Shown piece by piece: positions 1 to 64,000 of a DNA stretch of 64,000 nucleotides. The position numbers and the translations under genes are program-made. The notes under the pieces are model-generated. The model saw only the letters and a list, made by a program, of their open reading frames with translations. It ran no database searches and was not told the DNA's origin. Source of the stretch: Candidatus Doudnabacteria bacterium. Lineage in GTDB: Bacteria > Patescibacteriota > Doudnabacteria > UBA920 > VMFF01. Each line of letters opens with the position of its first letter. Within the stretch, counting starts at the first letter, position 1. The stretch covers positions 79,114 through 143,113 of the forward strand of contig JAQBQP010000001.1 of assembly GCA_028286905.1 (NCBI GenBank), in the 5' to 3' direction.

Positions 1-58
1 CTGAGCCAATGGCGCATCATCTTCTCTACGGTGTGATTCAATCATTTTTTTAATTTAA

Positions 59-1339
59 TTATTTCATTTTCTTTCTAATAAAAGCTGGGATGTCCAACTC
101 GTCTGCACCAGAATCTTCATCTGCCTGCGGAGCGTTTCCGGTAAACAAAGGCTTACGCGATTCCCTATTTTCTGGTAAGGGTTGTTGAGTGGATTTTTCA
201 GCGGGCACAAACTTTGGTTCTACGGTCGGCTCAATTCTTTGATCCGCTCTCGGTTCAAATCTTCTTGGTTCTTCTCTCTTAAACATTTCATCGCGCTTGA
301 TGTCATCAACTTTCTTAGGATCTTTGTTAACACCTTGTTCATCCTCAGTCATTCGAATTGTAGTTGGACGTTTTTGCATCTCATCAAAACCGGTAGCAAT
401 AACTGTAATAGTAACTTCTTCACCCATCTCATCGTTGATCACTGCACCAAACTTAATTTTAGCTTCAGGGTCAACGCTCTTTGTAATAATTTTTGCAGCT
501 TCATCAATTTCAAACATTCCAAGACTGCTACCACCAGTAATATTAAACAGCACTCCTTTGGCACCGTCAATTGCTAATTCCAACAACGGAGAATTTATTG
601 CATTACGCGCTGCTTCTGCGGCACGGTTCTCTCCGCTTGCCGAACCAATACCCATCAAAGCGGTTCCGGCATTTTCCATGATTGTGCGGATGTCGGCAAA
701 ATCGGCGTTTACAATTCCGTGGGTAGTAATTAAATCGGAGATACCTTGGATGCCTTGGCGCAAAACATCGTCAACAGTTTTGAAAGCATCAATCAATGAA
801 GTTTTTTTATCGATGATTTGCAAAATGCGATCGTTCGAAATAGAAATAATCGCATCAACTTTATCTTTTAAGTTAGAGTAGCCTTCTTCAGCAATCTCGC
901 GGCGCTTGGTGCCTTCAAAAGCAAAGGGCTTTGTGACAACCGCAACAGTCAAAACTCCGCGTTCTTTTGCAATCTCGGCAATAACCGGTGCTGCACCAGT
1001 ACCAGTACCACCACCCAATCCGCAGGTAATAAAAATCATGTCGGCATTATCGATCACTTCCAGGATATCTTCACGCGATTCTTCCGCGGCATTGCGACCC
1101 TGGTCTGGGTTCATCCCTGCGCCTAAACCGCGAGTGACGTTTCTGCCAATATGAACTTTCTTGTCTGATTTAGAATTATGCAACGCTTGCGCATCAGTAT
1201 TGATTGAAATAAACTCCACACCGTTGATGCCGAGTTCAGTCATGCGATGAATTGCGTTGGTACCGGATCCGCCCACTCCGAGTACCTTGATTCTTGCGTA
1301 AGTTTCGATTTTAGGTTTAACTTGCATGCGCTTCTTCAT
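59..1339 (-). CDS. ftsZ: Cell division GTPase FtsZ
   Basis: Tubulin/FtsZ signature [13 protein letters not shown]-terminal GTPase fold, Pro/acidic C-terminal tail ending in conserved DIPAFIRKK-like peptide. Confidence 0.95.
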
Positions 1340-1354
1340 AAATTATTATTAAAT

Positions 1355-2599
1355 TTAGGGTAAAAACTTCTTAAAGAGTTTCTTTACTTTATCGACACCG
1401 TCATTATCAAGCAATTTCTTAGCAAAACCGCCAGAAGTTTTTTGACCACCAAAGTATTCTTTTGCCCAAAGGATTAAACCAACCGCTGTAGCAAAGGAAG
1501 GGTCTTCGACCCGGTCAATTATAGTAGTAACGTTTGTAGGTACACCTAGCTGCACTGGCAAGCGCAGCTGCTTTTTAGCTAATTCTAGTATGCCTGGCAT
1601 TTTTGCACCAGCACCGGTAAATACAATCCCTGCCGGCAGTTTACCATCTCTATTAATCTGTTTTAGCTCTTTATTAACCAAATCGAAGATCTCTTCTAAT
1701 CGGGCTTCGGCTATTTCTGCCAAATGATGCCGGGAAACGCTTTCTTCTTCGGTTGAATCGATCTTAGAAAGATCAATTTCGTCACTACGGTTAATATCTC
1801 TAGGAATTGCATGGGCATAATCCTGTTTGACCCGTTCTGCGGTTTCAATGGAAGTACGCAAACCAATTGCGACGTCATTAGTAATGTGTCCGGAACCAAC
1901 TGGGATAATCGATGTGTGCAACAACTGCCCTTCTTCAAAGACAACAAGTCCAGTTGTACCACCACCCATATCTACCAAAGCCACGCCTAATTCTTTTTGG
2001 CGTTTTGTTAAAACTGATTCCGCTGCCGCAAGCGGCGCAAGAACCATGTCATCAACATGCAAACCAGCCTGTTGAATCGCTTTATTTAAATTCTTAATAA
2101 AAGGAACTGCGGCTTGGACAATCACTGTATCAACTTCAAGTCTAATCCCGGTCATACCCAGAGGATCCTTTATCCCCGACTGGCCGTCGACAATAAAGTT
2201 TTTTGGAATAACGTGAATTATTTCTCTATTCTGTGGAATTGAAATCGCCTGCGATGCATCAATCACTCTTATAATATCATTCTCAGTAATTTCGCCGTCC
2301 GCACGAGAAACTGCAATTACACCGTGCGACTCTACTGAAGAAATGTGCGAGCCACCAATTGCAACTGTCGCATGATTAATTTGCACGCCGGTCATTCGCT
2401 CAACTTTTTCCAAAGCTGAAGAGATTGTAGATACTGCTTCTTCGATATCAACTACAACACCTTTCCGAATTCCGGAAGAAGGAGTCTCTCCTACACCTAT
2501 GATGCTTGGCGTACCGGTGCTCTCATCAATCTTTCCAACCACTACTCGAACCGTGGAGGAGCCGATATCCAATCCTACTAAGTATTGTTGCTGTACCAT
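1355..2599 (-). CDS. ftsA: Cell division protein FtsA (actin-like ATPase)
   Basis: Actin-fold motifs (VGLDIGSSTVRVVVG; DMGGGTTGL), located immediately upstream of ftsZ. Confidence 0.9.
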   Translation of the reverse strand: MVQQQYLVGLDIGSSTVRVVVGKIDESTGTPSIIGVGETPSSGIRKGVVVDIEEAVSTISSALEKVERMTGVQINHATVAIGGSHISSVESHGVIAVSRADGEITENDIIRVIDASQAISIPQNREIIHVIPKNFIVDGQSGIKDPLGMTGIRLEVDTVIVQAAVPFIKNLNKAIQQAGLHVDDMVLAPLAAAESVLTKRQKELGVALVDMGGGTTGLVVFEEGQLLHTSIIPVGSGHITNDVAIGLRTSIETAERVKQDYAHAIPRDINRSDEIDLSKIDSTEEESVSRHHLAEIAEARLEEIFDLVNKELKQINRDGKLPAGIVFTGAGAKMPGILELAKKQLRLPVQLGVPTNVTTIIDRVEDPSFATAVGLILWAKEYFGGQKTSGGFAKKLLDNDGVDKVKKLFKKFLP

Positions 2600-2603
2600 G
2601 AAT

Positions 2604-3041
2604 CTATTTTAGTTTTTCTTTTAAAATTTTAGAAATTAATTGGCCGTCTGCTTTGCCTTTTAATTTAGGCATTAACAGCCCCATTGCTTTGCCAAAGTCT
2701 GCAGCGGTCAAAGTTTCGCCGGCAAGCGTTTGATCAACGATCTTGCGAACTTCATCTTCAGAGATTTGTTCTGGCAAATATTTTTGCAAGACGGAAATTT
2801 CTGCCTGCTCTTTTTCTGCCAGCTCCGGCCTTCCACCGCGGGTGAATGCCTCAACCGAGTCTTTGCGACGCTTAACTTCAGAAGCAATCACCGGAATAAT
2901 GTCTTCATCTGTGAAGTCTTTACCCTTAGCAATTTCTTCGTTCATTACTCTCGCCTTAAGCATTCGCAAAGTGTTTAACTCGGTTTGCTGTTTAGCGATC
3001 ATAGCGTTTTTTAAATCCAAAACGATCTGATCTTTTAACAT
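2604..3041 (-). CDS. GatB/YqeY domain-containing protein
   Basis: 145 aa helical protein with C-terminal GatB/YqeY-like region (…GKAMGLLMPKLKGKADGQLISKIL). Confidence 0.6.
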   Translation of the reverse strand: MLKDQIVLDLKNAMIAKQQTELNTLRMLKARVMNEEIAKGKDFTDEDIIPVIASEVKRRKDSVEAFTRGGRPELAEKEQAEISVLQKYLPEQISEDEVRKIVDQTLAGETLTAADFGKAMGLLMPKLKGKADGQLISKILKEKLK

Positions 3042-3052
3042 GGCTGATAAAT

Positions 3053-3307
3053 TTAATATTTACCGTATTTCTTAACTGGCATCTTTCCAAATTTCTTTAG
3101 ATCTTCTCTCTTTTCTTTAAGATCAGCACGTCTGCGAGCATCTTCTCTTACAAATCTCTTGCTCTTCTGAGGTTCGAAAAATCTAATTTTTCTAGCACGA
3201 ACTAAAACACCGCTTTGTTGAATCTTGCGGTTAAATCTACGTAATAAACTTTCAAATGATTCGCCGTCTTTCTTTTTAACTTCTACCACTACTGTCACCC
3301 CCTTCAA
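3053..3307 (-). CDS. rpsU: 30S ribosomal protein S21
   Basis: 84 aa basic protein, ESFE.LLRRFNRK..QSGVL core typical of bS21. Confidence 0.8.
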   Translation of the reverse strand: MKGVTVVVEVKKKDGESFESLLRRFNRKIQQSGVLVRARKIRFFEPQKSKRFVREDARRRADLKEKREDLKKFGKMPVKKYGKY

Positions 3308-3368
3308 AAGGTTTGATAACTAATAAAAAACTATTATGAATATACCCCAAAAAACCCTTCAGGTCAAA

Positions 3369-3731
3369 TTAAGTATTATCCTTTAAATCCCCTGACAACA
3401 AATGCAAATGCAGGTGCGGAATCTGAGCGTATTTACCTACATTGAAAATCAATTTGTAATCAACGATGTCCTGCTTTTTAGCAAATTTACTAGCCACTAA
3501 AAGCATCACCCCAAGCAATTGCTGATTTTCTGATTGAACATCTGCAATTGATTTAATATGTTCTTTCGGAATAACCAAAAAGTGTGTCTCAGCTGCAGGG
3601 AATTTTGAAGGAATTATAACAAAACTCTCGTCCTCATACTTTATAGGCGAGAGTTCTTCTTTATGTGCAATTTGGCAAAAAATACAGTCAGCAGGCATTC
3701 TATCTCCCAATGCGTTTTTTAACTTCATCAA
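3369..3731 (-). CDS. HIT family (histidine triad) hydrolase
   Basis: HxHxHxx motif HLHLHLL near C-terminus, CxxC-like IFCQI N-terminus typical of HINT proteins; 5' end overlaps hisS stop. Confidence 0.85.
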   Translation of the reverse strand: MMKLKNALGDRMPADCIFCQIAHKEELSPIKYEDESFVIIPSKFPAAETHFLVIPKEHIKSIADVQSENQQLLGVMLLVASKFAKKQDIVDYKLIFNVGKYAQIPHLHLHLLSGDLKDNT

Positions 3732-4971
3732 TTATCTGATCGTAGCGGAAAACTTCTTGCATTCCGGATTTCACATCTCTCAGAATAACCATGTCATCCA
3801 TTGCTTCTTTTTGTCCGATAATTAAAGCGATCAATGCTTTCTGGCCTTCAGCAAGCTTTAGTTGATTTTTTACTCCGCCGTCACCAAAGTGATCATGCAC
3901 TGTAATTTTTGCATCCCATAATTCTGAGAATAATCGCAAAGCTTTTTTTGAAGCAAGGTCGCCGAGAGGCGCCAAATAAACTTCTGATTTAATATCGCCA
4001 ATCGCTTCCAATTTTAAATTCTGCACAGCTTTCTGTAAAACTTCCATGTAACCAGTAAAACCAAAACAAGCATTTTGTTTGCCGGTTAAGTCCTTAAGCA
4101 TTTCTTCATGGAAAGCACCCTCACCAATAAAGTACTCGTTAAATTCATCTTTGTACCGCATGGAGAAAACGGTTCGAGATGTTCCCTGCTTACCAACCAA
4201 CATTGGGTTCAAGCTGTAACCAACCGCAAGCTCATCTAAACCTTCTAAGATATGAGTGAAATGTTTATGATCTTCTTCAGAAAGAAAATCTACTACCTGC
4301 GGCGCTTCTGCTGCGACAGTTCTGCACTCCAAATTCTTGCAGCGAAAAACTTGCATTGGATATTCTTCGATCGAAGCAACGCACTCGTTACACAATTCAT
4401 ATTTTTTGGACTGCAAGAAGCTGCGCAAAGTTTCTTCATAATCTTTTCTGCTATCAGATTTTCCTACGCTATTGATTTCCAAAATCAGATTTTCTAAACC
4501 AAGCGATTTCAAAAATTTCCAAACCAAGCTTATTAACTGAACTTCAATCAATGGAGAAAATTCTCCAAGTAATTCAAAGCCATATTCCCAGCTATTTACA
4601 AACTTTTTCTGCTTTTCATCGTAAACAATAACAGGGGCGCAGTGATACCACTTTGAAAGTTTTTGGGTCTCACTAATTTTATGTTCGCTGTAAGCACGCA
4701 TCAGGCTTGGCAAAGTTTCTGGACGAATTGCAACTCGGTTCCCTTCGGGATCCATAAAAGTAACAATAGTATTTGAATCAACATCCAAACCTTCGTATAA
4801 AACAGCGTTTTCTAGAATTGGTAATTCTACTCTGGTAAAACCAAAACCTCGCGCTAGTTTTAACAACTTATCAATCATGAAATCCCAAGACATGTCTGAG
4901 GTCGGCAGAATGTCGAACATTCCAGGGACTAACTGCGGCTTCTTTGGTGATTTCTTTTTTTGAGTAGTCAT
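3700..4971 (-). CDS. hisS: Histidyl-tRNA synthetase (class II)
   Basis: N-terminal VPGMFDILP motif, class II core, C-terminal anticodon-binding-like domain. Confidence 0.75.
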   Translation of the reverse strand: MTTQKKKSPKKPQLVPGMFDILPTSDMSWDFMIDKLLKLARGFGFTRVELPILENAVLYEGLDVDSNTIVTFMDPEGNRVAIRPETLPSLMRAYSEHKISETQKLSKWYHCAPVIVYDEKQKKFVNSWEYGFELLGEFSPLIEVQLISLVWKFLKSLGLENLILEINSVGKSDSRKDYEETLRSFLQSKKYELCNECVASIEEYPMQVFRCKNLECRTVAAEAPQVVDFLSEEDHKHFTHILEGLDELAVGYSLNPMLVGKQGTSRTVFSMRYKDEFNEYFIGEGAFHEEMLKDLTGKQNACFGFTGYMEVLQKAVQNLKLEAIGDIKSEVYLAPLGDLASKKALRLFSELWDAKITVHDHFGDGGVKNQLKLAEGQKALIALIIGQKEAMDDMVILRDVKSGMQEVFRYDQIIDEVKKRIGR

Positions 4972-5600
4972 TATTGTGAGTATTCTACGTGATTAAATTT
5001 CTTAAAGGTTTGGAATGGGAAGGCTCGAACAAACACTTTACCAACAATATCATTAGTTGGCACCGGACCCCAAAAACGGGAGTCAGAAGAAGCTAGGCGA
5101 TTGTCTCCTAAAACAAAGTACTCAGTGCTGCCCAACGTTCTAGTATCTTGTCCATAAGGAAAGGTTGTGTCGCCCGCTGGCAGATATTTTTCATCCAAAA
5201 CAAAACCTTGGGGATTCTGCGCGTTGATGATAATAACTTTATTTTCCTGAATTTTAACTGTTTCGCCTGGCAAACCAATTATTCTTTTAATAAAATACTG
5301 GGTATTGTCTTTAGGGTATTTAAACACTATTACGTCCCCTCTTTGCGGTGCACTGATATGATATGTTAATTCATCAATTATCAAATATTCACCAGTATAG
5401 AAAGTCGGCTCCATCGAAGAACCCGAAACGATGAATGGCTGAGCAACATAGTATCGCACTGGTAATATTATAACTAAAGCAATTAGTAAAACTTTAATAA
5501 GATCAACAACAAAAGTTCCCATTTCAGAAAAATTTCGATTTTGTTTCGGCTGGTTTTCATTCACCTCTGGTGGCAAGGGCTGTTGCTGATTTTCGTTCAT
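4971..5600 (-). CDS. lepB: Signal peptidase I
   Basis: N-terminal TM helix, catalytic GSSMEPT (Ser box) and GDNRxxSxDSRxWG box. Confidence 0.9.
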   Translation of the reverse strand: MNENQQQPLPPEVNENQPKQNRNFSEMGTFVVDLIKVLLIALVIILPVRYYVAQPFIVSGSSMEPTFYTGEYLIIDELTYHISAPQRGDVIVFKYPKDNTQYFIKRIIGLPGETVKIQENKVIIINAQNPQGFVLDEKYLPAGDTTFPYGQDTRTLGSTEYFVLGDNRLASSDSRFWGPVPTNDIVGKVFVRAFPFQTFKKFNHVEYSQ

Positions 5601-5714
5601 AAAAAGTGAAAAATTAATTAGAGATCTTTATAAATATACCCGTTCCTCCCGACAATTGCAAGCCTTTTTTCTTTATCAAAATGTAGTTTTTCTATATACT
5701 TATGAGGAACAAAT

Positions 5715-7001
5715 ATGAATACACCCTCTAGAGCTTTTCCAAAATTTTTTTGGATATTAATAATAATAGTGTTAGTCCTTTTTGGCATGCTTTTCAGCAA
5801 AGCGTACAGTATCAGTTCTAAAGTTTTTGTGAGTAAAACTTCCTTTATCAAAAAAGTTAGCAATATTTTATTTCACGGCGGCTCCACTACGCTAATTGGA
5901 GAAGACCAAGATCGCATTAATTTACTTTTACTAGGCTATGGCGGCGAAGGGCATGACGGTCCGTATTTAACTGACACGATCATCGTTGCAAGCATAAAGC
6001 CTAGCACTAAAGAAGTATTGTTAACATCAATCCCCAGAGATTTGCTCTGGAAAACAGGTCAGCAAAAAATAAATTTTGCTTATGTCTCTGGATTAGAGAA
6101 ATCCCAAGACCCAAACCAGGCTGGGCAAAAAGCAGAGCAAGCGATAGAGTCGATTACGGGATTACAGATTCCTTATTTTGCCACAGTGGATTTTAGCGGA
6201 TTTGAAAAAGCTGTCGATCGTATTGGCGGCTTGGATGTTAACGTTGAAAAAACATTTACCGATTCACAATTCCCTGATTCAGGGATTGGTTATCTCCCCC
6301 CGATTACCTTTACTCAAGGGCTTGAACATATGAATGGCGTTCGTGCCCTAGAATTCGCCCGCTCTCGTCATGGCAACAATGGCGAAGACTCAGACTTCGC
6401 CCGCAGCAAAAGACAATCACTAATTATTCAATCTTTTAAACAAAAAGCTGGCGATCTTAATTTATTCACCGATACCACAAAAATAAATGATTTAACGAAT
6501 ATTCTTGCAGACCACGCACACACAAATCTCGATCCTGATGCTTTATTAGCTCTTACAAAAATAGTTAATGATAAAAACGCTAAAATAATCAGCCAAAGCC
6601 TGGACCCAGACACTCTACTAATATGTCCAGATACTCAAGGCTCTTTGGGCTATACCCTAACTAACTGCCCGGGAGTTAGCGATTCCGATATTCAAAACCT
6701 ATTTATTAATGGTTTCGACCAATCAGCGGTTCGCCAAGAAAAAGCGACAATTATTCTAGAAAATGCCGGAACTGCTGATACTCTATATACTTCGATTAAA
6801 AAAGATCTTACCGGGAGCGGTGTAACTGTCTATGAAGTCCCTTATAAGGGTCTACCATTGAAAAATAGCGTGCTCTATCAGATAAACGCTAAACCTGCTA
6901 CAATTAACTATCTTGAAGGCAAATTGAGCATTAAAGCCCAGCAAAAACCGGCTCAAATGACAGCTAACTCGGATCTAGTATTAATCATCGGCGGGCAGTA
7001 A
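5715..7001 (+). CDS. LytR-CpsA-Psr (LCP) family cell-wall polymer transferase
   Basis: N-terminal TM anchor followed by LCP domain (LLLGYGGEGHDGPYLTDTIIVASI, R-rich GN.R..FARSR motif). Confidence 0.8.
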   Translation: MNTPSRAFPKFFWILIIIVLVLFGMLFSKAYSISSKVFVSKTSFIKKVSNILFHGGSTTLIGEDQDRINLLLLGYGGEGHDGPYLTDTIIVASIKPSTKEVLLTSIPRDLLWKTGQQKINFAYVSGLEKSQDPNQAGQKAEQAIESITGLQIPYFATVDFSGFEKAVDRIGGLDVNVEKTFTDSQFPDSGIGYLPPITFTQGLEHMNGVRALEFARSRHGNNGEDSDFARSKRQSLIIQSFKQKAGDLNLFTDTTKINDLTNILADHAHTNLDPDALLALTKIVNDKNAKIISQSLDPDTLLICPDTQGSLGYTLTNCPGVSDSDIQNLFINGFDQSAVRQEKATIILENAGTADTLYTSIKKDLTGSGVTVYEVPYKGLPLKNSVLYQINAKPATINYLEGKLSIKAQQKPAQMTANSDLVLIIGGQ

Positions 7002-7005
7002 TATT

Positions 7006-8355
7006 ATGCGCGAAGCAATTGTAGCCATCGTAGGCGAACCGAACGTCGGCAAGTCTACTCTATTAAATAAAATCCTTGAGCAAAGAATCGCTCTTACTTC
7101 TAACGTCGCAGGGACCACCCGCGATCGTTTTTATGCGCCAGCATTTTGGAACGACGTTGATTTTACTTTGGTAGATACTGCTGGAATCATATTTGAACAA
7201 CGAGAAGAATTAGAAAAAAACATTCAGAAGCAAGTTGAGATTGCGCTTCAAGAAGCCGATCTTATTTTGTATGTTTTGGATGGCAAAAAAAGCCCAGAAA
7301 CTTTGGATCGAAATATTTTACTTAAGCTCCGAAAAAAGAAAAAAGATATTATTTTAGTAATCAACAAAATTGATGCACCGAAGAAAATAAAAGAAACCGT
7401 TGATCAATATCATTTTACCGGTTTTAAAAACATTGTTGCATTATCCTCTGTTGCCGGAATTGGTGTCGGAGATTTACTAGATGAAATTACAAAAAACCTC
7501 GCAGCTAAAGGTTTTGCGAAAATTGAAAAAGACCCGAGCGAAATTTCAGTGAGCCTAATCGGCAAACCGAACGTCGGCAAGTCTTCAATCTTCAATAAAA
7601 TCATTGGCGAAGAGCGGGTTGTCGTTTCAGCAACGCCGGGCACAACTAGAAATGTAATTGACACCGACATTGTTTATAAAACGAAAAAGATTAAATTCTT
7701 GGATACCGCTGGGTTAAAGAAAAAAGAAAAGAAGCAGGCTTTGCCTGATGTCTATGCCTCTTTCCAAACAATTCGAGCAATGCATAAGAGCGACGTTTGT
7801 ATTCTAGTCATCGATTCTTCTCTAGGTATCACTCAACAAGACCAACGCATCGCCGGTGAAATTGTGGCTGCCAGCAAAGGTCTTATTATCGTTGCAAATA
7901 AATCAGATTTGCTTACTCCAAAAGAACAGACGAAATTAGAAAAGAATCTTCCGGATTTCTTTGAGTTTCTCTGGTGGGCCCCCGCGGTTCAAGTTTCTGC
8001 AAAGTCCGGACAAGGCATTTCAGAAATCCTTGATTTCATTGTAAAGATTGAAGAAACTCGACACAAAAATATTGATGACGAAACAATGCGCGAGTTCTTT
8101 CACGCCAAACTTAAACAGCGTGAACCGCAAAGACTTCGTGATGAACGTATTCCAAAGGTTTATTCCTTACAACAGGTTTCCACCAATCCCCCGGTATTCT
8201 TGATGATGGTTAATGAGCCTTCGGCAATTTCAATGCAATTTAGAAAATTTATTCAGAATGCGATCATAAAAGAATTGCAATTTTGGGGCACACCTGTAAA
8301 ACTTAAGTTAGAAGCAAAGCGCGGCAATCCTAAATTTAACGAAGACCATACTTAA
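7006..8355 (+). CDS. der: Ribosome biogenesis GTPase Der (EngA)
   Basis: Two tandem P-loop GTPase domains ([12 protein letters not shown] and GKPNVGKSSIFN) plus C-terminal KH-like domain. Confidence 0.9.
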   Translation: MREAIVAIVGEPNVGKSTLLNKILEQRIALTSNVAGTTRDRFYAPAFWNDVDFTLVDTAGIIFEQREELEKNIQKQVEIALQEADLILYVLDGKKSPETLDRNILLKLRKKKKDIILVINKIDAPKKIKETVDQYHFTGFKNIVALSSVAGIGVGDLLDEITKNLAAKGFAKIEKDPSEISVSLIGKPNVGKSSIFNKIIGEERVVVSATPGTTRNVIDTDIVYKTKKIKFLDTAGLKKKEKKQALPDVYASFQTIRAMHKSDVCILVIDSSLGITQQDQRIAGEIVAASKGLIIVANKSDLLTPKEQTKLEKNLPDFFEFLWWAPAVQVSAKSGQGISEILDFIVKIEETRHKNIDDETMREFFHAKLKQREPQRLRDERIPKVYSLQQVSTNPPVFLMMVNEPSAISMQFRKFIQNAIIKELQFWGTPVKLKLEAKRGNPKFNEDHT

Positions 8356-8358
8356 AAT

Positions 8359-8889
8359 ATGCAATTAGTTATCGCCCTTGGTAACCCAGGAGAAAAGTAC
8401 AAACAGACCAGACACAATGCTGGGTTCTTAGCTTTAGATTATATTTTGAAAGACTTGAAAGTAATTTCTTGTACCTCAAAGTTTGATGCGAAGATTTGTG
8501 AAGTACATGACCCAGAAAAAACTTTTTACATTTATCCGGAAACTTATATGAATGCTTCCGGACAGGCTGTTAAAAAGATTATGGACTTTTACAAACTTCA
8601 ACCAAAAGATGTATTAGTACTTCAAGATGAAATTGATTTACCGCTTGGCACAATCAAATTTACTCAAGGCTCCGGACATGCCGGACATAATGGAGTTCGA
8701 TCGATAATAGACGAATTAGGTACCAATGAGTTTAGAAGAATTCGGATCGGCATTGAAAGCCGAGAAAGAGGCGGACACATTCCTACTGAAGCATTTGTAC
8801 TCCAAAATTTTAAAGAAGACGAGCTCCCAAAAATCCCTTTCGACGCAATTAAAGCGCGAGTACTATTGGAACTAAAACCTAAAATATAA
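8359..8889 (+). CDS. pth: Peptidyl-tRNA hydrolase
   Basis: MQLVIALGNPG..Y..TRHNAGF N-terminal signature of Pth. Confidence 0.9.
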   Translation: MQLVIALGNPGEKYKQTRHNAGFLALDYILKDLKVISCTSKFDAKICEVHDPEKTFYIYPETYMNASGQAVKKIMDFYKLQPKDVLVLQDEIDLPLGTIKFTQGSGHAGHNGVRSIIDELGTNEFRRIRIGIESRERGGHIPTEAFVLQNFKEDELPKIPFDAIKARVLLELKPKI

Positions 8890-8907
8890 AAAATAAGTTT
8901 AATAAAG

Positions 8908-8940
8908 AAAACACCTGGACTTAATCCAGGTGTTTTATAT
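8908..8940 (+). terminator. Intrinsic terminator after pth
   Basis: Hairpin ACACCTGGA-cttaa-TCCAGGTGT followed by TTTTATATTTT. Confidence 0.7.
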
Positions 8941-9007
8941 TTTATTCAGAACCCTACCTACGAGTGAAAGGAATGCTAGAAAACTCTAACGATACCTTCA
9001 CTTAACA

Positions 9008-9061
9008 GCTACTCGTAAATAGTAGGAGGGATTCATACTTACTTTGGCTACTCGTAAATAG
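9008..9061. repeat. Two perfect 15-bp direct repeats GCTACTCGTAAATAG (9008-9022, 9047-9061) in the pth-dprA intergenic region
   Basis: Read directly from sequence; a partial inverted copy (TACGAGT) at 8959-8965. Confidence 0.6.
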
Positions 9062-9167
9062 GATTCTAAATAAAATCTTGTATGTGCAATGCCACAAATA
9101 TCCTTCAACAATATTAAATATTAACATAATAACCATTTTTTGTCAACATCTATCAATATAACCCATT

Positions 9168-10229
9168 ATGCCTTTATCTAAGCCATTTTTGCACGCAATT
9201 AAACTGCATTTCCCCTATCAAAACCAAATAAATCGTCTGAGCAAACAATTCAATGTCGATTATGAAAAAGCGTGGTATTCACTACTATCGAAAGGAAAAG
9301 TACGAGGAAATCCATTGAAAGAATGGGCTAATTTGCAACTATCCGATATAAAAACCGTGGCGATCGACGAAGCTGAATATCCCTATGCTCTAAAAGAAAT
9401 TAGCGATCCTCCAACGTTACTCTATTATAGAGGAGCTTTGCCACCTGAAGCGCTAAATCTGGCAATTGTCGGGAGCAGAAAGATTAGCAGTTATGGCACT
9501 CAGGCTGTTAACACTATTATCCGCCCTTTGGCCTTACAAAAAATTAATATTATTTCTGGACTAGCACACGGAGTTGATGCGCATGCGCATCAGAAGGCGC
9601 TCGAGCTTCAACTAAAGACCTTTGCGATTCTGGGTTCAGGTATTGATCAATTAAGTGTTTATCCTTCTCAAAATAGAGATCTAGCTATTCAAATAATAAA
9701 AGCTGGCGGAGGGTTAATCTCAGAGCTTCCTCCAGGAAGCCCTGCAACCGCGGCCAACTTCCCAATGAGAAACAGAATTATCTCCGGCTTAAGCCAAGCG
9801 ATAATAATTGTGGAAGCAACTTATAAAAGCGGCGGTTTGATTACTGGCAAACTAGCCTTGGAACAAAATAGAGATATTTTTGCAGTACCTGGAAATATAT
9901 TCGATGCTCAATCCGAAGGTACAAATCATCTATTAAAACTTGGGGCCAAAGTAATTACATCTGGCCAAGACATTCTAGATGAATACGCTTTGAAAAATAT
10001 CCAAATCCCGCAATTGCCAATTGGTTACTCCTTATCCGAAATTGAGAAGAAAGTTTTAAGTTGCTTAACTATAAAGGCAATCCATTTTAATGAAATTATT
10101 AAACGCTCAGAGTTAAGCGCTTCCCAAGTAAATACCGCTGTGATTATGCTTGAGCTCAAAGAAATAATTAGCACTTTTCCAGGTCAAAGGTATGCACTCA
10201 ATTTGACAGTATCTTCTAAGTCTGGCTAA
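9168..10229 (+). CDS. dprA: DNA processing protein DprA (Smf)
   Basis: Rossmann-like DprA core (AIVGSRKIS.YG, GLAHGVDAHAHQ), C-terminal winged-helix-like tail; TATAAC box 5 nt upstream of ATG suggests leaderless transcript. Confidence 0.85.
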   Translation: MPLSKPFLHAIKLHFPYQNQINRLSKQFNVDYEKAWYSLLSKGKVRGNPLKEWANLQLSDIKTVAIDEAEYPYALKEISDPPTLLYYRGALPPEALNLAIVGSRKISSYGTQAVNTIIRPLALQKINIISGLAHGVDAHAHQKALELQLKTFAILGSGIDQLSVYPSQNRDLAIQIIKAGGGLISELPPGSPATAANFPMRNRIISGLSQAIIIVEATYKSGGLITGKLALEQNRDIFAVPGNIFDAQSEGTNHLLKLGAKVITSGQDILDEYALKNIQIPQLPIGYSLSEIEKKVLSCLTIKAIHFNEIIKRSELSASQVNTAVIMLELKEIISTFPGQRYALNLTVSSKSG

Positions 10230-10285
10230 ACTCTTAAAGTAATTAATAGCTTCGCGGATTCATTTTGAACTCGAAGAGGATAAAA

Positions 10286-12508
10286 ATGGCAAAAACATTA
10301 GTTATCGTTGAGTCCCCTACAAAAGCAAAAACCATTTCAAGATTCCTTGGAAAAAATTTCGACGTCCAAGCGTCTTTTGGTCATGTCCGCGATTTACCCA
10401 AAAGCAAAATGGGTATTGATATTAAAAATAACTTCGAGCCTACCTATACAATTCCAGTGAAATCCAAAGAAGTCATCGCCGATCTTAAAGCTCGAGCCGA
10501 CAAAGCTTCCGGCGTGATATTGGCAACTGACGAAGATCGCGAAGGGGAAGCAATTGCTTGGCATTTGATTTCCGCCTTGAAACTAAAGGGTTCACCAAAG
10601 AGAATTGTATTTCACGAAATCACAAAAACGGCTATTGATAGTGCCTTGGAACATCCGCGCAACTTAGATTTAAACTTAGTTGATGCGCAACAAGCCCGAC
10701 GAATTTTGGATCGACTAGTTGGATACGAATTATCCCCTTTCATCTGGAAAAAGGTTCGTTATGGCCTATCTGCTGGTCGCGTTCAATCTGTGGCAATGCG
10801 TTTAATCGTGGAGCGCGAACGTGAAATTGAAAAGTTCATCAAAGAAGAATATTGGTCTATTGATGCAAATTTTATTAAGAACAAGCTCGGCTTTGCTGCA
10901 AAACTTAATAAGATTGATGACAAGAGCCTAGCAAAGTTTGATATCAATAATACCACCTCTGCCACTGAAATAGTTACCGACCTTAAAGATGCTAAATATG
11001 TTGTCGAAGAAATTACAAAAAAAGAAGTAAGTCGCAATCCATCTGCTCCTTTTATCACCTCTACTTTACAGCAAGAAGCGGCCCGCAAATTTGGCATGTC
11101 TGCCAAACAAACAATGGTTATCGCCCAGCAACTTTACGAAGGAATCAATATCGGCGAAGAAGGTCATACCGGTTTAATTACATACATGCGTACCGATTCT
11201 GTAAATCTTTCGGAGCTAGCTTTAAACCAAGCTGCTGAAGTTATTACCCAACGCTTTGGCAAAGAGTATTATTTTGGGAGCCATCGAAAATTTAACACTA
11301 AATCAAAAAATGCCCAGGAAGCACACGAGGCAATTCGTCCATCAGACTTAATGCGTCATCCGGATGATCTTAAACAATACTTAGACAGAGGTCAGCAAAA
11401 AATTTATGACATCATTTGGAAAAGAACCGTGGCCAGTCAAATGGCTGAAGCAATCTTTGATTCAACAGCTGTAGATATTACTGCCCAAGGTATTTCTAAG
11501 AAAGGTTATAACTTCCGCGCAAATGGCCAAGTTGTTAAATTTGAAGGTTTTATCAAGGCTTATACTGAAGGTAAGGATGAAGAAGACAGCGAAGTAGAAG
11601 GGCAACTTCCAGAATTAGAAAAAGGTGAGAAGCTAGAACTGACCGAGCTTGTGCCTAACCAACATTTCACCGAGCCCCCAGCTAGGTATTCTGACGCCAC
11701 TTTGATTAAAGCATTAGAAAGCCACGGTATTGGTCGTCCATCAACTTACGCACCTACCCTATCAACTATCCAAGATCGTGGTTACGTTGATAAGATCGAA
11801 AAGAAGTATAAACCAACTGAGGTTGGCGTATTGGTGAATGATTTACTGGTTGAGCATTTCCCTCAAATTGTCGACATCAATTTTACTGCTAAGATGGAAA
11901 GCGATTTAGATGAAGTTGCTGAAGGAACTGTAAAATGGCAGCCAATTATCAAAGAATTCTACGATCCTTTCAAAAAACTGATTGATGAAAAAACTGAGGA
12001 AGTAGAAAAACAGATTCAAGTATCGGAGACCCCTTGCCCACACTGCGGGAAACCAATGATTATAAAGTTCGGACGATTTGGAAAATTCTTGGCATGCCCA
12101 GAAGGTGAAAAGATTACCAAACCAATGCCGGAAGAAGAAGCGCAGATCAAAGCACTCGAAGAAAAGACTCAAGGCGAACTATGCCCTCTCTGTGGTGGGC
12201 CAATGCGCATTCACAAAGGACGCTTCGGTTTCTTTCTCGGCTGCGCCCGATACCCCGAATGCAAAGGCATCAAAAAAATCCTAACTAAAATTGGCTACAA
12301 ATGTCCAAACTGTGGGATTGGAGATGTCGTTGAAAAGAAAGCCCGCGGACGTGGTCAGCCGTTTTATTCGTGTTCGCGTTATCCTGATTGCGAATTTATC
12401 ATCAACAAAAAACCTGAAAGTGAAGCAGAGTTAAAAGAACTTTGGGAAGCACAAAAGCTTAAACCCAAAAAAGCAAAGAAGGTTTATAAAAAGAAAACCG
12501 CAAAATAA
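10286..12508 (+). CDS. topA: DNA topoisomerase I with C-terminal zinc-ribbon repeats
   Basis: TOPRIM start MAKTLVIVESPTKAKTI, topo IA core, four CxxC…CxxC zinc ribbons, K-rich tail; ATG at 10286 preceded by GAGGA. Confidence 0.9.
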   Translation: MAKTLVIVESPTKAKTISRFLGKNFDVQASFGHVRDLPKSKMGIDIKNNFEPTYTIPVKSKEVIADLKARADKASGVILATDEDREGEAIAWHLISALKLKGSPKRIVFHEITKTAIDSALEHPRNLDLNLVDAQQARRILDRLVGYELSPFIWKKVRYGLSAGRVQSVAMRLIVEREREIEKFIKEEYWSIDANFIKNKLGFAAKLNKIDDKSLAKFDINNTTSATEIVTDLKDAKYVVEEITKKEVSRNPSAPFITSTLQQEAARKFGMSAKQTMVIAQQLYEGINIGEEGHTGLITYMRTDSVNLSELALNQAAEVITQRFGKEYYFGSHRKFNTKSKNAQEAHEAIRPSDLMRHPDDLKQYLDRGQQKIYDIIWKRTVASQMAEAIFDSTAVDITAQGISKKGYNFRANGQVVKFEGFIKAYTEGKDEEDSEVEGQLPELEKGEKLELTELVPNQHFTEPPARYSDATLIKALESHGIGRPSTYAPTLSTIQDRGYVDKIEKKYKPTEVGVLVNDLLVEHFPQIVDINFTAKMESDLDEVAEGTVKWQPIIKEFYDPFKKLIDEKTEEVEKQIQVSETPCPHCGKPMIIKFGRFGKFLACPEGEKITKPMPEEEAQIKALEEKTQGELCPLCGGPMRIHKGRFGFFLGCARYPECKGIKKILTKIGYKCPNCGIGDVVEKKARGRGQPFYSCSRYPDCEFIINKKPESEAELKELWEAQKLKPKKAKKVYKKKTAK

Positions 12509-12516
12509 TACTATAA

Positions 12517-12550
12517 AAACAAAGAGCTGCGAAAGCAGCTCTTTGTTTTT
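12517..12550. terminator. Bidirectional intrinsic terminator between convergent topA and oxidoreductase gene
   Basis: AAACAAAGAGCTGC-gaaa-GCAGCTCTTTGTTT flanked by A-run and T-run. Confidence 0.75.
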
Positions 12551-12557
12551 ATAGGCT

Positions 12558-13796
12558 TTAGTCATTCTTTGTATAAAGCTTCGTTTCAAACCAAGCGTAG
12601 CTTATGGCTTTATTTAGAGGCATCAGTCGATTATAGTAACGAACATTTGCAAATATTTTTGCCAGCCAAGGAATAAAGCCAGTCATCGTAAAGCCATTTG
12701 GCAATGACAACACTGCCCACTTCCCTTTGATTGGAATTATAAAAGGAGAAGACTCCGCAACAAATGTCGGAGGTTTTTTATTCTGTATCCGGGCAGTCAA
12801 AGCACTCACAACATAATCAGAATGCATTATTGCCTGAGTCGCGGTTTGCGGTAGAGGCGTATTATGTTTATCCATAATACAAGCGTTATCGCCAATTAAA
12901 TAAATATTGTTATAACCAGTCATTGTTAAATCTGGTTCGGTCATGCAACGATGCTTTCGATCAGTTTTGCCGGGTTCTGCCATCGGTACATCAACGCTCT
13001 TAACCCCTCCGGTCCAAACCAACAAATCATAGCTAATCATCTCGCCATTGTTCAAAGTGATTAATTTTGGAGCGACATTAGTAATCATACTATTCAGCAT
13101 CACGCTAACATCAAAATTTTTCAAACGATGCAAAACTGCGCCGCTCACTACCGCAGACATTCCTGGAATTAACTGCCCAGAGCCTTCGATAATTTCGATT
13201 TGAATTCGCTCTAAAGGATAATGGTATTTCCAGGAAACAATGTCCACTAAATTAATTAGCTCTCCTGCTAGTTCTACTCCGGTGAAACCTCCGCCAGCTA
13301 TGACTATTCGCAAGAGTTTTTTGATACTATCCTGCCGATGCGATTCGACTAAGAATTCTACCGCGTTTTTTATCTTTAAAGCATCATTAACAGATTTCAT
13401 CGTTAAAGAATTTTCGGCAACACCTGGAATACCAAAAAAATCGATAGTAGAACCTAGCGCTACCACCAAGTAATCATAGGCCAGTTCCTTACCATCGACT
13501 TTTATTGTATTGTTTTTTTGAGAAATCATTTCCAAACTGCCGCGAACAAACTGAATCGCAGTCGGAAGCAATTCCTTAAAAGGCAGCACTAAGCTTTTCT
13601 TTAAATCCTTAATTGAAGTAAATTCTTCTTCAGCACTTGCTACTTCGTAAAGATTTGGGTAATACAAATGATAATCTTGCTTATCAACAAGAATTATTTT
13701 TGAATCTTTATTATTAAGCCTTTTAGATAATCCTATGGCGGTATTGATTCCGCCATAACCTCCGCCCACTACTATGATTGTTTTTGATTTTTGCAT
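12558..13796 (-). CDS. FAD-dependent pyridine nucleotide-disulfide oxidoreductase (type II NADH dehydrogenase-like)
   Basis: N-terminal GxGxxG (IIVVGGGYGGINTA) and second dinucleotide fold (VIAGGGFTGVELAGEL). Confidence 0.7.
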   Translation of the reverse strand: MQKSKTIIVVGGGYGGINTAIGLSKRLNNKDSKIILVDKQDYHLYYPNLYEVASAEEEFTSIKDLKKSLVLPFKELLPTAIQFVRGSLEMISQKNNTIKVDGKELAYDYLVVALGSTIDFFGIPGVAENSLTMKSVNDALKIKNAVEFLVESHRQDSIKKLLRIVIAGGGFTGVELAGELINLVDIVSWKYHYPLERIQIEIIEGSGQLIPGMSAVVSGAVLHRLKNFDVSVMLNSMITNVAPKLITLNNGEMISYDLLVWTGGVKSVDVPMAEPGKTDRKHRCMTEPDLTMTGYNNIYLIGDNACIMDKHNTPLPQTATQAIMHSDYVVSALTARIQNKKPPTFVAESSPFIIPIKGKWAVLSLPNGFTMTGFIPWLAKIFANVRYYNRLMPLNKAISYAWFETKLYTKND

Positions 13797-13821
13797 ACAA
13801 ATATTTTAACACAGATCCAAT

Positions 13822-15054
13822 TTACTCGTAACGCAAGGCTTCCATCGGGCTAAGTTTTGAGGCCTTGTTAGCGGGATATATTCCAAACACCAAACCAAAC
13901 AATGTACAAACACCAAAAGCTAATAAAATTGAACTAATAGAGACAATTGGCGTCCAATTCCCCAATGCGGCAATACCTAGTGCCCCGAGATAACCTAAAA
14001 TTATACCGACTACTCCACCAAAGACGGTCAAGACCACTGCTTCTATTAAAAACTGAGTGAGGATGTCTTTTCTTCTGGCGCCAATCGCTTTGCGCAAACC
14101 GATTTCCCGAGTGCGCTCAGTAACAGAAACTAACATGATATTCATGATCCCAATTCCGCCAACTAACAAAGATATTCCAGCAATCGCTCCTAAAAATATT
14201 GTCAAAATCGAAGTTATATTTGTAAGCAAGCTTAAAGCATCAGCTGGATTTTTAACACTGAAATCGGCTTTATCCGGGTCGCTAATTTTATGATTGCTTA
14301 ATAAAACTTTAGTGACCTCATCAGTTGCTTGAGGAATTACGCTTTCACTTCGAACTTGAACAGCAATGTTGTTGTAATAATTGATGCCTAGCAATAATTT
14401 TTGCGCTGTGCTCACAGGCACGATTACTTGGCCATCCTGATCCACTCCAAAAGCGCCTACCCCCTTCGCCTTCGCAACGCCCACAACTCTAAAGCTAACT
14501 TGTTTAATTTTTATTACTTTACCGACCGGATCTTCCACTCCAAACAAATCATCACTAATCGTTGAGCCTAAAATTGCAACCTGACTCATCCCATCAACAT
14601 CCGCTTTAGAAAACCATTCCCCAGATTTTAGAGGAACGTTTCGAACCGAGCCATAATTTTCATCTTCTCCTGCAACCGCACCCAGCTCTTCCTGATTGTT
14701 GTAGCTCAAAGTAAACTGTCCACGCACTTCTGGACTAACGTATTCAACATCTGGAGCCAGCGTTTTGTTTCTTAAAAATTTTACATCCTGGTCATTTAAG
14801 GAAGTAACGATAATGCCTTGTGCAGACGCTGGAGGTGAAAACTTAGATTTACCGCTGCCGCCAGGCAATACAAAGAGCAAATTTGAACCGATTCCTTTTA
14901 CCTGATTAACAATCAATTCCTGAGCACCTTGTCCCGCAGAAATTAAAACGATTACAGCCGTAATTCCAATAATAATTCCAAGCATTGTTAAGAATGATCG
15001 GGTTTTATTAAGTAGCAGAGCTTTGAAAGCAATTTTTATAGATTGAAAAAGCAT
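13822..15054 (-). CDS. ABC transporter permease, MacB/FtsX family
   Basis: N-terminal TM helix, large periplasmic domain, C-terminal FtsX 3-TM module. Confidence 0.8.
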   Translation of the reverse strand: MLFQSIKIAFKALLLNKTRSFLTMLGIIIGITAVIVLISAGQGAQELIVNQVKGIGSNLLFVLPGGSGKSKFSPPASAQGIIVTSLNDQDVKFLRNKTLAPDVEYVSPEVRGQFTLSYNNQEELGAVAGEDENYGSVRNVPLKSGEWFSKADVDGMSQVAILGSTISDDLFGVEDPVGKVIKIKQVSFRVVGVAKAKGVGAFGVDQDGQVIVPVSTAQKLLLGINYYNNIAVQVRSESVIPQATDEVTKVLLSNHKISDPDKADFSVKNPADALSLLTNITSILTIFLGAIAGISLLVGGIGIMNIMLVSVTERTREIGLRKAIGARRKDILTQFLIEAVVLTVFGGVVGIILGYLGALGIAALGNWTPIVSISSILLAFGVCTLFGLVFGIYPANKASKLSPMEALRYE

Positions 15055-15055
15055 A

Positions 15056-15754
15056 TTATTTTCTGATGGTGTTTAAAATGTCAGAAACAATTTCGCCATC
15101 CTTTAAGCGAATTATTCTTTTAGCATATGCCGCGACCTCTTCTTCGTGAGTAACAAAAATTAAAGTTCGTCCTTCGTCATTCAGTTTTTTAAAAATGCCC
15201 ATCACTTCTTCGGTGGATCGGCTGTCTAGATTTCCAGTTGGCTCATCAGCAAAAATAACTGCTGGATTATTTACCAACGCCCGTGCAATTGCAACGCGCT
15301 GCTGCTGTCCACCAGACAATTCTGAAGGATGGTGGTTCAATCTGCTTTCCAAACCGACTTGAACCAGCATTTCTTTGGAACGCTCCGCCATCTGTGCCAA
15401 AGTATATTTTCGGGCATATAACATTGGCAAGGCAACGTTATCTATTGCAGATGTACGTGCTAACAAGTTAAATGCTTGAAAAACGAAACCAACTTTCTGA
15501 TTGCGAATTTCTGAAAGCGCATCTGCGGGCAATTCGGTGATTTCTTGATTATCGAAAAAGTATTTACCAGAACTGGCACTGTCCAAAAACCCGATCACGT
15601 GCATCAAAGTGGATTTACCAGAACCAGAAGCGCCCATTACAGCAACAAACTCCCCTGCTTGAATTTCAAGGTTTATATCCTTAAGCGCCGCGACTTCATT
15701 GTCCTCTCCGTTATTGTAAACCTTTCGAACATGCTCCATCTTAATTAATGCCAT
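15056..15754 (-). CDS. ABC transporter ATP-binding protein (MacB/LolD-like)
   Basis: Walker [10 protein letters not shown], signature [15 protein letters not shown], Walker [13 protein letters not shown]. Confidence 0.9.
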
Positions 15755-17331
15755 TAGCTTGCGGTTCCTTTATCTGCTGGGCCAGCTAAGATTGCGCCCG
15801 TTTGCAGTCCCGAAAGAACTTCGGTCATTGTGTCACCTGTAAGGCCGGTTGTAATTTCCACATCAGAAGCTGTGTTGCCGCTTAGAACACTTACAAACTT
15901 TTTCCCATCTACCGTTTTAATTAAGCGATTCGGTACAGCAATAGCATGATCTTTTTCTGCAATTAAAATAGTAAGGTTAACGGTCATGCCTGGTTTAATA
16001 GTATTGTCGTTCGGAATAGAAGAGATAACTCGATAATTAATAATTCCGGAAACCACTGTTGACGCAGGGTCAATTGATAAGATTGCACCGCTAAAATGTT
16101 TATCGGGACCGAAGGCGTCCATGGTCATATCTACGCTTTGTCCTTGTTGGACCTGAGAAATTGAAGATTCGGAAATATTTGTTTCAACGTGCAAAGAAGT
16201 TTGATCCAAAACTACCACGGCCGATTTTTGGGGAATAATATTTTCTCCGAGCTTTAAATCAACAGCGGTAACTATCCCGTCGATCGGAGAAGTTATAACA
16301 TTATTGCTGTATTGGTTTTGAGCACTTTGTAATTGTGCATTTGCCGTTTCAATTTGCGCCTGGGCGGCTTGCAAATCCTCTGGACGAGCAGAAGACTGTT
16401 TCAAAGCAAGCTGCGCTTTCGCTTGGTCTAAAGCAGCCTGTGCCGAATCAATCGCACCGCTAGCGCTAGTTACTGCTTGGCTTTGATTTTGAAGTGCGGC
16501 TTGATACGCATTTTGCGCTGTTAAATATGTGGAGGATTGGGTGTTTGGCACATCAATAGTCCAATAGTCGCTAGGTGATAAAATTCCAGATGCGCTCAGA
16601 GTAAAATAAAGTCCGCGCGTTCCAAGCGGAGCGGGAACTCCTCGATTTAGGAAACCGCTGCTACTATCTGTGCCACCCACTGCGTTATAGTATGCGCCAT
16701 TGCCTGTGGAGGAGAAGGTTACTTTGTACTGGACGATTTCTGTAGAACTATAGGTGCCTGAAACTGTAAAGATTGCAGTACCCGTGTTGTTAATTCCTGC
16801 GGTACCCGCCAATCCCGAATTAAACATTGCCGATTGGGCGTTTGAAACTACAACCTTCTGCTGAGCAACCACAGAATTATAGGAATTTTTCGCGTTATCT
16901 AAAGCAACCTGAGCCGCGCTAACCGCAGCCTGGCTGACAGTAACTTCGGCTCCTGAAGCGCCGTTCAAAACTTTATTATAATTTGCTTTTGCAGCCAACA
17001 AGGAAGCAGACGCTTGGTTGATGGCAGCGCTGACATCTTTTTGATCGAGCATTGCTAAAACCTGCCCAGTCCGAACTTTGTCTCCGACACTAACATTTAG
17101 CTTTTTAAGAACCCCGCCATTTTTAAAACTAAGGTTTAAATTTGATTGAGAAGTTACTGTTCCAGTTGCTAACACGCTTTGCTTAATGTCTTCTTCTTGA
17201 ACCGTATGCACTGCCACAAAAGCAGCTTTGTTTTTCGAAGACTGAATGCGCCAGCCAATGATTACTACTATTAATACTGCTACACCGATCCAAATATATC
17301 TTCTTTTCATAAAATTAATTAAGTTTTGCAT
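15754..17331 (-). CDS. Efflux periplasmic adaptor (HlyD/MacA family) with long Gln/Ala/Ser-rich insertion
   Basis: N-terminal TM anchor, biotinyl/lipoyl-like and beta-barrel segments flanking a long low-complexity coiled-coil-like region; operon with ABC ATPase and permease. Confidence 0.7.
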   Translation of the reverse strand: MQNLINFMKRRYIWIGVAVLIVVIIGWRIQSSKNKAAFVAVHTVQEEDIKQSVLATGTVTSQSNLNLSFKNGGVLKKLNVSVGDKVRTGQVLAMLDQKDVSAAINQASASLLAAKANYNKVLNGASGAEVTVSQAAVSAAQVALDNAKNSYNSVVAQQKVVVSNAQSAMFNSGLAGTAGINNTGTAIFTVSGTYSSTEIVQYKVTFSSTGNGAYYNAVGGTDSSSGFLNRGVPAPLGTRGLYFTLSASGILSPSDYWTIDVPNTQSSTYLTAQNAYQAALQNQSQAVTSASGAIDSAQAALDQAKAQLALKQSSARPEDLQAAQAQIETANAQLQSAQNQYSNNVITSPIDGIVTAVDLKLGENIIPQKSAVVVLDQTSLHVETNISESSISQVQQGQSVDMTMDAFGPDKHFSGAILSIDPASTVVSGIINYRVISSIPNDNTIKPGMTVNLTILIAEKDHAIAVPNRLIKTVDGKKFVSVLSGNTASDVEITTGLTGDTMTEVLSGLQTGAILAGPADKGTAS

Positions 17332-17770
17332 TGTTCTTTTTTAACTGTTTAATCATCTTGTCCGGTAGAGAAATAAGTAACTCTCTTTCGTCATTGCTTA
17401 AGGCTTTTAAAATAAACTCCATGTGCTTGGCGTGCGCTTGTTTGAACTCTTCGAATTTTTTTAGCCCTTTAACAGTAAGGCTGACCTTCACCATTCGCCG
17501 ATCATCAGGATCAGTCTGTCTTTGAAGTATCCCAATTTTTTGTAGACCTTCGACCATTTGAGTGGCTGCGCTGCTGGTTACACCCATTGTCGCTGCTATT
17601 TCCTTTACGGTTAGAATTCGGCGATCCCCTAGGGCATAAAGAATTTCTACTTGTTGATGAGTTAATCCAAAGCGCTTAATGAAGTTATGTCGACGGCCAC
17701 CCATTGCTTGGTGCAATGAGGTCATCGCTTCAAAAAAGCGCTGAACCTGTTCTTTTAATTTATTAGTCAT
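17315..17770 (-). CDS. MarR family transcriptional regulator
   Basis: 151 aa winged-HTH protein (LTHQQVEILYAL…DRRMVKVSLTVKG); first gene of the efflux operon. Confidence 0.8.
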   Translation of the reverse strand: MTNKLKEQVQRFFEAMTSLHQAMGGRRHNFIKRFGLTHQQVEILYALGDRRILTVKEIAATMGVTSSAATQMVEGLQKIGILQRQTDPDDRRMVKVSLTVKGLKKFEEFKQAHAKHMEFILKALSNDERELLISLPDKMIKQLKKNNAKLN

Positions 17771-17794
17771 ATTATGTTAGTTACTAACATAATA
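17770..17794. promoter_or_regulatory. Perfect 25-bp palindrome TATTATGTTAGT-T-ACTAACATAATA overlapping the MarR start codon (putative MarR operator)
   Basis: Checked base by base: 12-bp perfect arms around one central base; a TGgTAGAAT extended -10 lies just upstream on the minus strand. Confidence 0.7.
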
Positions 17795-17844
17795 ACCCAA
17801 TTCTACCAATTAAACAAGATTGATTACTAGCTTAATCAACGGGG

Positions 17845-17873
17845 TTGAGTTTTTCCAAGCTTTATTGTAAAAT
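17845..17873 (+). promoter_or_regulatory. Sigma70-like promoter for tRNA-Lys (TTGAGT-17-TAAAAT)
   Basis: Hexamers and 17-bp spacer read from sequence, about 30 nt upstream of mature tRNA 5' end. Confidence 0.5.
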
Positions 17874-17902
17874 ATCAGAGTTATATAAAATCTAATAGAT
17901 AT

Positions 17903-17978
17903 GGGATGGTAGCTCAGTTGGTAGAGCAGCGGCCTTTTAAGCCGTTTGTCGAGGGTTCGATCCCCTCCCATCCCACCA
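17903..17978 (+). tRNA. tRNA-Lys (anticodon TTT), CCA encoded
   Basis: Manual cloverleaf: acceptor GGGATGG/CCATCCC, D-arm GCTC-AGTTGGTA-GAGC, anticodon loop CTTTTAA, T-arm GAGGG-TTCGATC-CCCTC. Confidence 0.9.
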
Positions 17979-17983
17979 AAAAA

Positions 17984-18013
17984 ATGTCTCGATATTAATC
18001 GAGACATTTTTTA
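17984..18013. terminator. Intrinsic terminator after tRNA-Lys (palindromic, usable from either strand)
   Basis: ATGTCTCGAT-atta-ATCGAGACAT flanked by A6 and T6. Confidence 0.75.
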
Positions 18014-18556
18014 TTCCAACCTGCTATGGTCCGAGACATGCCGCCCTACAATAACCAGAAAAACTATTGGCAGCAGCAACCAAACAAATACAGAAGTATT
18101 ATTTATGAATACGAACTTAACCAGCGGTGCGAAAGTATCTTTTATTTCTGGAGGCAGGAATGTAAAGATCACGCTTATTAAAAAACCGACCTGAAGAAAA
18201 GCAAAGACCAAAGAGAAAAACCAAGAACTAAAGCCTCTGCTTTCCACTGAAGTACGAAAGACAAACTTTGAAAGAATCAGAAATAAGAATGCAAATAAGA
18301 TCAGAAATGTAACTAAACGTGCCAAATAAACTGCAGCGCCGAGCTTACTGCCCACCGCAGCGCTTAAAAACGGCGCTTGGATCACCAATAATTCAGACAT
18401 ATACACCGAAACCAAAATGCTTATAATCCTGCCTCGTCCGGCAGAAAACGAATATATGATAGAAACAATAATCCAAGCAAAGAAAATGAAAGCATCCCAG
18501 CTTGGATTATGAAAGTTCACCGTGTGTAATAAATTTGCGTAACTATTGGTATCCAT
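18011..18556 (-). CDS. Integral membrane protein (CvpA-like, 4-5 TM)
   Basis: Hydrophobic segments throughout; size and topology resemble the CvpA family; TGgTATAAT extended -10 at 18586-18594 upstream. Confidence 0.4.
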   Translation of the reverse strand: MDTNSYANLLHTVNFHNPSWDAFIFFAWIIVSIIYSFSAGRGRIISILVSVYMSELLVIQAPFLSAAVGSKLGAAVYLARLVTFLILFAFLFLILSKFVFRTSVESRGFSSWFFSLVFAFLQVGFLISVIFTFLPPEIKDTFAPLVKFVFINNTSVFVWLLLPIVFLVIVGRHVSDHSRLE

Positions 18557-18644
18557 TTTTGTTTCAAAAACTTTTGTATAAAAATATTATACCATAAACC
18601 TAATTAAAAATCCCGCCCTGATCAGCGACCAAGACGGAATTTCA

Positions 18645-19748
18645 TTATTCCACTTCTTCTAATTGTTTCAAGAGCTCTTTCTGCTTCTTTGAAAGCTTCT
18701 CCGGAACTTTAATATTCACAGTAACATACATATTTCCACGGCCGGAACGGTTTAAATGCGGCACTCCCTTATCCGCTACTTTGAAGACCTTCCCAGGCTG
18801 TGTTCCATTCGGAATTTTAATCTTTACTGTTCCATCAATAGTATTAGTTTCAATTGTTGTTCCTAAAGCCGCTTGGCTATAACTGATATCGGCATCTTTA
18901 TATATGTCCGACCCTTCTCTTCTAAACTGCGGGTCAGGTGTGACTCGAATCGATATATATAAGTCCCCAGTAGCAGAGCCACGATAGCCAGCCTCACCTT
19001 CGCCTTTAACCCGAATACGTTGGCCATTATCAATTCCGGCGGGAATAGAAATCTTAATAGTCTTCCTTCCACGCTTAACCCCTTCACCCTTACATTCGGT
19101 GCAAGGAATTTCTGGAATTTTTCCGCTACCTTCACAACGATCGCAAACCGCAGAAGAAGCAATTGTGCCCAATATCGTTCTGCGAGTAGTTTTTATTTGC
19201 CCCTGGCCATGACATTTTGGACACGTAATTAGTTTGCTGCCAGGCTCTGCACCGCTGCCTTCACAACGCTCGCATCTATTTTTCTTTTCTAGAGTAATCT
19301 CTGTTTCTGTTCCAAATGCTGCTTCTTTAAAAGATATTGTTAAAGGCATCTCTAAATCAACGCCGCGATTTCTTCTTTCCGCGCTTTCTGGATCTCCACC
19401 GAACATACTGGAAAGGATGTCTTCAAACCCGAAACTTCCGCCAGCGTTGCCAAAGCCGCCTTCAAAGCCAAAGCCTTCAAAAGGATTACCGCCCGCTGCG
19501 CCGTTAAAACCTCCGCCAAAGCCGCCCTGTCTTTGCGCTTGATCAAAAGTCTGTCCGTACTGATCATATTGGCTACGTTTGGTGCTATCGGATAAAACCT
19601 GGTAAGCCTCATTGATTTCTTTGAACCGGTTCGAATCGCCACCGCGATCCGGATGATGCTCTCCTGCTAATTTTCGATAAGCGCGTTTAATATCGTCTGC
19701 AGAAGCAGATTTTTGCACACCCAAGATTTCGTAAAAATTTTTAGCCAT
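18645..19748 (-). CDS. dnaJ: Chaperone DnaJ
   Basis: J-domain with HPD ([14 protein letters not shown]), G/F-rich linker, four CxxCxGxG zinc-finger repeats, C-terminal domains. Confidence 0.95.
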
Positions 19749-20632
19749 TAAAATTCCAGTTTTTTAGTTATAACCTGACTTTCGGTGACATGCAGCACTC
19801 CAAGTTTTTTGAAAATGTAATAAAGGATCATTGCGACAAAGGCGAAGAGGAATCTACCAATTGGCCAGATTACTAACAATGAAACGAATATTACAAAAAT
19901 TCCAGCCTTATCTACATTAAATTCTTTTACAATGTCGTTTAATCGAAAGGCCACAAACTGTTTACCCACGTCTGACATTTTTTCATCACCATTCACATCA
20001 AAGCCCACTTGTTGAGAAATTTGCTTCTTCTCTGCATTTAACATTGATGGGCTTGGGTTATTAATCCCTTGTTCTTTGAATTGATCAGCTAGATATTTAT
20101 TGACTGTTTCCCCGGAATTGAACTGGGACAAATATTTACCCACATATGGCCAAGCAAAATTCGTTGCGCCCTGGGAAAAAGATTGAGTATGGACACTCTC
20201 AGCTAATCGAGTTTGAAGATAAGCCGAAGAGATTCCAATAACTGCTAGGATTACTAATGCGATTTTACTATAAGAGACACTGTAATATTTCAGATTTAAA
20301 CTTCGTTCCAAAGCACTAGGAAACTCCCAAAGCACTTGAGATGACAGAAACATAACAGCTGCAGATAATAAGTTTTTCCAAGTCGGTCCTAAAAACACCA
20401 CGATCCAAATTGCGCTGAGCAGCGTCGTTAAAATGAAATCGTACCGATCTTTAGTCAAAGCTACGACAAACAGAAAAGCATAGCTCATTGCTAAGAAGAC
20501 AAAGAAAAGCGTCCAGTTTAGACCGTTACCTGTCAAAACACTAGCAGAGGTGAAAACTCTGCTAAAAAAGTACCAGCCTAAACCGGAAAATAAAACTGTA
20601 CACAAACTTAGGACCAGTTTTTTAAATGTCAT
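19748..20632 (-). CDS. Polytopic membrane protein inserted between dnaK and dnaJ
   Basis: 294 aa with multiple TM helices, no recognisable family; co-directional and contiguous with dnaK/dnaJ. Confidence 0.5.
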
Positions 20633-20639
20633 GGTTTAT

Positions 20640-22493
20640 TTATTCTACCACTTCAGCGTCCACAGAACCATCTTTCTTTTGCTGGTCTGTTTTTTCTGCA
20701 CCAGCTGTGTCGGAGCCTGCTCCAGCATTACCCGCCGGCTGATCTGTAGGTTGCTGATACATTGCTGCACCAACTTTTTGGATTGAAGCGGAAAGCTCGT
20801 CCATTGCTTTTTTAATTGCTTCCAAATCATCTTTGTCTTTTACTGTTTTCAAAGCGTCTATTTTATCCTGTGCATCTTTTTTATCTGCTTCAGGAGCCTT
20901 GTCACCAGCATCTTTCAAAGTTTTTTCAGCAACAGAAAGCAAGGTATCTGCTTGGTTCCTGGTATCTACTGTTTCTCTGCGCTGCTTATCTTCAGCAGCA
21001 TGCGCCTCTGCTTCTTGCTTCATTCTTTCGATATCATCCTTAGATAAGTTCGAGGAGCCTTGAATGGTAATATGAGTTTCTTTGCCGGATGCTTTATCTT
21101 TTGCACGAACTGTTAAAATTCCGTTAGCGTCGATGTCAAAAGTAACTTCAACTTGAGGCACTCCTCTTGGCGCCGGTGGAATACCATCCAAAATAAATTT
21201 GCCTAAGGTTTTATTATCAACGGCAAATTCTCTTTCACCCTGCAAGACGTTAATTTCTACAGAAGTTTGATTGTCTGCAGCTGTGCTAAATACTTGGGAT
21301 TTGGAAGTCGGTACGGTAGTGTTTCTGTCAATTAACGGAGTGCGCACACCGCCCATTGTTTCAATTCCAAGCGTTAAGGGAGTAACGTCCAGAAGCAAAA
21401 TGTCTTTTACTTCTCCGCCTAATACTCCGGCTTGGATTGCAGCCCCTTTGGCTACGGCTTCCATTGGATCAACTCCTCGTTCGACTTGCTTGCCAATGTA
21501 ATCTTCCACGAACTTTGAAACGATCGGCATTCTAGTTGGACCGCCAACCAAAATAATTTTATCAATCTGATTTGGAGTTAACTTTGCATCAGCAATTGCC
21601 TGTTCCATCGGATGGCGCAATTTTTCAATAATTGGCTTAACCAACTCTTCCAATTTTGCTCGAGTGATTTTTAAAGCCAAATGCTTTGGCCCATTTGCAT
21701 CCGCAGTAATGAATGGCAAGTTCAAATCGGTTTCTAAAGTGGTAGAAAGTTCAATTTTTGCCTTCTCTGCAGCTTCACGAACTCTGTTCATTGCCATCTT
21801 ATCTGCAGTAACATCGATTCCGCTTTCCTTTTTAAACTCCGAAGTGATGTAATTAATCAAAGCCGTATCCATATCTTTACCGCCAAGCTGAGTATCTCCA
21901 GATGTAGAAATAACTTCAAAAACGCCTTGTCCAAAATCCATGATTGTGACATCTAAGGTGCCACCACCTAAGTCAAATACTAAGATTTTTTGTTCTTGGC
22001 CAACCTTATCAATACCGTACGCTAATGCTGCGGCAGTTGGTTCATTAATAATTCTAACAACTTCCAACCCAGCAATTTCACCTGCATTTTTTGTAGCTTG
22101 TCTTTGGGCATCGTCAAAGTAAGCCGGAACTGTAATAACCGCTTTAGCAACTGGCGCGCCCAAATAACTTTCAGCGTCTTTCTTTATTTTTTGCAAAATG
22201 AAAGCTGAAATTTGTTCTGGTGTATATTCTTTGCCATTCAAATTGTATTTAAACGCTGTGCCCATTTTTCGCTTTGCCTCAAAAACTGTCCCTTCGGGAT
22301 TTGTAACGGCCTGGCGACGAGCTGGTTCTCCTACTAATAACTGCCCATCTTTTGTGAAAGCCACATAAGACGGAAAGGCTTTACCCGCGATACTGTTTCC
22401 TTCTGCCGAAGGAATAATCACTGGTTTCGCGCCTTCCATTACAGCAGCTGCGGAGTTAGATGTACCAAGATCGATACCTATTATTTTTGACAT
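20640..22493 (-). CDS. dnaK: Chaperone DnaK (Hsp70)
   Basis: [26 protein letters not shown] Hsp70 signatures; acidic C-terminal tail. Confidence 0.97.
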
Positions 22494-22495
22494 AA

Positions 22496-23023
22496 TTATT
22501 CCTTTCTTTTAGTTATTGTTACTTGTGCCGGTCGGATTAACTTTCCATTTATCGTATAGCCTGTTTGATATTCTTCGGCCACCATACCATCTTCGCTTCC
22601 TTCTACTTCACGAATTGCTTCGTGTAAATGTGGATCAAATTTCTTGCCAACCGCTTCTATTTTTTGGATACCCATCTCTTTCAAAGTTGTTTCAATTTGC
22701 TTCGCGATACCCATCAATCCGTTTTTCCAGTTCTGATATTTATCATCGGCCACTTCTGGAGCATGGATCATCGCTTGCTGTAATGAATCAATCACTGGCA
22801 GTAGTTGAGTAAAGGCGGCGCTTTTCCCGAAGCTCATCAGTTCAGAACTTTCAGCTTCTTTGCGCTTTCGAAAGTTTTCTAAATCTGCCTGAGTTCTCTT
22901 CCACCCAGCCAAATTTGCTTCAGCGGATTCCAGCGCTTCGCTCAGCTCTTGTTGCAAATCCTTTGGTGTGTTGTCTTCCGCAAGAACAGCATCATTTGTT
23001 GGTTCTATATCGTCCATGGTCAA
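22496..23023 (-). CDS. grpE: Nucleotide exchange factor GrpE
   Basis: Coiled-coil N-terminus followed by GrpE beta-domain; position between hrcA and dnaK. Confidence 0.85.
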
Positions 23024-23035
23024 TATTATTAGTTA

Positions 23036-23767
23036 TTATTTAGTATGTAATAAGATTAGCAAGATCATTAGTGTGCCGCTGGATAACAACTTCGCAATGT
23101 ATTCAACAAGGCTTAAGTTTTTATCATAACGCATCGATTTGTGCCCAATAATCCCAATTACTCCCTTTTTGCCGGAAGGCAGCAACACTTGCGAAACGAT
23201 CAAGGAGTAGTTTTGCAAAGGCGCGAGATGGTGTTCTTGCCCAATTAAAGCTCCTGGTTCATCACTGACTCGGATTTTTTCGCTAAACATATCTAGGTTA
23301 TCAAAAAAATCTGCGATTTCAATAATTTCTTTTTTATCTAAATTTGGATTATTAAAAATATTGGACAATCCGGCAGAAGATGTCTCCTCGGGCAATAAGG
23401 CAAACGCCGCTTGATCGGATTTTTCCGCCAGGAGCTTGGCAATATTTCTGCCGATCTCTTGGGTTTGCAATTGAAACTTTACCAGCTGACTCCGAAGCAT
23501 TTTCTGCTCCTTAATCGAAATCTCAAAATGTTTCATTAATTCATTTATGAAATAGCGATAACCTAAGTCGGTAGGAATCCTGCCAGCAGAGGTATGCGGT
23601 TGTTCAATGTAGCCCATTTTTTCCAAGGCCATCATTTCGTTTCGAATTGTTGCTGAAGATACACCAAAATTATACTTCTGGTTGATTTCTTCAGAACCAA
23701 TTGGTTCAGCATTGTTCGAATACTCCCGAACAATTGCTGCTAACAATTTTGCCTGTCTTGGAGTCAT
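23036..23767 (-). CDS. hrcA: Heat-inducible transcription repressor HrcA
   Basis: N-terminal winged helix (RQAKLLAAIVREY…GSEEI), operon position before grpE-dnaK, CIRCE upstream. Confidence 0.85.
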   Translation of the reverse strand: MTPRQAKLLAAIVREYSNNAEPIGSEEINQKYNFGVSSATIRNEMMALEKMGYIEQPHTSAGRIPTDLGYRYFINELMKHFEISIKEQKMLRSQLVKFQLQTQEIGRNIAKLLAEKSDQAAFALLPEETSSAGLSNIFNNPNLDKKEIIEIADFFDNLDMFSEKIRVSDEPGALIGQEHHLAPLQNYSLIVSQVLLPSGKKGVIGIIGHKSMRYDKNLSLVEYIAKLLSSGTLMILLILLHTK

Positions 23768-23782
23768 GTTTTTATATTAATA

Positions 23783-23809
23783 TTAGCACTCACGACTGTC
23801 AAGTGCTAA
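23783..23809 (-). promoter_or_regulatory. CIRCE operator (TTAGCACTT-N9-GAGTGCTAA on coding strand of hrcA) overlapping promoter TTGACA-17-TAATAT
   Basis: Matches CIRCE consensus TTAGCACTC-N9-GAGTGCTAA with one mismatch; -35 TTGACA starts inside left arm, -10 TAATAT ends 6 nt from hrcA ATG. Confidence 0.85.
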
Positions 23810-23903
23810 ACAATACAACCAAAGCAAAACCGCCGAACTCGTAAAAATTCGACGGCAGAGATTTAACCATATCGAGGCGGAGAAATTAGGATAAGCTACA
23901 GGA

Positions 23904-24419
23904 CTACTCTCTTTGCCAGACACAATATGCAGTGTTTCCAGTTAAGCAATGCCCGTTGTGCGGAGCATTCCAAGATGTATTGCATGCTGCCAGGGCTGGC
24001 ATATTGGAAGTTTGATTGTTTAAATTTTCCATTGGAGCGATCACAAAGGTTCCTCCGCATGGGTCTACGCCATAATCGTAGTAGTAATAAGTGTACGTGT
24101 TAGGAATATCAAGTGGATCATGAGGTACCTTGGCCATATAATTCGGGACAAGCTGGCTAAGAAAATTTGGTTGATTGTCAGCATAATAGCAGCATGGAGT
24201 GTAATTAGTTGGCATCGTGCCATTATCAATATAGTAAGCCTGTAAAGCAGTGTTTATCTGCAACAAGTCTGCTTTTCTTTTTACGTCTCTGGCATTACTG
24301 CGAGTTCTACTTACACCCACCAAAACAATTGAGACCAAAAGACCGATTATCGCAATGACAACCAACAGCTCAATTAACGTAAAGGCATTCGCAGAAGCTT
24401 GATTTGATTTTAGTTTCAT
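23904..24419 (-). CDS. Type IV pilin-like / pseudopilin (prepilin-type N-terminal methylation domain)
   Basis: Class III signal peptide …ANA|FTLIELLVVIAIIGLL, conserved E5, C-terminal Cys pair, YYYYDYG motif. Confidence 0.85.
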   Translation of the reverse strand: MKLKSNQASANAFTLIELLVVIAIIGLLVSIVLVGVSRTRSNARDVKRKADLLQINTALQAYYIDNGTMPTNYTPCCYYADNQPNFLSQLVPNYMAKVPHDPLDIPNTYTYYYYDYGVDPCGGTFVIAPMENLNNQTSNMPALAACNTSWNAPHNGHCLTGNTAYCVWQRE

Positions 24420-24488
24420 TTACTCCGGCTAATTTTATATTAATAGTTTAACAAAGTAATATTTAATAATCAATAAAAAACTGCTCTT

Positions 24489-27311
24489 TTAGAGCAGTTT
24501 TTTTAAATATTGGCCAGTGTAACTTCGTTTTATTTTTACAATATCTTCTGGAGTACCGACCCCTATCAGCTCCCCGCCCTTATTGCCGCCTTCAGGTCCA
24601 AGATCAATTAACCAGTCTGCTGATTTAATTACATCTAAATTGTGTTCAATCACTACGACGGTATTTCCTTTTTCCACTAATTTGCTTAAGACTTGCAGCA
24701 AACGTTTGACGTCTGCGAAATGCAAACCGGTGGTTGGTTCGTCTAATATATATAGAGTGCGCCCAGTCGAAGCACGGGATAATTCGGAAGCCAACTTAAT
24801 ACGCTGTGCTTCTCCCCCCGATAGGGTGGTCGCTTGCTGGCCAAGATGCATATACCCTAAACCAACTTCTGCCAATGTGAAAAGTTTTCTATAAATCAAC
24901 GGGATGCTTTTGAAAAATTCTGCTGCTTCATCCACGGTCATTTCCAAAACCTCAGAGATATTTTTGCCTTTGTAATGAATTTCTAAAGCTTCGCGATTGT
25001 ATCTTCTGCCTTTGCATTCTTCACAAGCAACATAAACGTCCGGCAAGAAATGCATTTCTATTTTAATCACACCATCGCCGCCGCAAGTCTCACATCGCCC
25101 GCCTTTAACATTAAAAGAAAATCTCCCGGCTTTATATCCGCGCATTTTTGCTTCTGGCGTCGCCGCAAACAAATCGCGGATGTAAGTGAACACTCCTGTA
25201 TAAGTTGCTGGATTAGAGCGAGGCGTTCTACCAATTGGCGATTGATCAATATTAATAATTTTATCAACGTGCTCCATACCAACAATTTTCTTATGAGCAC
25301 CTGGGGCTTCTTTGGAACTGTAAAAATATTGTGATAAAGATTTGGCTAAAATTTCATTAAGCAAAGTGGATTTACCTGATCCGGAAACACCGGTTAAACA
25401 AACAAACTTTCCTAATGGAATATCAACGTTGATGTTCTGCAAATTGTGCTCAGTTGCTCCGATGATTGAAATCTTCTTGCCATTGCCAGGGTGCCTGCGC
25501 TTTGGCACTTCAATCTTTTCTGCGCCGGAAAGGTATTGCCCAGTAATAGAATTTTTATTCTTTGCAATTTGCGCTGGAGTTCCTTCGCCAATAATTTCAC
25601 CGCCATGTTTACCTGCGCCGGGACCAATGTCGACAACCCAGTCTGCGGCTTCAATTGTGTCTTGGTCATGCTCTACCACAATTACAGTATTACCAAGATC
25701 TCTTAAGCCTTTTAAAGTTTTAAGTAATCGATCATTATCTCTTTGATGCAAACCAATTGAAGGTTCGTCTAATATATAGAGCACTCCGGTTAAGCCAGAG
25801 CCGACCTGCGTCGCCAGACGAATACGTTGTGCTTCCCCGCCCGATAAAGTATCCGCGCCACGATCCAATGTTAAATAGTTTAAACCCACATCCAATAGGA
25901 AGGTTAAACGGGCGCAAATTTCTTTAAGAATTTGGTGTGCGATTTTTTTATCTTTTTCAGAAAGTTTTTTACTTAACGCCTGGAAAAAGACATCGGCGTC
26001 ATCGATGCTCATCGTCGATGTGTCAACAATTGATTTATCGGCTACAGTTACGGCCAAAACTTCTGGCTTTAATCTTTTACCATGACAAGATGGACATTCA
26101 CTAATGCGCATATAGTTCTCGATTTCATTGCGCATGTAGTCAGAGTCTGTTTCTTTGTATCTTCTTTCCAAGTTTGGGACCACGCCCTCAAAAGTAGTAT
26201 TGAAGCCATACTCATAATCTTCTTTTGAAGCTTCAACTTTTATCTTCTTTTCACCGGTTCCATGCAAAATAACATCAATTGCTTTTTCAGAAAGTTGGGA
26301 AATTGGTACATCCATCGAAAAACCATATTCATTTGCAACAGCTGTAAGCATTCGGGAATACCAAGAAATTCGGGAAGTGGTTTTGCTCCATGGTCGAATC
26401 GCACCTTCTGCTAATGTCAGCTTTGGATTAGGCATCACCAATTCTGGAGCGATTTCCAAGCGAGTGCCTAGGCCGGTACAAGTGGGGCACGCCCCATGCG
26501 GAGAATTGAACGAAAAGTTACGCGGAGCTAATTCCGGCATGCTCATATGCCCTTCGGGGCAAGCAAATTTCTGAGACAATAAAAATTCCTTACCGGTATC
26601 AAGATTTTGAACCAGAGCCACTTCATCGCCAAGGTCTAAAGCGGTTTCCAAGGAATCTGCCAAACGAGCGCGATCATTCTTATCAATGGTAATACGATCT
26701 ACGACGACATCAATAGAGTGTTTTTTCTTCTTATCTAAATTAAGTTGCAACGCTTCGGAAAGGTCCATTACAGTTCCGTCAACACGAACACGGGCATAGC
26801 CAGCTTTTTTTGCTTCTTCCAAAACGTGACGGTGCTCCCCTTTTTGATCTTTAATAAAAGGTGCCATCAAAATAATTTTGCTGCCTTCTGGCATTGAAAC
26901 TAATTGTTCGATCATTTGAGACGCAGATTGACCAGAAATTTTCTTTCCGCAAACAGGACAATGCGGTACGCCAACCCGGGCAAACAACAAACGCAGGTAG
27001 TCATAAATTTCTGTTACGGTACCTACAGTAGAACGCGGATTATGCGACGCGGATTTTTGATCAATAGAAATTGCAGGAGAAAGCCCTTCAATGCTTTCAA
27101 CATCTGGCTTATCCATCAAACCCAAAAATTGTCTTGCATATGCAGACAGAGATTCAACGTAGCGGCGTTGGCCCTCCGCATAAATAGTGTCGAAAGCCAA
27201 AGAAGACTTACCGGAACCGGAAAGGCCGGTCATAACAATTAACTTGTTACTTGGTAAGTCTAAACTAATGTTCTTTAAATTATGTTGTTTCGCGCCACGA
27301 ATTTTGATCAT
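24489..27311 (-). CDS. uvrA: Excinuclease ABC subunit A
   Basis: Two ABC ATPase modules ([23 protein letters not shown]), zinc-finger CxxC pairs, 940 aa; intrinsic terminator hairpin overlaps its last codons (24471-24499). Confidence 0.95.
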
Positions 27312-27471
27312 TTTGATTTCGAATTAATGAACGATTTGCTCGGGATTCACTAACTTCCGGTCTTTGTACACGCGGTTAGAAGAAAGTATATACCCTCTGT
27401 CAACGTTGGGTCAAGGGTCAAGTTGAGGACGCAGAGTCAAGTAAATTGCTAAATAAATTGGTGGCAAAACA

Positions 27472-27503
27472 AAGACACCACTCTCAAAATCAAGAGTGGT
27501 GTC
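27472..27503 (-). terminator. Intrinsic terminator of GC-rich 241-aa gene
   Basis: AGACACCACTCT-caaaatcaa-GAGTGGTGTCT followed on minus strand by TTGTTTTG. Confidence 0.7.
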
Positions 27504-27531
27504 TAGGTTTTATGACAGATCCGGGCGGGAG

Positions 27532-28257
27532 CTAGGCGGACTTCACGGTGCTCTCGGCGACCTCTGCGTCCGCCTCCAGCGCGATCGCTAGCGAGGCGTT
27601 GAGCTTGCCGGCGATCAGCGCGCGGTCGATGATGCTCTCTTCGAGCAACGCGACGTTATGCGCGTGAACGGTCTCGACATGCGCACGAATCGCGGCGAAC
27701 ACCTCCTCGTTCTCGCGATCGAGCGAGTAGAACACATCGTTGTAGAGGACGCACATCTGCACCAGGTACTCCGACGACGCCAAGGTGTGCGCGGCGAGGA
27801 AGTCCTTGAGTGCTTTCAGCTTCAGCCGCGCGTTTCGCTCGTACTGACTGAGGTCCATAGCGTAGTTCTTGGAGAGCTGCTGCACGAACGTGCAGAAGCT
27901 CTCCACCTCCGAGCGCAGACCCTTGGCGTCCTTCATCGTGGCGCGCACGAACTTGAACTGCGCGACCATCAGGTCGTTGAGGATTTCCGGCAGCATCGTG
28001 TAGGCCTTCTGAAGATCTGCGAAATTGTCGGAACTGATGTCGGACCCGACCCGATTGATCGACTCCACAAGCTCGGGAGACAACACGAAGTCCTCGATTC
28101 GCGGCTCCGCCTGCTCGTCTTCCGGAAACAAGGCGGCGAGCTCGGTCGCGAGAGCGCTTGCACGCACCCGCATCTCGACGATCAGGAAGCGTGCACCTTC
28201 GATGTTCAGCGCAACGACGGGTGCGGGAAGCCGGCTCGCAAGGCTGAGATCTGTCAT
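27532..28257 (-). CDS. Hypothetical cytoplasmic protein (241 aa) in GC-rich islet; weak Rx6H (HEPN-like) motif near C-terminus
   Basis: Long ORF with ~62% GC and high GC3, start ATG 28257 preceded by GGAGGA 7 nt upstream (ORF-track upstream extension to 28323 lacks SD). Predicted all-alpha; no family recognised; IRAHVETVH resembles HEPN Rx4-6H. Confidence 0.55.
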   Translation of the reverse strand: MTDLSLASRLPAPVVALNIEGARFLIVEMRVRASALATELAALFPEDEQAEPRIEDFVLSPELVESINRVGSDISSDNFADLQKAYTMLPEILNDLMVAQFKFVRATMKDAKGLRSEVESFCTFVQQLSKNYAMDLSQYERNARLKLKALKDFLAAHTLASSEYLVQMCVLYNDVFYSLDRENEEVFAAIRAHVETVHAHNVALLEESIIDRALIAGKLNASLAIALEADAEVAESTVKSA

Positions 28258-28329
28258 GTGATCATTCCTCCGAATGAGGCCGCTTATCGCGGCGTTGTTG
28301 GGAACTGTTGGCGCAAAAACCAATTTGAT

Positions 28330-28358
28330 ATAGTACCATAAAAGTTATTTTTTGTCAA
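28330..28358 (-). promoter_or_regulatory. Consensus promoter TTGACA-17-TGgTACTAT for the 241-aa gene
   Basis: Read on minus strand: TTGACAaaaaataacttttatggTACTAT, same style as rnj promoter at 33633. Confidence 0.55.
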
Positions 28359-28367
28359 CACAATCAA

Positions 28368-28411
28368 AAAGCCGCCTCCTTTCTATCCGTAGATAGATTG
28401 GTGGCGGCTTT
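28368..28411 (-). terminator. Hairpin separating 69-aa ORF from downstream 241-aa gene promoter
   Basis: AAGCCGCC…GGCGGCTT 8-bp GC stem with inner TATC-cgta-GATA element, followed on minus strand by TTTTT. Confidence 0.55.
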
Positions 28412-28450
28412 CAGTTTACTCACTCGTGGCTTTGCTTGCTGCGCTGTCCC

Positions 28451-28660
28451 TTAGGACTTCAGCAGCGGCAGCCCGGCCATCGCCAGCATCGCCCGCTTCG
28501 AACGACGGATCCTGGTACCGCACTTCTGCGTACCGTTGGCGGTCGAACCCCTCGGCGCCGGATAGCGGCGACGCTCGGGCTGCTGAACGAGCAGCTGGAC
28601 CAGTACGATGCGGGTGATGCCGGCTTCCCGAACGACTTCGCGGCGCAGTGAGACTTTCAT
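28451..28660 (-). CDS. Small basic ORF (69 aa) in GC-rich islet, putative DNA-binding/regulatory protein
   Basis: ATG at 28660 with AAGGAG 7 nt upstream; GC3 ~75% in this frame only; overlapping 117-aa and plus-strand ORFs look like wrong frames. Confidence 0.4.
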   Translation of the reverse strand: MKVSLRREVVREAGITRIVLVQLLVQQPERRRYPAPRGSTANGTQKCGTRIRRSKRAMLAMAGLPLLKS

Positions 28661-28701
28661 GAATCTCTCCTTGAGATTTTGCTGCCTGAGGCAGCGGTGG
28701 C

Positions 28702-28727
28702 CCGAATATAACGACTGTTATATTCGG
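28702..28727. promoter_or_regulatory. Operator-like inverted repeat CCGAATATAAC-gact-GTTATATTCGG in 5' UTR of 69-aa ORF
   Basis: 11-bp perfect arms verified base by base; lies between a minus-strand TTGACA-17-TATCCT promoter (~28805-28835) and the ORF SD. Confidence 0.6.
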
Positions 28728-28901
28728 AATTCTTGTGGTGCAGGGGAAGGAATTGCGAAGAGGCCACAATAAAAATATATTAGCCCTCGCAACTCTTTTC
28801 CCAACACCATATCAAGATTTCTATAGGATACCAGAAACTTGTGTTTTTGTCAAGCTTATGTTCAAGTGCCAAAGAGTAATAAATACGCTATAATTCAAAG
28901 T

Positions 28902-30716
28902 ATGGCTTTAGATATCAAAGAAAAATTAAAGAATATTCCGCATAAACCTGGAGTTTACCTATTTAAAGGAAAGAATCAGGAGATCCTTTATGTTGGGAAA
29001 GCGAAGGATTTGAAGAACCGAGTTTCCCAATACTTCAGGAAGGAACACGACGGACGATTGCAAATCCCTTTTTTAATGCAGGATGTTACAGATTTCGAGC
29101 ACATCATTACCGACAACGATGTGGAGTGCTTGCTTTTAGAAAACACTTTGATAAAAAAATATAAGCCACGTTACAACATTAAATTACGTGATGATAAAAA
29201 TTATGCCTTTATAAAAATAGATTACGATTGTGAAATTCCACAGATATACACAATGAGAAACCCAGATTCTAAGAATGCTCGATATTTTGGACCATACTCC
29301 TCTGCTTTAAAGGTCCGAGAAACTTTAAATTTAGTTCGCAAAGTTTTTCCTTATTGTGCCAATAAGAAGGTAAGCAACCGTCCATGTTTTTATTACTATT
29401 TGCATCGCTGCCCTGGAGTTTGTATTGGTAAAATTTCACTTGAAGAATATCAGCAAACAATTCATAAGATTAGTTTGTTTATCGCCGGTAACATTTCTGA
29501 AGTTAAAAAAGATATCCAAAAGCAAATGCGTGAAGCCGCTTCACAAAAGCTTTTTGAACGAGCCGCTGATTTGCGCGATCAGATGCGCTCAATAGAAGTA
29601 GTTGAAGAGCGACAAAAAGCAATATTTGCAAAAAAGGTTGAATGGGATTTTATCTCTTATTTTCAAACTGCAGATAAATCTACTATTAATGTCTTTGTGA
29701 TTCGTGGAGGCAAAATGATCGATCGCAAAAACTTTATTTTAGAAGAGACCCAAAACAAATCTGGGTGTGATATTATTGATGCTTTTATGGAAAAATATTA
29801 CTTGGAAACTTCGGATCTACCAAGAGAGATATTTGTCCAGGAATTGCCGACGGATATTGAAATGATGGAGCGAGTGCTAAATGAAAAGAGCCAAAAGAAG
29901 CACAAGATTACAATCACCAAACCAAATCGTGCAAAAAAAGCCGAACTGATTACCTTAGGGATAGAAAATGCTAAAGAATATTTTGAGTCCTGGTCCCGAG
30001 ATCAAGTTTCTGAGCTTTCAAGAACAACTTTAGCGCTTGATGAATTGCAAAAAGTTTTGAAACTAAAAGAGACCCCTTTCAGAATAGAATGTTTTGATAT
30101 TTCAAATATTCAAGGTACTAACTCTGTAGCGAGCATGGTAGTATTTGAAAATGGCAAACCAAATCGTTCGCAGTACCGAAAATTTAAAATAAAAATAGAC
30201 GGTCAGCCAAATGATTTTGCAATGATGAAAGAAGCTTTAACTCGCCGCTTTCATCTTTCTCACCGGGAAGATACCGAGCAAAAGTGGCCTTTGCCTAACC
30301 TTTTAGTGGTTGATGGCGGAAAGGGTCAGCTAGGCATGGCGGTTGAAGTATTAAATGAATACGCTTTAGACATACCAGTTATTGGCCTAGCGAAACGCGA
30401 AGAAGAAATATTCTGGCCAGGCAAAGCTGAACCAATCTTATTGCCAAAATCAGATTATGCCTTACAGCTTTTACAACGTTTGCGTGATGAAGCGCATCGC
30501 TTTGCCATTACTTTCCATAAAAAACTTCGATCGAAACAAGCTTACCGATCCGTTCTCGATGACATTGCTGGCATTGGACCTAAAAAGAAAAAACTTCTTA
30601 TTAGAAAATATGGTTCGGTTGCGAACATAAAAAAACTAGCGAGCCCCGAAGAACTTTCGGAACTCGCTAGCTTAGTTGGCAAGACAGCCGCCGACGAACT
30701 AACCGCGAATTTGTAG
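28902..30716 (+). CDS. uvrC: Excinuclease ABC subunit C
   Basis: N-terminal GIY-YIG (PGVYLFKG…ILYVGKAKDLKNRV), UvrBC-binding, RNase H-like and C-terminal HhH; start MALDIKEKLK at 28902, TATAAT box 7 nt upstream (leaderless). Confidence 0.9.
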   Translation: MALDIKEKLKNIPHKPGVYLFKGKNQEILYVGKAKDLKNRVSQYFRKEHDGRLQIPFLMQDVTDFEHIITDNDVECLLLENTLIKKYKPRYNIKLRDDKNYAFIKIDYDCEIPQIYTMRNPDSKNARYFGPYSSALKVRETLNLVRKVFPYCANKKVSNRPCFYYYLHRCPGVCIGKISLEEYQQTIHKISLFIAGNISEVKKDIQKQMREAASQKLFERAADLRDQMRSIEVVEERQKAIFAKKVEWDFISYFQTADKSTINVFVIRGGKMIDRKNFILEETQNKSGCDIIDAFMEKYYLETSDLPREIFVQELPTDIEMMERVLNEKSQKKHKITITKPNRAKKAELITLGIENAKEYFESWSRDQVSELSRTTLALDELQKVLKLKETPFRIECFDISNIQGTNSVASMVVFENGKPNRSQYRKFKIKIDGQPNDFAMMKEALTRRFHLSHREDTEQKWPLPNLLVVDGGKGQLGMAVEVLNEYALDIPVIGLAKREEEIFWPGKAEPILLPKSDYALQLLQRLRDEAHRFAITFHKKLRSKQAYRSVLDDIAGIGPKKKKLLIRKYGSVANIKKLASPEELSELASLVGKTAADELTANL

Positions 30717-31451
30717 CTCCAATCCCTCAACTAGTGGCTGGTTTAGGGCCTCAATCATTGGAGGAGCGACTTGACTCAGATAGCCATACTTCGACTTTCT
30801 GAATCGCGCTTCAATCGAAGTGATCGCATCTGCATGCGAAACACCTGGATGAGAAGGGCCACGATACTCTCGCATTCCGACATAGATATCGACGAAATGC
30901 ACGATCGAGGCAAGCTTCAATTCACGAACTGCGTGAACCCGGTGAGAAATCTGCGCGAGCCTTTCGGGGGTGTGGTGATACCGTACCCCGAAACAAACGC
31001 TGCGCAAGGTTTTCCACTCCGCCTCGGTAAGACCCATACTGCTCCCCAGCTGGATCAGCATCACCTTCGAGAGTTTGGCATGACCCTCTTTGGCGGCGCG
31101 CTCCGATTCCGGCAATGGTCCCTCAATCCGATGACCATGCCAAACGGTCTTACTGAAGTCGTGCAGATAACCGATCAAACTGATCTTGTAAATCTCTTCC
31201 CTACCACACCCCAGCAAGTGGGCAATCACTTCGGAGTATAGTTCTACGTTCTCCAAGTGATCGGCCAGCAAAGCATTGTGGTATCCGGTACGCGGTTCAA
31301 TAAACTCCTGGTCATGTACATTGACCAACTCTTTCACCCGTGACTTCAGGCGAATGAGTCCAGGAGAATCGATACTGATGTGTCCGCGCCGCTCGACTTC
31401 GGGGGTATAGCAAAGAAAAGGGCCCAGCGCCGTCGGCTGTGTCTTGTTCAT
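30699..31451 (-). CDS. HD-domain metal-dependent phosphohydrolase (GC-rich islet)
   Basis: H…HD…H…H…D pattern (ADHLEN; IGYLHDFSK; HGHRIEG; EGHAKLS; HFVDIY); ~52% GC; AGGAGG 6 nt before ATG; 3' end overlaps uvrC by 18 nt (convergent). Confidence 0.6.
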   Translation of the reverse strand: MNKTQPTALGPFLCYTPEVERRGHISIDSPGLIRLKSRVKELVNVHDQEFIEPRTGYHNALLADHLENVELYSEVIAHLLGCGREEIYKISLIGYLHDFSKTVWHGHRIEGPLPESERAAKEGHAKLSKVMLIQLGSSMGLTEAEWKTLRSVCFGVRYHHTPERLAQISHRVHAVRELKLASIVHFVDIYVGMREYRGPSHPGVSHADAITSIEARFRKSKYGYLSQVAPPMIEALNQPLVEGLELQIRG

Positions 31452-31631
31452 TCGATCCTCCTAACAGGTATTACGCCCAAACTAACATACTCTTATTTTA
31501 ATGGAAAAATATTTTTCTACAACCTAGAGATTATTTATATAAAAAATCTCAATTGGTAAAATATTTTGGACAAAATACCTAGAGCGCGCTAACCTTTGAC
31601 TAAAAGCCCTTCTTTTGATACACTTTTCCAT

Positions 31632-31865
31632 ATGTCACATGCTCAAAAAATCTTAAGTTTAGTACAACTGGCTACAGGTGCTATCCTAGTTATTTCGATC
31701 TTAACCCAAAGCAAAGGCGTCGGTTTATCCAGCGTTTTCGGCGGAGCAGATACGGTGTACCGAACCAAGCGCGGATTTGAAAAATACCTCTTTTACGCAA
31801 CAATTGTTTTGGCGATCGGTTTCGTAGGCCTAAGCATCGCTGTTGTACTTGTCAGCAAGACCTAA
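31632..31865 (+). CDS. secG: Preprotein translocase subunit SecG
   Basis: Two TM helices and SecG motif KGVGLSSVFGGADTVYRTKRGFEK; likely start MSHAQKIL at 31632. Confidence 0.75.
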   Translation: MSHAQKILSLVQLATGAILVISILTQSKGVGLSSVFGGADTVYRTKRGFEKYLFYATIVLAIGFVGLSIAVVLVSKT

Positions 31866-33624
31866 AGTGCTTAGTAAAAAAATTCAAAATTTAACACTTG
31901 AACTTAAAAAGATAGGACGCGGAATTAAAAAACTGCGTTTTTTTAAGTTTACAGACCTACGTCGGATTTTTAGAGTATTTTCGTTTAGGGAAAAGGTTGT
32001 GGTTGGATTGTTATTTGCCTTACTACTTTCAGATCTGGTCTTTTTAGGAACGAACTTTTACATTGGCAAAACAAAGGTGGTCCCTGCTTATGGCGGAACA
32101 TATTCGGAGGGCGAGCTTGGTCAGCCTAGATATATCAATCCGCTGTTGGCCCAAAGTCAAAGTGACAAAGATTTGAGCAAGCTTGTTTACGCTGGACTCT
32201 ATAAATATGACCCTAACGGAAACTTCGTGCCTGATCTGGCAGAATCAGATCTTAAAATTTCTACCGACCAAAAACAATATACAGTTAAATTAAAATCAGG
32301 TTTGAAATGGCAAGACGGCAAACCAATTAATGCCGATGATGTTGTTTTTACAATTCAATTATTGCAAAATCCGGATTATAAAAGCCCATTAAGAAAACTT
32401 TGGCAAAATATTCAAACCAAAAAGATCGATGATTTAACGATTACGTTTACCAATCCAGATATTTCAGCACCATTCCTCACCAATCTTACATTAGGAATCC
32501 TACCGGCACATATTTGGTCCGGAATAGCTGCAAATAATTTTTACTTCGCTAAAGAAAACCTTGAACCAGTAGGAAGTGGTGCCTATTTCATTAAAGAAAT
32601 TAGCAAATCAGTAAGTGGCGATATTCGCACAATAACTTTAAATTCCTGGTCTAATTACTATTCTGGTCGCCCTTACATCGATGTGGTGGTACTAAAATTT
32701 TACACTGATTATGAATCGATGCTCTCCGGTTTTCATACCAAGGAAGTAGATGCAATTGGTTTTATCCCTTTCGACAAAAAGATTTTTGTGGATATGAACC
32801 GATCCAACATTCAAGTAAGTAAAATTCCAGTTTATCAATACCAGGCTTTGTTCTTCAACCTCTCTAAAAGCTCAAAGGTTTTGGGAGACTTAACTGTGCG
32901 CAGTGCGCTGGCTCAAAGCATTGATCGAAATGCTTTCATTCAAGACGTTTACTCTGGCCTAGCCTTGCCAGCGGAGACTCCCATTCTTCCAGGACAATTA
33001 GGATACACTTCTACAACAATTAGCTTTAACCCGAATGCTGCTGAAACAGCTTTGGACAAAGCTGGTTGGGTCAAAAACGCCCAAACCGGCATGCGTGCAA
33101 AAGGCAATGTTGCATTAAAGTTTACGATTACAACAAACGATTTCGTACTGAACGTTAAAAGCGCGGAAAATTTACAACAGCAATGGAAGAAAATTGGTGC
33201 AGATATTACTGTTACAGTAGTCCCTACTTCGGAATTAGAAAACAACTATTTGCGCAACAGAAATTTTGAGTCTTTATTATTTGCTGAAAGCACAGGATAT
33301 GACCCTGATCCCTTTGTTTTTTGGCATTCCTCCCAAAGCGCTAACCCGGGTTTTAACATTGCCCAATACAAAAACACCACCATCGATAAACTGATTACCC
33401 AAGCACGAAGTACTTTCGACAAAACCCAGCGCAGCAGCGATTATAACCAATTTCAAAATATTTTCATCCAAGATCTTCCTGCAATAATTTTGGATCAAAG
33501 CGTTTTCGTATACGAAACCCGACCAAATGTTCAAGGTTTAAGCCTTAAATATCTCGCAAACCCAGAAGATCGATTCTACGATATCAGCCATTGGTATGTC
33601 TCAACAAAGCGCTCCTGGAAATAG
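31843..33624 (+). CDS. ABC transporter substrate-binding protein, family 5 (oligopeptide/dipeptide-type), TM-anchored
   Basis: N-terminal TM anchor then SBP_bac_5-like fold (YINPLLAQSQSD…, KLKSGLKWQDGKPINADDVVFT); start codon uncertain (TTG in ORF track). Confidence 0.7.
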   Translation: MYLSARPKVLSKKIQNLTLELKKIGRGIKKLRFFKFTDLRRIFRVFSFREKVVVGLLFALLLSDLVFLGTNFYIGKTKVVPAYGGTYSEGELGQPRYINPLLAQSQSDKDLSKLVYAGLYKYDPNGNFVPDLAESDLKISTDQKQYTVKLKSGLKWQDGKPINADDVVFTIQLLQNPDYKSPLRKLWQNIQTKKIDDLTITFTNPDISAPFLTNLTLGILPAHIWSGIAANNFYFAKENLEPVGSGAYFIKEISKSVSGDIRTITLNSWSNYYSGRPYIDVVVLKFYTDYESMLSGFHTKEVDAIGFIPFDKKIFVDMNRSNIQVSKIPVYQYQALFFNLSKSSKVLGDLTVRSALAQSIDRNAFIQDVYSGLALPAETPILPGQLGYTSTTISFNPNAAETALDKAGWVKNAQTGMRAKGNVALKFTITTNDFVLNVKSAENLQQQWKKIGADITVTVVPTSELENNYLRNRNFESLLFAESTGYDPDPFVFWHSSQSANPGFNIAQYKNTTIDKLITQARSTFDKTQRSSDYNQFQNIFIQDLPAIILDQSVFVYETRPNVQGLSLKYLANPEDRFYDISHWYVSTKRSWK

Positions 33625-33632
33625 TAGATATA

Positions 33633-33661
33633 TTGACAAAAATATCAAATTAAGGTACTAT
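33633..33661 (+). promoter_or_regulatory. Consensus promoter TTGACA-17-TACTAT upstream of rnj
   Basis: TTGACAaaaatatcaaattaaggTACTAT read from sequence; gives ~110-nt leader containing hairpin 33740-33763. Confidence 0.55.
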
Positions 33662-33739
33662 GCGGTTATATAGTTTTTACGTCCTCCCACTTACAGTCAC
33701 TGTAGGGAAACCAAAAAACATTTAAATAGATAATTAAAA

Positions 33740-33763
33740 GCCGAATTCATGTGAATATTCGGC
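33740..33763 (+). promoter_or_regulatory. Hairpin GCCGAAT-tcatgtgaat-ATTCGGC in rnj 5' leader
   Basis: 7-bp perfect stem; arms share CCGAAT/ATTCGG core with the inverted repeat at 28702-28727. Confidence 0.45.
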
Positions 33764-33776
33764 TAATAGGAATTTT

Positions 33777-35573
33777 ATGATTAAAAACAGATCCTCACTT
33801 AAGGATCAAGGTACTGGCACGTCTGATCTCGAAGATGAGACCACCATTGCCCCCAAAGACACGCATGTCCCTACTCCGGTAGTGGCAACAACCAGTAAAT
33901 TTACTTCTTCCCGTCAGAATTTGCGCATTATCCCTATGGGTGGTGTAGAAGAAGTTGGAGAAAACATGACCGTATTCGAATACGGTGATGACTTGTTAAT
34001 TATCGACATGGGACTTGCCTTTCCAGATGAAAGCATGCCCGGCATCGATTACATTATTCCAGACACAAAATGGTTGGAAGAAAATAGAAAAAGAATTCGC
34101 GGTGTAATTATCACCCACGGCCATTTGGACCACACCGGTGGTATTCCATATATTCTACCGAAGCTTGGTGATCCACCAATTTACACAATGCCGCTTACGG
34201 CTGGCTTTGTGAAAAAACGTTTGGAAGAATTCGGTTTGTTAGGCCGCGCTAAAGTTAACTCTTTACATATTGACGACGTTTTAAGCTTAGGCGCTTTCAA
34301 GATTAGATTCTTTAGAGTAAACCACAGCTTCCCAGACGGAGTTGGTTTGGCAATTACGACTCCAGTTGGAACAGTTGTTTATGCGACTGACTGGAAATTT
34401 GACCATACCCCAGTAGATAATAAGCCAGCAGAATTTGCGAAGATTGCTCAAATCGGTGCCGAAGGCGTTTTGCTTTTGATGTCCGATTCGACTAACGCCG
34501 CAGTTCCGGGATATGCAGTTTCTGAAAGAGAACTTTCTGATACAATCGATCGTGTTTTCAGCGAAGCGAAAGGCAGAATTATTTTTGCGACCTTTGCGAC
34601 AAACATTTCTCGTGTACAGCAAGTTTTCAACTCTGCTGCAAAATTTAACCGTAAGGTTATTGTTACTGGACGCAGCATGGTTCAAAACATTGAGATCGCT
34701 TTATCGCTTGGCTACTTAAACATCCAGCCGAAAATCGTTATCAAAACTGAACAAGCAAATAAATTCCCTGATAGCCAGATTGTTGTCCTAACAACCGGTT
34801 CCCAGGGAGAAGAAGCGGCGGCTCTATCTAGAATTGCCCGCGGTGAACACAAAACTATCAAGATTAGAAAAGGAGATACTGCGGTTATCTCCTCTACTCC
34901 AATTCCTGGAAATGAAAGATCTGTATCCAGCGTTCTTTCAAACTTAACTCGTGAAGGTGCAAAAGTTCTTTATTATAAAAATTTAGACATCCATACTTCT
35001 GGACACGCTAAACAAGAAGATTTGAAGCTGATGATTTCTTTGGTTAAACCAAAGTACTTCATGCCGATCCACGGTGAACACTACATGTTGGTAGCGCACG
35101 CTGAATTAGCTAAAATGCTGCACATCCCTGATGAAAATATTTTCATTATGGATAACGGCCAAGCAGTGGAAATCAATTCCGCTCAACAAGCAAAACTTGC
35201 TGAAGCAAAAATTCCTGGTGGCTACATCTTCATCGACGGTTTAGGTATCGGCGATGTTGGCGAAGTAGTTATCCGTGATCGTCAAGTTATGGCAAAAGAC
35301 GGAATGTTTGTGATTATCTTAATGGTTGATCGCAAAACGGGTAAGCTTATCAGCCAACCGGATATTATTTCGAGAGGCTTCATTTATATGAAGGGCTCCG
35401 ACGAATTGATCCGGGAAGTTAAACATGAAGTCCGCAAGCTCTTTGAAGGCAAAGGCCACGGCGAAGCAAATTACTCTTCTATCAGACAAATTGTTCGTGA
35501 TGAAATTGGCGAATATCTATATCAAAAAACTGAACGTAAGCCTATGATCTTACCAGTGGTATTAGAGGTTTAA
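33777..35573 (+). CDS. rnj: Ribonuclease J
   Basis: Metallo-beta-lactamase HxHxDH (ITHGHLDHTGG), beta-CASP and C-terminal domain; ~50-aa N-terminal extension before IPMGGVEEVGENMTV. Confidence 0.9.
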   Translation: MIKNRSSLKDQGTGTSDLEDETTIAPKDTHVPTPVVATTSKFTSSRQNLRIIPMGGVEEVGENMTVFEYGDDLLIIDMGLAFPDESMPGIDYIIPDTKWLEENRKRIRGVIITHGHLDHTGGIPYILPKLGDPPIYTMPLTAGFVKKRLEEFGLLGRAKVNSLHIDDVLSLGAFKIRFFRVNHSFPDGVGLAITTPVGTVVYATDWKFDHTPVDNKPAEFAKIAQIGAEGVLLLMSDSTNAAVPGYAVSERELSDTIDRVFSEAKGRIIFATFATNISRVQQVFNSAAKFNRKVIVTGRSMVQNIEIALSLGYLNIQPKIVIKTEQANKFPDSQIVVLTTGSQGEEAAALSRIARGEHKTIKIRKGDTAVISSTPIPGNERSVSSVLSNLTREGAKVLYYKNLDIHTSGHAKQEDLKLMISLVKPKYFMPIHGEHYMLVAHAELAKMLHIPDENIFIMDNGQAVEINSAQQAKLAEAKIPGGYIFIDGLGIGDVGEVVIRDRQVMAKDGMFVIILMVDRKTGKLISQPDIISRGFIYMKGSDELIREVKHEVRKLFEGKGHGEANYSSIRQIVRDEIGEYLYQKTERKPMILPVVLEV

Positions 35574-35727
35574 ATAAATAGAAATATAATTCCTACCACT
35601 CAGTTCGTTTCTGTCAAAAAAATGATATAGCACGTTGCTATATCATTTTTTTGTACGAAACTCAATTCGTGGAAGAAATTATTTTCTTATTTATTTACCC
35701 ATTAATACAAACGGGAACGAAAATCTT

Positions 35728-36225
35728 TTAATAAGTGTTGCATAGGCAATACCATTGCGATACTGATTGTTCGCACCAGCCAACCCCGGAACTAACCGGC
35801 CAAGGACGACAGGTGCCTTGTTCTCCAGTAACGCTTGCGGTACTCGCTTCTAATACGGTTGTAACTAATGCTCCGACACCGTTGTTACCAAGGCCATAAT
35901 CGTAATAATAATAAGGCGCTCCGCCTGCTGGGGCATGCGGAATTTTGGCAAGAATTCCGGTATTAACCAGCTCGATCAAAAAATTTGGTTGTGTATCCGA
36001 ATAACCGATTCCTATGGTTTGGTTTGCTGGCATCGTGCCAGTGTTTTGATAATATAAATTTAACGCGGTTTTTAACTGCTGCATATCTTGCTTACGCAAC
36101 GCATCCCTACCCTTCGCTCGAGCAGTGCCCAGAGCTCCCATAACAATCGAGGCCAAAAGCCCAATAATTGCGATGACAATCAATAGCTCAATTAACGTAA
36201 ATGCTTTATTTGTTTTTTGAATCAT
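35728..36225 (-). CDS. Type IV pilin-like / pseudopilin (second paralog)
   Basis: …KA|FTLIELLIVIAIIGLL, E5, C-terminal Cys pair, PNFL…AKIPH and YYYYDYG motifs shared with 23904-24419. Confidence 0.85.
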   Translation of the reverse strand: MIQKTNKAFTLIELLIVIAIIGLLASIVMGALGTARAKGRDALRKQDMQQLKTALNLYYQNTGTMPANQTIGIGYSDTQPNFLIELVNTGILAKIPHAPAGGAPYYYYDYGLGNNGVGALVTTVLEASTASVTGEQGTCRPWPVSSGVGWCEQSVSQWYCLCNTY

Positions 36226-36294
36226 AGTAATTCTTTTATACCATTAATTATAACACTAATTTATAATTAATCACCTACCTGCTATAATAAACTC

Positions 36295-37272
36295 ATGAAA
36301 AAACAGACTCTGGTTTCCGGGCTTCGCGCTAGCAGCGAACCACATATTGGTAATTATCTAGGCGCGATCCGACAGTTTTTGAAATATCAAGAACTGCATG
36401 ATTGTAATTTTTTTATTGCAGACCTGCATACCCTGACAACTCCGTTTGAACCAAAAGAACTGCGCAAAAATGCACTTGAAGTGGCTGCAGATTATATCGC
36501 ATTAGGTTTAGATCCAAAAAAATCTACACTATACCTTCAATCGCAGGTGGCAGAACACGCTGAGCTTGCTTGGATCTTTAATTGCATTACCCCACTTGGC
36601 GAGCTTTACCGAATGACTCAATTCAAAGATAAGACCGGAAGCGCTAATAAAGAAAGTGTTAATGCTGGATTATTGAACTACCCAGTACTGATGGCAGCGG
36701 ACATTTTATTGTACAAAGCAGAGATAGTTCCGGTTGGTGAAGATCAAGTACAACATTTGGAACTTGCTCGAGTAATTGCGAAAAAGTTTAACAATCAATT
36801 TGGCAAAACTTTTCCTGAGCCTAAAGCGTTATTAGAAAGTGAAACTGCTCGAATTATGAGCCTGAATGATCCTGAAAAGAAAATGAGCAAAACTGGCGGA
36901 CAAGGTATTCTAATTAATGATTCCCCTGCTGAGATCCAAAGGAAGCTGCGCAAAGCCGTAACCGCAACCGATGCAACCGGAAAATCAAAAGGGGTCGATA
37001 ATTTATTCAGATTGCTTCGGGAGTTCGGAAACAAAGAACAAATTCAATTCTTTGAAAACGCTTACCAAGAAAATACAATTAAATTTTCAGAACTGAAAGA
37101 TATTTTATCTGAAGATATCGCACATTATTTTGCACCATTCAGAGAAAAACGCAAAGAGCTTTTGAATAGTCCCGAATATATCGCAGAAGCTTTGGCAGAT
37201 GGCGCAGAAAAAGCCCGAGAACGAGCCCGGGCAACAATGCAAGAAGTAAAGAAAAAGGTTGGCTTGCTCTAA
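36295..37272 (+). CDS. trpS: Tryptophanyl-tRNA synthetase
   Basis: Class I HIGH-like (EPHIGNYLG) and KMSKT (KMSKTGG) motifs, 325 aa. Confidence 0.85.
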   Translation: MKKQTLVSGLRASSEPHIGNYLGAIRQFLKYQELHDCNFFIADLHTLTTPFEPKELRKNALEVAADYIALGLDPKKSTLYLQSQVAEHAELAWIFNCITPLGELYRMTQFKDKTGSANKESVNAGLLNYPVLMAADILLYKAEIVPVGEDQVQHLELARVIAKKFNNQFGKTFPEPKALLESETARIMSLNDPEKKMSKTGGQGILINDSPAEIQRKLRKAVTATDATGKSKGVDNLFRLLREFGNKEQIQFFENAYQENTIKFSELKDILSEDIAHYFAPFREKRKELLNSPEYIAEALADGAEKARERARATMQEVKKKVGLL

Positions 37273-37275
37273 AAG

Positions 37276-38661
37276 CTATCTAATAATTATTTTTTCCAGT
37301 TCAACTTTTTTTTGATCAACAATTTCTTGTGAGATACCCTCGACCGCTAATCGTATTAGCGGTTCTGTGTTTGATAAGCGTAAATTAAACCAGTACTCAG
37401 GATATTCAACGCTCACTCCGTCGGACAAGCTTTGAATGCCCTTACTATAAATCTTTTTTACGGCTTCAAGTTTATCCAAACCCTGTTGTTGGTTAAGAAG
37501 TTTAATGTTAATCTCGCCAACGTTAAAATACTTTTTATACGGAGCAGCAATTTCTGACAAAGCCTTATTTTGTTCTGAAATGAGCTGTAAGAGCTGGAGT
37601 ACTAAAATAATAGGCGCTTCAAAAGTGCCATACTCCAACTTAAAGTAATAATGTCCGGAGCTTTCACCTGCAAAAACGGAGCCTTCTTTGATCATCAAAG
37701 CTTTAATCAGAGAATGTCCGACCGGTGTTAACAGTGGCACCCCGCCTGCTTCTTCAATCATATCTTTGCTAATCTTACCTGGCTTTGTATCGTAACCGAT
37801 TTTAGCATGCGGGTGATCTTTCAAAATCATTTGCGCGATCAGCCCTCTGAGAATTGGTTGCGGTAAAAGAGCACCCTTCTCATCCACGAAGAAATAACGA
37901 TCGCCGTCGCCGTCTGAAGCAATTCCTAAATCCGCCTTCTCAGCAAGCACCTTATTCTGCAATGCTTCAATATTTTCCGGCTTAGCAGGGTCAGCTTCGT
38001 GGGCTGGGAAATTCCCATCCAACTCAAAGTTCATCTCAATTACTTCACATTTCAACTTACTAAACAACGCGCGCATGTCTGGAGAGCCCATTGCATTAGA
38101 GGCATCGATAACAATTTTCAAAGGCTTAATGTTATCTATCTCAGTGTTTTTAATTTGATCGTTTACTTCCGCTTCAACCACTCTGCTTCGATCTCCAAGA
38201 ATTCCTTTTTCTTCTGCTAAAGGAACCAGTTGATTATTTAATGCATAATCACGAATTTCATAAATTCCATTGTCTTTGCTAATTGGGCAAGCATTGCGCC
38301 CCACAATTTTTAAGCCATTCCATTCTTTGGGATTATGCGAAGCAGAAATTTGGAGCCCGCCATCATAGCCATAATAACTTACTCCAAAATAAAAAGTCGG
38401 GGTAGAAACAAAACCCATATCGTCTACATTAATTCCGCTATCCAACAACGCTTGGATAACCTTTTCTTTAATGCTCGGACTCGACAAGCGCATATCCGAA
38501 CCAACTACTACCTTTTTTGTATCAGGGTAATTCTTTTTTAAATAAGTTGCGTAAGCACGGGCAATTATGTAAGAATTTTCTTCATTAATTTGCTCCGGAT
38601 ATATTCCGCGAATATCGTAGGCTTTAAAAATTGACTGATCAATATTATTAGGTTCTTGCAT
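37276..38661 (-). CDS. Phosphoglucomutase/phosphomannomutase family protein
   Basis: Active-site loop ISASHNP, GSDMRLSS N-terminal motif, four-domain alpha-D-phosphohexomutase layout. Confidence 0.85.
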   Translation of the reverse strand: MQEPNNIDQSIFKAYDIRGIYPEQINEENSYIIARAYATYLKKNYPDTKKVVVGSDMRLSSPSIKEKVIQALLDSGINVDDMGFVSTPTFYFGVSYYGYDGGLQISASHNPKEWNGLKIVGRNACPISKDNGIYEIRDYALNNQLVPLAEEKGILGDRSRVVEAEVNDQIKNTEIDNIKPLKIVIDASNAMGSPDMRALFSKLKCEVIEMNFELDGNFPAHEADPAKPENIEALQNKVLAEKADLGIASDGDGDRYFFVDEKGALLPQPILRGLIAQMILKDHPHAKIGYDTKPGKISKDMIEEAGGVPLLTPVGHSLIKALMIKEGSVFAGESSGHYYFKLEYGTFEAPIILVLQLLQLISEQNKALSEIAAPYKKYFNVGEINIKLLNQQQGLDKLEAVKKIYSKGIQSLSDGVSVEYPEYWFNLRLSNTEPLIRLAVEGISQEIVDQKKVELEKIIIR

Positions 38662-38989
38662 AAATTAAGTATACCAGAAAAACGAAACGTCCTTGCATGC
38701 TGAGTTGCAAGGACGTCAAAAGGGTTGTGGTTACTAGGAACAGCGGTAAATCACGATCCGCTTTGGCAGACCGAGATGGATCACCTCCTCCAGGAGTGGC
38801 TGGACATAACTCGATTTCTCGAGGTATGCCGGAAATTTGCACCGCGCGCGATCTGGAGAACACGCATCCAGTTTCTACGCTTGTTCGAATGCAAGCCTCT
38901 TCCCATGTGTGATACCGGTTAGGGTGACTAACTATTCCTCCATACAAATGTCGTACCTTTAAATTGTAAATTGCTTAGAATAAAAAAAC

Positions 38990-39027
38990 AAGGGGTTCAT
39001 GATGCATCGTCGCATCACGAACCCCTT
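38990..39027 (-). terminator. Intrinsic terminator of GC-rich 137-aa gene
   Basis: AGGGGTTCATGATGC-loop-GCATCACGAACCCCT (one mismatch) followed on minus strand by GTTTTTTTATT. Confidence 0.65.
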
Positions 39028-39053
39028 CACAGCAGTACGACGTTCACAACACG

Positions 39054-39467
39054 TCAGCTCCAGACCGGCTTTCCGGTTTTCGTCAGCCCCATCTCCCTGC
39101 GAAGTGCATTGCAGGAGAATGTCCGCTCACGAACATGGCCGCAAACCGAAATCTTCAGCTTAACGTGGCGGACGCCGACTGCTTCCGCTCCAATCAGGCC
39201 ACGACCGTGTGTACCCAAGCAGTAGCATGTAGCTGCTCGAGCAATCGGTAAGGCCCAGTTCATCTGTACACCCATCGGACTGTGTCTGCCGAGATCGCGA
39301 ATGACCTGGTGAACTTCACGATCGAATGCCTTGTTCAATTCCTCCCTGGAAATATTGTTACCTGCGTCTGAAGTTGGCAGAGTGCCAACTCCGCTGATAC
39401 CCTTGGTCGAGGCGGGATGCCCTTCTCCGTTTAGGAAGAGCATTGAGGACCCTGGGTTCACCAGCAT
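39054..39467 (-). CDS. Hypothetical Cys/His-containing protein (137 aa) in GC-rich islet
   Basis: ~55% GC ORF with GGGAG upstream of ATG and its own terminator; Gly-rich N-half, C-half has CYCLGTHGRG … VCGHVRERTFSCN; no family recognised. Confidence 0.45.
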   Translation of the reverse strand: MLVNPGSSMLFLNGEGHPASTKGISGVGTLPTSDAGNNISREELNKAFDREVHQVIRDLGRHSPMGVQMNWALPIARAATCYCLGTHGRGLIGAEAVGVRHVKLKISVCGHVRERTFSCNALRREMGLTKTGKPVWS

Positions 39468-39568
39468 TGTGCAGCTCCCGGAAACTGGCCCGATCTAGGA
39501 AAGGGGTCTGCGCGGTGGACCAGGCTAGAACCGCCGCAGATAGGGACTTCACAATACTACGCCCGGGG

Positions 39569-39597
39569 TTGAGATTAGTCAACACTCCTGATATAAT
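39569..39597 (+). promoter_or_regulatory. Consensus promoter TTGAGA-17-TATAAT; -10 ends 6 nt before ychF ATG (leaderless mRNA)
   Basis: Hexamers and spacing read directly. Confidence 0.65.
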
Positions 39598-39603
39598 CTC
39601 TGC

Positions 39604-40662
39604 ATGTCATTTAAAATTGGTATCGTCGGTTTACCAAACGTCGGTAAATCTACTCTCTTTAACGCCATTACAAAGAGCAAAGTCGAGGCGGCTAACTACC
39701 CTTTCGCAACAATCGACCCAAACGTCGGTGTTGTTGCAGTGCCTGATGAACGTTTAGCCAAACTTTCTGCTCAAGAAAACTCTGCAAAGATTGTACCTAC
39801 TGTTATTGAGTTTGTAGACATCGCCGGTTTAGTTGCTGGAGCACACAAGGGCGAAGGCTTGGGAAACAAATTTTTAGCGAACATTCGCGAAGTGGATGCA
39901 ATCATGGAAGTGGTGCGATTTTTTGAAGATAAGAATATTATTCACGTTTCAAACACTGTTGATCCGAAAAGAGATGTCGATACAATTGCCATTGAACTTG
40001 GTTTGGCCGATTTACAAACAGTGGAAAAACGTTTGGAAACCGTAACTAAAGAAGCAAAACAAGGAAACAACCGCGAAGCGGTGCAAAAGAAACTGGCTTT
40101 AGATAAATTTCAAAAAGTCTTGGCTGACGGTTTAATGGCTTCTGAAGCAGTCTTAACTGATGAAGAACAGAAGGCTGTAAAAGAGTTACAACTCTTAACA
40201 ACGAAACCGTTTTTATATGTTGCAAATGTCGCAGAAGATGAGGTAGTAAAATTTACGGATCAAAGCTTTATTCCAATCTCCGCAAAAATTGAGAGCGAGC
40301 TTTCAGAGCTGCCAGACGAAGAAAGAGATATCTACTTAAAAGAGTTAGGTATGAATGAATCTGGCTTAGATAAAATTATTCGAACTGCTTATAAAACTTT
40401 GGGGTTAATTACGTTTATAACGGCTGGTCCGATTGAATCAAAGGCTTGGACGGTACCCGCTGGAACGAAAGCCCCCCAAGCGGCAGGTGTAATCCATACA
40501 GATTTTGAAAAAGGTTTTATTCGGGCTGAAGTAATTGCTTGGGACAAACTATTGGAAGCAGGCGGCTATGCTGTAGCAAGAGATAAAGGCTGGCTGCGCG
40601 TTGAAGGTAAAGAATATGTCATGCAAGATGGAGATGTCGTCCATTTTAGAGTAAACGCTTAA
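39604..40662 (+). CDS. ychF: Ribosome-binding ATPase YchF (Obg-family)
   Basis: [24 protein letters not shown]-loop, coiled-coil insertion, C-terminal TGS domain ([10 protein letters not shown]). Confidence 0.92.
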
Positions 40663-40678
40663 ATTTAGAAAAGTGCTT

Positions 40679-40703
40679 AAAACCCCTAAAAGGGGTTTTA
40701 ATT
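40679..40703 (+). terminator. Intrinsic terminator after ychF
   Basis: AAAACCCCT-aaa-AGGGGTTTT then AATTTT. Confidence 0.75.
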
Positions 40704-40863
40704 TTGACTTAACCTGCCAAAAGTATAATAGATGAAGACTACTTAAGATCTTTACAAAATAAGGCCTTTCTGTTACAATCTCACTACAAATGAATAATTA
40801 ATATTCGTCCCGACAATCCTTTTAGGTAGATTGGGGCGATGATGAGAAAGGAATTTGATCATC

Positions 40864-41325
40864 ATGCCAAAATATGAATTGATGTACATCGTTGCGTCAA
40901 CCATTTCTGATGACCAAATCCCCACAGTTACTGATGGGGTTTTAAAATTTATAGCTGACAATGATGGCACAGTCATCAAAGAAGAGCTAATGGGCAAAAA
41001 GAAATTAGCTTACCCAATTAAAAAAACTAGGAATGGTTTTTACGCTGGAGTTACATTTGAAATTCCTGCGCAGAAGGTAAGCGATCTAGATACTAAAGTG
41101 CGTACAGCGCCTGGAATCATCCGACATTTAATCATCGGCATCGATGAAGATTTGGAAAGAATGGCTAAGGACGTTATCGCCCAGGAAGCAATGAACAAGA
41201 ACAGAAACGAACGCGCTAAGACAGCGGCTCCTACTGAAGGCGAATCAGAAGCAACTCCTGTAACAGATGAGAACATCGATCAAAAAATCGAGGATGCCCT
41301 ATCTGAAGATCTTAAGAATGTTTAA
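40864..41325 (+). CDS. rpsF: 30S ribosomal protein S6 (with acidic C-terminal extension)
   Basis: MPKYELMYIV… bS6 N-terminus; heads rpsF-ssb-rpsR cluster. Confidence 0.85.
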   Translation: MPKYELMYIVASTISDDQIPTVTDGVLKFIADNDGTVIKEELMGKKKLAYPIKKTRNGFYAGVTFEIPAQKVSDLDTKVRTAPGIIRHLIIGIDEDLERMAKDVIAQEAMNKNRNERAKTAAPTEGESEATPVTDENIDQKIEDALSEDLKNV

Positions 41326-41341
41326 TTAACAATAAACACAT

Positions 41342-41815
41342 ATGGATTTAAATAAGGCTATGATCATCGGTCGTTTGACCCGTGATCCAGAAATTCGAAC
41401 AACACCACAAGGTGCAAATGTATGTTCGTTCTCTATTGCAACAAACTTTGTCTATAAATCTCAATCAGGCGAGAAAGTGGAACAAGTTGAATATCACAAC
41501 ATTGTTGCTTGGAGAAAGCTTGCAGAAATTGCAGGTCAGTACCTAAAAAAGGGCAGCAGAGTGTACGTTGAAGGCAGAATTCAAACCAGATCATGGGATG
41601 CCACTGACGGTCAGAAAAAGAACAGAACTGAAATCGTCATGGATAATATGATCATGTTAGATTCTAAAGGCGGATCCCCTAGCGGATCAATGGGCGGCAA
41701 CTCTTTCGAGAGCGGCTCAAATAATAGTTTTGAAAAATCATTAGAACAAATTCCAACCATTAACCAAGATCAACCGATGGACGAAGAAATCTCGGTTGAA
41801 GATATTCCATTTTAA
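41342..41815 (+). CDS. ssb: Single-stranded DNA-binding protein
   Basis: OB-fold N-terminus (NKAMIIGRLTRDPEIRTTPQG), Gly/Ser-rich linker, acidic tail ending DIPF. Confidence 0.9.
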   Translation: MDLNKAMIIGRLTRDPEIRTTPQGANVCSFSIATNFVYKSQSGEKVEQVEYHNIVAWRKLAEIAGQYLKKGSRVYVEGRIQTRSWDATDGQKKNRTEIVMDNMIMLDSKGGSPSGSMGGNSFESGSNNSFEKSLEQIPTINQDQPMDEEISVEDIPF

Positions 41816-41817
41816 AT

Positions 41818-42033
41818 ATGCAACCTCAAGTAAAAAAGACTTGTTACTTTTGCAGCAATAAAATAAGCGTTGTAGATTTTAAGGATTCTCAAACTTTGAG
41901 AAGATTTATGTCTCCGCATGCAAAAATCTTGTCTCACAACAAAACCGGCACATGTCCGAAGCATCAAAGAATGGTGACCACCGCTTTAAAGCGCGCTCGT
42001 CATATGGCTTTGCTTCCATTCGTAGCTAGCTAA
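41818..42033 (+). CDS. rpsR: 30S ribosomal protein S18
   Basis: CYFC…VDFKD..TLRRFMS bS18 signature; position after ssb. Confidence 0.85.
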   Translation: MQPQVKKTCYFCSNKISVVDFKDSQTLRRFMSPHAKILSHNKTGTCPKHQRMVTTALKRARHMALLPFVAS

Positions 42034-42051
42034 AGTTATTAAAAAGAAAAT

Positions 42052-42618
42052 ATGTCTTTAGATATATCAGACGTAAAATTAGGTTTGATCCTTTCTTGGA
42101 ACGGCGAGCCCTACCAAGTTATCTGGTCAAACAGAATGCGAACCGCACAGCGTAAGCCGGTTATGCAAACTAAGCTAAAGCACCTTATCTCTGGAAAAGT
42201 AATTGAATATTCCTTTAAGTTTGGTGAAAAAGTAGATGAAGCTGACGTTACCCGCGAAAGAGCAAACTTCTTATATGCGGATGAAGCTGGCACTCACTAC
42301 ATGAACCAACAGACTTTCGAGACAATCGACATGAATAAAGAAGATACCTCCGAACAGGAAAAGTATCTTAAAGAAAACATGGAAGTGATGATTCTTCGAT
42401 ACAACGGCAATCCCGTTTCAATCGAAATTCCAGTAAAGGTAGAACTAAAAGTTGTTGACGCTCCCCCAAACGTTACTGGTAACTCTGGCGGAAGCGTTAC
42501 CAAGCCGGTAACATTAGAAACCGGTTTAGTGGTACAAGTACCAATGTTCATCAAAGAGGGTGATATGCTCAGCATCGACACTCGTGATGGCGCATACGTA
42601 TCTCGCGCTAGTAACTAA
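42052..42618 (+). CDS. efp: Elongation factor P
   Basis: 188 aa three-domain EF-P pattern with conserved KP loop region (AQRKPVMQTKLKHLISGKV). Confidence 0.85.
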   Translation: MSLDISDVKLGLILSWNGEPYQVIWSNRMRTAQRKPVMQTKLKHLISGKVIEYSFKFGEKVDEADVTRERANFLYADEAGTHYMNQQTFETIDMNKEDTSEQEKYLKENMEVMILRYNGNPVSIEIPVKVELKVVDAPPNVTGNSGGSVTKPVTLETGLVVQVPMFIKEGDMLSIDTRDGAYVSRASN

Positions 42619-42630
42619 TCTTAGATAAAT

Positions 42631-42748
42631 AAAAAGACCGACGGGGTCCTGCCGAGGTAGTAATTCTTTGTCTGCTGCTCAATGGGCTGCAAATTCGCAG
42701 CGAGCAAAGAATTCTACCATCGTCACCCCTTGTCGGTCTTTTTATTTT
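42631..42748. other. Unusually long (~118 nt) imperfect stem-loop between convergent efp and trxB; bidirectional terminator or small structured RNA
   Basis: Outer stem AAAAAGACCGAC/GTCGGTCTTTTT, inner stem GGTAGTAATTCTTTG…/…CAAAGAATTCTACC, A-run 5' and T-run 3'. Confidence 0.5.
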
Positions 42749-42756
42749 TAAGCAGT

Positions 42757-43683
42757 TTAGATGTGATGTGCTAGATACTTTTCGACATCAAGCGCGGCCA
42801 TTGTTCCTGCTCCAGCAGCTGTTATCGCCTGCCTATAGCGGTGATCTGCTACATCTCCAGCAATGAACACGCCTTCCACACTGCTTTCCGTGTTATTCTT
42901 TACGATCGCGTAACCTTTTTGATCTAATTCAATCTGACCATTCAAGAACTTTGTACTTGGAGAGTGTCCAATTGCAACGAACATTCCTCCACAAACAAAA
43001 TCTCTTTCTTCACCGGTAACAGAATCTTTTAGACGAACTCCGGAGATTACAGCGTCGCCTAAAACATCTACAATTTGTACATTTGTAATAAATTCTATCT
43101 TCGGATTAGCCTGTGCTCTGCTTAACATAATTTTAGAAGCACGAAACTCTTCGGTGCGATTTAACATCGTTACCTTTGAAGCATATTTAGTTAAAAAAAT
43201 CGCTTCTTCCATTGCGGCGTCTCCCCCGCCGGCCACGACCACTTCTTTATTCTTGAAGAAGAAGCCATCACAAGTGGCACACGCTGAGACACCCTTACCA
43301 CGAAGACGCTGTTCATTTGGTAAGTTTAACCAATTTGCTTCTGCGCCCATCGCTAGAATTACGGTCTTAGTTAAATATTCAGCTTTGTCGGTTTTAATCT
43401 TAAATGGTTTTGCAGAAAAGTCTACTGATTCAACATTTTCTTGCATAATTTTTGTACCGAAACGTTCTGCCTGCTTGGTCATATTAGCCATAAGGTCTGG
43501 TCCCAAAATTCCTTCAGGAAATCCTGGAAAATTTTCTACTTCGGTAGTCTGCATCAACTGTCCGCCTGGGTTAAGTCCAGCAATTAACACCGGCTTAATT
43601 TCTGCTCGAGCAGCATAAATAGCAGCGGTTAAACCCGCTGGACCTGAACCGATAATTACTGTATTTAGTACTTCGTCATTCAT
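42757..43683 (-). CDS. trxB: Thioredoxin-disulfide reductase
   Basis: FAD GxGxxG (VIIGSGPAGLTAA), redox CATC (ACATCDGFF), NADPH GGGDAAMEEA. Confidence 0.92.
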   Translation of the reverse strand: MNDEVLNTVIIGSGPAGLTAAIYAARAEIKPVLIAGLNPGGQLMQTTEVENFPGFPEGILGPDLMANMTKQAERFGTKIMQENVESVDFSAKPFKIKTDKAEYLTKTVILAMGAEANWLNLPNEQRLRGKGVSACATCDGFFFKNKEVVVAGGGDAAMEEAIFLTKYASKVTMLNRTEEFRASKIMLSRAQANPKIEFITNVQIVDVLGDAVISGVRLKDSVTGEERDFVCGGMFVAIGHSPSTKFLNGQIELDQKGYAIVKNNTESSVEGVFIAGDVADHRYRQAITAAGAGTMAALDVEKYLAHHI

Positions 43684-43847
43684 AATAGTGCTTTAATGTT
43701 TCTATATTGTAGCAGATTTTAATGTATAATAAACTCCTATTGACTGGGAAGATCGCACCAAAAACCCTAGGATATTCAAGCCGGTGGCTTTACAAAGTAG
43801 CCTAAAAATGATAGAATGTTGAGGCTAATTTCGCCTCAACATCTCAT

Positions 43848-43922
43848 GGCGCTATCGTCTAATGGTTAGGACGCCAGGTTTTCATCCTGGTAATCGGGGT
43901 TCGATTCCCCGTAGCGCTACCA
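43848..43922 (+). tRNA. tRNA-Glu (anticodon TTC), CCA encoded
   Basis: Manual fold: acceptor GGCGCTA/TAGCGCT (G1-U72), anticodon stem CCAGG/CCTGG with loop TTTTCAT, T-arm CGGGG-TTCGATT-CCCCG; upstream TGaTAGAAT -10 and hairpin at 43817-43840. Confidence 0.85.
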
Positions 43923-43932
43923 AAAATACAAG

Positions 43933-43958
43933 ACACCGAAAACGGTGTTTTTGTTTTG
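43933..43958 (+). terminator. Intrinsic terminator after tRNA-Glu
   Basis: ACACCG-aaaa-CGGTGT followed by TTTTTGTTTTG. Confidence 0.75.
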
Positions 43959-44113
43959 TTTCTCATTGAGGCAAACAGAGTTTCCCATGTTCCAAAATAT
44001 GTTTGAATCCTGTTGGTCGGGCAATAAAAGATAGAGTATACTGCTAGTAATTAAGTAATCCACTGGATTTACTCTAAATTTCTTCTCAGTTCTATACTAT
44101 ACTTTATAAAAAC

Positions 44114-44440
44114 ATGGCAACAAGAAATATCACAGCTTACAGATACTTTTTTGGATTAAGCGGGCTGGCTGCCCTTCTTGGAGGACTAGATCTTTTTTCC
44201 AATTTAGATAAATATTTTCCAAATGGTAGTATTATTTGGTTGATACTTTTCTGTTTTCTATTCTTACTGGTGGGAAATAGTGATTATTGGACCAGTAAAA
44301 AGCGTGGGCTAATCACAAATGACTCTGGCACCGCAACAAAAATTAAAAATACCTTCTCCATTTTAAGTATAATATTATCAGTTGCATTTTTAATAGTAAT
44401 CATTGCCTTTATTTACGCACTCATGCATTTCCTTCACTAG
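44114..44440 (+). CDS. Small membrane protein (3 TM), hypothetical
   Basis: 108 aa, hydrophobic helices, no family recognised. Confidence 0.45.
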   Translation: MATRNITAYRYFFGLSGLAALLGGLDLFSNLDKYFPNGSIIWLILFCFLFLLVGNSDYWTSKKRGLITNDSGTATKIKNTFSILSIILSVAFLIVIIAFIYALMHFLH

Positions 44441-44520
44441 CTTATTCCAAGTTTTACGCCTGTGTCGAAATGGTTTACCAAAATAAACAAACATGTCAGC
44501 TTGGCTTTCTCCTCTGTATG

Positions 44521-44832
44521 TTAATCTAAAAGTTCATACGAAGATCCAACCAACGTCAGGTTTTCTACTTTTGGAGGGAACTCAGGACCGCTTGCCATAA
44601 GCTCAGTCTGAAAAATTTTAAACGTCTCCAATCCCGTTAATATTTGGTTTGCCGCATCGCTTTCTGTTACAACAAAATGCATAAAGGTTTTTTTATCATC
44701 AAGAACATATGTACTGTAACGGATTCCCGATAGATTTTTAAGCTTGAGCTCTTCCATGACTTTCATTATATTTTTCTTATTTGTTTCAGCGTAGTCGGAA
44801 ACAACGGTGTATTGAATTCTTTTGATTACCAT
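44521..44832 (-). CDS. Small hypothetical protein, possibly ABM/Dabb-like alpha+beta barrel
   Basis: 103 aa; beta-alpha-beta pattern reminiscent of monooxygenase-like barrels; weak. Confidence 0.35.
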   Translation of the reverse strand: MVIKRIQYTVVSDYAETNKKNIMKVMEELKLKNLSGIRYSTYVLDDKKTFMHFVVTESDAANQILTGLETFKIFQTELMASGPEFPPKVENLTLVGSSYELLD

Positions 44833-45026
44833 AAAATTAGAATTTAATTATAGTCTTATTGTATCATTTTAAGCTTTGTTAAAAATATTCTTTATTTAAC
44901 TATTTATTACATCTGAAGCAGTACTGTCAAGAGCTTTATCTAAACGGGACATATTCACAGTACCGCCAGTTTATATATATGCTACAATCTTTCCATTAAT
45001 CCCTCTCTATTGTTTTTAATCCACTA

Positions 45027-46580
45027 ATGCAAAACCCATCTATTGAATCAATCTTCCAGCGCTTCATCACCCCAAAATGGATTGGCTTCTATTTTGGTGC
45101 GGCGGCGGTGTTAGTTCACCTTTTAACTGCCAACGGCTATGGTTACTTTCGTGACGAACTTTACTATTTATCTGCTAGCAAGCATTTAGCTTTAGGTTAT
45201 GTAGATTTTGCTCCAATGATTGCATGGTTGGTTAGACTTAATCGCTATGTACTCGGCGACTCTCTCCTAGCTTTAAGGTTTTTACCAGCACTAGCAAGCG
45301 CGGCGGAAATCTATTTAACTACTCTTATCACCAAAGAACTAGGCGGAAAACGCTTTGCCACGACTTTAGCCTGCCTTTCGGTTTTCATTGCGTCAGGCAT
45401 TCTCAGCATGAACAGCTATATGTCTATGAATGCGTTTGAACCTCTTTTTTGGCTAGGCTGCACATATTTTCTTATTTTGGTTATCAACCGCCAAAACCCA
45501 AAATATTGGATTGGATTTGGAATTATTGCAGGCTTTGGATTTTTAAATAAAGACTCAATGGTCTTTTTCGGACTTGCGTTGCTAACAGGACTATTATTCA
45601 CTAAACATAGGCGATTATTTCTGAGTAAGTGGTTCTTACTAGGTAGCCTTCTGGCGTTTTTAATAATGATGCCTAATTTAGCTTGGGAGTATCAACACCA
45701 ATGGGCGACTTTGCAAGATCTAAGAAACGTCCAGCTTTTAGGGAAAAATACAGTTCTAAGCCCCCAAGCATTTGTTGGCGAACAAGTGTTAGAGTTGCTT
45801 CCGCCAACTGTTCTGGTGTGGCTATTGGGCTTATGGTATTTCTTATTCCACAAAAAAGGGAAGCAATACAGATTTTTAGGTCTGGCTTACCTATTTTTAA
45901 CAATTATTGTAATCGCACTTAAAGGCAAAGTTTATTATATGTTTCCTGTTTATCCGATATTGTTTGCTGGGGGCGGTTTGGCTTGGGAAAAATTATTGTC
46001 GGAACGAAAATTTAGTAAAGCAATTAAAGTTTCGTTTTTGACGATACTAACCCTTTCCGGATTAGTATTCGCGCCAATCGTTTTGCCAATTCTATCCCCT
46101 CAAACCCTTATTCAATACCAAAAATTGTTTGGGTTGCAAGTACCAAAAACCGAAGTTGCCCATTCTGGTCCTCTACCTCAATATTTTGGCGACAGGTTCG
46201 GTTGGCCCGAAATGGTTGCCAATACTGCCGAAGTTTATCATAGCTTAACTACAGATGAACAAAATAAAACGGTCATTTGGGCAAGCAACTACGGCGAAGC
46301 CGGAGCAGTAGACTTCTTTGGACCAAAATTTGGCCTACCTCCTGTAATCAGCGCTCATCAAAATTTTTATTTATGGGGACCCGGGAACCATGATATAAAT
46401 ACGATTATTTTACTTGGGTTTAATCAAACTCGCGCCGAAAAACTATGTACCCAAGTCGAGGCAGCAGGAACTGTAGGCCAACCGTATGCCATGACAGAAG
46501 AACATTTTACGATCTATCTTTGTCGCGGATTGAAACTTCCGTTAAACGAAATTTGGCCACAGGTCAAAGTTTGGAATTAA
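45027..46580 (+). CDS. Membrane glycosyltransferase, family 39/83-like (PMT/ArnT-type, lipid-carrier dependent)
   Basis: 517 aa, ~11 TM helices, N-terminal loop with DE-like motif (YFRDELYY), GT-C fold organisation. Confidence 0.6.
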   Translation: MQNPSIESIFQRFITPKWIGFYFGAAAVLVHLLTANGYGYFRDELYYLSASKHLALGYVDFAPMIAWLVRLNRYVLGDSLLALRFLPALASAAEIYLTTLITKELGGKRFATTLACLSVFIASGILSMNSYMSMNAFEPLFWLGCTYFLILVINRQNPKYWIGFGIIAGFGFLNKDSMVFFGLALLTGLLFTKHRRLFLSKWFLLGSLLAFLIMMPNLAWEYQHQWATLQDLRNVQLLGKNTVLSPQAFVGEQVLELLPPTVLVWLLGLWYFLFHKKGKQYRFLGLAYLFLTIIVIALKGKVYYMFPVYPILFAGGGLAWEKLLSERKFSKAIKVSFLTILTLSGLVFAPIVLPILSPQTLIQYQKLFGLQVPKTEVAHSGPLPQYFGDRFGWPEMVANTAEVYHSLTTDEQNKTVIWASNYGEAGAVDFFGPKFGLPPVISAHQNFYLWGPGNHDINTIILLGFNQTRAEKLCTQVEAAGTVGQPYAMTEEHFTIYLCRGLKLPLNEIWPQVKVWN

Positions 46581-46682
46581 GAATTCTTTAACAAAGCCTG
46601 ACTTTGTTAATTGGATTAACTAAGCCTCTTTTGCTACTATACCTTTATAAGTTCAGTTATTATAATCAGTTAATAAACTTAA

Positions 46683-47099
46683 ATGGAAACAAAAATCAAT
46701 CCAAATGCTGTCCCTCTACCACCTACTCTTAAAATCTGGGAGCACCCGTGGTTCTGGTTTGCGATCGTTACAGTAATATACTGGGTATCAACATTCTTTG
46801 GAGGCACTGCGCTTGGCATCCTACTAGAGTACGTTAGATTTAGAGAAATTATCGGTCTATTTACTCCGATTGGCCCTTTAAGTATATTAGCGACTAATAT
46901 ATACATCCCCGGTACTATTATTGGTTTAATAGTTGGGGAATTTTTACTTAAAGCTCTAAAAGTAAGAGGCCGCCGGGCAATTATCTTCTCTTTAGTGATG
47001 CTTTTAGTTATCACATTATTCTGCGATTTGGTAGCATTAGGGCATTGGGAATCGTTCAATATTCTCTTGGGCAAACCAACTATTCCATCTATTACTTAA
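46683..47099 (+). CDS. Small membrane protein (4 TM), hypothetical
   Basis: Plus-strand frame has clear TM helices; opposite-strand ORF 46679-47074 is not protein-like. Confidence 0.4.
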   Translation: METKINPNAVPLPPTLKIWEHPWFWFAIVTVIYWVSTFFGGTALGILLEYVRFREIIGLFTPIGPLSILATNIYIPGTIIGLIVGEFLLKALKVRGRRAIIFSLVMLLVITLFCDLVALGHWESFNILLGKPTIPSIT

Positions 47100-47134
47100 T
47101 AAATTATTATTGTTAATTTAAAAGGAGCAAAATT

Positions 47135-47428
47135 ATGATTATCGTTCAAGATACATTTGTTTGTAAACCCGGGAGTGCCTCTAAGGTGGCCAAGCTATTT
47201 AAAGAGGTTATGTCTGGGGATGGCGAAGTAATGCATATTATGAGTGATATGACCGGTCAGTTTAATCGAGTCGTAATGGTTTCAAAATATGAAAGCTTAA
47301 CCGCATACGAAGAAGCTTTCAAAAAATATATGAACCCAACGCCTGAGATGAAGGAAGCAATGTCAAAAATGGAAGGTTATCAAGAAATGTACCAAACAGG
47401 CAGTCGAGAAATATTCAAGGTTTGGTAA
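47135..47428 (+). CDS. ABM-like (antibiotic biosynthesis monooxygenase/Dabb fold) small protein
   Basis: 97 aa; MIIVQDTFvcKPG…Y-ESLTAYEEAF pattern of dimeric alpha+beta barrels; AAAGGAG SD; own terminator. Confidence 0.45.
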   Translation: MIIVQDTFVCKPGSASKVAKLFKEVMSGDGEVMHIMSDMTGQFNRVVMVSKYESLTAYEEAFKKYMNPTPEMKEAMSKMEGYQEMYQTGSREIFKVW

Positions 47429-47452
47429 ATCGTAACTACTAGCTTACTAATT

Positions 47453-47480
47453 AAAACACCTCACGATATGAGGTGTTTTA
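47453..47480 (+). terminator. Intrinsic terminator
   Basis: AACACCTCA-cgata-TGAGGTGTT then TTAATTT. Confidence 0.7.
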
Positions 47481-47504
47481 ATTTACTGTATATTTAAATA
47501 AGTG

Positions 47505-47927
47505 CTATCTCCAAGCACCAATAATTGCGCCGCCTGCTACATAAATTAACAAGCTGCTTCCAGCGTTTAGCCAGAATAATGTCATCTTGCCGCCCCAAAG
47601 AGTTTCCCCAAATTTTTGAGTGACCAAAAACCCTAACCAAATCCAAAGCGCAGTTACTATTCCGCCCATTATGCTAACTTGGCCGATTCGGTTTATAAAG
47701 AGGGCTAGTACGTAAAATGTTACCAAACTCGCAACGAATTGCCCAAGGTAAGAAAGGTTCATGGTTTTTTTCATCTCAGCTTGTTTTTCTGGAGACCATT
47801 GATTCATTCCAGAAAGCTCGATAAACATTTTACCAAATAGCGGTCCATACCAAATGCTGCCTATGATTATACTAACAATCGAAGCCACCAACACTGCCAA
47901 AAAATTTACTTGCATTATATTTTTCAC
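47505..47927 (-). CDS. Membrane protein (4 TM), hypothetical (DUF1761-like)
   Basis: 140 aa, hydrophobic helices. Confidence 0.45.
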   Translation of the reverse strand: MKNIMQVNFLAVLVASIVSIIIGSIWYGPLFGKMFIELSGMNQWSPEKQAEMKKTMNLSYLGQFVASLVTFYVLALFINRIGQVSIMGGIVTALWIWLGFLVTQKFGETLWGGKMTLFWLNAGSSLLIYVAGGAIIGAWR

Positions 47928-48041
47928 CCCCTTTCAAAGAGTAGTTCTTGGATAAAGTATATACAAATGCGGCATTAACTTCTAGTACAATGGCCAAAAA
48001 ATCAGACATACGCTATATTTATATTAATTAAATACGAACAT

Positions 48042-48584
48042 ATGAGAAAATTGATTGTAACTGAATTTATTACCTTAGATGGTGTAATGGAAGCTCCTCA
48101 TGAATGGTCATTTCCATTTTGGACCCCAGAGATAGCGAAGTTTAAAAAAGAGGAATTATTTAATAGCGACATCCAATTACTGGGTCGGACTACCTACGAA
48201 GGTTTTGCCGAGGCTTGGCCAACAATGCAAGACGAGGAAGGCTTTGCTGATAAAATGAATAGCATGCCTAAAGTTGTGGTTTCTACAACTTTGACAATAC
48301 CCAAGTGGAACAACTCCACAATAATAAAAGGCAACGTAATAGAGGAAATTACCAAGCTAAAACAGCAAGAAGGCAAAGACATTTTAATTGCTGGCAGTGC
48401 TCAGCTTATTCAATCCTTAATGCCACATGACATAATAGACAATTATCAGCTTTTGGTTTATCCAATAATATTGGGAAAGGGTAAACATCTTTTCCCTGAT
48501 GGTATAGCTCCGATCAATTTAAAATTAAATGAAACGAGATCCTATGACTCTGGAGTCGTATTGCTTTCGTATTCTAAGAAATAA
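48042..48584 (+). CDS. Dihydrofolate reductase family protein (RibD C-terminal-domain type)
   Basis: MRKLIVTEFITLDGVMEAP… N-terminus characteristic of this family; 180 aa. Confidence 0.7.
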   Translation: MRKLIVTEFITLDGVMEAPHEWSFPFWTPEIAKFKKEELFNSDIQLLGRTTYEGFAEAWPTMQDEEGFADKMNSMPKVVVSTTLTIPKWNNSTIIKGNVIEEITKLKQQEGKDILIAGSAQLIQSLMPHDIIDNYQLLVYPIILGKGKHLFPDGIAPINLKLNETRSYDSGVVLLSYSKK

Positions 48585-48587
48585 AAA

Positions 48588-49373
48588 ATGCAAAAATCTT
48601 CTGTGCCAAGCTATGGCCAAATACTAAATAAAGTCCCTGAGATTACAATATTTTTTTGGATTATTAAAATCTTATGTACTACCGTTGGAGAAACTTTCGC
48701 AGACTTCCTAAATACCCGCCTAAACCTGGGATTAACGGGAGTAACCTATGTTACAGGCGCTCTGCTGCTAATAATTTTGTTTTTCCAATTTAGAGCGAAA
48801 AAGTACGTTCCTGGCATTTATTGGTTAGCGGTGGTTTTGATCAGTATTTTCGGAACCTTGATCACTGATAACTTAACTGACAACTTCGGAGTTTCTCTTC
48901 AAACAACAACAATTGTTTTTGCGATTGCCCTAGCAGCAACCTTTAGCGCCTGGTATGCGAGCGAAAAAACATTATCGATTCACACAATATTTACAAAACG
49001 TCGTGAAGCTTTTTATTGGCTGGCGATTCTATTCACCTTCGCTTTAGGAACAGCAGCTGGGGATCTTGTGGCTGAAAGCTTTAGCTTAGGTTATTTAGTG
49101 TCTGCCTTAATTTTTGGCGGATTAATTGTCCTGATTTACCTTGGTCACAAAGCGTTTAAATTAAATGCGGTGTTAGCATTTTGGATCGCTTACATTTTAA
49201 CTAGACCGTTGGGCGCATCGTTAGGCGACTACCTTTCTCAACCTAAAGACAATGGCGGATTAGAACTAGGTACGGTTGTAACTAGCGGAATATTCCTTTT
49301 AGCAATTTTAGCGACGGTAATATACTTATCGATCACTAAAAAAGACGTGAGTGATAAAGAGCTTACAATTTAA
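48588..49373 (+). CDS. Polytopic membrane protein, hypothetical
   Basis: 261 aa, 7-8 TM helices. Confidence 0.45.
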   Translation: MQKSSVPSYGQILNKVPEITIFFWIIKILCTTVGETFADFLNTRLNLGLTGVTYVTGALLLIILFFQFRAKKYVPGIYWLAVVLISIFGTLITDNLTDNFGVSLQTTTIVFAIALAATFSAWYASEKTLSIHTIFTKRREAFYWLAILFTFALGTAAGDLVAESFSLGYLVSALIFGGLIVLIYLGHKAFKLNAVLAFWIAYILTRPLGASLGDYLSQPKDNGGLELGTVVTSGIFLLAILATVIYLSITKKDVSDKELTI

Positions 49374-49382
49374 CAATTCCTT

Positions 49383-49652
49383 ATGAATAAACTGCCTTGT
49401 GCACATTTATTAGAAGCAAAAGAAAATGTTAATCCAAAAACCCCAAATGGATGTGAAGAATGTTTGGAAACTGGGGACGCCTGGGTACAACTTCGTTTAT
49501 GCTTAACCTGCGGCCATGTTGGCTGTTGCGATAGCTCAAAAAATAAGCATGCCACCAAACATTTTCACCAGACCAAACATCCGGTAATCAAATCATTTCA
49601 ACCCGGTGATACCTGGAAATGGTGCTACATTGACGAAGCTTTCCTAGAGTAG
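49383..49652 (+). CDS. UBP-type zinc-finger protein
   Basis: Cys/His pattern CAHL…CEECLETGDAWVQLRLCLTCGHVGCCDSSKNKHATKHF typical of zf-UBP. Confidence 0.7.
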   Translation: MNKLPCAHLLEAKENVNPKTPNGCEECLETGDAWVQLRLCLTCGHVGCCDSSKNKHATKHFHQTKHPVIKSFQPGDTWKWCYIDEAFLE

Positions 49653-49670
49653 AACCCTAAAATTACAGGA

Positions 49671-49699
49671 TTGCCAAATAGTCCTCCTTATGATATATT
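49671..49699 (+). promoter_or_regulatory. Promoter TTGCCA-17-TGaTATATT for GC-rich membrane-protein gene
   Basis: Read from sequence; leader carries GAGGAGG SD. Confidence 0.5.
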
Positions 49700-49754
49700 C
49701 AGAAATCGGCTAAGCATTGAGCTTAACCACAACCTGAATACCTGAGGAGGATTC

Positions 49755-50372
49755 ATGTTTTCATTGAGCGGAGTTGTTAACGTTATTTCCAAAGACGTAC
49801 TGGTCTGGGGAACCTTCTTGGTGTTCCTGGAAGCATTCTGGGCCTACATGGATCGGATGCTGACGGCCGGCCAAATGCGCAACCGCGGCTTCTTTCGTGG
49901 AATTCCATTCCTGCCGCATCCGGCTTGCTGGGCGGACCTGCTGATCTTCACGCCGCTGATAGCATACCTCTACGGTCGATTCGGATCGACCTGGACGGCT
50001 AGGGAAAGTCTGGTCTGTATGCTGATTGCTCTCTTCATCTGCTACGGCATGACCAAGATGTGGATCGAGGGCGGACTGGAAATCCCGGACTTTGCCACTT
50101 ATCACCACGAGCTGACATTAGCGGGCTGGTTACACACGCTGTATTTCTGGGCGGCATTTGTCGCGGTACTGCTGTTCGCGAACACACCAAACGTCCCCCG
50201 CACCGAATCAGCAATCCTGTTGTCGATCATCGCCGTGCATGTCACCGCTGGAACCGTCTGGCCGAACATCTACACCCGTCGGCCGGCGTTTCCAAGGTCG
50301 ACGGTAGCCACACTGCTTCCCTGCTACGCGTTGATCGCCGCGACTTGGTTCTACCAGGCACATCATCGGTAG
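49755..50372 (+). CDS. Hypothetical integral membrane protein (205 aa, 4-5 TM) in GC-rich islet
   Basis: ~57% GC ORF, GAGGAGG SD, aromatic-rich TM helices; no family recognised. Confidence 0.55.
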   Translation: MFSLSGVVNVISKDVLVWGTFLVFLEAFWAYMDRMLTAGQMRNRGFFRGIPFLPHPACWADLLIFTPLIAYLYGRFGSTWTARESLVCMLIALFICYGMTKMWIEGGLEIPDFATYHHELTLAGWLHTLYFWAAFVAVLLFANTPNVPRTESAILLSIIAVHVTAGTVWPNIYTRRPAFPRSTVATLLPCYALIAATWFYQAHHR

Positions 50373-50404
50373 TTCCCGCTAGCCGCCGTATTCAATGAAA
50401 AAAC

Positions 50405-50450
50405 AAAAAGAGAGAAGTAACTCGCCGATCGGGCTTGTGCTTCTCTCTTT
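50405..50450. terminator. Bidirectional terminator (12-bp stem AAAAGAGAGAAG/CTTCTCTCTTTT with 22-nt loop containing CCGATCGG)
   Basis: Stem checked base by base; T-run on minus side serves the convergent surface-protein gene. Confidence 0.65.
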
Positions 50451-50475
50451 TGTATTCCCCATTATTTTATGTTTA

Positions 50476-53400
50476 TTATCCGCCAATATATCCTAATGCA
50501 TTCAATGCGCTAGCAGGTCTAGCTGGTAGGATATTGGTTTGTGGCAAGCTCGCTGAGATATCATATTGGTTGGCATTAACCACATTTTTTAGATTGTAGC
50601 CCCAGGAATAGAAAGTATTCATATCTGGAATTCCAATCTTTCCAGTATTACCAACTATATATACTGTTCCTTGATAGATTACTAAAGTTCCTGCAGGGTG
50701 CGTTGTTGCGGCATTACTAATTGGAGTAAGTGTAGTCATAAAGCTTGTATCCCCTGCTAAGACGTTTGCGTAAGAATAACCAAGGCCAAAAAATACTTGC
50801 TCAGATACAAAGCCTGCTCGTTTGCCATTTGTAATTAAGTATACGGTGCCATGATCGTTAATTAATGATCCGTCCATTGGCGCTGCAAATGTACTTAAAG
50901 GTATTGCTGTATCAGCGGAGGTTGAAGGGAGAGCGTTTGCGAAGGAGTTAAAACCATAAGACAAGAATGCTCCTGCAGAGGTGTAGGCATGCCTATTTGT
51001 TCCATCGTAGAAAAATATTGTTCCTTGATAAGTTGTATTAGAACCAGCTGGATGAGCGGACCCTGTTGGTAAGGTTACTGGTGGAGTTACAGGGGTTGTC
51101 GGAGACGTTGGAGATGCTGGAGATGTCGGCGTCATACCGGGTTGATTTAGATATTGAGCTGCGGTAATAGTTGAAATGGTATAATTCGCTGGGTTTCCTG
51201 GAGTTGGCTTAATTAGCTTTCCTGTTTGCAAATAAAGATTTAGGGAAGCGGTAGTATCAAAAGGGTGCAAACCATCTGATTCAACTAGATACATTGGAGC
51301 AACTCCCATAAAAATCACGTCTCCTGGAAACGTTCCTGCGGGCAACAATACTCCTGGAGCTGTTGGAGGAATTACAGGTGGAATGACCGGAGGAGTTACA
51401 GAAGTACCAAGACCAACACCTGAAAGAATTACTATTTGCGGACTCCCTGTTACGCCGGGTTCTGTAAACGTAAGGGTTCCAGTTCTTGCTCCACTTTGGG
51501 TCGGAGTAAAGGTAGCATAGACATCACAGTGGGTGTTTGAAACAGCGCCTAGGTTACAATAATTTTGGGAAATGGCGAAGTCCCCTGTTGTAGTAGGATT
51601 AACTGTAATATTGGCTGTAGTAGGATTGTACAAGGAAATTATCACAGAGGTAGAAGCACTGCCGACGTTGACGCTTCCAAAGCTTATTGAGAGAGGAGTG
51701 GCGTACACAAGTGTTCCGGTGGGAGGATTATTAACCGGGTTAGACAGAGTAGCAATACTTAGTCCAGCAGACTGTGAAGAATTATTACCCGCCGCATCAT
51801 AAGCGCTCACCGTATATGAATAGGTAGTTGCAGCTGTTAATCCTTGATCTAAATATGTAGTTCCAGTAGCAATCGCGATCTGTGTGCCATTTCTATAAAT
51901 TTTATATCCGGTTACTGCGGTATTGTCTGTTGATGTATTCCAATTTAGAACTATTGAAGTTGTAGTTACAGTTCCTTTGATTAACCCAGTCGGTACCGTG
52001 GGAGAAGTAGTGTCAGAAGGAGGAGCTGGTGTGAAAGTACCCGGCGTACCGGCAACAACACCTGTGATCATGGAATTTAATGTAGGAATATCCGCACCTA
52101 CATCCTTGCCATCGCTTCCGCCATTTTTTAAATTTCCACTGGCGATTAAATAATTGCTATTCGCAAGATCGGTAAAATTTAGAGCCGAAAGCGTGGCCGG
52201 ATAATAAGTATTGGTTCCAACCGGACCAGTACTCGCACCGCCGACTATGGCATTATTTTTAAAACTATAATTAGTAAAAGATTTTACAAGGCTTACATCG
52301 CCAGATTGCGTGCCAGCAGCTTTAAAGCCATAAATGCCGCCCATTATAATATTATTATCAAAATCAAACCCTACTGCATCAATTACCCCGTCTGGCTCCA
52401 TTGCAGCTAAAATATTTCCTGTCGAAACCATAGTATTGTGAGAAATTTGAACATTTGGCATCGCCGGAGAACCGCCCGTGGTAAAAAGACTAGGGCCTCC
52501 TGGATCGCTAAAATAAGGCGCGACGTTAATTTTTTCCACAACATTGTTAGTAAAACTAAAATTATTCATTACTGTGGCAGGAGGTGGATATATTCCAATC
52601 AAGCTCATAACAGATCCAACATTGCGCACATAATTATAACGTACTGTTACATCTCCTGTGTGATAATAAGAAGGACCTGTACCGTATTGATTAGTCGATT
52701 TAAAATTGAAAGCTTTTCCCCCTTGTTGTCCGGCCCAACTACCGTCCATGACATTGCCTTCTACTAAAACACGCTCGCCTACTTTCAATTCAAAAAGACA
52801 TTTTATAATCCATGGAGTGCTGTCAGTCATCCATGAAGCCGGTTTATAAAAATAATTATCTCTGACTTCAATATCACTTGGGTTTACTCCCGGGATTGAA
52901 TTAGGCGAACCTCCAAAAAAAACATTCTCTCCAGCGCCTTCCAAATAATTGTTTACAATTTTATAACCCTCGGCACCGTTCCATCCGCCCATCGCTGCAG
53001 AATCGGAACCGGCCTCTTTCCAGTCATTTAAATAAGAATCGATAACAGCGGTCATTCTGCCATTCAAAGCAATTCCTCTTCTACCACCTAAGACCGGGTC
53101 ACCGGATATAATAACTCTATCAAAAGTAATGTCATGAGGCAGCTGTCCGACAGTGGTTTCTGGAACGTTCGTATCTCCAATACGAATCAGACCAGTGCTA
53201 AAAATAGCAGGATTTGGAATAAAGCGAATACCAACAAAACGATAGTGGTTTGCTTGATACTGAGTTTGGATCGCTGTTTGAGGCTGACTGTTTCCACCAG
53301 TAATGGTCGGCATGTTTACGGCGTCAGCGAGCGAAACACGTTTTCCCGGGGCCGGTAAACTAGAAAGTTTACTAGATTCGATAATAATCCACTTATTAGA

Positions 53401-53724
53401 TGGGTTGGTTTTATTAGGCAAACTGAAAGTTCCAGGGAAAATGTCCCCTGCTTTCAATATAATAGTATCGCCAGGTTGAGCGTTATTAATGGCGGTCTGT
53501 AAATTAGTAGAACAATTTGATAATCCTGCGCAACTATTTGCAACATTAAAAATTGCTCCGGTCTGAACCGGCATTGTTGTATCAATGTAAACTCGAGGCA
53601 GCTCAGGAGGCGTTGTAGCTGCGTGCGCACTATGCCCGATGAAGACAAAAAAAACCGTAACTAAAATCACCACTTTCGCTTGAAATTTCATATTCTTTCT
53701 TATTATTTTTTGTTTTTGTTTCAA
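50476..53724 (-). CDS. Large secreted surface protein: parallel beta-helix + fibronectin type III + Pro/Thr-rich linkers
   Basis: Signal peptide; beta-helix N-half; Fn3 segment (…TGYKIYRNGTQIA…TYSYTVSAYDAAGN); PPVIPPVIPP and PTSPASPTSPTTPVTPP linkers. Confidence 0.75.
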   Translation of the reverse strand: MKQKQKIIRKNMKFQAKVVILVTVFFVFIGHSAHAATTPPELPRVYIDTTMPVQTGAIFNVANSCAGLSNCSTNLQTAINNAQPGDTIILKAGDIFPGTFSLPNKTNPSNKWIIIESSKLSSLPAPGKRVSLADAVNMPTITGGNSQPQTAIQTQYQANHYRFVGIRFIPNPAIFSTGLIRIGDTNVPETTVGQLPHDITFDRVIISGDPVLGGRRGIALNGRMTAVIDSYLNDWKEAGSDSAAMGGWNGAEGYKIVNNYLEGAGENVFFGGSPNSIPGVNPSDIEVRDNYFYKPASWMTDSTPWIIKCLFELKVGERVLVEGNVMDGSWAGQQGGKAFNFKSTNQYGTGPSYYHTGDVTVRYNYVRNVGSVMSLIGIYPPPATVMNNFSFTNNVVEKINVAPYFSDPGGPSLFTTGGSPAMPNVQISHNTMVSTGNILAAMEPDGVIDAVGFDFDNNIIMGGIYGFKAAGTQSGDVSLVKSFTNYSFKNNAIVGGASTGPVGTNTYYPATLSALNFTDLANSNYLIASGNLKNGGSDGKDVGADIPTLNSMITGVVAGTPGTFTPAPPSDTTSPTVPTGLIKGTVTTTSIVLNWNTSTDNTAVTGYKIYRNGTQIAIATGTTYLDQGLTAATTYSYTVSAYDAAGNNSSQSAGLSIATLSNPVNNPPTGTLVYATPLSISFGSVNVGSASTSVIISLYNPTTANITVNPTTTGDFAISQNYCNLGAVSNTHCDVYATFTPTQSGARTGTLTFTEPGVTGSPQIVILSGVGLGTSVTPPVIPPVIPPTAPGVLLPAGTFPGDVIFMGVAPMYLVESDGLHPFDTTASLNLYLQTGKLIKPTPGNPANYTISTITAAQYLNQPGMTPTSPASPTSPTTPVTPPVTLPTGSAHPAGSNTTYQGTIFFYDGTNRHAYTSAGAFLSYGFNSFANALPSTSADTAIPLSTFAAPMDGSLINDHGTVYLITNGKRAGFVSEQVFFGLGYSYANVLAGDTSFMTTLTPISNAATTHPAGTLVIYQGTVYIVGNTGKIGIPDMNTFYSWGYNLKNVVNANQYDISASLPQTNILPARPASALNALGYIGG

Positions 53725-53901
53725 TTTGGCTGACTTCCATTAATTTTGATGAAAGCGCGCCTTTTGGGAACTACTTATATAAACATTATAGCATATTGGA
53801 TAAATTTAGTAAAGTCTTAGGATAGTATTTTAATCCAATTTACGATAGCATCACTAAATGCTATCTTAAAAGAAGTAATAATCATTATAAATAACCTCTA
53901 T

Positions 53902-54510
53902 ATGAAAAAAGTCTTTCTTATCTCAGCTTTTGCGCTATTAGCTGCAGGATGCACTAGTACGGTAAACACGGATCCTAATGCAAACAATAATAATCCTCCG
54001 ATTCAGCCGCCACAACAAACACAACCAACAACCCAAACTTATAAAAATAGCACCTATTCCTTTCAATTCCAGTACCCTGCTGACATGGCTTTTGTCACGC
54101 CAAACTATGCTCTTTTGAACGATAAAGTCACAGAACTTCAAATTCCTAAAACAGATTATCCAAACACAAACTTCGGTGATGCGGCTTTCTCGGTTAGCGC
54201 TTCATACGCGAAAACATTAGCCAGCTGCTTGGCAATGAATCCTCCTGAAAATGGAGATGGCTTTAAAACCACGGTACAAATTAACGGTGTAACCTTCTAT
54301 ACTACTTCTGGCGCGGGTGCGGGCGCTGGAAACCGTTACGATACAAAAACTTATCGAACCTTAGTTGGCGCTCAAAGTTGCATAGAATTAAATGAAACTG
54401 TTCACACTTCCGCTATTGGTAACTACCCTGCCGGTACAGTTACGGCAGTGGATATCAATGCTGTACAATCCAGACTGGACCAGGTTTTAAACACATTTAA
54501 GTTTAATTAA
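53902..54510 (+). CDS. Lipoprotein, hypothetical
   Basis: Lipobox LLAAG|C after signal peptide; N/Q/P-rich linker. Confidence 0.65.
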   Translation: MKKVFLISAFALLAAGCTSTVNTDPNANNNNPPIQPPQQTQPTTQTYKNSTYSFQFQYPADMAFVTPNYALLNDKVTELQIPKTDYPNTNFGDAAFSVSASYAKTLASCLAMNPPENGDGFKTTVQINGVTFYTTSGAGAGAGNRYDTKTYRTLVGAQSCIELNETVHTSAIGNYPAGTVTAVDINAVQSRLDQVLNTFKFN

Positions 54511-55157
54511 GCCCATTCTTCAAAAATAAAATCAGGTTCAGATTGTGTAAGCCTTTCCTTCAATCGAGCATGAACTTCTTTTGGGTACCCAGAATAAACA
54601 AAGCCGGCAACCTTAACGCCTGCGGCTTTGCCATAATCTAAATCACTGGGCACATCACCTAACATTAAAACTCTTTCTGGTTTTAAATTATTTTTCTGAA
54701 AAAAAGATTTTATCGCATCAACCTTGCGATCAGACTCGCCGACAATATGTGCGGCATCAAATAAATCCGCGACCCTCTCTTCGCTAAAGCGATCCAAAAT
54801 ACTTTGTTTCTTTGCGGCCGAAACGATGCCAAGCTGGATCCCTGATTGATGTAATTTTTTTAAAGTTTGCAGTGCTCCCGGAAAAAATTCAGAACGAAAA
54901 TTATTTCTGTCAGAAATAGTCCAATATTTTTTGTTAAACTGTTCTTGCTCCTCTAACGTATCACATTTCAAACCGAAATGAGAATGTAATTTAGAAAAAG
55001 GTTGAATGTATTCACAAATGAATTCATTTACTTCTACTGTTATTCCGTGTTCCTTATACATCTCAACGGCATTCAATGCTAAGTGCTCCATTGAATTCAA
55101 AATGGTACCATCATAATCTGCCAATAATGCATCGAATTTACCAACAATATTCTGGTA
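54507..55157 (-). CDS. HAD-superfamily hydrolase (phosphatase)
   Basis: Motif I DYDGT (ALLADYDGTIL), motif III/IV region (LMLGDVPSDLDYG); likely start MYQNIVGKF at 55157. Confidence 0.75.
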   Translation of the reverse strand, partial: YQNIVGKFDALLADYDGTILNSMEHLALNAVEMYKEHGITVEVNEFICEYIQPFSKLHSHFGLKCDTLEEQEQFNKKYWTISDRNNFRSEFFPGALQTLKKLHQSGIQLGIVSAAKKQSILDRFSEERVADLFDAAHIVGESDRKVDAIKSFFQKNNLKPERVLMLGDVPSDLDYGKAAGVKVAGFVYSGYPKEVHARLKERLTQSEPDFIFEEWA

Positions 55158-55179
55158 CATATATGTTATAATAACACAT

Positions 55180-55944
55180 ATGAATATCGATGGCATCCAA
55201 GCAAAACCAAAGCACATTTCGAAACAAAATTCTTTTTTGAATCAACCGAAACCGCACTTTGCAGAGCGACAAGTACTCTCCGCGCCTTATCAACAAAGAA
55301 CAAAAGCAATTACGCTGACAAGGTTTATAGATAAAAAACAAGCAGCAACTATTGCGATAACTTTTTTAGTGACGTTTATTTTCTCCATCGCTACTAGTAG
55401 AGGCTTGGCTTCTTATAATAATTATTCTGATCCGCAAAAATTTTCCAGCGATATTAGTGTCGATCCAACTTTTCAAGTAATTTCCCAACCGGATCAGTTA
55501 ACACTGGATGACCAAGTGCTATCGCAACCGGGAGAAGTATTTTTACCAAAAGAAAAAATTAGTTTACCAGATCCTTTAAAAAAACGGAAAGAATTTTTAG
55601 AGAAATATTTGAAGTCCAAAAACTCGCCGCTAGCGGATCATGTTGAAGCCATCTCCGAGCAAAGCCAGTGGAAACTTATAATTGCAATTTCTAGAGCGGA
55701 AAGTTCTTTTTGCAAACACCAAGTAACTAATAATTGTTGGGGTATTGGTGGTGCTTGGAATATGAAGAACTACCAAAATTTTGATCAGGCAGTAGCGGAT
55801 GTCAATAGAATCCTGGAAGAACACTATATTCAAGCTGGTTTAAATACTCCAAAATCAATCGTAAAAAAATATGTCGGGCATCAGAATGACAACTGGCAAT
55901 TAGCAGTTGAGCAAGAACTACAGAATCTTTCAGAGGTTCAATAG
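55180..55944 (+). CDS. TM-anchored protein with possible glucosaminidase-like (FlgJ C-terminal-like) domain
   Basis: N-terminal TM helix; C-terminal …AISRAESSF…NNCWGIGG… resembles the NNLFGIK motif of mannosyl-glycoprotein endo-beta-N-acetylglucosaminidases; start uncertain. Confidence 0.4.
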   Translation: MNIDGIQAKPKHISKQNSFLNQPKPHFAERQVLSAPYQQRTKAITLTRFIDKKQAATIAITFLVTFIFSIATSRGLASYNNYSDPQKFSSDISVDPTFQVISQPDQLTLDDQVLSQPGEVFLPKEKISLPDPLKKRKEFLEKYLKSKNSPLADHVEAISEQSQWKLIIAISRAESSFCKHQVTNNCWGIGGAWNMKNYQNFDQAVADVNRILEEHYIQAGLNTPKSIVKKYVGHQNDNWQLAVEQELQNLSEVQ

Positions 55945-55956
55945 ACAAGAGCAAAT

Positions 55957-55986
55957 AAAAATCCAGGATCCTCATCCTGGATTTTT
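55957..55986. terminator. Bidirectional intrinsic terminator
   Basis: AAAAATCCAGGA-tcctca-TCCTGGATTTTT. Confidence 0.75.
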
Positions 55987-56013
55987 ATTTGAGACCTATC
56001 ATCCAATGGCTAT

Positions 56014-56235
56014 TTAAACCTGATACCTACGAAATTCAATAGTGTCATCAGGGCGCTTAAAACGCTTGGCATAATTTGCAAACTCTAGCAAATTAGTCTT
56101 TAGATATTCAATCGTTTTACTTTGTTCTTTTTGCTTTTTCTTTGATTCTTTTGGATCTTTCTGTAAAAATTCATCATCACTGACTCGGTTGAATATTATG
56201 TTTTTAATTTGATCGTGATATACGTTTATTGCCAT
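56014..56235 (-). CDS. Small hypothetical protein (73 aa), Lys/Glu-rich
   Basis: GGGAG SD 5 nt upstream of ATG; downstream of PucR-family regulator gene. Confidence 0.4.
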   Translation of the reverse strand: MAINVYHDQIKNIIFNRVSDDEFLQKDPKESKKKQKEQSKTIEYLKTNLLEFANYAKRFKRPDDTIEFRRYQV

Positions 56236-56378
56236 ATGCGTCTCCCTTCCAAATTCATACTAGCGGAAATTCATATTCCTAACATTGGCACAGCGGTACA
56301 TTTGTTGAGGCATTCTGAATTCTAATTGATTGTTTTATCCAATCCTTGGCATTAAATTGTGTAAAAAGAGGGTTTGTT

Positions 56379-57602
56379 TTAAGCACGTTCTTTTTCTTGC
56401 AAATTGCTCAAGATTGAGGCAAGTTTTAACTTCACTGCATCATTGAAGTTGCGAGGGTCTAATCCAGTAATTTTTTTTATTTTGGACAGTCTATACAGCA
56501 AAGTGTTGCGGTGAATGTTTAAATTTTTTGCAGTTTGGGTCAAGCTCATATTTTCATTAAAGAAAACCTCGACCGTCTCAATCAAATATTTTTCAGGCAG
56601 CAATTGGGTCAAAAGATTTTTAACAAAGTTTTCCTGCCAACGTTTGTTCCCTCCTGCCAATATTGCAATCATTCCTAAGTCATCGATATGGAATAGAGGC
56701 TTATGCTCTTCGAAGTTTAAACCAAGTTGCAATGAAACTTTTGCTTCTTCATATGCCAAAACAATTCCATCTTTCCCTCGATAGAAGTTGCCAAGACCAA
56801 TTGCAACTTTAGCAATTTCTTTTGGAAATTGACGATGCACAATTGCATTGAAGTCAGCGGCTTTCTTCCGCATTATTTCAATCATCTGGCCACCCTTCAT
56901 AGTTGGAGTCTCATCAATCAAGGCGATGAATGTATCATTTCCAAAATAAGAAATTTGCACTGCGGAAACTTCACCATAAAATTCTTTTATCGCATCGTAA
57001 AGTTTTTTCTTGTAGGTGTGCAAGCGTCCCTGTCTTTCATCTTCACTGGTTGGAGTTTCTTCACTGAACTGAGTTTGCCAAAATCCTGGGGCATAAATCA
57101 CTACAACGATCTTGTCTTTATGCAAGCTGACCTCTAACAATTCTGCTTCATCGTAAGTGCGTTGATCATCCCAAGAAAGCTTGTGATGCAACAAACCAAA
57201 GATGAAATTGTCTTTAATTTTATCTTTGTAAGGAACATTGTCTATTACTAATGTTTGATAAATGAGCAATTCGCCTGTGGTTTTTGCCATTGGCAAATAC
57301 TTTTTGTAATTATCCGGTTCGTCTTGTATATATAGAGTAGCGACAACTTCTCCATTATAAACCAAAGGAATAATAATACCGGTTTCCAGTGGGTTCTTAG
57401 TAAAGCTAAAGTCTTCTTTGGTTACTTCAAGATTGGTGTTAGTTTCAGCGGCTCGCTGCATTGCTGTAAACTGTAAACCGGTCTTGGTAAGATCTGTGCT
57501 GGCTAGAATTGTTCCAAGAGGATCGCTAATAATAACTGCGCGGTTGATTAAGGATGATATTTTATTTACAATGGTTTCTGCAATAAGTTCATTGATTGGC
57601 AT
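56379..57602 (-). CDS. PucR/CdaR family transcriptional regulator
   Basis: C-terminal PucR-type HTH (…LTQTAKNLNIHRNTLLYRLSKIKKITGLD…), N-terminal sensor-like region. Confidence 0.75.
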   Translation of the reverse strand: MPINELIAETIVNKISSLINRAVIISDPLGTILASTDLTKTGLQFTAMQRAAETNTNLEVTKEDFSFTKNPLETGIIIPLVYNGEVVATLYIQDEPDNYKKYLPMAKTTGELLIYQTLVIDNVPYKDKIKDNFIFGLLHHKLSWDDQRTYDEAELLEVSLHKDKIVVVIYAPGFWQTQFSEETPTSEDERQGRLHTYKKKLYDAIKEFYGEVSAVQISYFGNDTFIALIDETPTMKGGQMIEIMRKKAADFNAIVHRQFPKEIAKVAIGLGNFYRGKDGIVLAYEEAKVSLQLGLNFEEHKPLFHIDDLGMIAILAGGNKRWQENFVKNLLTQLLPEKYLIETVEVFFNENMSLTQTAKNLNIHRNTLLYRLSKIKKITGLDPRNFNDAVKLKLASILSNLQEKERA

Positions 57603-57760
57603 ATTGTTGATTGGTGGTTACGGTTTTATACATGTATTATACAAACGTACAAAAGAACGTCTGTTGTACATATCATACAATATAATAGCAATTAATTATA
57701 CTAATTTGTCCTAAGCATACAACTAATTTTAATACTTTTATACAAAAAATACTTTAAATT

Positions 57761-58777
57761 ATGATCATATTAGCAATAGAAACATCTTGCGACGAGACCG
57801 CAGCAGCTGTGGTTAAGACCCAAAAAAGCGTTATTAAGCCTTTAAGCAGCGTCGTTTCTAGCCAAATTCCTTTACATCGAAAGACCAGAGGTGTTGTTCC
57901 CGAAGTAGCGGCAAGAGCGCATATTCGCAAAATTAACGCGGTTGTTAAAAAAGCCTTAACAGATGCTCGTATAGGGCTAAAATCTATTGATTACCTAGCA
58001 GTAACTAATGGTCCTGGTCTAATTACTTCTCTATTAATAGGCACCGAATATGTTAAAGCTTTGAGCTTAGCCATAAATAAGAAAATCATCCCTACCAACC
58101 ATATGTCTGGGCATCTTTATTCTGCTTTTTTACAAAACCCGCAGCTAAAGCTCCCAAGCATTAATTTGATCGTTTCAGGCGGCCACACTTATATTGTTTT
58201 ATTAGCTTCAAAAAACAAAATTAAAATTATCGGCCAGACAATTGATGATGCAGCCGGTGAAGCATTCGATAAGGTTGCTCGAATGCTAGAGTTACCTTAT
58301 CCTGGCGGACCAGAAATTTCGAAAGCAGCATTACATGGAAAAAGAGATTATGATTTTCCAAGACCAATGCAATATACCAAAGATTACAATTTCAGCTTCG
58401 CTGGATTAAAGACAGCAGTCTTATATAAAATTAGAGATGAGAAGTTAAAGATGTCAGATCCACAAGTAGTTGCTGACCTAGCTTTTTCTTTTCAGAATGC
58501 TGCTGTAGATGTGCTTGTAGCAAAAACAATCCGCGCTGCAAAACAATACAAAGCAAAAAGCATTACTTTATCGGGTGGAGTAGCCGCTAATAAAAAACTG
58601 CGCAAAGATCTAGGGGACGCCGCCAAAAAGGAAAAACTTAAATTGTACGTGCCCGATTTTAAACTTTGCACCGACAATGCATTGATGATTGCAAACGCAG
58701 CAGCAATAAAGCTTCAAGGCGGTTTTAAACCGGTTAATTATACAAAGGTTAAAGTTAATCCAGGCCTAGAAATATAA
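57761..58777 (+). CDS. tsaD: tRNA N6-adenosine threonylcarbamoyltransferase TsaD
   Basis: MIILAIETSCDETAAAVV start, ASKAS/HSGG-family metal-binding motifs (HMSGHLY). Confidence 0.9.
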   Translation: MIILAIETSCDETAAAVVKTQKSVIKPLSSVVSSQIPLHRKTRGVVPEVAARAHIRKINAVVKKALTDARIGLKSIDYLAVTNGPGLITSLLIGTEYVKALSLAINKKIIPTNHMSGHLYSAFLQNPQLKLPSINLIVSGGHTYIVLLASKNKIKIIGQTIDDAAGEAFDKVARMLELPYPGGPEISKAALHGKRDYDFPRPMQYTKDYNFSFAGLKTAVLYKIRDEKLKMSDPQVVADLAFSFQNAAVDVLVAKTIRAAKQYKAKSITLSGGVAANKKLRKDLGDAAKKEKLKLYVPDFKLCTDNALMIANAAAIKLQGGFKPVNYTKVKVNPGLEI

Positions 58778-58784
58778 AAGGAAA

Positions 58785-58813
58785 GCGGCGTGTTCTCAAA
58801 GAGAACACGCCGC
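58785..58813. terminator. Perfect 13-bp GC-rich hairpin GCGGCGTGTTCTC-aaa-GAGAACACGCCGC
   Basis: T-run only on minus-strand side, so probably terminates the minus-strand 127-aa gene. Confidence 0.6.
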
Positions 58814-58832
58814 TAGTACTAACCGTCACGCC

Positions 58833-59216
58833 TCATGCGACCGCGGTGGCGGGGCTGGCTGACCTCCTGACAGCCAAGCTGGTTGGAGGAACGCGCCCCG
58901 CCAAAGCACTCCCCACGCTCGCTTGAACGGCGCCGGGACTTCGATCGGTCGAGCCAGTACTCCAGCAGGAAAACCTGCTGAGGTACAAGTTATGGGTTGT
59001 CAGGGCTGGCCGGATCATACTTGTCGGCTCGAGGATCGGTACATACTCGTCGGTCAATGGACTCGTGAGAGGCATCAACGGATGAGTGTAAACGATCGAC
59101 GAACTGACCGGAACCGTGCTAGCGCCGACGTTCGTAGCAGGTACTCCCGCTGCGATCAAACACATCGCAGCGATTGAACAAGCTACGCGAACCCGGGGTG
59201 ACACTAACTTCATCAC
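58833..59216 (-). CDS. Small secreted hypothetical protein (127 aa) in GC-rich islet
   Basis: AAGGAGGTG SD 2 nt before ATGATG; Sec-type signal peptide (MMKLVSPRVRVACSIAAMCLIAAGVPATNVGA); Ser/Thr/Pro-rich mature part; ~57% GC. Confidence 0.45.
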   Translation of the reverse strand: MMKLVSPRVRVACSIAAMCLIAAGVPATNVGASTVPVSSSIVYTHPLMPLTSPLTDEYVPILEPTSMIRPALTTHNLYLSRFSCWSTGSTDRSPGAVQASVGSALAGRVPPTSLAVRRSASPATAVA

Positions 59217-59494
59217 ACCTCCTTGGTGGATGCTGCAGCTGACCTGCGCGTAAAAACACTATAAGCTAAAAACGACTGCGGGTCAAATGCCACAAAACCT
59301 CATCTTTACAGGGTCAAAAGTATCTGGTAACCTATGAATAAGCCTAATCCGGCGTCACCGGATCTCTAATATAGAGGGGCGTGGAAAGAGCCTTGCAGCA
59401 AGCAAGGTGTAGACTCCACCGCTATCCCGCGTAACAGGAATGATTAAGTAATAAATCAAGTTGGTACCTCGCCTTTGCAATTAACGGCGAACTT

Positions 59495-59520
59495 GAGCAC
59501 CTTTGGTGCTTTTTATTTTT
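59495..59520 (+). terminator. Hairpin plus U-tract 12 nt before valS ATG (attenuator-like element in ~300-nt GC-rich structured leader)
   Basis: GAGCACC-ttt-GGTGCTT followed by TTTTATTTTT; leader 59230-59530 also has ATCCGG-cgtca-CCGGAT hairpin. Confidence 0.5.
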
Positions 59521-59531
59521 GGAAAAATATT

Positions 59532-61715
59532 ATGACAGAAAATTCAAACGAGAAATTAGACGAGATGGCTTCTTCCTACGACTCCCGCGCTACAGAGGAT
59601 GCTATTTATAAACTTTGGGAAGATTCCGGATTTTTTAATCCTGACAATCTTACGGGCGAACCTTTCAGTATGATGTTGCCTCCACCAAATGTCACAGGGA
59701 CTTTGCATATAGGCCACGCCTACGAAGAAACCCTTCAAGACATTGTCATCCGTTTTCAAAGGATGCAGGGCAAGAAAGTTTTGTGGCTTCCAGGGACTGA
59801 CCATGCGCCAATTGCTACTGAGTCTAAAGTGGTTAAGCTTTTAGAAAAAGAAGGTAAAAGAAAAACCGATTTCACCCGAGAAGATTTTCTAGCAAGAGTA
59901 AATAAATTTGCTCAAGAAAGCCATGACACAATAGTAAATCAAGTTAAAAAACTTGGTGCTTCTTTAGACTGGAGTCGCGAAGCTTATACCTTTGATGAAA
60001 AAAGAAACTTTGCAGTTAGAACTGCCTTCAAAACGATGTACGACTTAGGTTTAATATATCGTGGCGATCGAGTTATAAATTGGGACCCAAAAGGTCAGAC
60101 AACAATTTCGGATGACGAAATTGTCCATGAAGAACGCAAGGCTAAAATGTATACTTTCAAATACAGTGCGGACTTCCCTATTTCGATTTCTTCGACCCGA
60201 CCGGAAACTAAAGTTGGCGACGTTGCAGTTGCCGTTCATCCTGCTGACGACCGCTATAAACAATTTGTTGGCAAGGAATACGATGCGATTTTCTGCGAAG
60301 TTCCAATCCATATTAAAATTATTGCTGACGAAAGCGTAGAAAAAGATTTTGGCACCGGCGCTTTAGGTGTTACCCCTGCACACTCAATGATCGATTATGA
60401 AATTGCTCAAAGACATAATCTTCCACTTAAAACAGTTATTAATGAGTTCGCAAAGATGACGGTAGAAGGCCTTTTGAAAGATAAAAAAACTACGGACGCA
60501 CGGGAAATTGTTGTTGAATGGTTACGCTCTCAAAATCTTCTGGAAAAAGAAGAAGAGGTTGTTCAAAACGTCTCTACTTCGGAGAGAACTGGCGCAGTAA
60601 TTGAACCTTTGCCAAAACTACAATGGTTTATAGATGTAAATAAGGACTTTGCTTTCCCACACTCCGAATTAGCGGGAATCAAACAAGGTGACGCAATTAG
60701 CTTGAAAAAGCTAATGCGTCAGGTCGTGGAAAGTGGCGCAATTAAATTTAGCCAAGAAAATTATCAAAAAGTTTATTTTAATTGGATTAACAATCTTAGG
60801 GACTGGTGTATTAGCAGGCAAATCTGGTTTGGCCATCGTATCCCAGTGTGGTATAAAGATTCGGAAATTTACTGCGGCATAGAAGCTCCTACTGGTGAAG
60901 GTTGGACTCAGGATTCAGACACCTTAGATACTTGGTACTCATCCGGACTCTGGACGACTAGCACCTTGGGTTGGCCGGAACAAACTAAAGATTTCAAAAC
61001 TTACCATCCAACTTCTTTGGTAATGCCGGGCTATGAAATTCTGTTCCCCTGGGTTGCTCGGATGATTTTAATGACAACTAGTTTAACCGGACAAATCCCT
61101 TTTAAAGAAGTTTTACTGCATGGAATTGTTCGCGACAATAAAGGTAGAAAATTTAGTAAGTCTTTAGGTAATGGTGTAGACCCTTTAGAAATAATTGAGC
61201 AGTACGGAGCTGACGCTTTGCGGATTGCTTTAATTTTTAGCACTGCTCCCGGTAACGATGTAATATTTGACGAGCAAAAAGTTAAAGGAATGAAGCATTT
61301 CGCAAACAAGATTTGGAATATTGCGAGATTTGTTTTAGCAAACACCGATACTGCTTTAATGAACACAACTAGTTCCAGGAAACCAGAAGGCCTAACAGAA
61401 GCTGACAAGGAGGTATTGGCAAAGCTAGATGAGGTTGTGATTGCAACAACTGCGCACATTGAAGCATCCCGTTTCCACGAAGCGGCTCAAGCTTTATACC
61501 AATTTGCTTGGTACGAATTTGCAGATAAATACATTGAGGCGAGCAAAGAACAATTGTTGGATGCAAATCAGAAAGAAAACACACAAAAGATTCTGCTTTA
61601 CAATTTGGATGTAACACTACGTTTATTGCATCCGTTCATGCCGTTCGTCACCGAAGAACTTTGGAAAAATCTAAAGAAAGAGAAGCTGCTGTTAATAAGC
61701 GAGTGGCCTAAATAG
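59532..61715 (+). CDS. valS: Valyl-tRNA synthetase (short, CPR-type)
   Basis: HIGH (TGTLHIGHAYEET), KMSKS (KFSKSLGN), editing domain; 727 aa. Confidence 0.9.
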   Translation: MTENSNEKLDEMASSYDSRATEDAIYKLWEDSGFFNPDNLTGEPFSMMLPPPNVTGTLHIGHAYEETLQDIVIRFQRMQGKKVLWLPGTDHAPIATESKVVKLLEKEGKRKTDFTREDFLARVNKFAQESHDTIVNQVKKLGASLDWSREAYTFDEKRNFAVRTAFKTMYDLGLIYRGDRVINWDPKGQTTISDDEIVHEERKAKMYTFKYSADFPISISSTRPETKVGDVAVAVHPADDRYKQFVGKEYDAIFCEVPIHIKIIADESVEKDFGTGALGVTPAHSMIDYEIAQRHNLPLKTVINEFAKMTVEGLLKDKKTTDAREIVVEWLRSQNLLEKEEEVVQNVSTSERTGAVIEPLPKLQWFIDVNKDFAFPHSELAGIKQGDAISLKKLMRQVVESGAIKFSQENYQKVYFNWINNLRDWCISRQIWFGHRIPVWYKDSEIYCGIEAPTGEGWTQDSDTLDTWYSSGLWTTSTLGWPEQTKDFKTYHPTSLVMPGYEILFPWVARMILMTTSLTGQIPFKEVLLHGIVRDNKGRKFSKSLGNGVDPLEIIEQYGADALRIALIFSTAPGNDVIFDEQKVKGMKHFANKIWNIARFVLANTDTALMNTTSSRKPEGLTEADKEVLAKLDEVVIATTAHIEASRFHEAAQALYQFAWYEFADKYIEASKEQLLDANQKENTQKILLYNLDVTLRLLHPFMPFVTEELWKNLKKEKLLLISEWPK

Positions 61716-61732
61716 GTCGCATTAATAGTCCA

Positions 61733-61759
61733 AAACACCGCTCCCAATAGGCGGTTTTT
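61733..61759 (+). terminator. Intrinsic terminator after valS
   Basis: AACACCGC-tcccaatag-GCGGT followed by TTTTTGG. Confidence 0.6.
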
Positions 61760-61762
61760 GGT

Positions 61763-61791
61763 TTGACTTTGATAAAAATTTCTTCTATACT
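61763..61791 (+). promoter_or_regulatory. Promoter TTGACT-17-TATACT for GC-rich 154-aa gene
   Basis: Read from sequence; ~85-nt leader with GAGGTG SD. Confidence 0.5.
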
Positions 61792-61878
61792 CCTATATCG
61801 TTCTAGTTCGAAAAACGCCAAGGAGGCCTCATAGATAACAACAAAGGTCTCTGGCAACCCACTTTCTCGAGGTGCAGA

Positions 61879-62343
61879 ATGCGTAAGTACTTAGGGACTC
61901 TATTTTTAGTTAGCTTGATCGTGATGATAGGCGTCTCGGCCTTAGTCCTCAGATCGTCGCCTAAACCTGGCAGCCGCCTTGCTCTGCAGCATCAATGGGC
62001 AGATTCATCGCGGCTCTCTGGACGAGAGATCAGAGTTCTTGCAATGATCCCTGACACCGCGCGCTGCGCAAACTTCTACAACTCGCTCAATCGCCTGGGT
62101 TGGGTCCTGCTTCAGACAGAGAGCGATGACTCCAGCTTCTACTCTCATATGACCAAGGAGGATTACGCCCGTGCCGCCCGAACAATCGTGGAGCGCGACA
62201 GCGCCTACCGGCAGCTGTGCACGAGTAACCGTACATTCGTAGCGACCCAGAAATACAAGCTTGCAGTCGCGCGCGCAAGGGAGGTGCTTGACCTGGAGAA
62301 AGCCTACTACGCGGCGTTAACCAACTCGAGCAGCTTGCGGTAG
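61879..62343 (+). CDS. Hypothetical membrane-anchored protein (154 aa) in GC-rich islet
   Basis: N-terminal signal-anchor/TM (LGTLFLVSLIVMIGVSALVL) then soluble alpha-helical domain; ~56% GC; own promoter and terminator. Confidence 0.5.
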   Translation: MRKYLGTLFLVSLIVMIGVSALVLRSSPKPGSRLALQHQWADSSRLSGREIRVLAMIPDTARCANFYNSLNRLGWVLLQTESDDSSFYSHMTKEDYARAARTIVERDSAYRQLCTSNRTFVATQKYKLAVARAREVLDLEKAYYAALTNSSSLR

Positions 62344-62371
62344 ATACACCCGCGCCGATGTTGTTACAACG

Positions 62372-62402
62372 AAAACGCCCCGACTTGCAATCGGGGCGTT
62401 TT
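62372..62402. terminator. Bidirectional GC-rich terminator shared by the 154-aa gene and convergent rpoC
   Basis: AAAACGCCCCGA-cttgcaa-TCGGGGCGTTTT. Confidence 0.75.
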
Positions 62403-62450
62403 GTTATTTATCAACAGTTTATACCGTAGGGTTGATACCTAGGGTGAACC

Positions 62451-64000
62451 TTAGGCTTCGACTTCGTCTTGGCCTGGAGCCTTTAGATCGGCGTCGATTA
62501 GTTCCTCTGCAACAACGGGGTTGAACCCGGTTCCTGCTGGAATCAACTTACCGATGATAACGTTTTCCTTCAAACCTCTTAAGGTATCGGTCTTAGCTGC
62601 TAAAGCCGCTTCGATCAATACACGCGTGGTTTCTTGGAAGGATGCCGCTGCTAGGAATGATTCGGTGTTCAAGGAAACTTTTGTAATACCCATCAAAAGT
62701 TGTTCTGCTTGGGCAGCCTTGCGGCCATCGGCAACTAACTTTTCATTGGTGTCATTCAAACGTGCCTTGTCGATCAAATCGCCTACTAGGAATTCAGAAT
62801 CGCCTGCTTCCAAGATTCTCATCTTAGAGAACATTTGGCGAACGATAACTTCAACGTGTTTATCGTGAATATTCTGACCTTGAGAAACGTAAATATCTTG
62901 AACTTCTTTTACGATATAGTTTTGCGCATCTTGGGTACCGCGCAAGCCTAATATTTGTCCAAGGTTTAAGTTACCTTCGGTCATCTGCTGACCCTTAGTA
63001 ACTAAGTCATGATCTTTAATAGATAGAGAGAACGAAGTTGGGATAGTGTATTCACGAACATGCTCATCGGATTCTCGAACAACAATAATTTTGTTGTTTT
63101 GCATGTGAACAATACCTGCAGCCTTAGCTTTTACAGCCTTACCAGCGCCGTTAATAAACAATGCTTCGTTTTCTGTAACCTTATCGCCATCTTTTAATTG
63201 AGTTTGAGCTTCATCCAAAGTGTACTCATCTTTCTCTGCGCCTTCGCTTTGAATTCGGACTAAGTATTCTTTGTTGTTAGGCTTGCTGATATAAGCAGTA
63301 CCATCAATATCAGAAACTGTAGCCTGACCTTTTGGTTCACGAGCTTCAAACAATTCTTCAACACGAGGCAAACCTTGAGTAATGTCGACACCCGCTACAC
63401 CTCCAGTGTGGAATGTACGCATCGTCAACTGTGTTCCTGGCTCACCAATCGCCTGAGCAGCCACGATTCCTACCGCAGCTCCAAGCTTAACCATCTCATT
63501 GAATCCAAGGTCGTAACCGTAACATAGACGGCAAACGCCTCGAACCAATTTACATTTCAAAACTGAACGACATTTTACGGAATCAATTCCGGAATCGGCT
63601 GCACCGATCAACTTAGAAATGTGTTCGTCTAAACCTTCGTTTTTCTTTACCAAAACTTTACCGTCATTATCCTTAATGTCTTCAGCGGCAACACGACCAA
63701 ACAAACGACGGTCGAACCCTTTGTTCATTTGTTCAGCCATTGCGCGAGTTACATCAATATAATCTAAAGTTCCACAATCCTCTGAATTCACAACGATATC
63801 TTGAGCAACGTCTACTAAACGTCTAGTTAAGTAACCAGCGTCCGCTGTTCTCAAAGCTGTGTCGGACATACCTTTACGAGAACCGTGAGTAGAAATGAAG
63901 TATTCCAATACTGTTAGACCTTCTTTGAAGGAACCTTTTACAGGAAGTTCAATAACGTCTCCGGCAGGGTTTACCACTAAACCTTTCATACCGGCCATCT
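62451..64000 (-). CDS. rpoC: DNA-directed RNA polymerase subunit beta' (C-terminal portion; gene continues past window end)
   Basis: Conserved beta' C-terminal regions (…[12 protein letters not shown]…, trigger-loop/jaw segments, [17 protein letters not shown]); no N-terminus within window. Confidence 0.9.

Follow-up and report, generated by a model that had tools for sequence, protein, structure and literature searches.

Shine-Dalgarno-led, GC-rich gene cassettes between core genes of a Candidatus Doudnabacteria genome and their probable residence in long-lived variable slots

The window analyzed here is a 64-kb stretch of a Candidatus Doudnabacteria metagenome-assembled genome (MAG), a CPR lineage, with an overall GC of 0.409. 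A scan of the whole 64 kb in 200-bp windows with a threshold of ≥ 50% GC returned exactly six long segments (600–1400 bp), as a preliminary description of six GC-rich islets in a low-GC backbone had claimed. The same 200-bp windows gave no long segment at or above 50% GC in the 1–27 kb part of the window. The six segments are listed below.

27401-28800: islet 1, GC 0.565
30651-31450: islet 2, GC 0.525
38701-39650: islet 3, GC 0.517
49701-50450: islet 4, GC 0.541
58701-59300: islet 5, GC 0.540
61851-62650: islet 6, GC 0.531

The flanking genes, on which Pfam and the gene calls agree with the names given earlier, are uvrA, uvrC, secG, pgm, ychF, zf-UBP, an fn3/ASH surface protein gene, tsaD, a class-I aminoacyl-tRNA synthetase (aaRS) gene and rpoC. 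The islets have sharp GC boundaries that coincide with transcription units, and the scan of the window detected no strand asymmetry in them. GC3 in the 55 backbone genes has a mean of 0.357, a standard deviation of 0.032 and a maximum of 0.423. The values for the islet ORFs are 0.835 (I1a), 0.786 (I1b), 0.578 (I2), 0.587 (I3b), 0.699 (I4), 0.630 (I5) and 0.671 (I6), which correspond to z = 6.9–14.9 relative to the backbone genes. G3 and C3 are both elevated, and the GC-ward shift touches synonymous and non-synonymous sites alike, with an Arg/Lys ratio of 2.1 in the islet proteins versus 0.49 in the backbone. The ends of the flanking genes show a faint GC3 shoulder (0.40 vs 0.33), with near-zero spill-over beyond the islets.

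One ORF had been assigned to each islet, but the six islets resolve into about eight transcription units, with two cassettes in islet 1 (uvrC|uvrA gap) and an extra unit, I3a, beside I3b in islet 3 (pgm|ychF gap). Their features are given below; promoters and terminators were called as consensus matches and are predicted sites.

27473..28358 (-): I1a cassette
28358..28330 (-): I1a promoter-like TTGACA-17-TACTAT, consensus match
28257..27532 (-): I1a ORF, 241 aa, all-helical, acidic
27504..27473 (-): I1a terminator hairpin
28368..28853 (-): I1b cassette
28853..28825 (-): I1b promoter-like TTGACA-17-TATCCT, consensus match
28660..28451 (-): I1b ORF, 69 aa, very basic
28368-28412: I1b hairpin
30633..31451 (-): I2 cassette, AGGAGG Shine-Dalgarno (SD) sequence, dG -11.0
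31451..30699 (-): I2 ORF, 250 aa, divergent HD-like
30673..30633: I2 terminator hairpin, 18 bp, inside the 3' end of the uvrC coding sequence
38680..38935 (-): I3a, terminator-bounded unit of ~250 nt
38990..39582 (-): I3b cassette
39582..39554 (-): I3b promoter-like TTGACT-17-TAGTAT, divergent from the ychF promoter and overlapping it
39467..39054 (-): I3b ORF, 137 aa
39027..38990 (-): I3b terminator, 17 bp
49671..50450 (+): I4 cassette, GAGGAGG SD, dG -12.1
49671-49699 (+): I4 promoter-like TTGCCA-17-TATATT
49755-50372 (+): I4 ORF, 205 aa, at least 3 hydrophobic helices by hydropathy
near 50409-50450: I4 long-loop hairpin followed by a T-run, read from the sequence
58784..59286 (-): I5 cassette, AAGGAGG SD, dG -15.3
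59286..59258 (-): I5 promoter-like TTGACC-17-TATAGT
59213..58833 (-): I5 ORF, 126 aa, Pro/Ser/Ala-rich
58814..58784 (-): I5 terminator, 14 bp
61763..62402 (+): I6 cassette, GAGGTG SD, dG -9.6
61763-61791 (+): I6 promoter-like TTGACT-17-TATACT, leader ~80 nt
61879-62343 (+): I6 ORF, 154 aa, N-terminal membrane anchor or signal by hydropathy
62372-62402 (+): I6 terminator

Most of the cassettes lie exactly between genes, as had been proposed for all of them. The exception is I2 (uvrC|secG gap), whose ORF is convergent with uvrC and overlaps its stop codon by 18 nt. Islet 5 had been drawn up to 59.5 kb; the stretch from 59.3 to 59.5 kb lies outside I5 and belongs to the aaRS gene as its leader. 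I3a carries a GGAGGA motif without a properly placed start codon and has no convincing ORF. Its hairpin is at 38717..38686, its fold z-score of -3.3 includes the terminator, and it was absent from every sibling searched. It may represent a small RNA or a cassette that has decayed.

The expression signals of the islet genes differ from those of their neighbors. Mean anti-SD duplex energy, computed with a presumed anti-SD for the organism's 16S rRNA (cf. PMC9297842), was -11.3 kcal/mol for the seven islet genes versus -1.8 kcal/mol for 44 native genes (Mann-Whitney p = 1.7e-5), and a duplex of -8 kcal/mol or stronger was seen in 1 of the 44. This bears out the claim of a strong SD that is rare on native genes. 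The I1a leader is ~66 nt long with a GGAGGA SD (dG -14.8); that of I1b is ~160 nt, contains a perfect palindrome at 28702-28727 and has the SD AAGGAGAG (dG -9.1); that of I3b is ~80 nt with a hairpin and a GGGAG SD (dG -7.3). A consensus scan placed a promoter-like site with 9–10 of 12 consensus matches and a 17-nt spacer 5' of I1a, I1b, I3b, I4, I5 and I6, that is, of 6/7 ORF cassettes, and a sequence scan found strong hairpin-plus-T terminators 3' of I1a, I2, I3a, I3b, I5 and I6. The suggestion that each gene has its own promoter and terminator is thus upheld for most cassettes, not for every one. The promoters are native-style, the 3' hairpins are T-tailed and mutually dissimilar, and the only repeats found in the islets are internal hairpins. 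The mRNA-structure z-scores range from -2.6 to -4.4, values that are inflated by the terminators.

The one family assignment made previously, an HD hydrolase for I2, fell below threshold in every library. The protein had no Pfam match, including the HD domain PF01966, at E ≤ 0.1, scored 16.5 bits against HDIG where the cutoff is 27.6, matched the Cas3-HD models of PADLOC weakly (E 0.0015–0.008) and reached E 0.14–0.23 with HD-GYP proteins in the PDB. Candidate residues for the H...HD...H...D metal-ligand pattern, namely H58, D64/H65, H97-D98, H124, H159-H160 and D188, are unchanged from I2 to P0002, and most are retained in the sibling contig L165. The protein in the same slot of L166 has a weak precomputed PF01966 match. 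The AF2 model of I2 (pLDDT 44) is too poor for metal-ligand geometry. I4 has about 300 remote relatives at 25–37% identity, none with a Pfam assignment. When these were looked up in four other contigs, the gene content was CPR-like in 3/4; the relative was GC-elevated in 3/4 (L169, L170 and L171), and the fourth contig is 3 kb long and GC-rich throughout. I5 has a hydrophobic or lipobox-like N-terminal segment by hydropathy. It is the ORF of lowest certainty in the set: codon-position GC periodicity is absent from it, it is uncalled in the Logan contig, its exact sequence is missing from the protein collection and no relative appeared among the 150 matches listed. For I1b and I6, searches of the collection returned only the query itself among the 150 matches listed.

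Positional orthologs of three cassettes were found in sibling genomes. The gene order is secG-[I2-like]-uvrC-[I1a-like]-uvrA in L165, ychF-[I3b-like]-pgm together with secG-[HD]-uvrC in L166, and secG-[I2]-uvrC without islet 1 in L002; I1b is missing from both L002 and L165. I2 shares 52%, 47% and 20% identity with its GC-elevated counterparts in L002, L165 and L166, respectively. The sole I1a relative, P0016, is 27–28% identical, occupies the same uvrC|uvrA slot in L165 and has a GC3 of 0.77; the I3b ortholog, P0080, is 35–37% identical, occupies the same ychF|pgm slot in L166 and has a GC3 of 0.69. The three cassette proteins are thus 20–52% identical to their orthologs, compared with 61–93% for the flanking genes (uvrA 91%, uvrC 81–82%, rnj 83–93%, ychF 91%, pgm 61%), and every genome with an ortholog has it in a GC-rich, SD-led form. 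In the alignment of the I3b cassette with its ortholog, the promoter is conserved, changes in the stems of the UTR and of the terminator are compensatory, and indel lengths are multiples of 3; cassette alignments in general show leaders, UTR hairpins and terminators evolving in place with compensatory changes. The dN/dS of I2 is ~0.16, and both this value and its dS are only rough because synonymous sites are saturated. For the islet shared by L084 and L085, dN/dS is 0.09 and dS equals that of the flanks.

Other sibling loci reveal turnover. I2 is absent in L084 and L085, and the same gaps in other siblings are empty or hold unrelated GC-rich genes, including genes of non-CPR type (TonB_C, KDPG aldolase, a FabI-type reductase and SLOG). 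Some of these sibling islets have the clear look of genes imported from bacteria outside the CPR, and therefore ongoing HGT feeds the slots. Between L085 and L086, pgm and the islet have a dS of ~2 compared with 0.7 for rnj and trpS. The HD protein in the L166 slot is far more divergent than backbone distance predicts. Across the clade, 790 kb of sibling loci contain 61 islets, 54 of them between anchor genes. The median SD energy is -10.7 for islet ORFs versus -4.1 for backbone genes (p = 1e-14), a comparison partly confounded because GC-rich sequence gives stronger anti-SD duplexes.

Searches beyond the clade returned little. In 1.84–5.8 billion proteins, relatives of I1a, I2 and I3b occurred solely in other Doudnabacteria, in syntenic positions matching those in the window, and none was found outside CPR-like contexts; the I4 relatives looked up are likewise mostly in CPR-like contexts. 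IMG/VR yielded no relatives of I1a, I2 or I4, the three families scanned, PHROGs gave no significant match, and prophage genes are absent around the islets. No integrase, transposase, mobility domain, direct repeat or shared end was found at the islets, and the only tRNAs in the window, at 17.9 and 43.8 kb, are distant from them. Of the hallmarks of a genomic island, deviant composition and patchy presence among relatives are therefore seen here, whereas mobility signatures and donor-lineage relatives outside the clade are not. An integron gene cassette was also considered and rejected, given the promoter-like sites of 6/7 cassettes, their T-tailed and dissimilar hairpins, and the lack of an integrase in the window. 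In PADLOC, no islet protein other than I2 gave a match.

Could the islets be high-GC DNA mis-joined into a low-GC contig? Their abrupt compositional switches and the MAG origin would fit such a chimera or contaminant, as had been suggested, but an independent Logan assembly repeats the identical junctions of islets 1–3, 5 and 6 (contig L164 has I6 in the same context), and similar islets are present in 37/63 sibling loci that come from other samples. Contigs from other samples also carry orthologous cassettes at the same junctions. The overlap of I2 with uvrC coding sequence, the I2 terminator inside uvrC and the divergent I3b-ychF promoter also speak against it. Because a second assembly and many sibling contigs repeat the architecture, we reject contamination, whose probability is negligible; the cassettes are real DNA. 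Fresh import of each islet from a high-GC, SD-using donor such as an episymbiont's host, not yet ameliorated, is a different matter. The foreign-like GC3, amino-acid usage and SD, the patchy distribution and the non-CPR-type genes in sibling slots agree with the earlier reading of horizontally acquired cargo, as does the natural competence of CPR bacteria; the passages of PMC12455944 searched report HGT-attributed regions in Patescibacteria that are mostly exchanged within Patescibacteria, together with competence and recombination genes. I1b, I5 and I6 could be recent arrivals, since they are without known relatives among the matches listed. For I1a, I2 and I3b, however, recent transfer, including transfer from host to symbiont, is contradicted by GC-rich, SD-led positional orthologs of conserved architecture and near-saturated divergence, confined to Doudnabacteria; the lack of any non-CPR homolog among 1.84–5.8 billion proteins would be unexpected for a common cellular donor. 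Native-style promoters, in the case of I3b shared with ychF, and the missing mobility features argue in the same direction, and we consider recent acquisition an unlikely account of the islets. Identical sibling genes of ordinary GC, which the preliminary description had also raised, were not seen, because sibling copies are GC-rich too.

Age and composition are hard to reconcile by neutral decay. Backbone fourfold-site identity is 0.30–0.44, near random, and because of this a two-state calculation, which takes backbone GC3 as the neutral equilibrium, needs an ancestral islet GC3 above 1. One way out is continual renewal, in which the slots are old and the alleles young, drawn through homologous flanks from a pool of GC-rich genes, for instance that of Doudnabacteria with higher GC. 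Syntenic siblings indeed span ~37–39% to 60–61% GC, and the co-divergence of pgm and islet in L085/L086, the excess divergence of the L166 HD protein, the unrelated occupants of the same gaps and the faint GC3 shoulder of the flanks would all be expected. Yet family HMMs for I1a, I2 and I3b gave no match in the sibling loci of high GC. Pairwise distances among the window, L002 and L165 are equal to one another within the backbone and likewise within I2, a pattern that fits vertical descent, and the L084/L085 islet is no more divergent at synonymous sites than its flanks. Leaders and terminators that change in place, with compensation, also fit poorly, and the donor pool would itself need a force that keeps it GC-rich; renewal as the main process seems doubtful to us. 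GC-biased gene conversion or local GC-ward mutation at recombination hotspots could shift synonymous and non-synonymous sites together at fast-diverging loci with signs of recombination. Sharp, transcript-delimited boundaries with nearly no flank spill-over and the absent strand asymmetry are at odds with it, heteroduplex conversion is impossible between alleles 20–50% identical, and the GC3 effect of +0.2 to +0.48 is, to our knowledge, far above any reported in bacteria. We regard this explanation as very improbable.

We somewhat favor the view that the islets are autonomous, monocistronic, moron-like cassettes in long-lived variable slots, the composition of which is maintained or renewed rather than ameliorated. 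Long-lived variable slots are proposed because relatives, where found, occupy the same gaps, are GC-rich and encode fast-changing proteins. The unit would consist of a sigma70-type promoter, an SD leader, a GC-rich ORF and an intrinsic terminator, placed at core operon boundaries. The comparisons with siblings show that I1a, I2 and I3b, at least, were inherited in place across deep divergence, and that their slots undergo occasional loss, replacement and gain, sometimes with co-recombination of a flanking gene. They likewise show that the cassettes encode proteins subject to purifying selection, yet with a divergence that outpaces that of the flanks several-fold to more than ten-fold. Each relative found, in whichever genome, retains the high GC3, the preference for Arg over Lys and the SD. 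The families probably came into the clade, or arose there, from a GC-rich source that uses SDs. Since then their composition may have been actively held, given the almost complete turnover of synonymous sites in the backbone. Selection on the transcript and on leadered, SD-dependent expression would be the most likely holding force, in contrast to core genes that are SD-less and often leaderless-looking; allele exchange among Doudnabacteria may contribute renewal. A single dispersed, linked system, raised earlier as a possibility, is not borne out: cassettes are gained and lost independently among siblings, have no DNA modules in common and give no significant match to defence models. Independent accessory functions are likely; the predicted products are a multi-pass membrane protein, two proteins that are secreted or anchored, an HD-type phosphohydrolase and three small proteins of the cytosol.

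Several known systems resemble these cassettes in part. Phage morons, a concept of Hendrix and Juhala, are reportedly promoter-ORF-terminator units of deviant composition between genes that are adjacent in relatives. The islets are also independent, off-composition units that vary among relatives, and a promoter, ORF and terminator (as consensus matches) do lie between conserved neighbors. They differ in being flanked by core genes of the cell (uvrA, uvrC, secG, pgm, ychF, tsaD, aaRS, rpoC); no phage or prophage location was found, and several islets are positional orthologs across deep divergence. Chromosomal HGT hotspots or genomic islets, as Oliveira et al. reportedly described them in 2017, hold accessory genes in a few core-gene intervals. 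Differing occupants, the lack of mobility genes and evidence of flank recombination are shared with them, but the islets are complete single-gene cassettes whose orthologous occupants keep composition and SD. Under the amelioration model attributed to Lawrence and Ochman, atypical composition is said to fade in old residents. Islet GC3 and codon usage are as strongly deviant as in such islands, whereas the excess outlasts near-random backbone fourfold sites, the opposite of the prediction. Bacterial ORFans (Daubin and Ochman) are said to be typically AT-rich relative to the genome, like recently acquired genes. The islet genes are similarly short, lineage-restricted, fast-evolving and without an assignable family, but they are markedly GC-rich and have the strongest SDs in the region. 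Cassettes that hold one gene, are led by an SD, stay GC-rich and keep a conserved position are not described in the passages searched in the study of Patescibacteria islands (PMC12455944).

Atypical GC, GC3 and SD are usually taken as marks of recent transfer, or of MAG contamination to be filtered. Here that signature marks genes kept in CPR slots while nearly all neighboring synonymous sites turned over. If the pattern is genome-wide, composition-based filters for HGT or contamination would mis-handle real lineage-specific CPR genes, and transcript selection or allele renewal would hold genes 20–45 GC3 points above the genome over the long term, which the amelioration framework does not predict. 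More speculatively, the genome may run two expression regimes, an AT-rich, SD-less core and dispersed, leadered, SD-dependent, GC-rich cassettes with a selected and heritable composition. Cassette transcripts might, for example, survive AU-directed RNases or be translated under different conditions and, at the extreme, the cassettes might be built for expression on ribosomes of a host that is GC-rich and uses SDs, in analogy to T-DNA. Were this true, composition would mark function and not recent ancestry, which would argue against GC3 as an HGT clock. Again if the pattern is genome-wide, the fast-evolving and partly envelope-located cassette proteins would be prime candidates for the host or phage interface in these unculturable episymbionts.

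The preliminary description had recognised six GC-rich islets, and this observation is correct: in 200-bp windows across the 64 kb, no long stretch other than these six reached 50% GC. The window has an overall GC of 0.409, and no such stretch was found between 1 and 27 kb. Contamination or mis-assembly, which that description had allowed for, is excluded. Islets 1-3 lay on one 16.8-kb contig of an independent Logan assembly (run SRR13312974), and a 21-kb contig of the same run carried the tsaD-aaRS-I6-rpoC region, I5 interval included; junctions recurred and gene order was identical. The cassettes are designated I1a and I1b (uvrA-uvrC gap), I2 (uvrC-secG), I3a and I3b (pgm-ychF), I4 (between the zf-UBP and surface protein genes), I5 (between tsaD and a class-I aaRS gene) and I6 (aaRS-rpoC). 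Exact-protein matches at NCBI gave the locus tags JWO40_98 for I2, JWO40_119 for I4 and JWO40_128 for I6.

The GC3 of the seven candidate islet ORFs was 0.578-0.835, compared to a mean of 0.357 for 55 backbone genes (sd 0.032, maximum 0.423), giving z values of 6.9-14.9. Fourfold sites in islets and backbone, respectively, contained 0.32 and 0.20 C and 0.33 and 0.14 G; at two-fold sites, C/(C+T) was 0.66 versus 0.38 and G/(A+G) 0.73 versus 0.30. The islet proteins had an Arg/Lys ratio of 2.1 versus 0.49, with Ala increased and Ile and Asn decreased. The compositional shift is global and of the kind left by evolution under GC pressure rather than by tRNA-matched codon selection. GC3 was not elevated in the ribosomal protein, RpoC and SSB genes of the window.

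The claim that islet genes carry strong SD sequences that are rare on native genes was borne out. Anti-SD duplex energy averaged -11.3 kcal/mol across the seven islet genes, compared to -1.8 kcal/mol across 44 native ATG-start genes (p = 1.7e-5), one of which reached -8 kcal/mol. A 16S rRNA 3' end from which to read the anti-SD was sought in all 173 fetched sequences and not found. The anti-SD motif is lost in about half of Parcubacteria according to PMC9297842, where Doudnabacteria are not mentioned. Since a few native genes have canonical, weaker SD-like motifs, such as AAAGGAGC 7 nt 5' of the ATG at 47135, this organism can probably make use of SD pairing. Native genes essentially without an SD included those at 36295, 37276 (minus strand), 39604, 55180 and 28899. 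A TATAAT-like box ended 4-12 nt 5' of the start codon in 12 of 45 native genes, and such boxes near the ATG suggest that leaderless mRNAs may be widespread in this genome. The leaders of the islet genes are about 40-160 nt long.

Sigma70-like promoters and terminators had been ascribed to every islet gene, and this held in part. Promoter-like sites (9-10 of 12 matches) were located 5' of I1a, I1b, I3b, I4, I5 and I6 but not I2, and strong hairpins with T tracts 3' of I1a, I2, I3a, I3b, I5 and I6 but not I1b or I4. The terminator of I2 falls within coding sequence at the uvrC 3' end, the I2/uvrC-stop overlap being 18 nt, and this convergent overlap is kept in the sibling contigs L002, L165 and L166. 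The 18-bp hairpin of this minus-strand terminator lies at 30633-30673, where uvrC encodes ...LASPEELSELAS...; the window UvrC has a 3-residue insertion at this site relative to L002. Four close GTCAA(G) motifs (minus-strand TTGAC, -35-like) occur at 27385-27450, 5' of uvrA and at the left edge of islet 1, and the islet-free L002 locus has the innermost pair only. The following leader and non-coding features were noted.

38680-38935, minus strand: I3a, about 250 nt, terminator-bounded, between pgm and I3b, with a GGAGGA motif but without a properly placed start codon
28702-28727: perfect palindrome with 11-bp arms, CCGAATATAACGACTGTTATATTCGG, in the I1b leader of about 160 nt
59290-59535: long leader preceding the class-I aaRS gene, containing a T-box-like GGTACC and, immediately before the start, a terminator-like hairpin (59495-59511)
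39500-39545, minus strand (about 4905-4940 in sibling contig L166): I3b leader hairpin, with a GC-rich stem CUGCGGCGG/CCACCGCGCAG in the window and an AT-rich stem CCAUUAAG/CUUAAUGG in L166

Folding z scores, computed with terminators included in the folded sequence, were -2.6, -2.6 and -4.4 for three islet transcripts, on which selection for RNA structure may act, and -3.3 for I3a. No sibling locus contains I3a, and it could represent either a small RNA or a decayed cassette. The I1b palindrome looks like a putative operator. An Rfam search of 58.7-59.6 kb revealed no T-box 5' of the aaRS gene even at E <= 1, and a Pxr match in this search falls on a terminator and was attributed to chance. 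Known structured RNAs were rejected as an explanation of the islets, as Rfam at gathering threshold returned two tRNAs only in the window and no known family in the islets.

No islet protein reached threshold in Pfam, PADLOC, PHROGs or NCBIfam, and PDB sequence searches gave sub-threshold matches only. The preliminary description was therefore right that no family could be named, except that its one exception, the HD hydrolase of I2, is itself sub-threshold. The HD-domain signals of I2 were mutually consistent over residues ~58-162 (Cas3-HD, E 0.0015; HDIG, E 0.006; PDB HD-GYP proteins, E 0.14), and the H..HD..H..D pattern is kept. I4 has at least three predicted hydrophobic helices, I5 and I6 have a hydrophobic segment at the N-terminus, the I1a protein is acidic and predicted to be all-helical, and the I1b protein is very basic. 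AlphaFold2 was run on I2 with a 2-sequence alignment and on I1a as a single sequence; at pLDDT 44-45, the models were unusable.

In a k-mer-indexed search covering 5.8 billion clusters, I2 had a single relative (P0002, 52%), and I1a and I4 had none. The six islet proteins, concatenated, were also searched exhaustively with phmmer against 1.84 billion representatives, and matches were assigned by query coordinates. I4 had about 300 remote relatives without Pfam assignment (25-37% identity). Among the best 150 of 310 matches, I1a had one full-length relative (P0016, 27%), I3b had one (P0080, 37%), I1b and I6 matched only themselves and I5 had no match; weak relatives of I1b, I5 and I6 (E ~6e-8 to 1e-3) are possible beyond these 150. 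Scans of IMG/VR with the I1a, I2 and I4 families gave no match.

The relatives of I1a, I2 and I3b occupied the corresponding gaps in other genomes. The secG-uvrC gap of sibling contigs L002/L003 contains the P0002 gene, which here too overlaps the uvrC end. The P0016 gene is in the uvrC-uvrA gap of L165 (JAXOUH010044171.1, 429 kb), whose secG-uvrC gap contains an I2-like gene (47%), and the P0080 gene is in the ychF-pgm gap of L166, which also encodes an HD-like protein in its secG-uvrC gap. When 80 sibling loci were searched, at the same gaps, for ORFs resembling the window islet proteins (tblastn and jackhmmer), only I2 of L002 was recovered; family HMMs against all sibling ORFs added L165 and L166 only. 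The GC3 was 0.77 for the I1a-like gene versus ~0.45 in its genome, 0.69 for the I3b-like gene versus ~0.38, and 0.55-0.70 for I2-like genes versus 0.36-0.53. These genes have GGAGG-type SDs, whereas their neighbours do not. Identity to siblings was 91% for UvrA, 81-82% for UvrC, 83-93% for RNase J and 91% for YchF in the flanks, and 20-52% for the cassettes.

The sibling synteny comparison covers islets 1-3; for the region of islets 4-6, a scan of genome contigs with TsaD found distant relatives only (54% identity at best). I4 relatives were looked up in four other contigs, three of which have CPR-like gene content, and they were GC-richer than their neighbours in three of the four. In the 3-kb contig L167, all three genes are GC-rich. 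Two of the contigs had the features below, and the FGAR-amidotransferase genes of L171 look like a separate acquisition.

L169, 677-1950: three GC-rich genes in a row (GC3 0.74-0.82), all with strong SDs and among them an I4-family member, in a 50% GC, SD-poor, CPR-like contig
L171, 8798-13053: FGAR-amidotransferase (purL/purQ-type) genes, GC 0.48 versus ~0.30-0.35, with an IS200-type Y1 transposase next to them; the contig is CPR-like and low in GC

The window, L002 and L165 were mutually equidistant in UvrA (~91%), UvrC (~80-82%) and I2 (47-52%), as would be expected for vertical descent of I2 with a faster clock. The secG-uvrC slot protein of L166 was 20-24% identical, far below what backbone distance predicts, suggesting that this occupant may have been replaced. 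When the whole I3b cassette was aligned at the DNA level between the window and L166, the divergent promoter shared with ychF was ~90% identical, the SD was conserved, ORF indels were multiples of three, the 5'UTR hairpin was preserved through compensatory changes, and the terminator kept its loop with a compensatorily altered stem. The leader thus hints at a structured regulatory 5'UTR. Between the I1a cassettes of the window and L165, the SD and start region, ORF length and terminator position were kept. A uvrA-uvrC islet gene common to L084 and L085 had a dN/dS of 0.09 and a dS of 0.87, matching its flanks (0.72-0.81); the dN/dS of I2 was ~0.16 with saturated dS. These islet genes are genuine; purifying selection acts on them, yet they outpace neighbouring genes in divergence by several-fold to more than ten-fold.

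The preliminary description had put forward horizontally acquired cargo, possibly from a high-GC host. Fresh cargo of this kind does not fit at least three cassettes, which are Doudnabacteria-restricted families inherited in place, GC-rich and SD-led despite scrambled neighbouring synonymous sites; some slot occupants are clearly imported. Ordinary amelioration was likewise rejected. Backbone genes of the window matched those of L002, L165 or L166 at 0.30-0.44 of fourfold sites, near the chance level of ~0.27-0.30 that we estimate from fourfold base composition, yet a GC3 excess of +0.2 to +0.48 remains. By our two-state calculation, at most ~0.44 of any initial compositional excess would be left per lineage. 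Since plain decay would require an ancestral GC3 above 1, the excess is maintained or renewed. GC-biased gene conversion could in principle keep the islets GC-rich but is unlikely: the GC edges are sharp and match transcription units, and the flanking gene ends show only a faint GC3 shoulder (0.40 versus 0.33), which together argue against diffuse recombination-driven bias. As the force that holds the deviant composition we favor instead selection tied to transcripts that are leadered and SD-dependent; exchange of alleles among Doudnabacteria, renewing the cassettes, would contribute. A further proposal, that the islets form one linked system, found no support, nothing joining the cassettes into one. 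The window islets share no DNA modules or direct repeats, and no target-site duplications, tRNAs or mobility genes were found among them.

Slot turnover was examined in 80 sibling loci from an RNase J-anchored scan, with conserved synteny uvrA-uvrC-secG-SBP-rnj-trpS-pgm-ychF-rpsF-ssb. Within the 63 loci that spanned 5 kb or more, together 790 kb, there were 61 GC-rich islets, 54 of them between anchor genes. The density per 10 kb was 0.77 in siblings, 1.0 in low-GC loci and 0.94 in the window. The uvrA-uvrC, uvrC-secG, pgm-ychF, trpS-pgm and SBP-rnj gaps held unrelated GC-rich ORFs or were empty. The median SD energy was -10.7 kcal/mol for sibling islet ORFs and -4.1 for backbone (p = 1e-14), and 69% versus 9% reached -9, although this score is inflated by GC-rich sequence. 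About 20 of 29 sibling islet proteins had no Pfam match, and 11 of 33 were membrane or secreted, not clearly above a normal proteome. The following five GC-rich islets are, from their gene content, probably imports from non-CPR bacteria.

L099, 6313-7077: TonB C-terminal-domain protein (TonB_C)
L103, 6528-7373: KDPG/KHG aldolase
L149, 1983-2768: enoyl-ACP-reductase-type SDR
L117, 35-571: SLOG cluster-4 protein
L119, 9306-10004: cytidine/dCMP deaminase-like protein

Between L085 and L086, dS was 2.4 for pgm and 2.1 for the adjacent pgm-ychF islet gene, compared to 0.7 for rnj and trpS. This pattern indicates that a pgm-plus-islet segment was replaced by recombination, the mosaic breaking between trpS and pgm. 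In comparisons of the window with its nearest siblings, too, Pgm showed an unusually low identity (59-61%). Across the L084-L163 set, locus GC ranged from 0.39 to 0.60 and anchor-gene GC from 0.37 to 0.61, peaking in L122; since these siblings are syntenic, genome GC evolves quickly in this clade with gene order fixed.

HGT islands and transferred genes have been described in Patescibacteria (PMC12455944); in the literature searched, we came across no account of SD-led single-gene cassettes with a conserved position and a persistently high GC content. The islets are best described as moron-like monocistronic cassettes; the variable slots that they occupy are long-lived and lie where operons of the core chromosome meet, and slot occupants may be inherited, replaced or lost.

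Follow-up and report, generated by a model that had tools for sequence, protein, structure and literature searches.

The locus analysed here lies in a 64-kb stretch of DNA (the window) and consists of a complete one-gene expression unit on the minus strand (28358-27466), which encodes a 241-aa protein and is flanked by uvrA and uvrC, with a small basic ORF (orf69) on its uvrC side (Table 1). An earlier note, made from the sequence alone, had described this unit as self-contained and placed between uvrA and uvrC, and every element that it named was recovered: the promoter TTGACA-17-TGgTACTAT at 28358-28330 of the minus strand, a GGAGGA SD 8 nt ahead of the ATG, an ORF (27532-28257) given as ~62% GC and measured at 0.609, and, as a putative terminator, a 14-bp stem followed by a T-tract. 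The promoter of the 241-aa gene (P2) was 76% identical to a second promoter close to the start of uvrC (P1), and these two were the only sites with the pattern TTGACA-N14-16-TGGTA in the 64-kb window, where 0.07 would be expected. Six promoter-like sites were counted in the 1.75-kb region, as against 1.0 ± 0.8 in shuffled sequences.

Table 1. Features of the uvrC/uvrA region and of its surroundings, in window coordinates.
Feature	Position	Strand	Description
uvrA	24489-27311	-	Flanks the unit
uvrA own promoter	27385..27414	-	TTGACC-18-TATACT within tandem TTGAC repeats
Intrinsic terminator	27466..27504	-	14-bp stem (27504-27473), 4-nt loop, T-tract
Fold-back helix, 3' arm (predicted)	27512..27522	-	GGAUCUGUCAU; begins 9 nt past the stop codon
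CDS of the 241-aa family-A protein	27532..28257	-	Acidic, soluble, seven-helix bundle (predicted)
Fold-back helix, 5' arm (predicted)	28247..28257	-	AUGACAGAUCU; start codon and codons 2-4; pairing probability 0.86-1.00
Local SD hairpin	28262..28277	-	UCAUUC-GGAG-GAAUGA; presents or partly occludes the GGAGGA SD (predicted)
SD GGAGGA	28271-28266	-	8 nt upstream of the ATG at 28257
P2, promoter of the 241-aa gene	28330..28358	-	TTGACA-17-TACTAT with TG extension
orf69 terminator	28364..28411	-	Hairpin with 20-nt arms and T-tract; divides orf69 from the 241-aa unit
orf69, small basic protein	28451..28660	-	69 aa, pI 12, GC 0.65
P1, slot promoter by the uvrC start	28825..28853	-	TTGACA-17-TATCCT with TG; predicted to drive orf69 here
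uvrC	28902-30716	+	Flanks the unit
RNase J gene	33777-35573		Present in the window

The sequence evidence identifies the 241-aa ORF as a genuine gene of an ultra-small bacterium with a Candidatus Doudnabacteria-like Patescibacteria (CPR) genome. A Logan contig matching the locus was identical across 11.2 kb, and an independent JGI contig (L164) was 99.7% identical and spanned both junctions, which ruled out an assembly artefact. Two of the four SNPs in L164 formed a compensatory change from an A-T to a G-C pair in the terminator stem (27500/27477). Long ORFs do arise by chance in GC-rich DNA, and a 227-aa ORF is open on the plus strand (27658-28341), as could be expected if the called frame were a chance opening in GC-rich DNA (non-coding, contaminant, or chimeric) or if the real gene lay antisense. 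However, the codon positions of the CDS had GC contents of 0.63, 0.36, and 0.835 (GC1/2/3), and this periodicity, with GC3 far above GC1 and GC1 above GC2, was confined to the called frame; moreover, colinear orthologs occupy the same slot, the junctions recur in independent assemblies, and the confidence of the AF2 model climbed once orthologs were added. An overlapping antisense gene was rejected because in L082 its frame is interrupted, with at most 134 aa open at a stretch. The earlier note had allowed for a spurious ORF lying in contaminant DNA; this is already refuted by the orthologs and independent assemblies, with next to no probability left to it.

The pI of the protein is 4.74, and its hydropathy over 19 residues peaks at 1.35; no membrane segment is therefore predicted. 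Both AF2 models were all-helical, in agreement with the acidic, all-helical product foreseen from the sequence, and the mean pLDDT rose from 45 to 85 on adding the orthologs. The protein is confidently modelled as a soluble, acidic, elongated seven-helix bundle. The AF2 model was compared by Foldseek with PDB and BFVD, a search that the earlier note had proposed, and no fold match was obtained, which leaves the family unassigned. Likewise, no family match was found in Pfam, NCBIfam, PHROGs, or PADLOC, nor among PDB sequences by profile search, and the statement that no family can be assigned stands. The possibility of a routine housekeeping family was not borne out either, with no match to any known family in these searches. 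The HEPN, Abi, and GvpF/L matches that had been suggested as leads were not found, the GvpL_GvpF model giving no match at E up to 1 in Pfam. PADLOC-DB returned 0 matches for the window protein and a single sub-threshold match (SIR2, E 0.0019) for one ortholog.

An exhaustive phmmer search of 1.84 billion representatives detected two orthologs at 26-28% identity, P0004 (E 1e-17) and P0005 (E 6e-5), both colinear and full-length. The genes for both lie directly upstream of uvrA, that of P0004 between uvrC and uvrA. The resulting family, here called family A, consists of three 90% clusters worldwide and is known solely from the intergenic slot between the divergent genes uvrC and uvrA. Beyond this slot, searches of 5.8 billion clusters, 1.84 billion representatives, 185,579 species genomes, IMG/VR, INPHARED, and PLSDB yielded no homolog, and tblastn searches of phages and plasmids gave no match to the protein. 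On this sequence sampling, family A is very small and lineage-restricted. The term ORFan applied to the gene earlier holds in that no family can be assigned, but the protein does belong to a position-conserved family of three clusters. Identity over the ORF was 28%, compared with 91% for UvrA, 93% for RNase J, 88% for DnaK, and 82% for UvrC, and neighbouring gene products were 75-93% identical; by these sequence identities, the 241-aa protein has diverged far more than its neighbours. A single hyper-diverged family comprising all genes of the slot was rejected (hhalign probability ≤3%), as was an internal repeat within the protein. Neither the region nor the leaders of the orthologs matched an Rfam family.

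Among relatives, the distance between uvrC and uvrA ranged from 106 to 2206 bp. It measured 106 bp, with an empty slot, in a relative that is among the closest sampled. Either no gene or an unrelated gene lay in the slot of L084, one of these closest relatives, and of several other genomes. At least five mutually unrelated cargo types were seen, one of them an EAL domain, and the cargo in relatives was mostly GC-rich. P1 and its flanks are orthologous to the promoter directly ahead of the family-A gene in L082 and L083, and also to the promoter of a 64-aa ORF (orf64) in L002. From these comparisons, the uvrC/uvrA gap is an accessory-gene hot spot with a conserved uvrC-proximal promoter. The promoter of uvrA itself was kept in L084, L082, L083, and L002, and since uvrA has this promoter of its own, its predicted transcription is independent of the 241-aa gene.

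The place directly upstream of uvrA, kept in three genomes, together with the acidity of all three orthologs (pI 4.7-5.2), could point to a DNA-repair accessory factor, a regulator of uvrA/uvrC, or a DNA mimic. We consider such a role very unlikely, given that uvrA is preceded by a strong terminator and then by a conserved promoter of its own, that L084 and several other relatives lack the gene or have an unrelated one, and that 28% identity is incompatible with co-evolution alongside a UvrA that is 91% identical. No DNA-binding domain was detected in the protein, and at about -14 its net charge is well removed from the values of the classical DNA mimics Ocr and ArdA.

The neighbouring orf69 had been raised as a possible small basic partner of the 241-aa gene, and an Rx6H pattern in the latter as a HEPN-type RNase motif. 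The string (IRAHVETVH) is present in the window sequence, and the aligned residues are INSRVEQMV in P0004 and MAGRVAKVQ in P0005 (alignment A1): the arginine is out of register, and V/K or Q/R stand in place of the histidine. Since the orthologs do not share the motif, the HEPN idea fails. The partner idea fails in turn because orthologs occur without orf69, as in L082 and L083, where the family-A gene is present and orf69 is not. Conversely, L002 has a homolog of orf69 standing alone, without the 241-aa gene; its orf64 is 50% identical to orf69 over 38 aa and is followed by a similar terminator. Between the two genes in the window lie a terminator and a second promoter, and on this sequence evidence orf69 is an independent neighbour. 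A structured RNA at orf69 was also considered and dropped, the resemblance to L002 being confined to the protein level. That the protein is an RNase toxin of HEPN/Abi type, or that it forms a toxin-antitoxin pair with ORF 28451-28660, is therefore highly improbable and largely refuted by the tests made here: the idea draws on an Rx6H string in one sequence, on the adjoining basic 69-aa ORF, and on a fold-back mRNA that recalls toxin genes (PMC9841398), against which stand the loss of the motif, the separate occurrence and separate promoters of the two genes, and the lack of HEPN, Abi, or PADLOC matches and of a HEPN-like fold. The co-occurrence and co-transcription across homologs that mark type II toxin-antitoxin pairs were not found for orf69 and the 241-aa gene.

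The composition of the gene is unusual. The CDS is 61% GC with a GC3 of 0.84, compared with about 0.35 in core genes, and its codon choice is the inverse of theirs. The GC-rich block is exactly coextensive with the CDS, and promoter, leader, and terminator have a host-like composition. GC3 was 0.84, 0.77, and 0.67 in the three orthologs, on backgrounds of about 0.35-0.45. At four-fold sites of core genes, K between the lineages was about 1.0-1.3; by this comparison of sequences, synonymous sites of core genes are saturated while GC-rich codons persist in all three orthologs. Either the GC-rich synonymous sites would be actively maintained, or the alleles would have entered each genome after the lineages split; the argument that a GC excess should erode under neutral mutation is a rough calculation made on saturated sites.

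The same composition could be the unameliorated signature of a donor, with GC-rich DNA from high-GC organisms (host bacteria or their phages) landing repeatedly in a permissive intergenic site as passive cargo, and with the complement between start and 3' UTR described below being functionless. The inverse codon usage does resemble that of a genome of about 60-65% GC, the slots of relatives hold unrelated cargo, including the recognisable EAL domain, the slot is empty in one of the closest relatives sampled, and horizontal gene transfer and genomic islands are reported to be common in Patescibacteria (PMC12455944). This origin is possible but, in our estimation, unlikely. The databases searched yielded no homolog from non-CPR organisms, phages, or plasmids; the only three relatives known all occupy this slot, together with an orthologous promoter and leader; the GC-rich block stops at the CDS edges, with host-like flanking elements; and the predicted helix has compensatory changes. 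Neither donor-lineage homologs nor an integrase or transposase, as expected of a recent transfer island, were found. A 16-nt direct repeat bracketing the unit was within chance expectation, which we estimate at about 0.4.

In the window, the start codon region has a perfect 10-11 bp complement in the 3' UTR, and in all three orthologs the start codon is predicted to pair with a box 9-10 nt past the stop codon. Partition-function calculations gave this helix a probability of about 1.0, 0.98, and 0.65 in the three orthologous mRNAs, with duplex energies of -14.9 (window), -10.6, and -9.8 kcal/mol. All nine of nine pairs were kept in the three sequences, three of them with changes on both sides (compensatory), compared with 15-56% paired and no compensation in slid controls; a column-shuffle control was not significant (65 of 500 shuffles), the helix resting on three distinct sequences. 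Ten Watson-Crick pairs were reached by two of 46 window ORFs, the 241-aa gene and another GC-rich orphan. The SD hairpin had a pairing probability of 0.85-0.97 in the full-length fold and has equivalents in L083 (ACAUUC/GAAUGU) and L082 (ACACUC/GAGUGU), including a U-A to C-G change. The native mRNA fold had a z-score of -5.7 relative to dinucleotide shuffles. With codon shuffles, family A ranged from -1.2 to -3.2 and control genes from -1.4 to -5.1; selection for strong folding of the whole CDS was set aside as not distinctive, being no more extreme than in control genes. No promoter-like site was found on the plus strand within 27466-28358 by a consensus scan, which is insensitive to weak or atypical promoters.

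The 10-bp inverted repeat ATGACAGATC ... GATCTGTCAT might instead act at the DNA level, its arms serving either as terminal inverted repeats or as sites of recombination for a mobile cassette that comprises only the CDS and sits in a fixed expression slot. The 3' arm marks the 3' edge of the GC-rich block, and as the repeats coincide with both of its edges, they could be the boundary of such a cassette; a conserved slot promoter with variable cargo would fit, and terminal repeats would likewise co-vary at both ends. We regard this explanation as improbable, because the unit and its surroundings contain no gene for a recombinase or transposase, the cargo genes of family B, L003, and L091 lack such repeats, and the 5' arm is already constrained as start codon and codons 2-4. 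A further start/3' repeat occurs in the cassette at 49755-50372, but its sequence is unrelated, so there is no common site. Furthermore, the two non-Watson-Crick pairs of the orthologs read as G-U in the sense RNA, which an RNA helix tolerates but which would be mismatches between DNA repeats. An inversion switch based on the repeat was rejected, since by our reading of the sequence the ATG of the 3' arm meets a stop after seven codons.

The arrangement predicted for the mRNA has parallels in three studied systems. In the icaR mRNA of Staphylococcus aureus, pairing of the 5' and 3' UTRs was shown experimentally: a 3' box (UCCCCUG) in a long 3' UTR binds the SD, and an RNase III substrate is formed (PMC3868564). 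As in icaR, a 3'-UTR box of an ordinary protein-coding mRNA would pair with its own initiation region, with a block as the expected effect, and the sequences of the three orthologs show conserved complementarity between the two. Unlike in icaR, the partner here is the start codon with codons 2-4, the box lies 9-10 nt past the stop in a 3' UTR of roughly 65 nt, and the pairing is a computational prediction. In the type I toxin-antitoxin system hok, the tac/fbi fold-back is a long-distance 5'-3' helix that holds the full-length mRNA in a form predicted to be translationally inert; Hok itself, a membrane toxin, is ~50 aa long, and the system also has an overlapping mok frame and the antisense RNA Sok (PMC9841398). 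A hok-like 5'-3' helix closing the full-length mRNA is present in the predicted structure, and a strong promoter would similarly be combined with throttled translation. However, the product here is a soluble acidic protein of 241 aa, not a small hydrophobic membrane toxin (under about 60 aa), and the consensus scan predicted no antisense promoter. [quoted passage not shown] As with hbs, the long-range helix would join the mRNA ends, and could modulate ribonuclease access; both organisms have RNase J. Unlike here, the hbs helix is confined to the UTRs and leaves the start codon uncovered.

The slot itself resembles genomic islets, variable accessory hot spots between core genes (for horizontal transfer in Patescibacteria, see PMC12455944), in its conserved uvrC/uvrA flanks, in a gap ranging from empty to 2.2 kb, and in its unrelated, atypical, mostly unannotated genes. 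It differs from them in that its cargo is a single gene without mobility genes and is GC-richer, not AT-richer, than the core, in that the conserved slot promoter is reused, and in that one cargo family consists of positional orthologs keeping GC-rich codons. What is new here is the uvrC/uvrA hot spot, the persistence of GC-rich codons in three orthologs, and the pairing of start and 3' box, which predicts a fold-back.

We favour, at a probability of roughly 55%, a joint reading in which a genuine one-gene unit is under fold-back regulation, its GC-rich synonymous sites are either maintained or of later entry into each genome, and its product has an accessory conflict function. In the full-length mRNA, the start codon would be paired with the 3' box and the small hairpin would also hold the SD, so that ribosomes would load mainly during transcription or after trimming of the 3' end. 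Such an icaR/hok-like fold-back would limit translation from a promoter of consensus strength, and GC-rich codons, rare in the core genes compared, may throttle it further. The product would be an accessory, conflict-type, or conditionally harmful protein, acting, for instance, in interactions with phage or host. The 241-aa protein matched none of the models for defence, toxin, or effector proteins, and this function, suggested as probable by genomic context and sequence divergence, is the weakest step. We infer that the protein is not a repair factor, a HEPN protein, or a toxin-antitoxin toxin.

A broader and rather doubtful extension is that GC-rich orphan cassettes of one gene each may form a class of their own in Doudnabacteria-like CPR genomes, lodged between core genes in conserved expression slots. 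Members may share a consensus promoter, a strong terminator, and actively maintained inverse codon usage, with a start-codon/3'-UTR fold-back in at least two cassettes, and may yield stable, translationally dormant mRNAs for rapidly diversifying proteins of symbiont-host or phage conflict. Our literature searches retrieved no account of GC-rich orphan cassettes from CPR genomes.

Genomes of CPR/Patescibacteria are small, yet rich in unannotated lineage-specific genes that are thought to underlie episymbiosis. This locus is a tractable example, with a defined slot, a confident predicted fold without known relatives, and a testable RNA mechanism, and it poses a compositional puzzle, a GC3 of 0.67-0.84 being kept despite synonymous saturation. 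Should neither the fold-back nor the GC maintenance be real, the gene would be one more orphan in a hot spot. If both are real and general, they would indicate tight post-transcriptional control of fast-evolving, possibly harmful genes in reduced genomes and would provide a simple sequence signature for finding them. The existence of a cassette class, if true, would mean a novel mode of organisation and regulation for accessory genes, as well as gene-specific maintenance of GC against the AT-biased mutation of the genome.

The promoter, SD, ORF and hairpin with T-tract that an earlier note had described between uvrA and uvrC were all found at minus-strand positions (see table), and the region of this 241-aa gene contains six promoter-like sites, compared with 1.0 ± 0.8 in shuffles. 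The coding sequence is GC-rich as claimed, although at 60.9% rather than ~62% (0.63, 0.36 and 0.835 at codon positions 1, 2 and 3). The mean GC of the window is 41%, and GC3 is 0.30-0.42 in 37 other window ORFs. The edges of the GC-rich block are those of the coding sequence, while the promoter, leader and terminator are host-like in composition.

Features of the 241-aa unit, further GC-rich ORFs of the window and genes filling the uvrC/uvrA gap in relatives
Feature	Location	Strand	Remarks
Promoter P2	28358-28330	-	TTGACA-17-TACTAT with TG extension; 241-aa gene
Leader	between promoter and SD/ATG	-	~70 nt; 241-aa gene
SD	8 nt 5' of ATG at 28257	-	GGAGGA; 241-aa gene
CDS	28257 (ATG) to 27532	-	241 codons
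Terminator	27504-27466	-	14-bp hairpin and T-tract; 3' of 241-aa gene
uvrA	24489-27311	-	flanks 241-aa unit
uvrC	28902-30716	+	flanks 241-aa unit
GC-rich ORF	30699-31451	-	
GC-rich ORF	39054-39467	-	
GC-rich ORF	49755-50372	+	
GC-rich ORF	58833-59216	-	
GC-rich ORF	61879-62343	+	
166-aa family	L085, L086, L090, L093		gap cargo
265-aa ORF	L091, L092		gap cargo
226-aa ORF	L003		gap cargo; GC3 0.90
EAL-domain protein	L109 2756-3484	+	gap cargo; Pfam E 2e-29

A Logan contig was identical to the window over 11.2 kb at this locus, and an independent JGI contig (L164) covered both junctions at 99.7% identity with four SNPs. One is a conservative M97I change in the protein, one leaves a perfect 11-bp hairpin (28727-28702), in the leader of the promoter beside uvrC (P1), paired as G-U, and the remaining two, in the terminator stem (27500/27477), compensate each other by turning an A-T pair into G-C. 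A word-indexed search of 5.8 billion clusters matched the gene to itself only. Exhaustive phmmer on 1.84 billion representatives retrieved two further proteins, P0004 (243 aa, 27% identity, E 1e-17, full-length and colinear) and P0005 (229 aa, 26% identity, E 6e-5), which form family A with the 241-aa protein; a profile search for more members gained none. P0004 is flanked by uvrC and uvrA-hrcA-grpE-dnaK on the 429-kb contig L082, P0005 lies immediately upstream of uvrA on L083, and both loci occupy the same genomic place as the 241-aa gene. With a four-row alignment AF2 reached a pLDDT of 85 (pTM 0.65), up from 45 for the sequence alone. The antisense ORF opposite the gene is disrupted in L082 and is an expected by-product of the high GC3. 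Since the ORF was reproduced in independent contigs and has orthologs in the same slot, an artefact is very unlikely, and we consider the unit a genuine, lineage-restricted accessory gene with no assigned biochemical role.

The small basic ORF at 28451-28660 on the minus strand (orf69, pI 12), previously suggested as a partner, did not hold up as one: L082 and L083 carry family A without it, and L002 encodes an orf69 homolog (50% identical over 38 aa) without family A. In the window, a terminator (28411-28364) and P2 stand between the two genes. A toxin-antitoxin pair is likewise unlikely because they occur apart.

Family A has diverged far more than its neighbours, with 28% identity between the window and L082 proteins against 64-93% for neighbouring ones (UvrA 91%, RNase J 93%, DnaK 88%, UvrC 82%). 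Core four-fold sites differ at 56-62% (K ~1.0-1.3), thus neutral sites have turned over. Despite this turnover, family-A GC3 is 0.84, 0.77 and 0.67 against backgrounds of ~0.35-0.45, and GC4 at conserved residues is 0.69-0.85. Codon choice is the inverse of that in core genes (GAG:GAA 19:4 vs 17:94; AAG:AAA 9:1 vs 38:91). With vertical descent and mutation as in the core genes, we would expect each lineage to lose about half of the GC excess; therefore either selection or biased conversion would have maintained the GC-rich codons, or the alleles would have entered once the lineages had separated. None of the collections searched yielded a donor. Such retention is unusual.

The start region AUGACAGAUC(U), at 28257-28247, is fully complementary to (G)GAUCUGUCAU, at 27522-27512, a box starting 9 nt past the stop codon. 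Pairing is retained with different sequences in L082 (AUGACGGAC with GUUCGUCAU) and L083 (AUGACGAAU with GUUCGUCAU), where the start was taken at the third-codon AUG in agreement with the MT(D/N) N-terminus of the other two orthologs. Standard pairs occur at all nine helix positions in all three sequences, with two-sided changes at three pairs (A-U/G-C; G-C/G-U/A-U; U-A/C-G/U-G). Slid-register controls gave 15-56% pairing and no compensation; a column shuffle, on three sequences only, was not significant (65/500). In partition functions of the full predicted mRNAs, helix probabilities were ~1.0, 0.98 and 0.65, and duplex energies were -14.9, -10.6 and -9.8 kcal/mol. When the start region of each of 46 window ORFs was compared with the 35 nt past its stop, only this gene and the GC-rich orphan 49755-50372 attained 10 Watson-Crick pairs, most having 4-7. 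A local SD hairpin is also retained in the orthologs, with a U-A to C-G change. The repeat could instead mark a DNA-level cassette boundary, a reading that stays open because its positions match the compositional edges of the GC-rich block; however, mobility genes are absent, the repeat of the other cassette (49755-50372) is unrelated in sequence, and pairs that depart from Watson-Crick are G-U when read on the sense strand. As modelled, an RNA fold-back plausibly occludes the start codon. The nearest mechanisms described are the 3'-UTR/SD pairing of icaR (PMC3868564), the tac/fbi fold-back of hok (PMC9841398) and the 5'/3'-UTR helix of hbs (PMC5737220). Whole-mRNA folding of the 241-aa gene gave z = -5.7 against dinucleotide shuffles, but was not distinctive in family A with codon shuffles (z -1.2 to -3.2 vs -1.4 to -5.1 in controls). 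A 16-nt direct repeat was dismissed as within chance expectation by our own estimate.

The 241-aa gene sits in a conserved, variable expression slot. The divergent uvrC/uvrA order is kept across 80 metagenomic relatives, with gaps from 106 bp (L084, whose UvrA, at 93% identity, gave the top value in the metagenome scan) to 2206 bp. Many gaps are filled by GC-rich ORFs oriented as uvrA; relatedness to family A was undetectable for the 166-aa, 265-aa, 226-aa and EAL-domain cargo. The bona fide EAL-domain (c-di-GMP phosphodiesterase) gene, with a GC of 0.55 in a genome of 0.45, indicates that the slot takes recognisable genes too. The window's P1 (28853-28825) and the first part of its leader have orthologous counterparts in L002, L082 and L083. 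From the sequence layout, P1 directly drives the family-A gene in L082 and L083; in the window it drives orf69, and P2, a copy 76% identical to P1, drives the 241-aa gene. The SD-proximal leader CGGCC.CATTCGGAGGA is common to the window and L083. The P1 leader (window 28661-28824, minus strand; L082 9779-10000, ~225 nt; L083 76-212) has a conserved hairpin, GCGAGGGCUAAU...GCCUCUUCGC, and neither it nor the region matched Rfam. Tandem TTGAC repeats surround the promoter of uvrA (TTGACC-N5-TTGACA-N7-TATACT; 27385-27441, minus strand), with additional copies upstream in the window. These repeats, kept in L084 (4938-4972), L082 (10820-10860) and L083 (~1020-1050), may be an operator for some regulator.

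Five further GC-rich ORFs without Pfam match (GC 0.52-0.59, GC3 0.58-0.70) lie amid core genes of ~41% GC, each with its own promoter-like site, GGAGG SD and hairpin-plus-T terminator, bringing the GC-rich units, with the 241-aa gene and orf69, to seven in 64 kb. The 49755-50372 ORF (205 aa) is the NCBI 'hypothetical protein JWO40_119 [Candidatus Doudnabacteria bacterium]', matched itself only among 5.8 billion clusters and looks, by sequence, like a membrane protein. Its codons 2-5 (TTTTCATTGAG) and 3' UTR (TTCAATGAAAA) form an 11-bp complement with one G-U pair, apparently the same type of fold-back. The 30699-31451 product (GC 0.52) has HD-like motifs (LHDxxK, HH) and belongs to ~250-aa proteins adjoining uvrC across the clade (L082 7144-7884, L002 3332-4117, L003 3465-4256); it has diverged strongly, its identity to L082 being 47% where neighbours reach 75-93%.

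The nearest UvrC relatives were in MAGs bearing the labels Candidatus Doudnabacteria (81%) and Saccharibacteria (72%). Type IV pilin-like N_methyl proteins and RNase J are part of a gene content in keeping with a CPR/Patescibacteria genome. Several pilin-like genes near the locus (23904-24419 and 35728-36225, both minus strand; L082 1348-2403 and 4389-4865) differ in copy number between the window genome and L082.

All three family-A proteins are acidic (pI 4.7-5.2), and the AF2 model of the 241-aa protein has seven helices, including 46- and 32-residue ones, in line with the predicted acidic, all-helical protein. The 241-aa protein has no membrane segment, and no internal repeat was found. 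The earlier note could assign no family, and neither could we from Pfam, NCBIfam, PHROGs, PADLOC or a profile search of PDB sequences; Foldseek returned only generic helical bundles, with E no better than 0.19 in PDB (TM up to 0.35) and 0.13 in BFVD. Conserved in family A are LFP, EQ(F/L)x(F/Y)(L/V)R, YNxV...D, RV(E/A)...AN and a C-terminal ES....SA tail. The Rx6H pattern, once offered as a HEPN-type RNase motif, is unconserved in the alignment, and we thus reject that reading. A role as a repair factor is also unlikely. Our guess, from context only, is that the 241-aa gene may encode a protein of the conflict type, or one harmful under some conditions, whose translation is tightly controlled.

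Follow-up and report, generated by a model that had tools for sequence, protein, structure and literature searches.

What kind of RNA, if any, precedes the valyl-tRNA synthetase gene (valS) of this Candidatus Doudnabacteria bacterium is the question raised by the 64,000-nt stretch of DNA analysed here (the window), in which valS is separated from its 5′ neighbour by a 750-nt gap that ends in a terminator hairpin. An earlier note, made from the sequence alone, had flagged positions 59217–59531 as a structured, GC-rich valS leader of ∼300 nt with the architecture of a transcription attenuator, and had suggested a T-box for which neither a confident consensus nor a Val specifier could be identified. 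The analysis below describes a shorter leader that is conserved, covaries and is associated with valS, and we consider it likely that this 192-nt leader is a riboswitch of the T-box type, in which an ultrashort Stem I coupled to a terminator serves to sense uncharged tRNA-Val(GAC).

On the plus strand, tsaD ends at 58777 and the ATG of valS lies at 59532. The gap between them holds two divergent units, a minus-strand ORF unit and the plus-strand valS leader:

59532–61715, plus strand: valS (valyl-tRNA synthetase, 727 aa), the putatively regulated gene, with Pfam matches to tRNA-synt_1 and Anticodon_1.
58784–59286, minus strand: divergent unit outside the leader (promoter, SD, ORF and terminator), which covers the 5′ third of the flagged interval.
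59286–59258, minus strand: promoter-like site TTGACC-17-TATAGT, from the promoter scan.
59224–59218, minus strand: SD, AAGGAGG.
59213–58833, minus strand: divergent ORF of 126 aa, GC 0.59, with no Pfam match.
58814–58784, minus strand: terminator of 14 bp, with a T-tail present only on the minus strand.
59305–59333, plus strand: putative valS leader promoter, −35 TTTACA (59305–59310), 17-nt spacer, −10 TAACCT (59328–59333).
59340–59531, plus strand: valS leader RNA, ∼192 nt, for which a covariance model matches 59340–59470 and an unconstrained fold reproduces the helices.

The 5′ end of the gap has a GC content of 0.54–0.63, compared with ∼0.40 for the flanking genes, and belongs to a GC-rich island at 58700–59315 that neighbours the leader; the first 131 nt of the leader itself have a GC content of 0.49. 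The minus-strand unit, located at the 5′ third of the flagged interval, thus accounts for most of the GC richness that had been attributed to the leader. In the closest relative, L002 (ValS 77% identical), the same minus-strand promoter is present and a GC-rich ORF of unrelated sequence occupies the equivalent position, and a Pfam search of the divergent ORFs of the window and of L002 gave no match for either. The folding energy of the whole tsaD–valS gap (z = −8.9 and −9.5) led us to consider a single large RNA at first. One large non-coding RNA spanning the 750 nt was rejected, as only the last ∼310 nt (59213–59525, 75% nucleotide identity) are conserved in L002, no Rfam family was found in the gap, and the GC-rich part is the ORF island (z = −5.3), the L002 counterpart of which is unrelated and not unusually structured (z = −0.8). 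Elsewhere in the 64-kb window no other intergenic TGGNACC was found, and a scan of the nine largest other ORFs revealed no aminoacyl-tRNA synthetase.

Relatives of the leader were sought in 36 valS loci taken from species-representative genomes, for 31 of which the region upstream of valS was scanned. A TGGNACC motif within 150 nt upstream of the gene was found in four of the 31 (L002, L003, L004 and L024), and the upstream regions of these four loci share every element of the window leader. A pattern derived from the five sequences was applied to metagenome contigs and returned 27 loci, of which seven are true leaders and 20 are false positives in coding sequence that were discarded. Twelve leaders (the window, four genome loci and seven metagenome contigs) therefore share one architecture, and valS lies directly downstream in all eight of the others that have enough downstream DNA, including four that were found by pattern. 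As the pattern fixed GTCACC, ATTAAG and TGGYACC in the seven metagenome sequences, these three motifs carry independent weight solely for the five loci identified via ValS. A GC-rich gene on the minus strand is adjacent to two of the leaders and absent from the other 10.

The 5′ boundary of the leader was placed with the help of the promoter. The hexamers and spacing of the putative promoter at 59305–59333 are identical in L002, and a −10-like hexamer occurs 6–13 nt upstream of a conserved AAGC in all 12 leaders, matching TATAAT at five or six of six positions in nine of them, usually with a TTTACA-like −35. In the window the −10 hexamer is weak (3/6 matches to TATAAT), and the promoter scan made no call there. 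The position of this conserved promoter indicates that transcription probably starts at ∼59340, which gives a leader of ∼192 nt and not the ∼300 nt proposed earlier. An internal valS promoter lying over the terminator (TTGAGC, 15 nt, TATTTT) was rejected owing to its poor spacing, its inconsistency among members and the absence of a call in the scan. The flagged interval is hence a structured valS leader in respect of its hairpins, its terminator and its TGGTACC motif, whereas its length, its 5′ part and its GC richness are to be revised. Folded without constraints, the window leader has a minimum-energy structure that contains P0, Stem I, H2, Stem II, IIA, A1/bulge/A2 and the terminator; the pseudoknot described below is missing from it, as such folds cannot hold pseudoknots.

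The 5′ portion of the leader forms what appears to be a decoding module, composed of the following elements:

59342–59380, plus strand: base helix P0, GCCU (59342–59345) with GGGC (59377–59380), from the minimum-energy fold, enclosing Stem I and H2.
59347–59363, plus strand: ultrashort Stem I, a covarying stem of AUCCGG (59347–59352), loop CGUCA and CCGGAU (59358–59363).
59354–59356, plus strand: Specifier GUC (Val) in the apical loop of Stem I, followed by A 59357.
59364–59376, plus strand: H2, an optional variable hairpin inside P0.
59381–59419, plus strand: Stem II base helix, GUGGA (59381–59385) with UCCAC (59415–59419), all five pairs of which change on both sides.
59409–59413, plus strand: GUAGA, opposite GAAAGA (GAA within G84–A89) in the S-turn-like internal loop of Stem II.
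59390–59408, plus strand: apical hairpin of Stem II, fully compensated in L002.
59420–59439, plus strand: Stem IIA together with pseudoknot IIB; Stem IIA is CGC (59420–59422) with GCG (59429–59431), its third pair being GC in 10 leaders and CG in two.
59425–59439, plus strand: pseudoknot IIB, loop UCC (59425–59427) with GGA (59437–59439).
59443–59448, plus strand: AUUAAG, a linker motif that joins the pseudoknot to the discriminator, invariant in the alignments.

Stem I is a 6-bp hairpin that stands on a base helix of 3–5 bp and leaves no room for a distal platform. It corresponds to the hairpin ATCCGG-cgtca-CCGGAT singled out in the earlier note, and the Val specifier that had been missed there is carried by the loop of that same hairpin: in all 12 leaders, five of which were found via ValS homology and not by pattern, GUC followed by A occupies the 3′ part of the apical loop. 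With its final C, GUC conforms to the third-position preference of T-box Specifiers (PMC7583486). The stem varies in sequence and remains complementary (AUCCGG/CCGGAU, CUGUGG/CCAUAG, CUCUGG/CCAGAG, CUAUGG/CCAUAG, UUUCGG/CCGGAA and others), with changes on both sides at three of the six pairs. In P0, alignment columns 10/55 pair as CG in five sequences, as UA in four and as UG in one, and H2 is missing from L004, L058, L049 and L048. A K-turn at the base of Stem I is not recognisable, in that no tandem G-A motif was seen by eye.

In Stem II, the GUAGA strand of the internal loop is near-invariant (G at the third position in 11 of 12 leaders), and the apical hairpin reads CCUUGC/GCAAGG versus CCGGC/GCCGG in the comparison with L002. 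Complementarity for the pseudoknot is present in all 12 leaders in nine different sequences (e.g. GCUGG/UCAGC, ACCU/AGGU and GAUUGC/GCAAUC); its summed length of 53 lies above both controls, compared with 38 ± 2.7 when the tails were dealt to other loops, and none of 2000 controls reached as high a value. An F-box-like stretch reads CGCGUAA in the window and CCGU(U/C)A in relatives. The linker AUUAAG was demanded by the search pattern in the seven metagenome sequences, and its invariance is independent only in the window, L002, L003, L004 and L024. Stem III is missing from 10 of the 12 leaders.

Downstream of the linker, the discriminator runs directly into the terminator:

59456–59496, plus strand: discriminator (A1, bulge, A2), from the segment fold and covariation.
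59456–59461 with 59491–59496, plus strand: helix A1, UCAAGU with ACUUGA, covarying.
59462–59468, plus strand: 7-nt T-box bulge UGGUACC, between A1 and A2.
59469–59473 with 59486–59490, plus strand: helix A2, UCGCC with GGCGA, covarying.
59495–59520, plus strand: intrinsic terminator GAGCACC-UUU-GGUGCUU (59495–59511) with a U-tract to 59520, from the terminator scan.

When the bulge is kept open, the A1–bulge–A2 fold is recovered in all 11 leaders that hold this segment, and A1 occurs in five different sequences that are all complementary. The GGTACC/TGGT segment that had reminded the earlier reader of a T-box antiterminator is accordingly a 7-nt bulge flanked by two covarying helices. Its sequence is UGGUACC in 11 of 12 leaders and UGGCACC in L002. 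The five tRNA-Val(GAC) genes from related genomes carry A73, which fits UGGU and would be mismatched by the UGGC of L002; the organism's own tRNA-Val gene lies outside the window. The sequence of the window T-box agrees with 11 of the 14 positions of the T-box consensus AGGGUGGNACCGCG (PMC7583486; PMC11297988; PMC7778990).

The terminator noted earlier was also called by the scan, its U-tract ends 11 nt before the valS ATG, and no good SD precedes the gene, as had been observed; in L002 the hairpin carries a compensatory change (GAACACC/GGUGUUU). The terminator begins with the same two nucleotides (GA, 59495–59496) with which the A1 3′ strand ends, and the hairpin has an energy of −8.5 kcal/mol with the shared GA and of −5.6 kcal/mol without it. 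An overlap of only 2–3 nt (GA or GAA) between A1 and the terminator is seen in seven leaders (the window, L002, L024, L058, L044, L062 and L040). The L040 contig ends just past the junction, and the remaining six have a complete terminator; all six are marginal (−7.9 to −11.2 kcal/mol) and drop to between −5.5 and −7.3 kcal/mol without the shared nucleotides (a loss of 2.2–3.9 kcal/mol). When the discriminator–terminator segment is folded alone, both helices form together, terminator included, in five small-overlap leaders. As A1/A2 and the terminator share 2 nt and coexist in this segment fold, classical mutual exclusion is not evident in the window. In L048, the A1 3′ strand (CCUCUC) is identical to the terminator 5′ strand, and this complete overlap constitutes a canonical switch. 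The hairpin lies 100–560 nt from the valS ATG in L003, L044, L048 and L062. Sequestration of an SD by the hairpin was rejected given that no SD lies near it and that the distance from hairpin to ATG is long in several members.

The comparative data show that the structure of the valS leader is more than chance, whereas by folding energy taken alone it stands out only modestly (z = −2.1 for 59217–59531 and z = −2.6 for 59340–59531). In the covariation alignment, standard pairs account for 98.5% of 200 cells, and changes on both sides are seen at 10 of the 17 pairs (37 cells). None of 500 shuffles reached the observed pairing or covariation score, and sliding the partners by 1–3 columns reduced pairing to 32–46%; it should be noted that the alignment was built with a covariance model and leans towards the structure of that model. 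Five pairs contain eight G-U cells between them; these would read A-C in the complementary strand, so that with the U-tract they assign the leader RNA to the plus strand. A covariance model of the 12 leaders (R1) matches the window at 59340–59470, and a leave-out model constructed without the window and without L002 (R2) matches the same positions with 58.4 bits and an E-value of ∼8e-11, the next match in the window having an E-value of 0.35. A search with R1 of the window plus 43 loci, 388 kb in total, found no further member. The alignment of valS upstream regions proposed in the earlier note thus reveals both conservation and covariation of the leader.

The Rfam T-box model RF00230 gave a different picture. 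No match to the window was obtained even at E ≤ 10, a result that had been named beforehand as counting against the T-box reading, and likewise no match was found in seven whole related loci or in the L024 and L048 leaders. In L058 the model gave a weak, 5′-truncated match (24.5 bits, E-value of 7e-4 in a 211-nt search, model positions 56–219; cut-off 93) that covers Stem II, IIA, Stem III and the antiterminator, and RF00230 is the only family that matches L058 below an E-value of 0.01. The model probably fails because the long Stem I, which makes up its first third, is missing from these leaders. A further weak Rfam match in the window, to SpR19, was discarded, as only the T-box motif was aligned. 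Taken with the specifier, the covarying A1/A2, the S-turn and the pseudoknot, these data support the earlier suggestion of a transcription-attenuating, T-box-like leader.

A mechanism may be envisaged in which the anticodon of uncharged tRNA-Val(GAC) pairs with GUC in the Stem I loop, with the S-turn of Stem II bracing the codon–anticodon helix sideways and the IIA/B pseudoknot positioning the S-turn. Pairing of the tRNA's free ACCA end with UGGU would stabilise A1, and A1 locked in this way would hold the GA needed for the two basal pairs of the terminator. The 5-bp hairpin that remains should terminate poorly, given its reduced stability (−5.6 versus −8.5 kcal/mol), and A1 may also block the hairpin sterically, which is conceivable because the hairpin starts without a spacer after A1. 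Since the terminator ends 11 nt before the ATG, expression of valS needs read-through. The leader would in this manner bind the tRNA, sense its charging state and relieve termination. The terminator appears to be the only plausible output, as there is no room for a promoter at 59520–59532, no SD lies nearby, and in four leaders 100–560 nt separate the hairpin from the ATG. This model is weakest where A1 is coupled to the terminator, a step that would proceed via 2–3 nt and would amount to the weakening of a borderline terminator.

This weakness bears directly on a reading in which the leader is derived from a T-box and binds tRNA-Val, and the hairpin with its U-tract is not the regulated step, so that it yields a constitutively terminated small RNA or control is exerted on the translation or stability of the read-through transcript. 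The coexistence of A1/A2 and the terminator in the segment fold, with 2–3 nt shared in seven leaders, is what such a reading expects, the shortened hairpin is still directly followed by U's, valS has no SD, and the known T-boxes with ultrashort Stem I are translational (10.1101/2023.02.28.530422). We nevertheless regard it as unlikely: a hairpin located 100–560 nt from the ATG, as in L003, L044, L048 and L062, cannot mask the ribosome site; the small-overlap terminators are all marginal and lose 2–4 kcal/mol without the shared nucleotides; L048 possesses a canonical full-overlap switch; and between 59520 and 59532 a promoter has no room.

Two further readings dispense with tRNA sensing altogether. 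The leader could be a protein operator, bound for instance by the synthetase ValRS along the lines of E. coli thrS, with a hairpin that mimics the anticodon arm of a tRNA and a likeness to T-boxes that is coincidental. The loop CUGUCA does resemble an anticodon loop (a U33-like U, three bases and an A37-like A) and RF00230 finds nothing in the window; but GUC read as an anticodon specifies Asp and not Val, the window loop is just 5 nt long and has no such U, and coincidence would have to explain why an S-turn, a pseudoknot with an F-box, UGGUACC between covarying helices and a terminator co-occur, and why RF00230 is the sole family to match L058 at the threshold given above. A protein operator is on these grounds very improbable, and a mimic of the tRNA-Asp anticodon arm was rejected for the same reasons. 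The conserved sequence might instead serve the minus strand as promoter or 5′ region of the divergent GC-rich gene, the plus-strand structure being incidental, and a good promoter at 59286–59258 is indeed conserved between the window and L002. Conservation, however, runs 240 nt past that promoter to the valS ATG, 10 of 12 leaders have no adjacent GC-rich minus-strand gene, and only the plus strand offers the G-U pairs and the U-tract, which leaves this possibility barely credible. We therefore retain a tRNA-Val-sensing, terminator-coupled leader as the preferred reading.

How such a leader relates to known T-boxes may be considered from two sides. Canonical transcriptional T-boxes (RF00230) are exemplified by the B. 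subtilis tyrS and valS leaders. Like these, the valS leader described here lies 5′ of an aminoacyl-tRNA synthetase gene with a codon that matches the gene, and contains Stem II, a IIA/B pseudoknot and a terminator with a U-tract. It differs in the absence of a long Stem I, K-turn, specifier internal loop, AG bulge and distal loop, in an overlap between terminator and antiterminator of 2–3 nt and not most of the 3′ strand, and in the failure of RF00230 (24.5 bits for the best relative against a cut-off of 93). The glyQS T-boxes are minimal and transcriptional, having dropped Stem II and the pseudoknot and kept a long Stem I. The valS leader would likewise be a minimal T-box that is short of one module and still has a terminator, although the module that it drops is the opposite one, the long Stem I.

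T-boxes with an ultrashort (US) Stem I that control ileS were reportedly described by Sherwood et al. in 2015. Intermediate and ultrashort Stem I elements characterise translational T-boxes mostly identified in Actinobacteria, whereas transcriptional T-boxes generally need a long Stem I platform, and a K-turn is essential for short Stem I–Stem II modules (PMC7583486). All ultrashort T-boxes regulate ileS and are translational (10.1101/2023.02.28.530422), and the US class is represented by actinobacterial ileS, in Mycobacterium and Nocardia (PMC7583486; 10.1101/2023.02.28.530422). Among T-box parts, the Specifier codon is followed by a purine and shows a strong preference for C at its third position, the compact IIA/B pseudoknot holds the F-box CCGUCA, and in the 7-nt bulge UGGN pairs with the tRNA's NCCA end while ACC stabilises the fold; in the S-turn of N. 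farcinica ileS, the functional string is A39-A38-A69-G70-A71, beside G67-U68 (PMC7583486; PMC11297988; PMC7778990).

Compared with the US class through its descriptions in a review (PMC7583486) and a preprint (10.1101/2023.02.28.530422), the valS leader shows the Specifier in the apical loop of a short 5′ hairpin with a purine next to it, no distal platform for the tRNA elbow, GAA opposite GUAGA in the Stem II S-turn, a IIA/B pseudoknot with an F-box of CCGU(U/C)A in relatives and CGCGUAA in the window, and a bulge that fits UGGN-ACC. The elements also occupy nearly coincident positions, those of L004, which lacks H2, being G36–A38, G62–A66 and C83–A88 versus G37–A39, G67–A71 and 87–92 in N. 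farcinica. The differences are that the leader serves valS with a Val codon and not ileS with tRNA-Ile, that its expression platform is a terminator with a U-tract and not an SD sequestrator, that its host is a CPR bacterium and not a member of the Actinobacteria, and that these leaders have no recognisable K-turn, usually no Stem III and, in some cases, an extra H2. The combination of an apical-loop Specifier, valS, a terminator and a CPR host looks new relative to both sources (PMC7583486; 10.1101/2023.02.28.530422), and among the papers covered by a full-text search none linked T-boxes with the candidate phyla radiation or with Patescibacteria. We would tentatively, and with somewhat less than even confidence, go further and propose that the valS leaders form an unrecognised class of CPR T-boxes that take a co-transcriptional terminator decision without contacting the tRNA elbow, and in which an antiterminator that mostly abuts the terminator, sharing 2–3 nt with it, would act by a different switching principle, namely destabilisation of a marginal hairpin or steric block beside a rigid tRNA–A1 stack.

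The reading of one structured RNA by another has its textbook example in the T-boxes. Organisms of the CPR are hard to study, and to our knowledge very few regulatory RNAs are known in them. If the reading given here is true, the generalisations that ultrashort T-boxes are confined to ileS, translational and mostly actinobacterial, and that transcriptional T-boxes generally need an elbow-binding Stem I, would both need amending, and the CPR class would counter the view that a Stem I platform is needed for fast capture of tRNA. The class is missed by the Rfam model, and the class II model of TBDB was run genome-wide only on Actinobacteria, complemented by class I matches with a truncated Stem I (PMC7778990), so that surveys of reduced genomes may undercount T-boxes. 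A module of ∼130 nt joined to a terminator would then offer a possible minimal system for the capture of tRNA at a rate that keeps pace with transcription.

The discriminators of the related leaders L003 and L004/L060 represent a third arrangement, beside the full-overlap type of metagenome contig L048, where the 3′ strand of helix A1 is the terminator 5′ strand, and the abutting type of the window, where only 2–3 nt are shared. The strand directly 5′ of the U-tract reads AGUGCUU or AGGUGUU in these leaders; its pairing partner is AAGCAC(C), which lies 5′ of helix A1, so that the entire A1-bulge-A2 element is enclosed by a terminator-like stem. The terminator loop and 3′ strand are often spanned by UGGUG (window 59504–59508, and the terminators of L048 and L044, a further metagenome contig), with the shorter GGUG present in the terminators of L004 and of L002, the closest relative; the UGGUG motif is absent from the terminators of L003 and of metagenome contigs L058 and L062. 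UGGUG is perfectly complementary to CACCA, the 3′ end of tRNA-Val, and looks like a repeat of the T-box bulge. It could be due to chance (as the complement of CACC) or could provide a second contact to the tRNA end.

The T-box bulge of L002 (3065–3071) is itself a variant, reading UGGCACC rather than UGGUACC, which predicts either a G73 in the organism's own tRNA-Val or that the mismatch is tolerated; no tRNA-Val gene of this organism is found on the L002 contig. Additional DNA separates the terminator from valS in three leaders: an inverted-repeat insert of ∼100 nt in L003 (3907–3991), ∼110 nt of short repeats in L044, and in L062 a leader-to-valS distance of ∼560 nt that includes a 167-aa ORF.

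Between tsaD and the valS leader, the window (58784–59286, minus strand) and L002 (2230–2880, minus strand) each carry, at this one spot, a minus-strand unit with a GC-rich ORF. Both share the promoter TTGAC[CT]-17-TATAGT, and in both the SD and the terminator that frame the ORF are strong. The ORFs (126 aa in the window, 156 aa in L002) are mutually unrelated, and both have signal-peptide-like N-termini; the window unit is unusually structured (z = -5.3), whereas its counterpart in L002 is unremarkable in this respect (z = -0.8). The unit may be a replaceable cassette or may encode a fast-evolving secreted protein.

Six GC-rich islands (GC 0.52–0.57, peaks to 0.68, versus 0.41 overall) occur in the window, two of which flank valS:

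27392–28777, GC-rich island 1
30789–31484, GC-rich island 2
38681–39646, GC-rich island 3
49732–50466, GC-rich island 4
58703–59315, GC-rich island 5
61864–62469, GC-rich island 6

Each island holds an ORF, none with a Pfam match. Third-position GC is 0.58–0.81 in these ORFs versus 0.30–0.36 in valS and tsaD, and they look like high-GC genes acquired by an AT-rich reduced genome.

The leader is absent from most related Paceibacterota valS genes, which instead carry aaaTGcTATAtT followed by 6–8 nt and the ATG. Loci with aaaTGcTATAtT in the 20 nt before the valS ATG include L007, L009, L011, L012, L014, L016, L018, L020, L021, L028 and L031, among others. With an extended -10 element so near the ATG, the valS mRNA of these loci would be leaderless. 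Across related genomes, the T-box leader and the ATG-proximal extended -10 promoter look like alternative solutions for valS.
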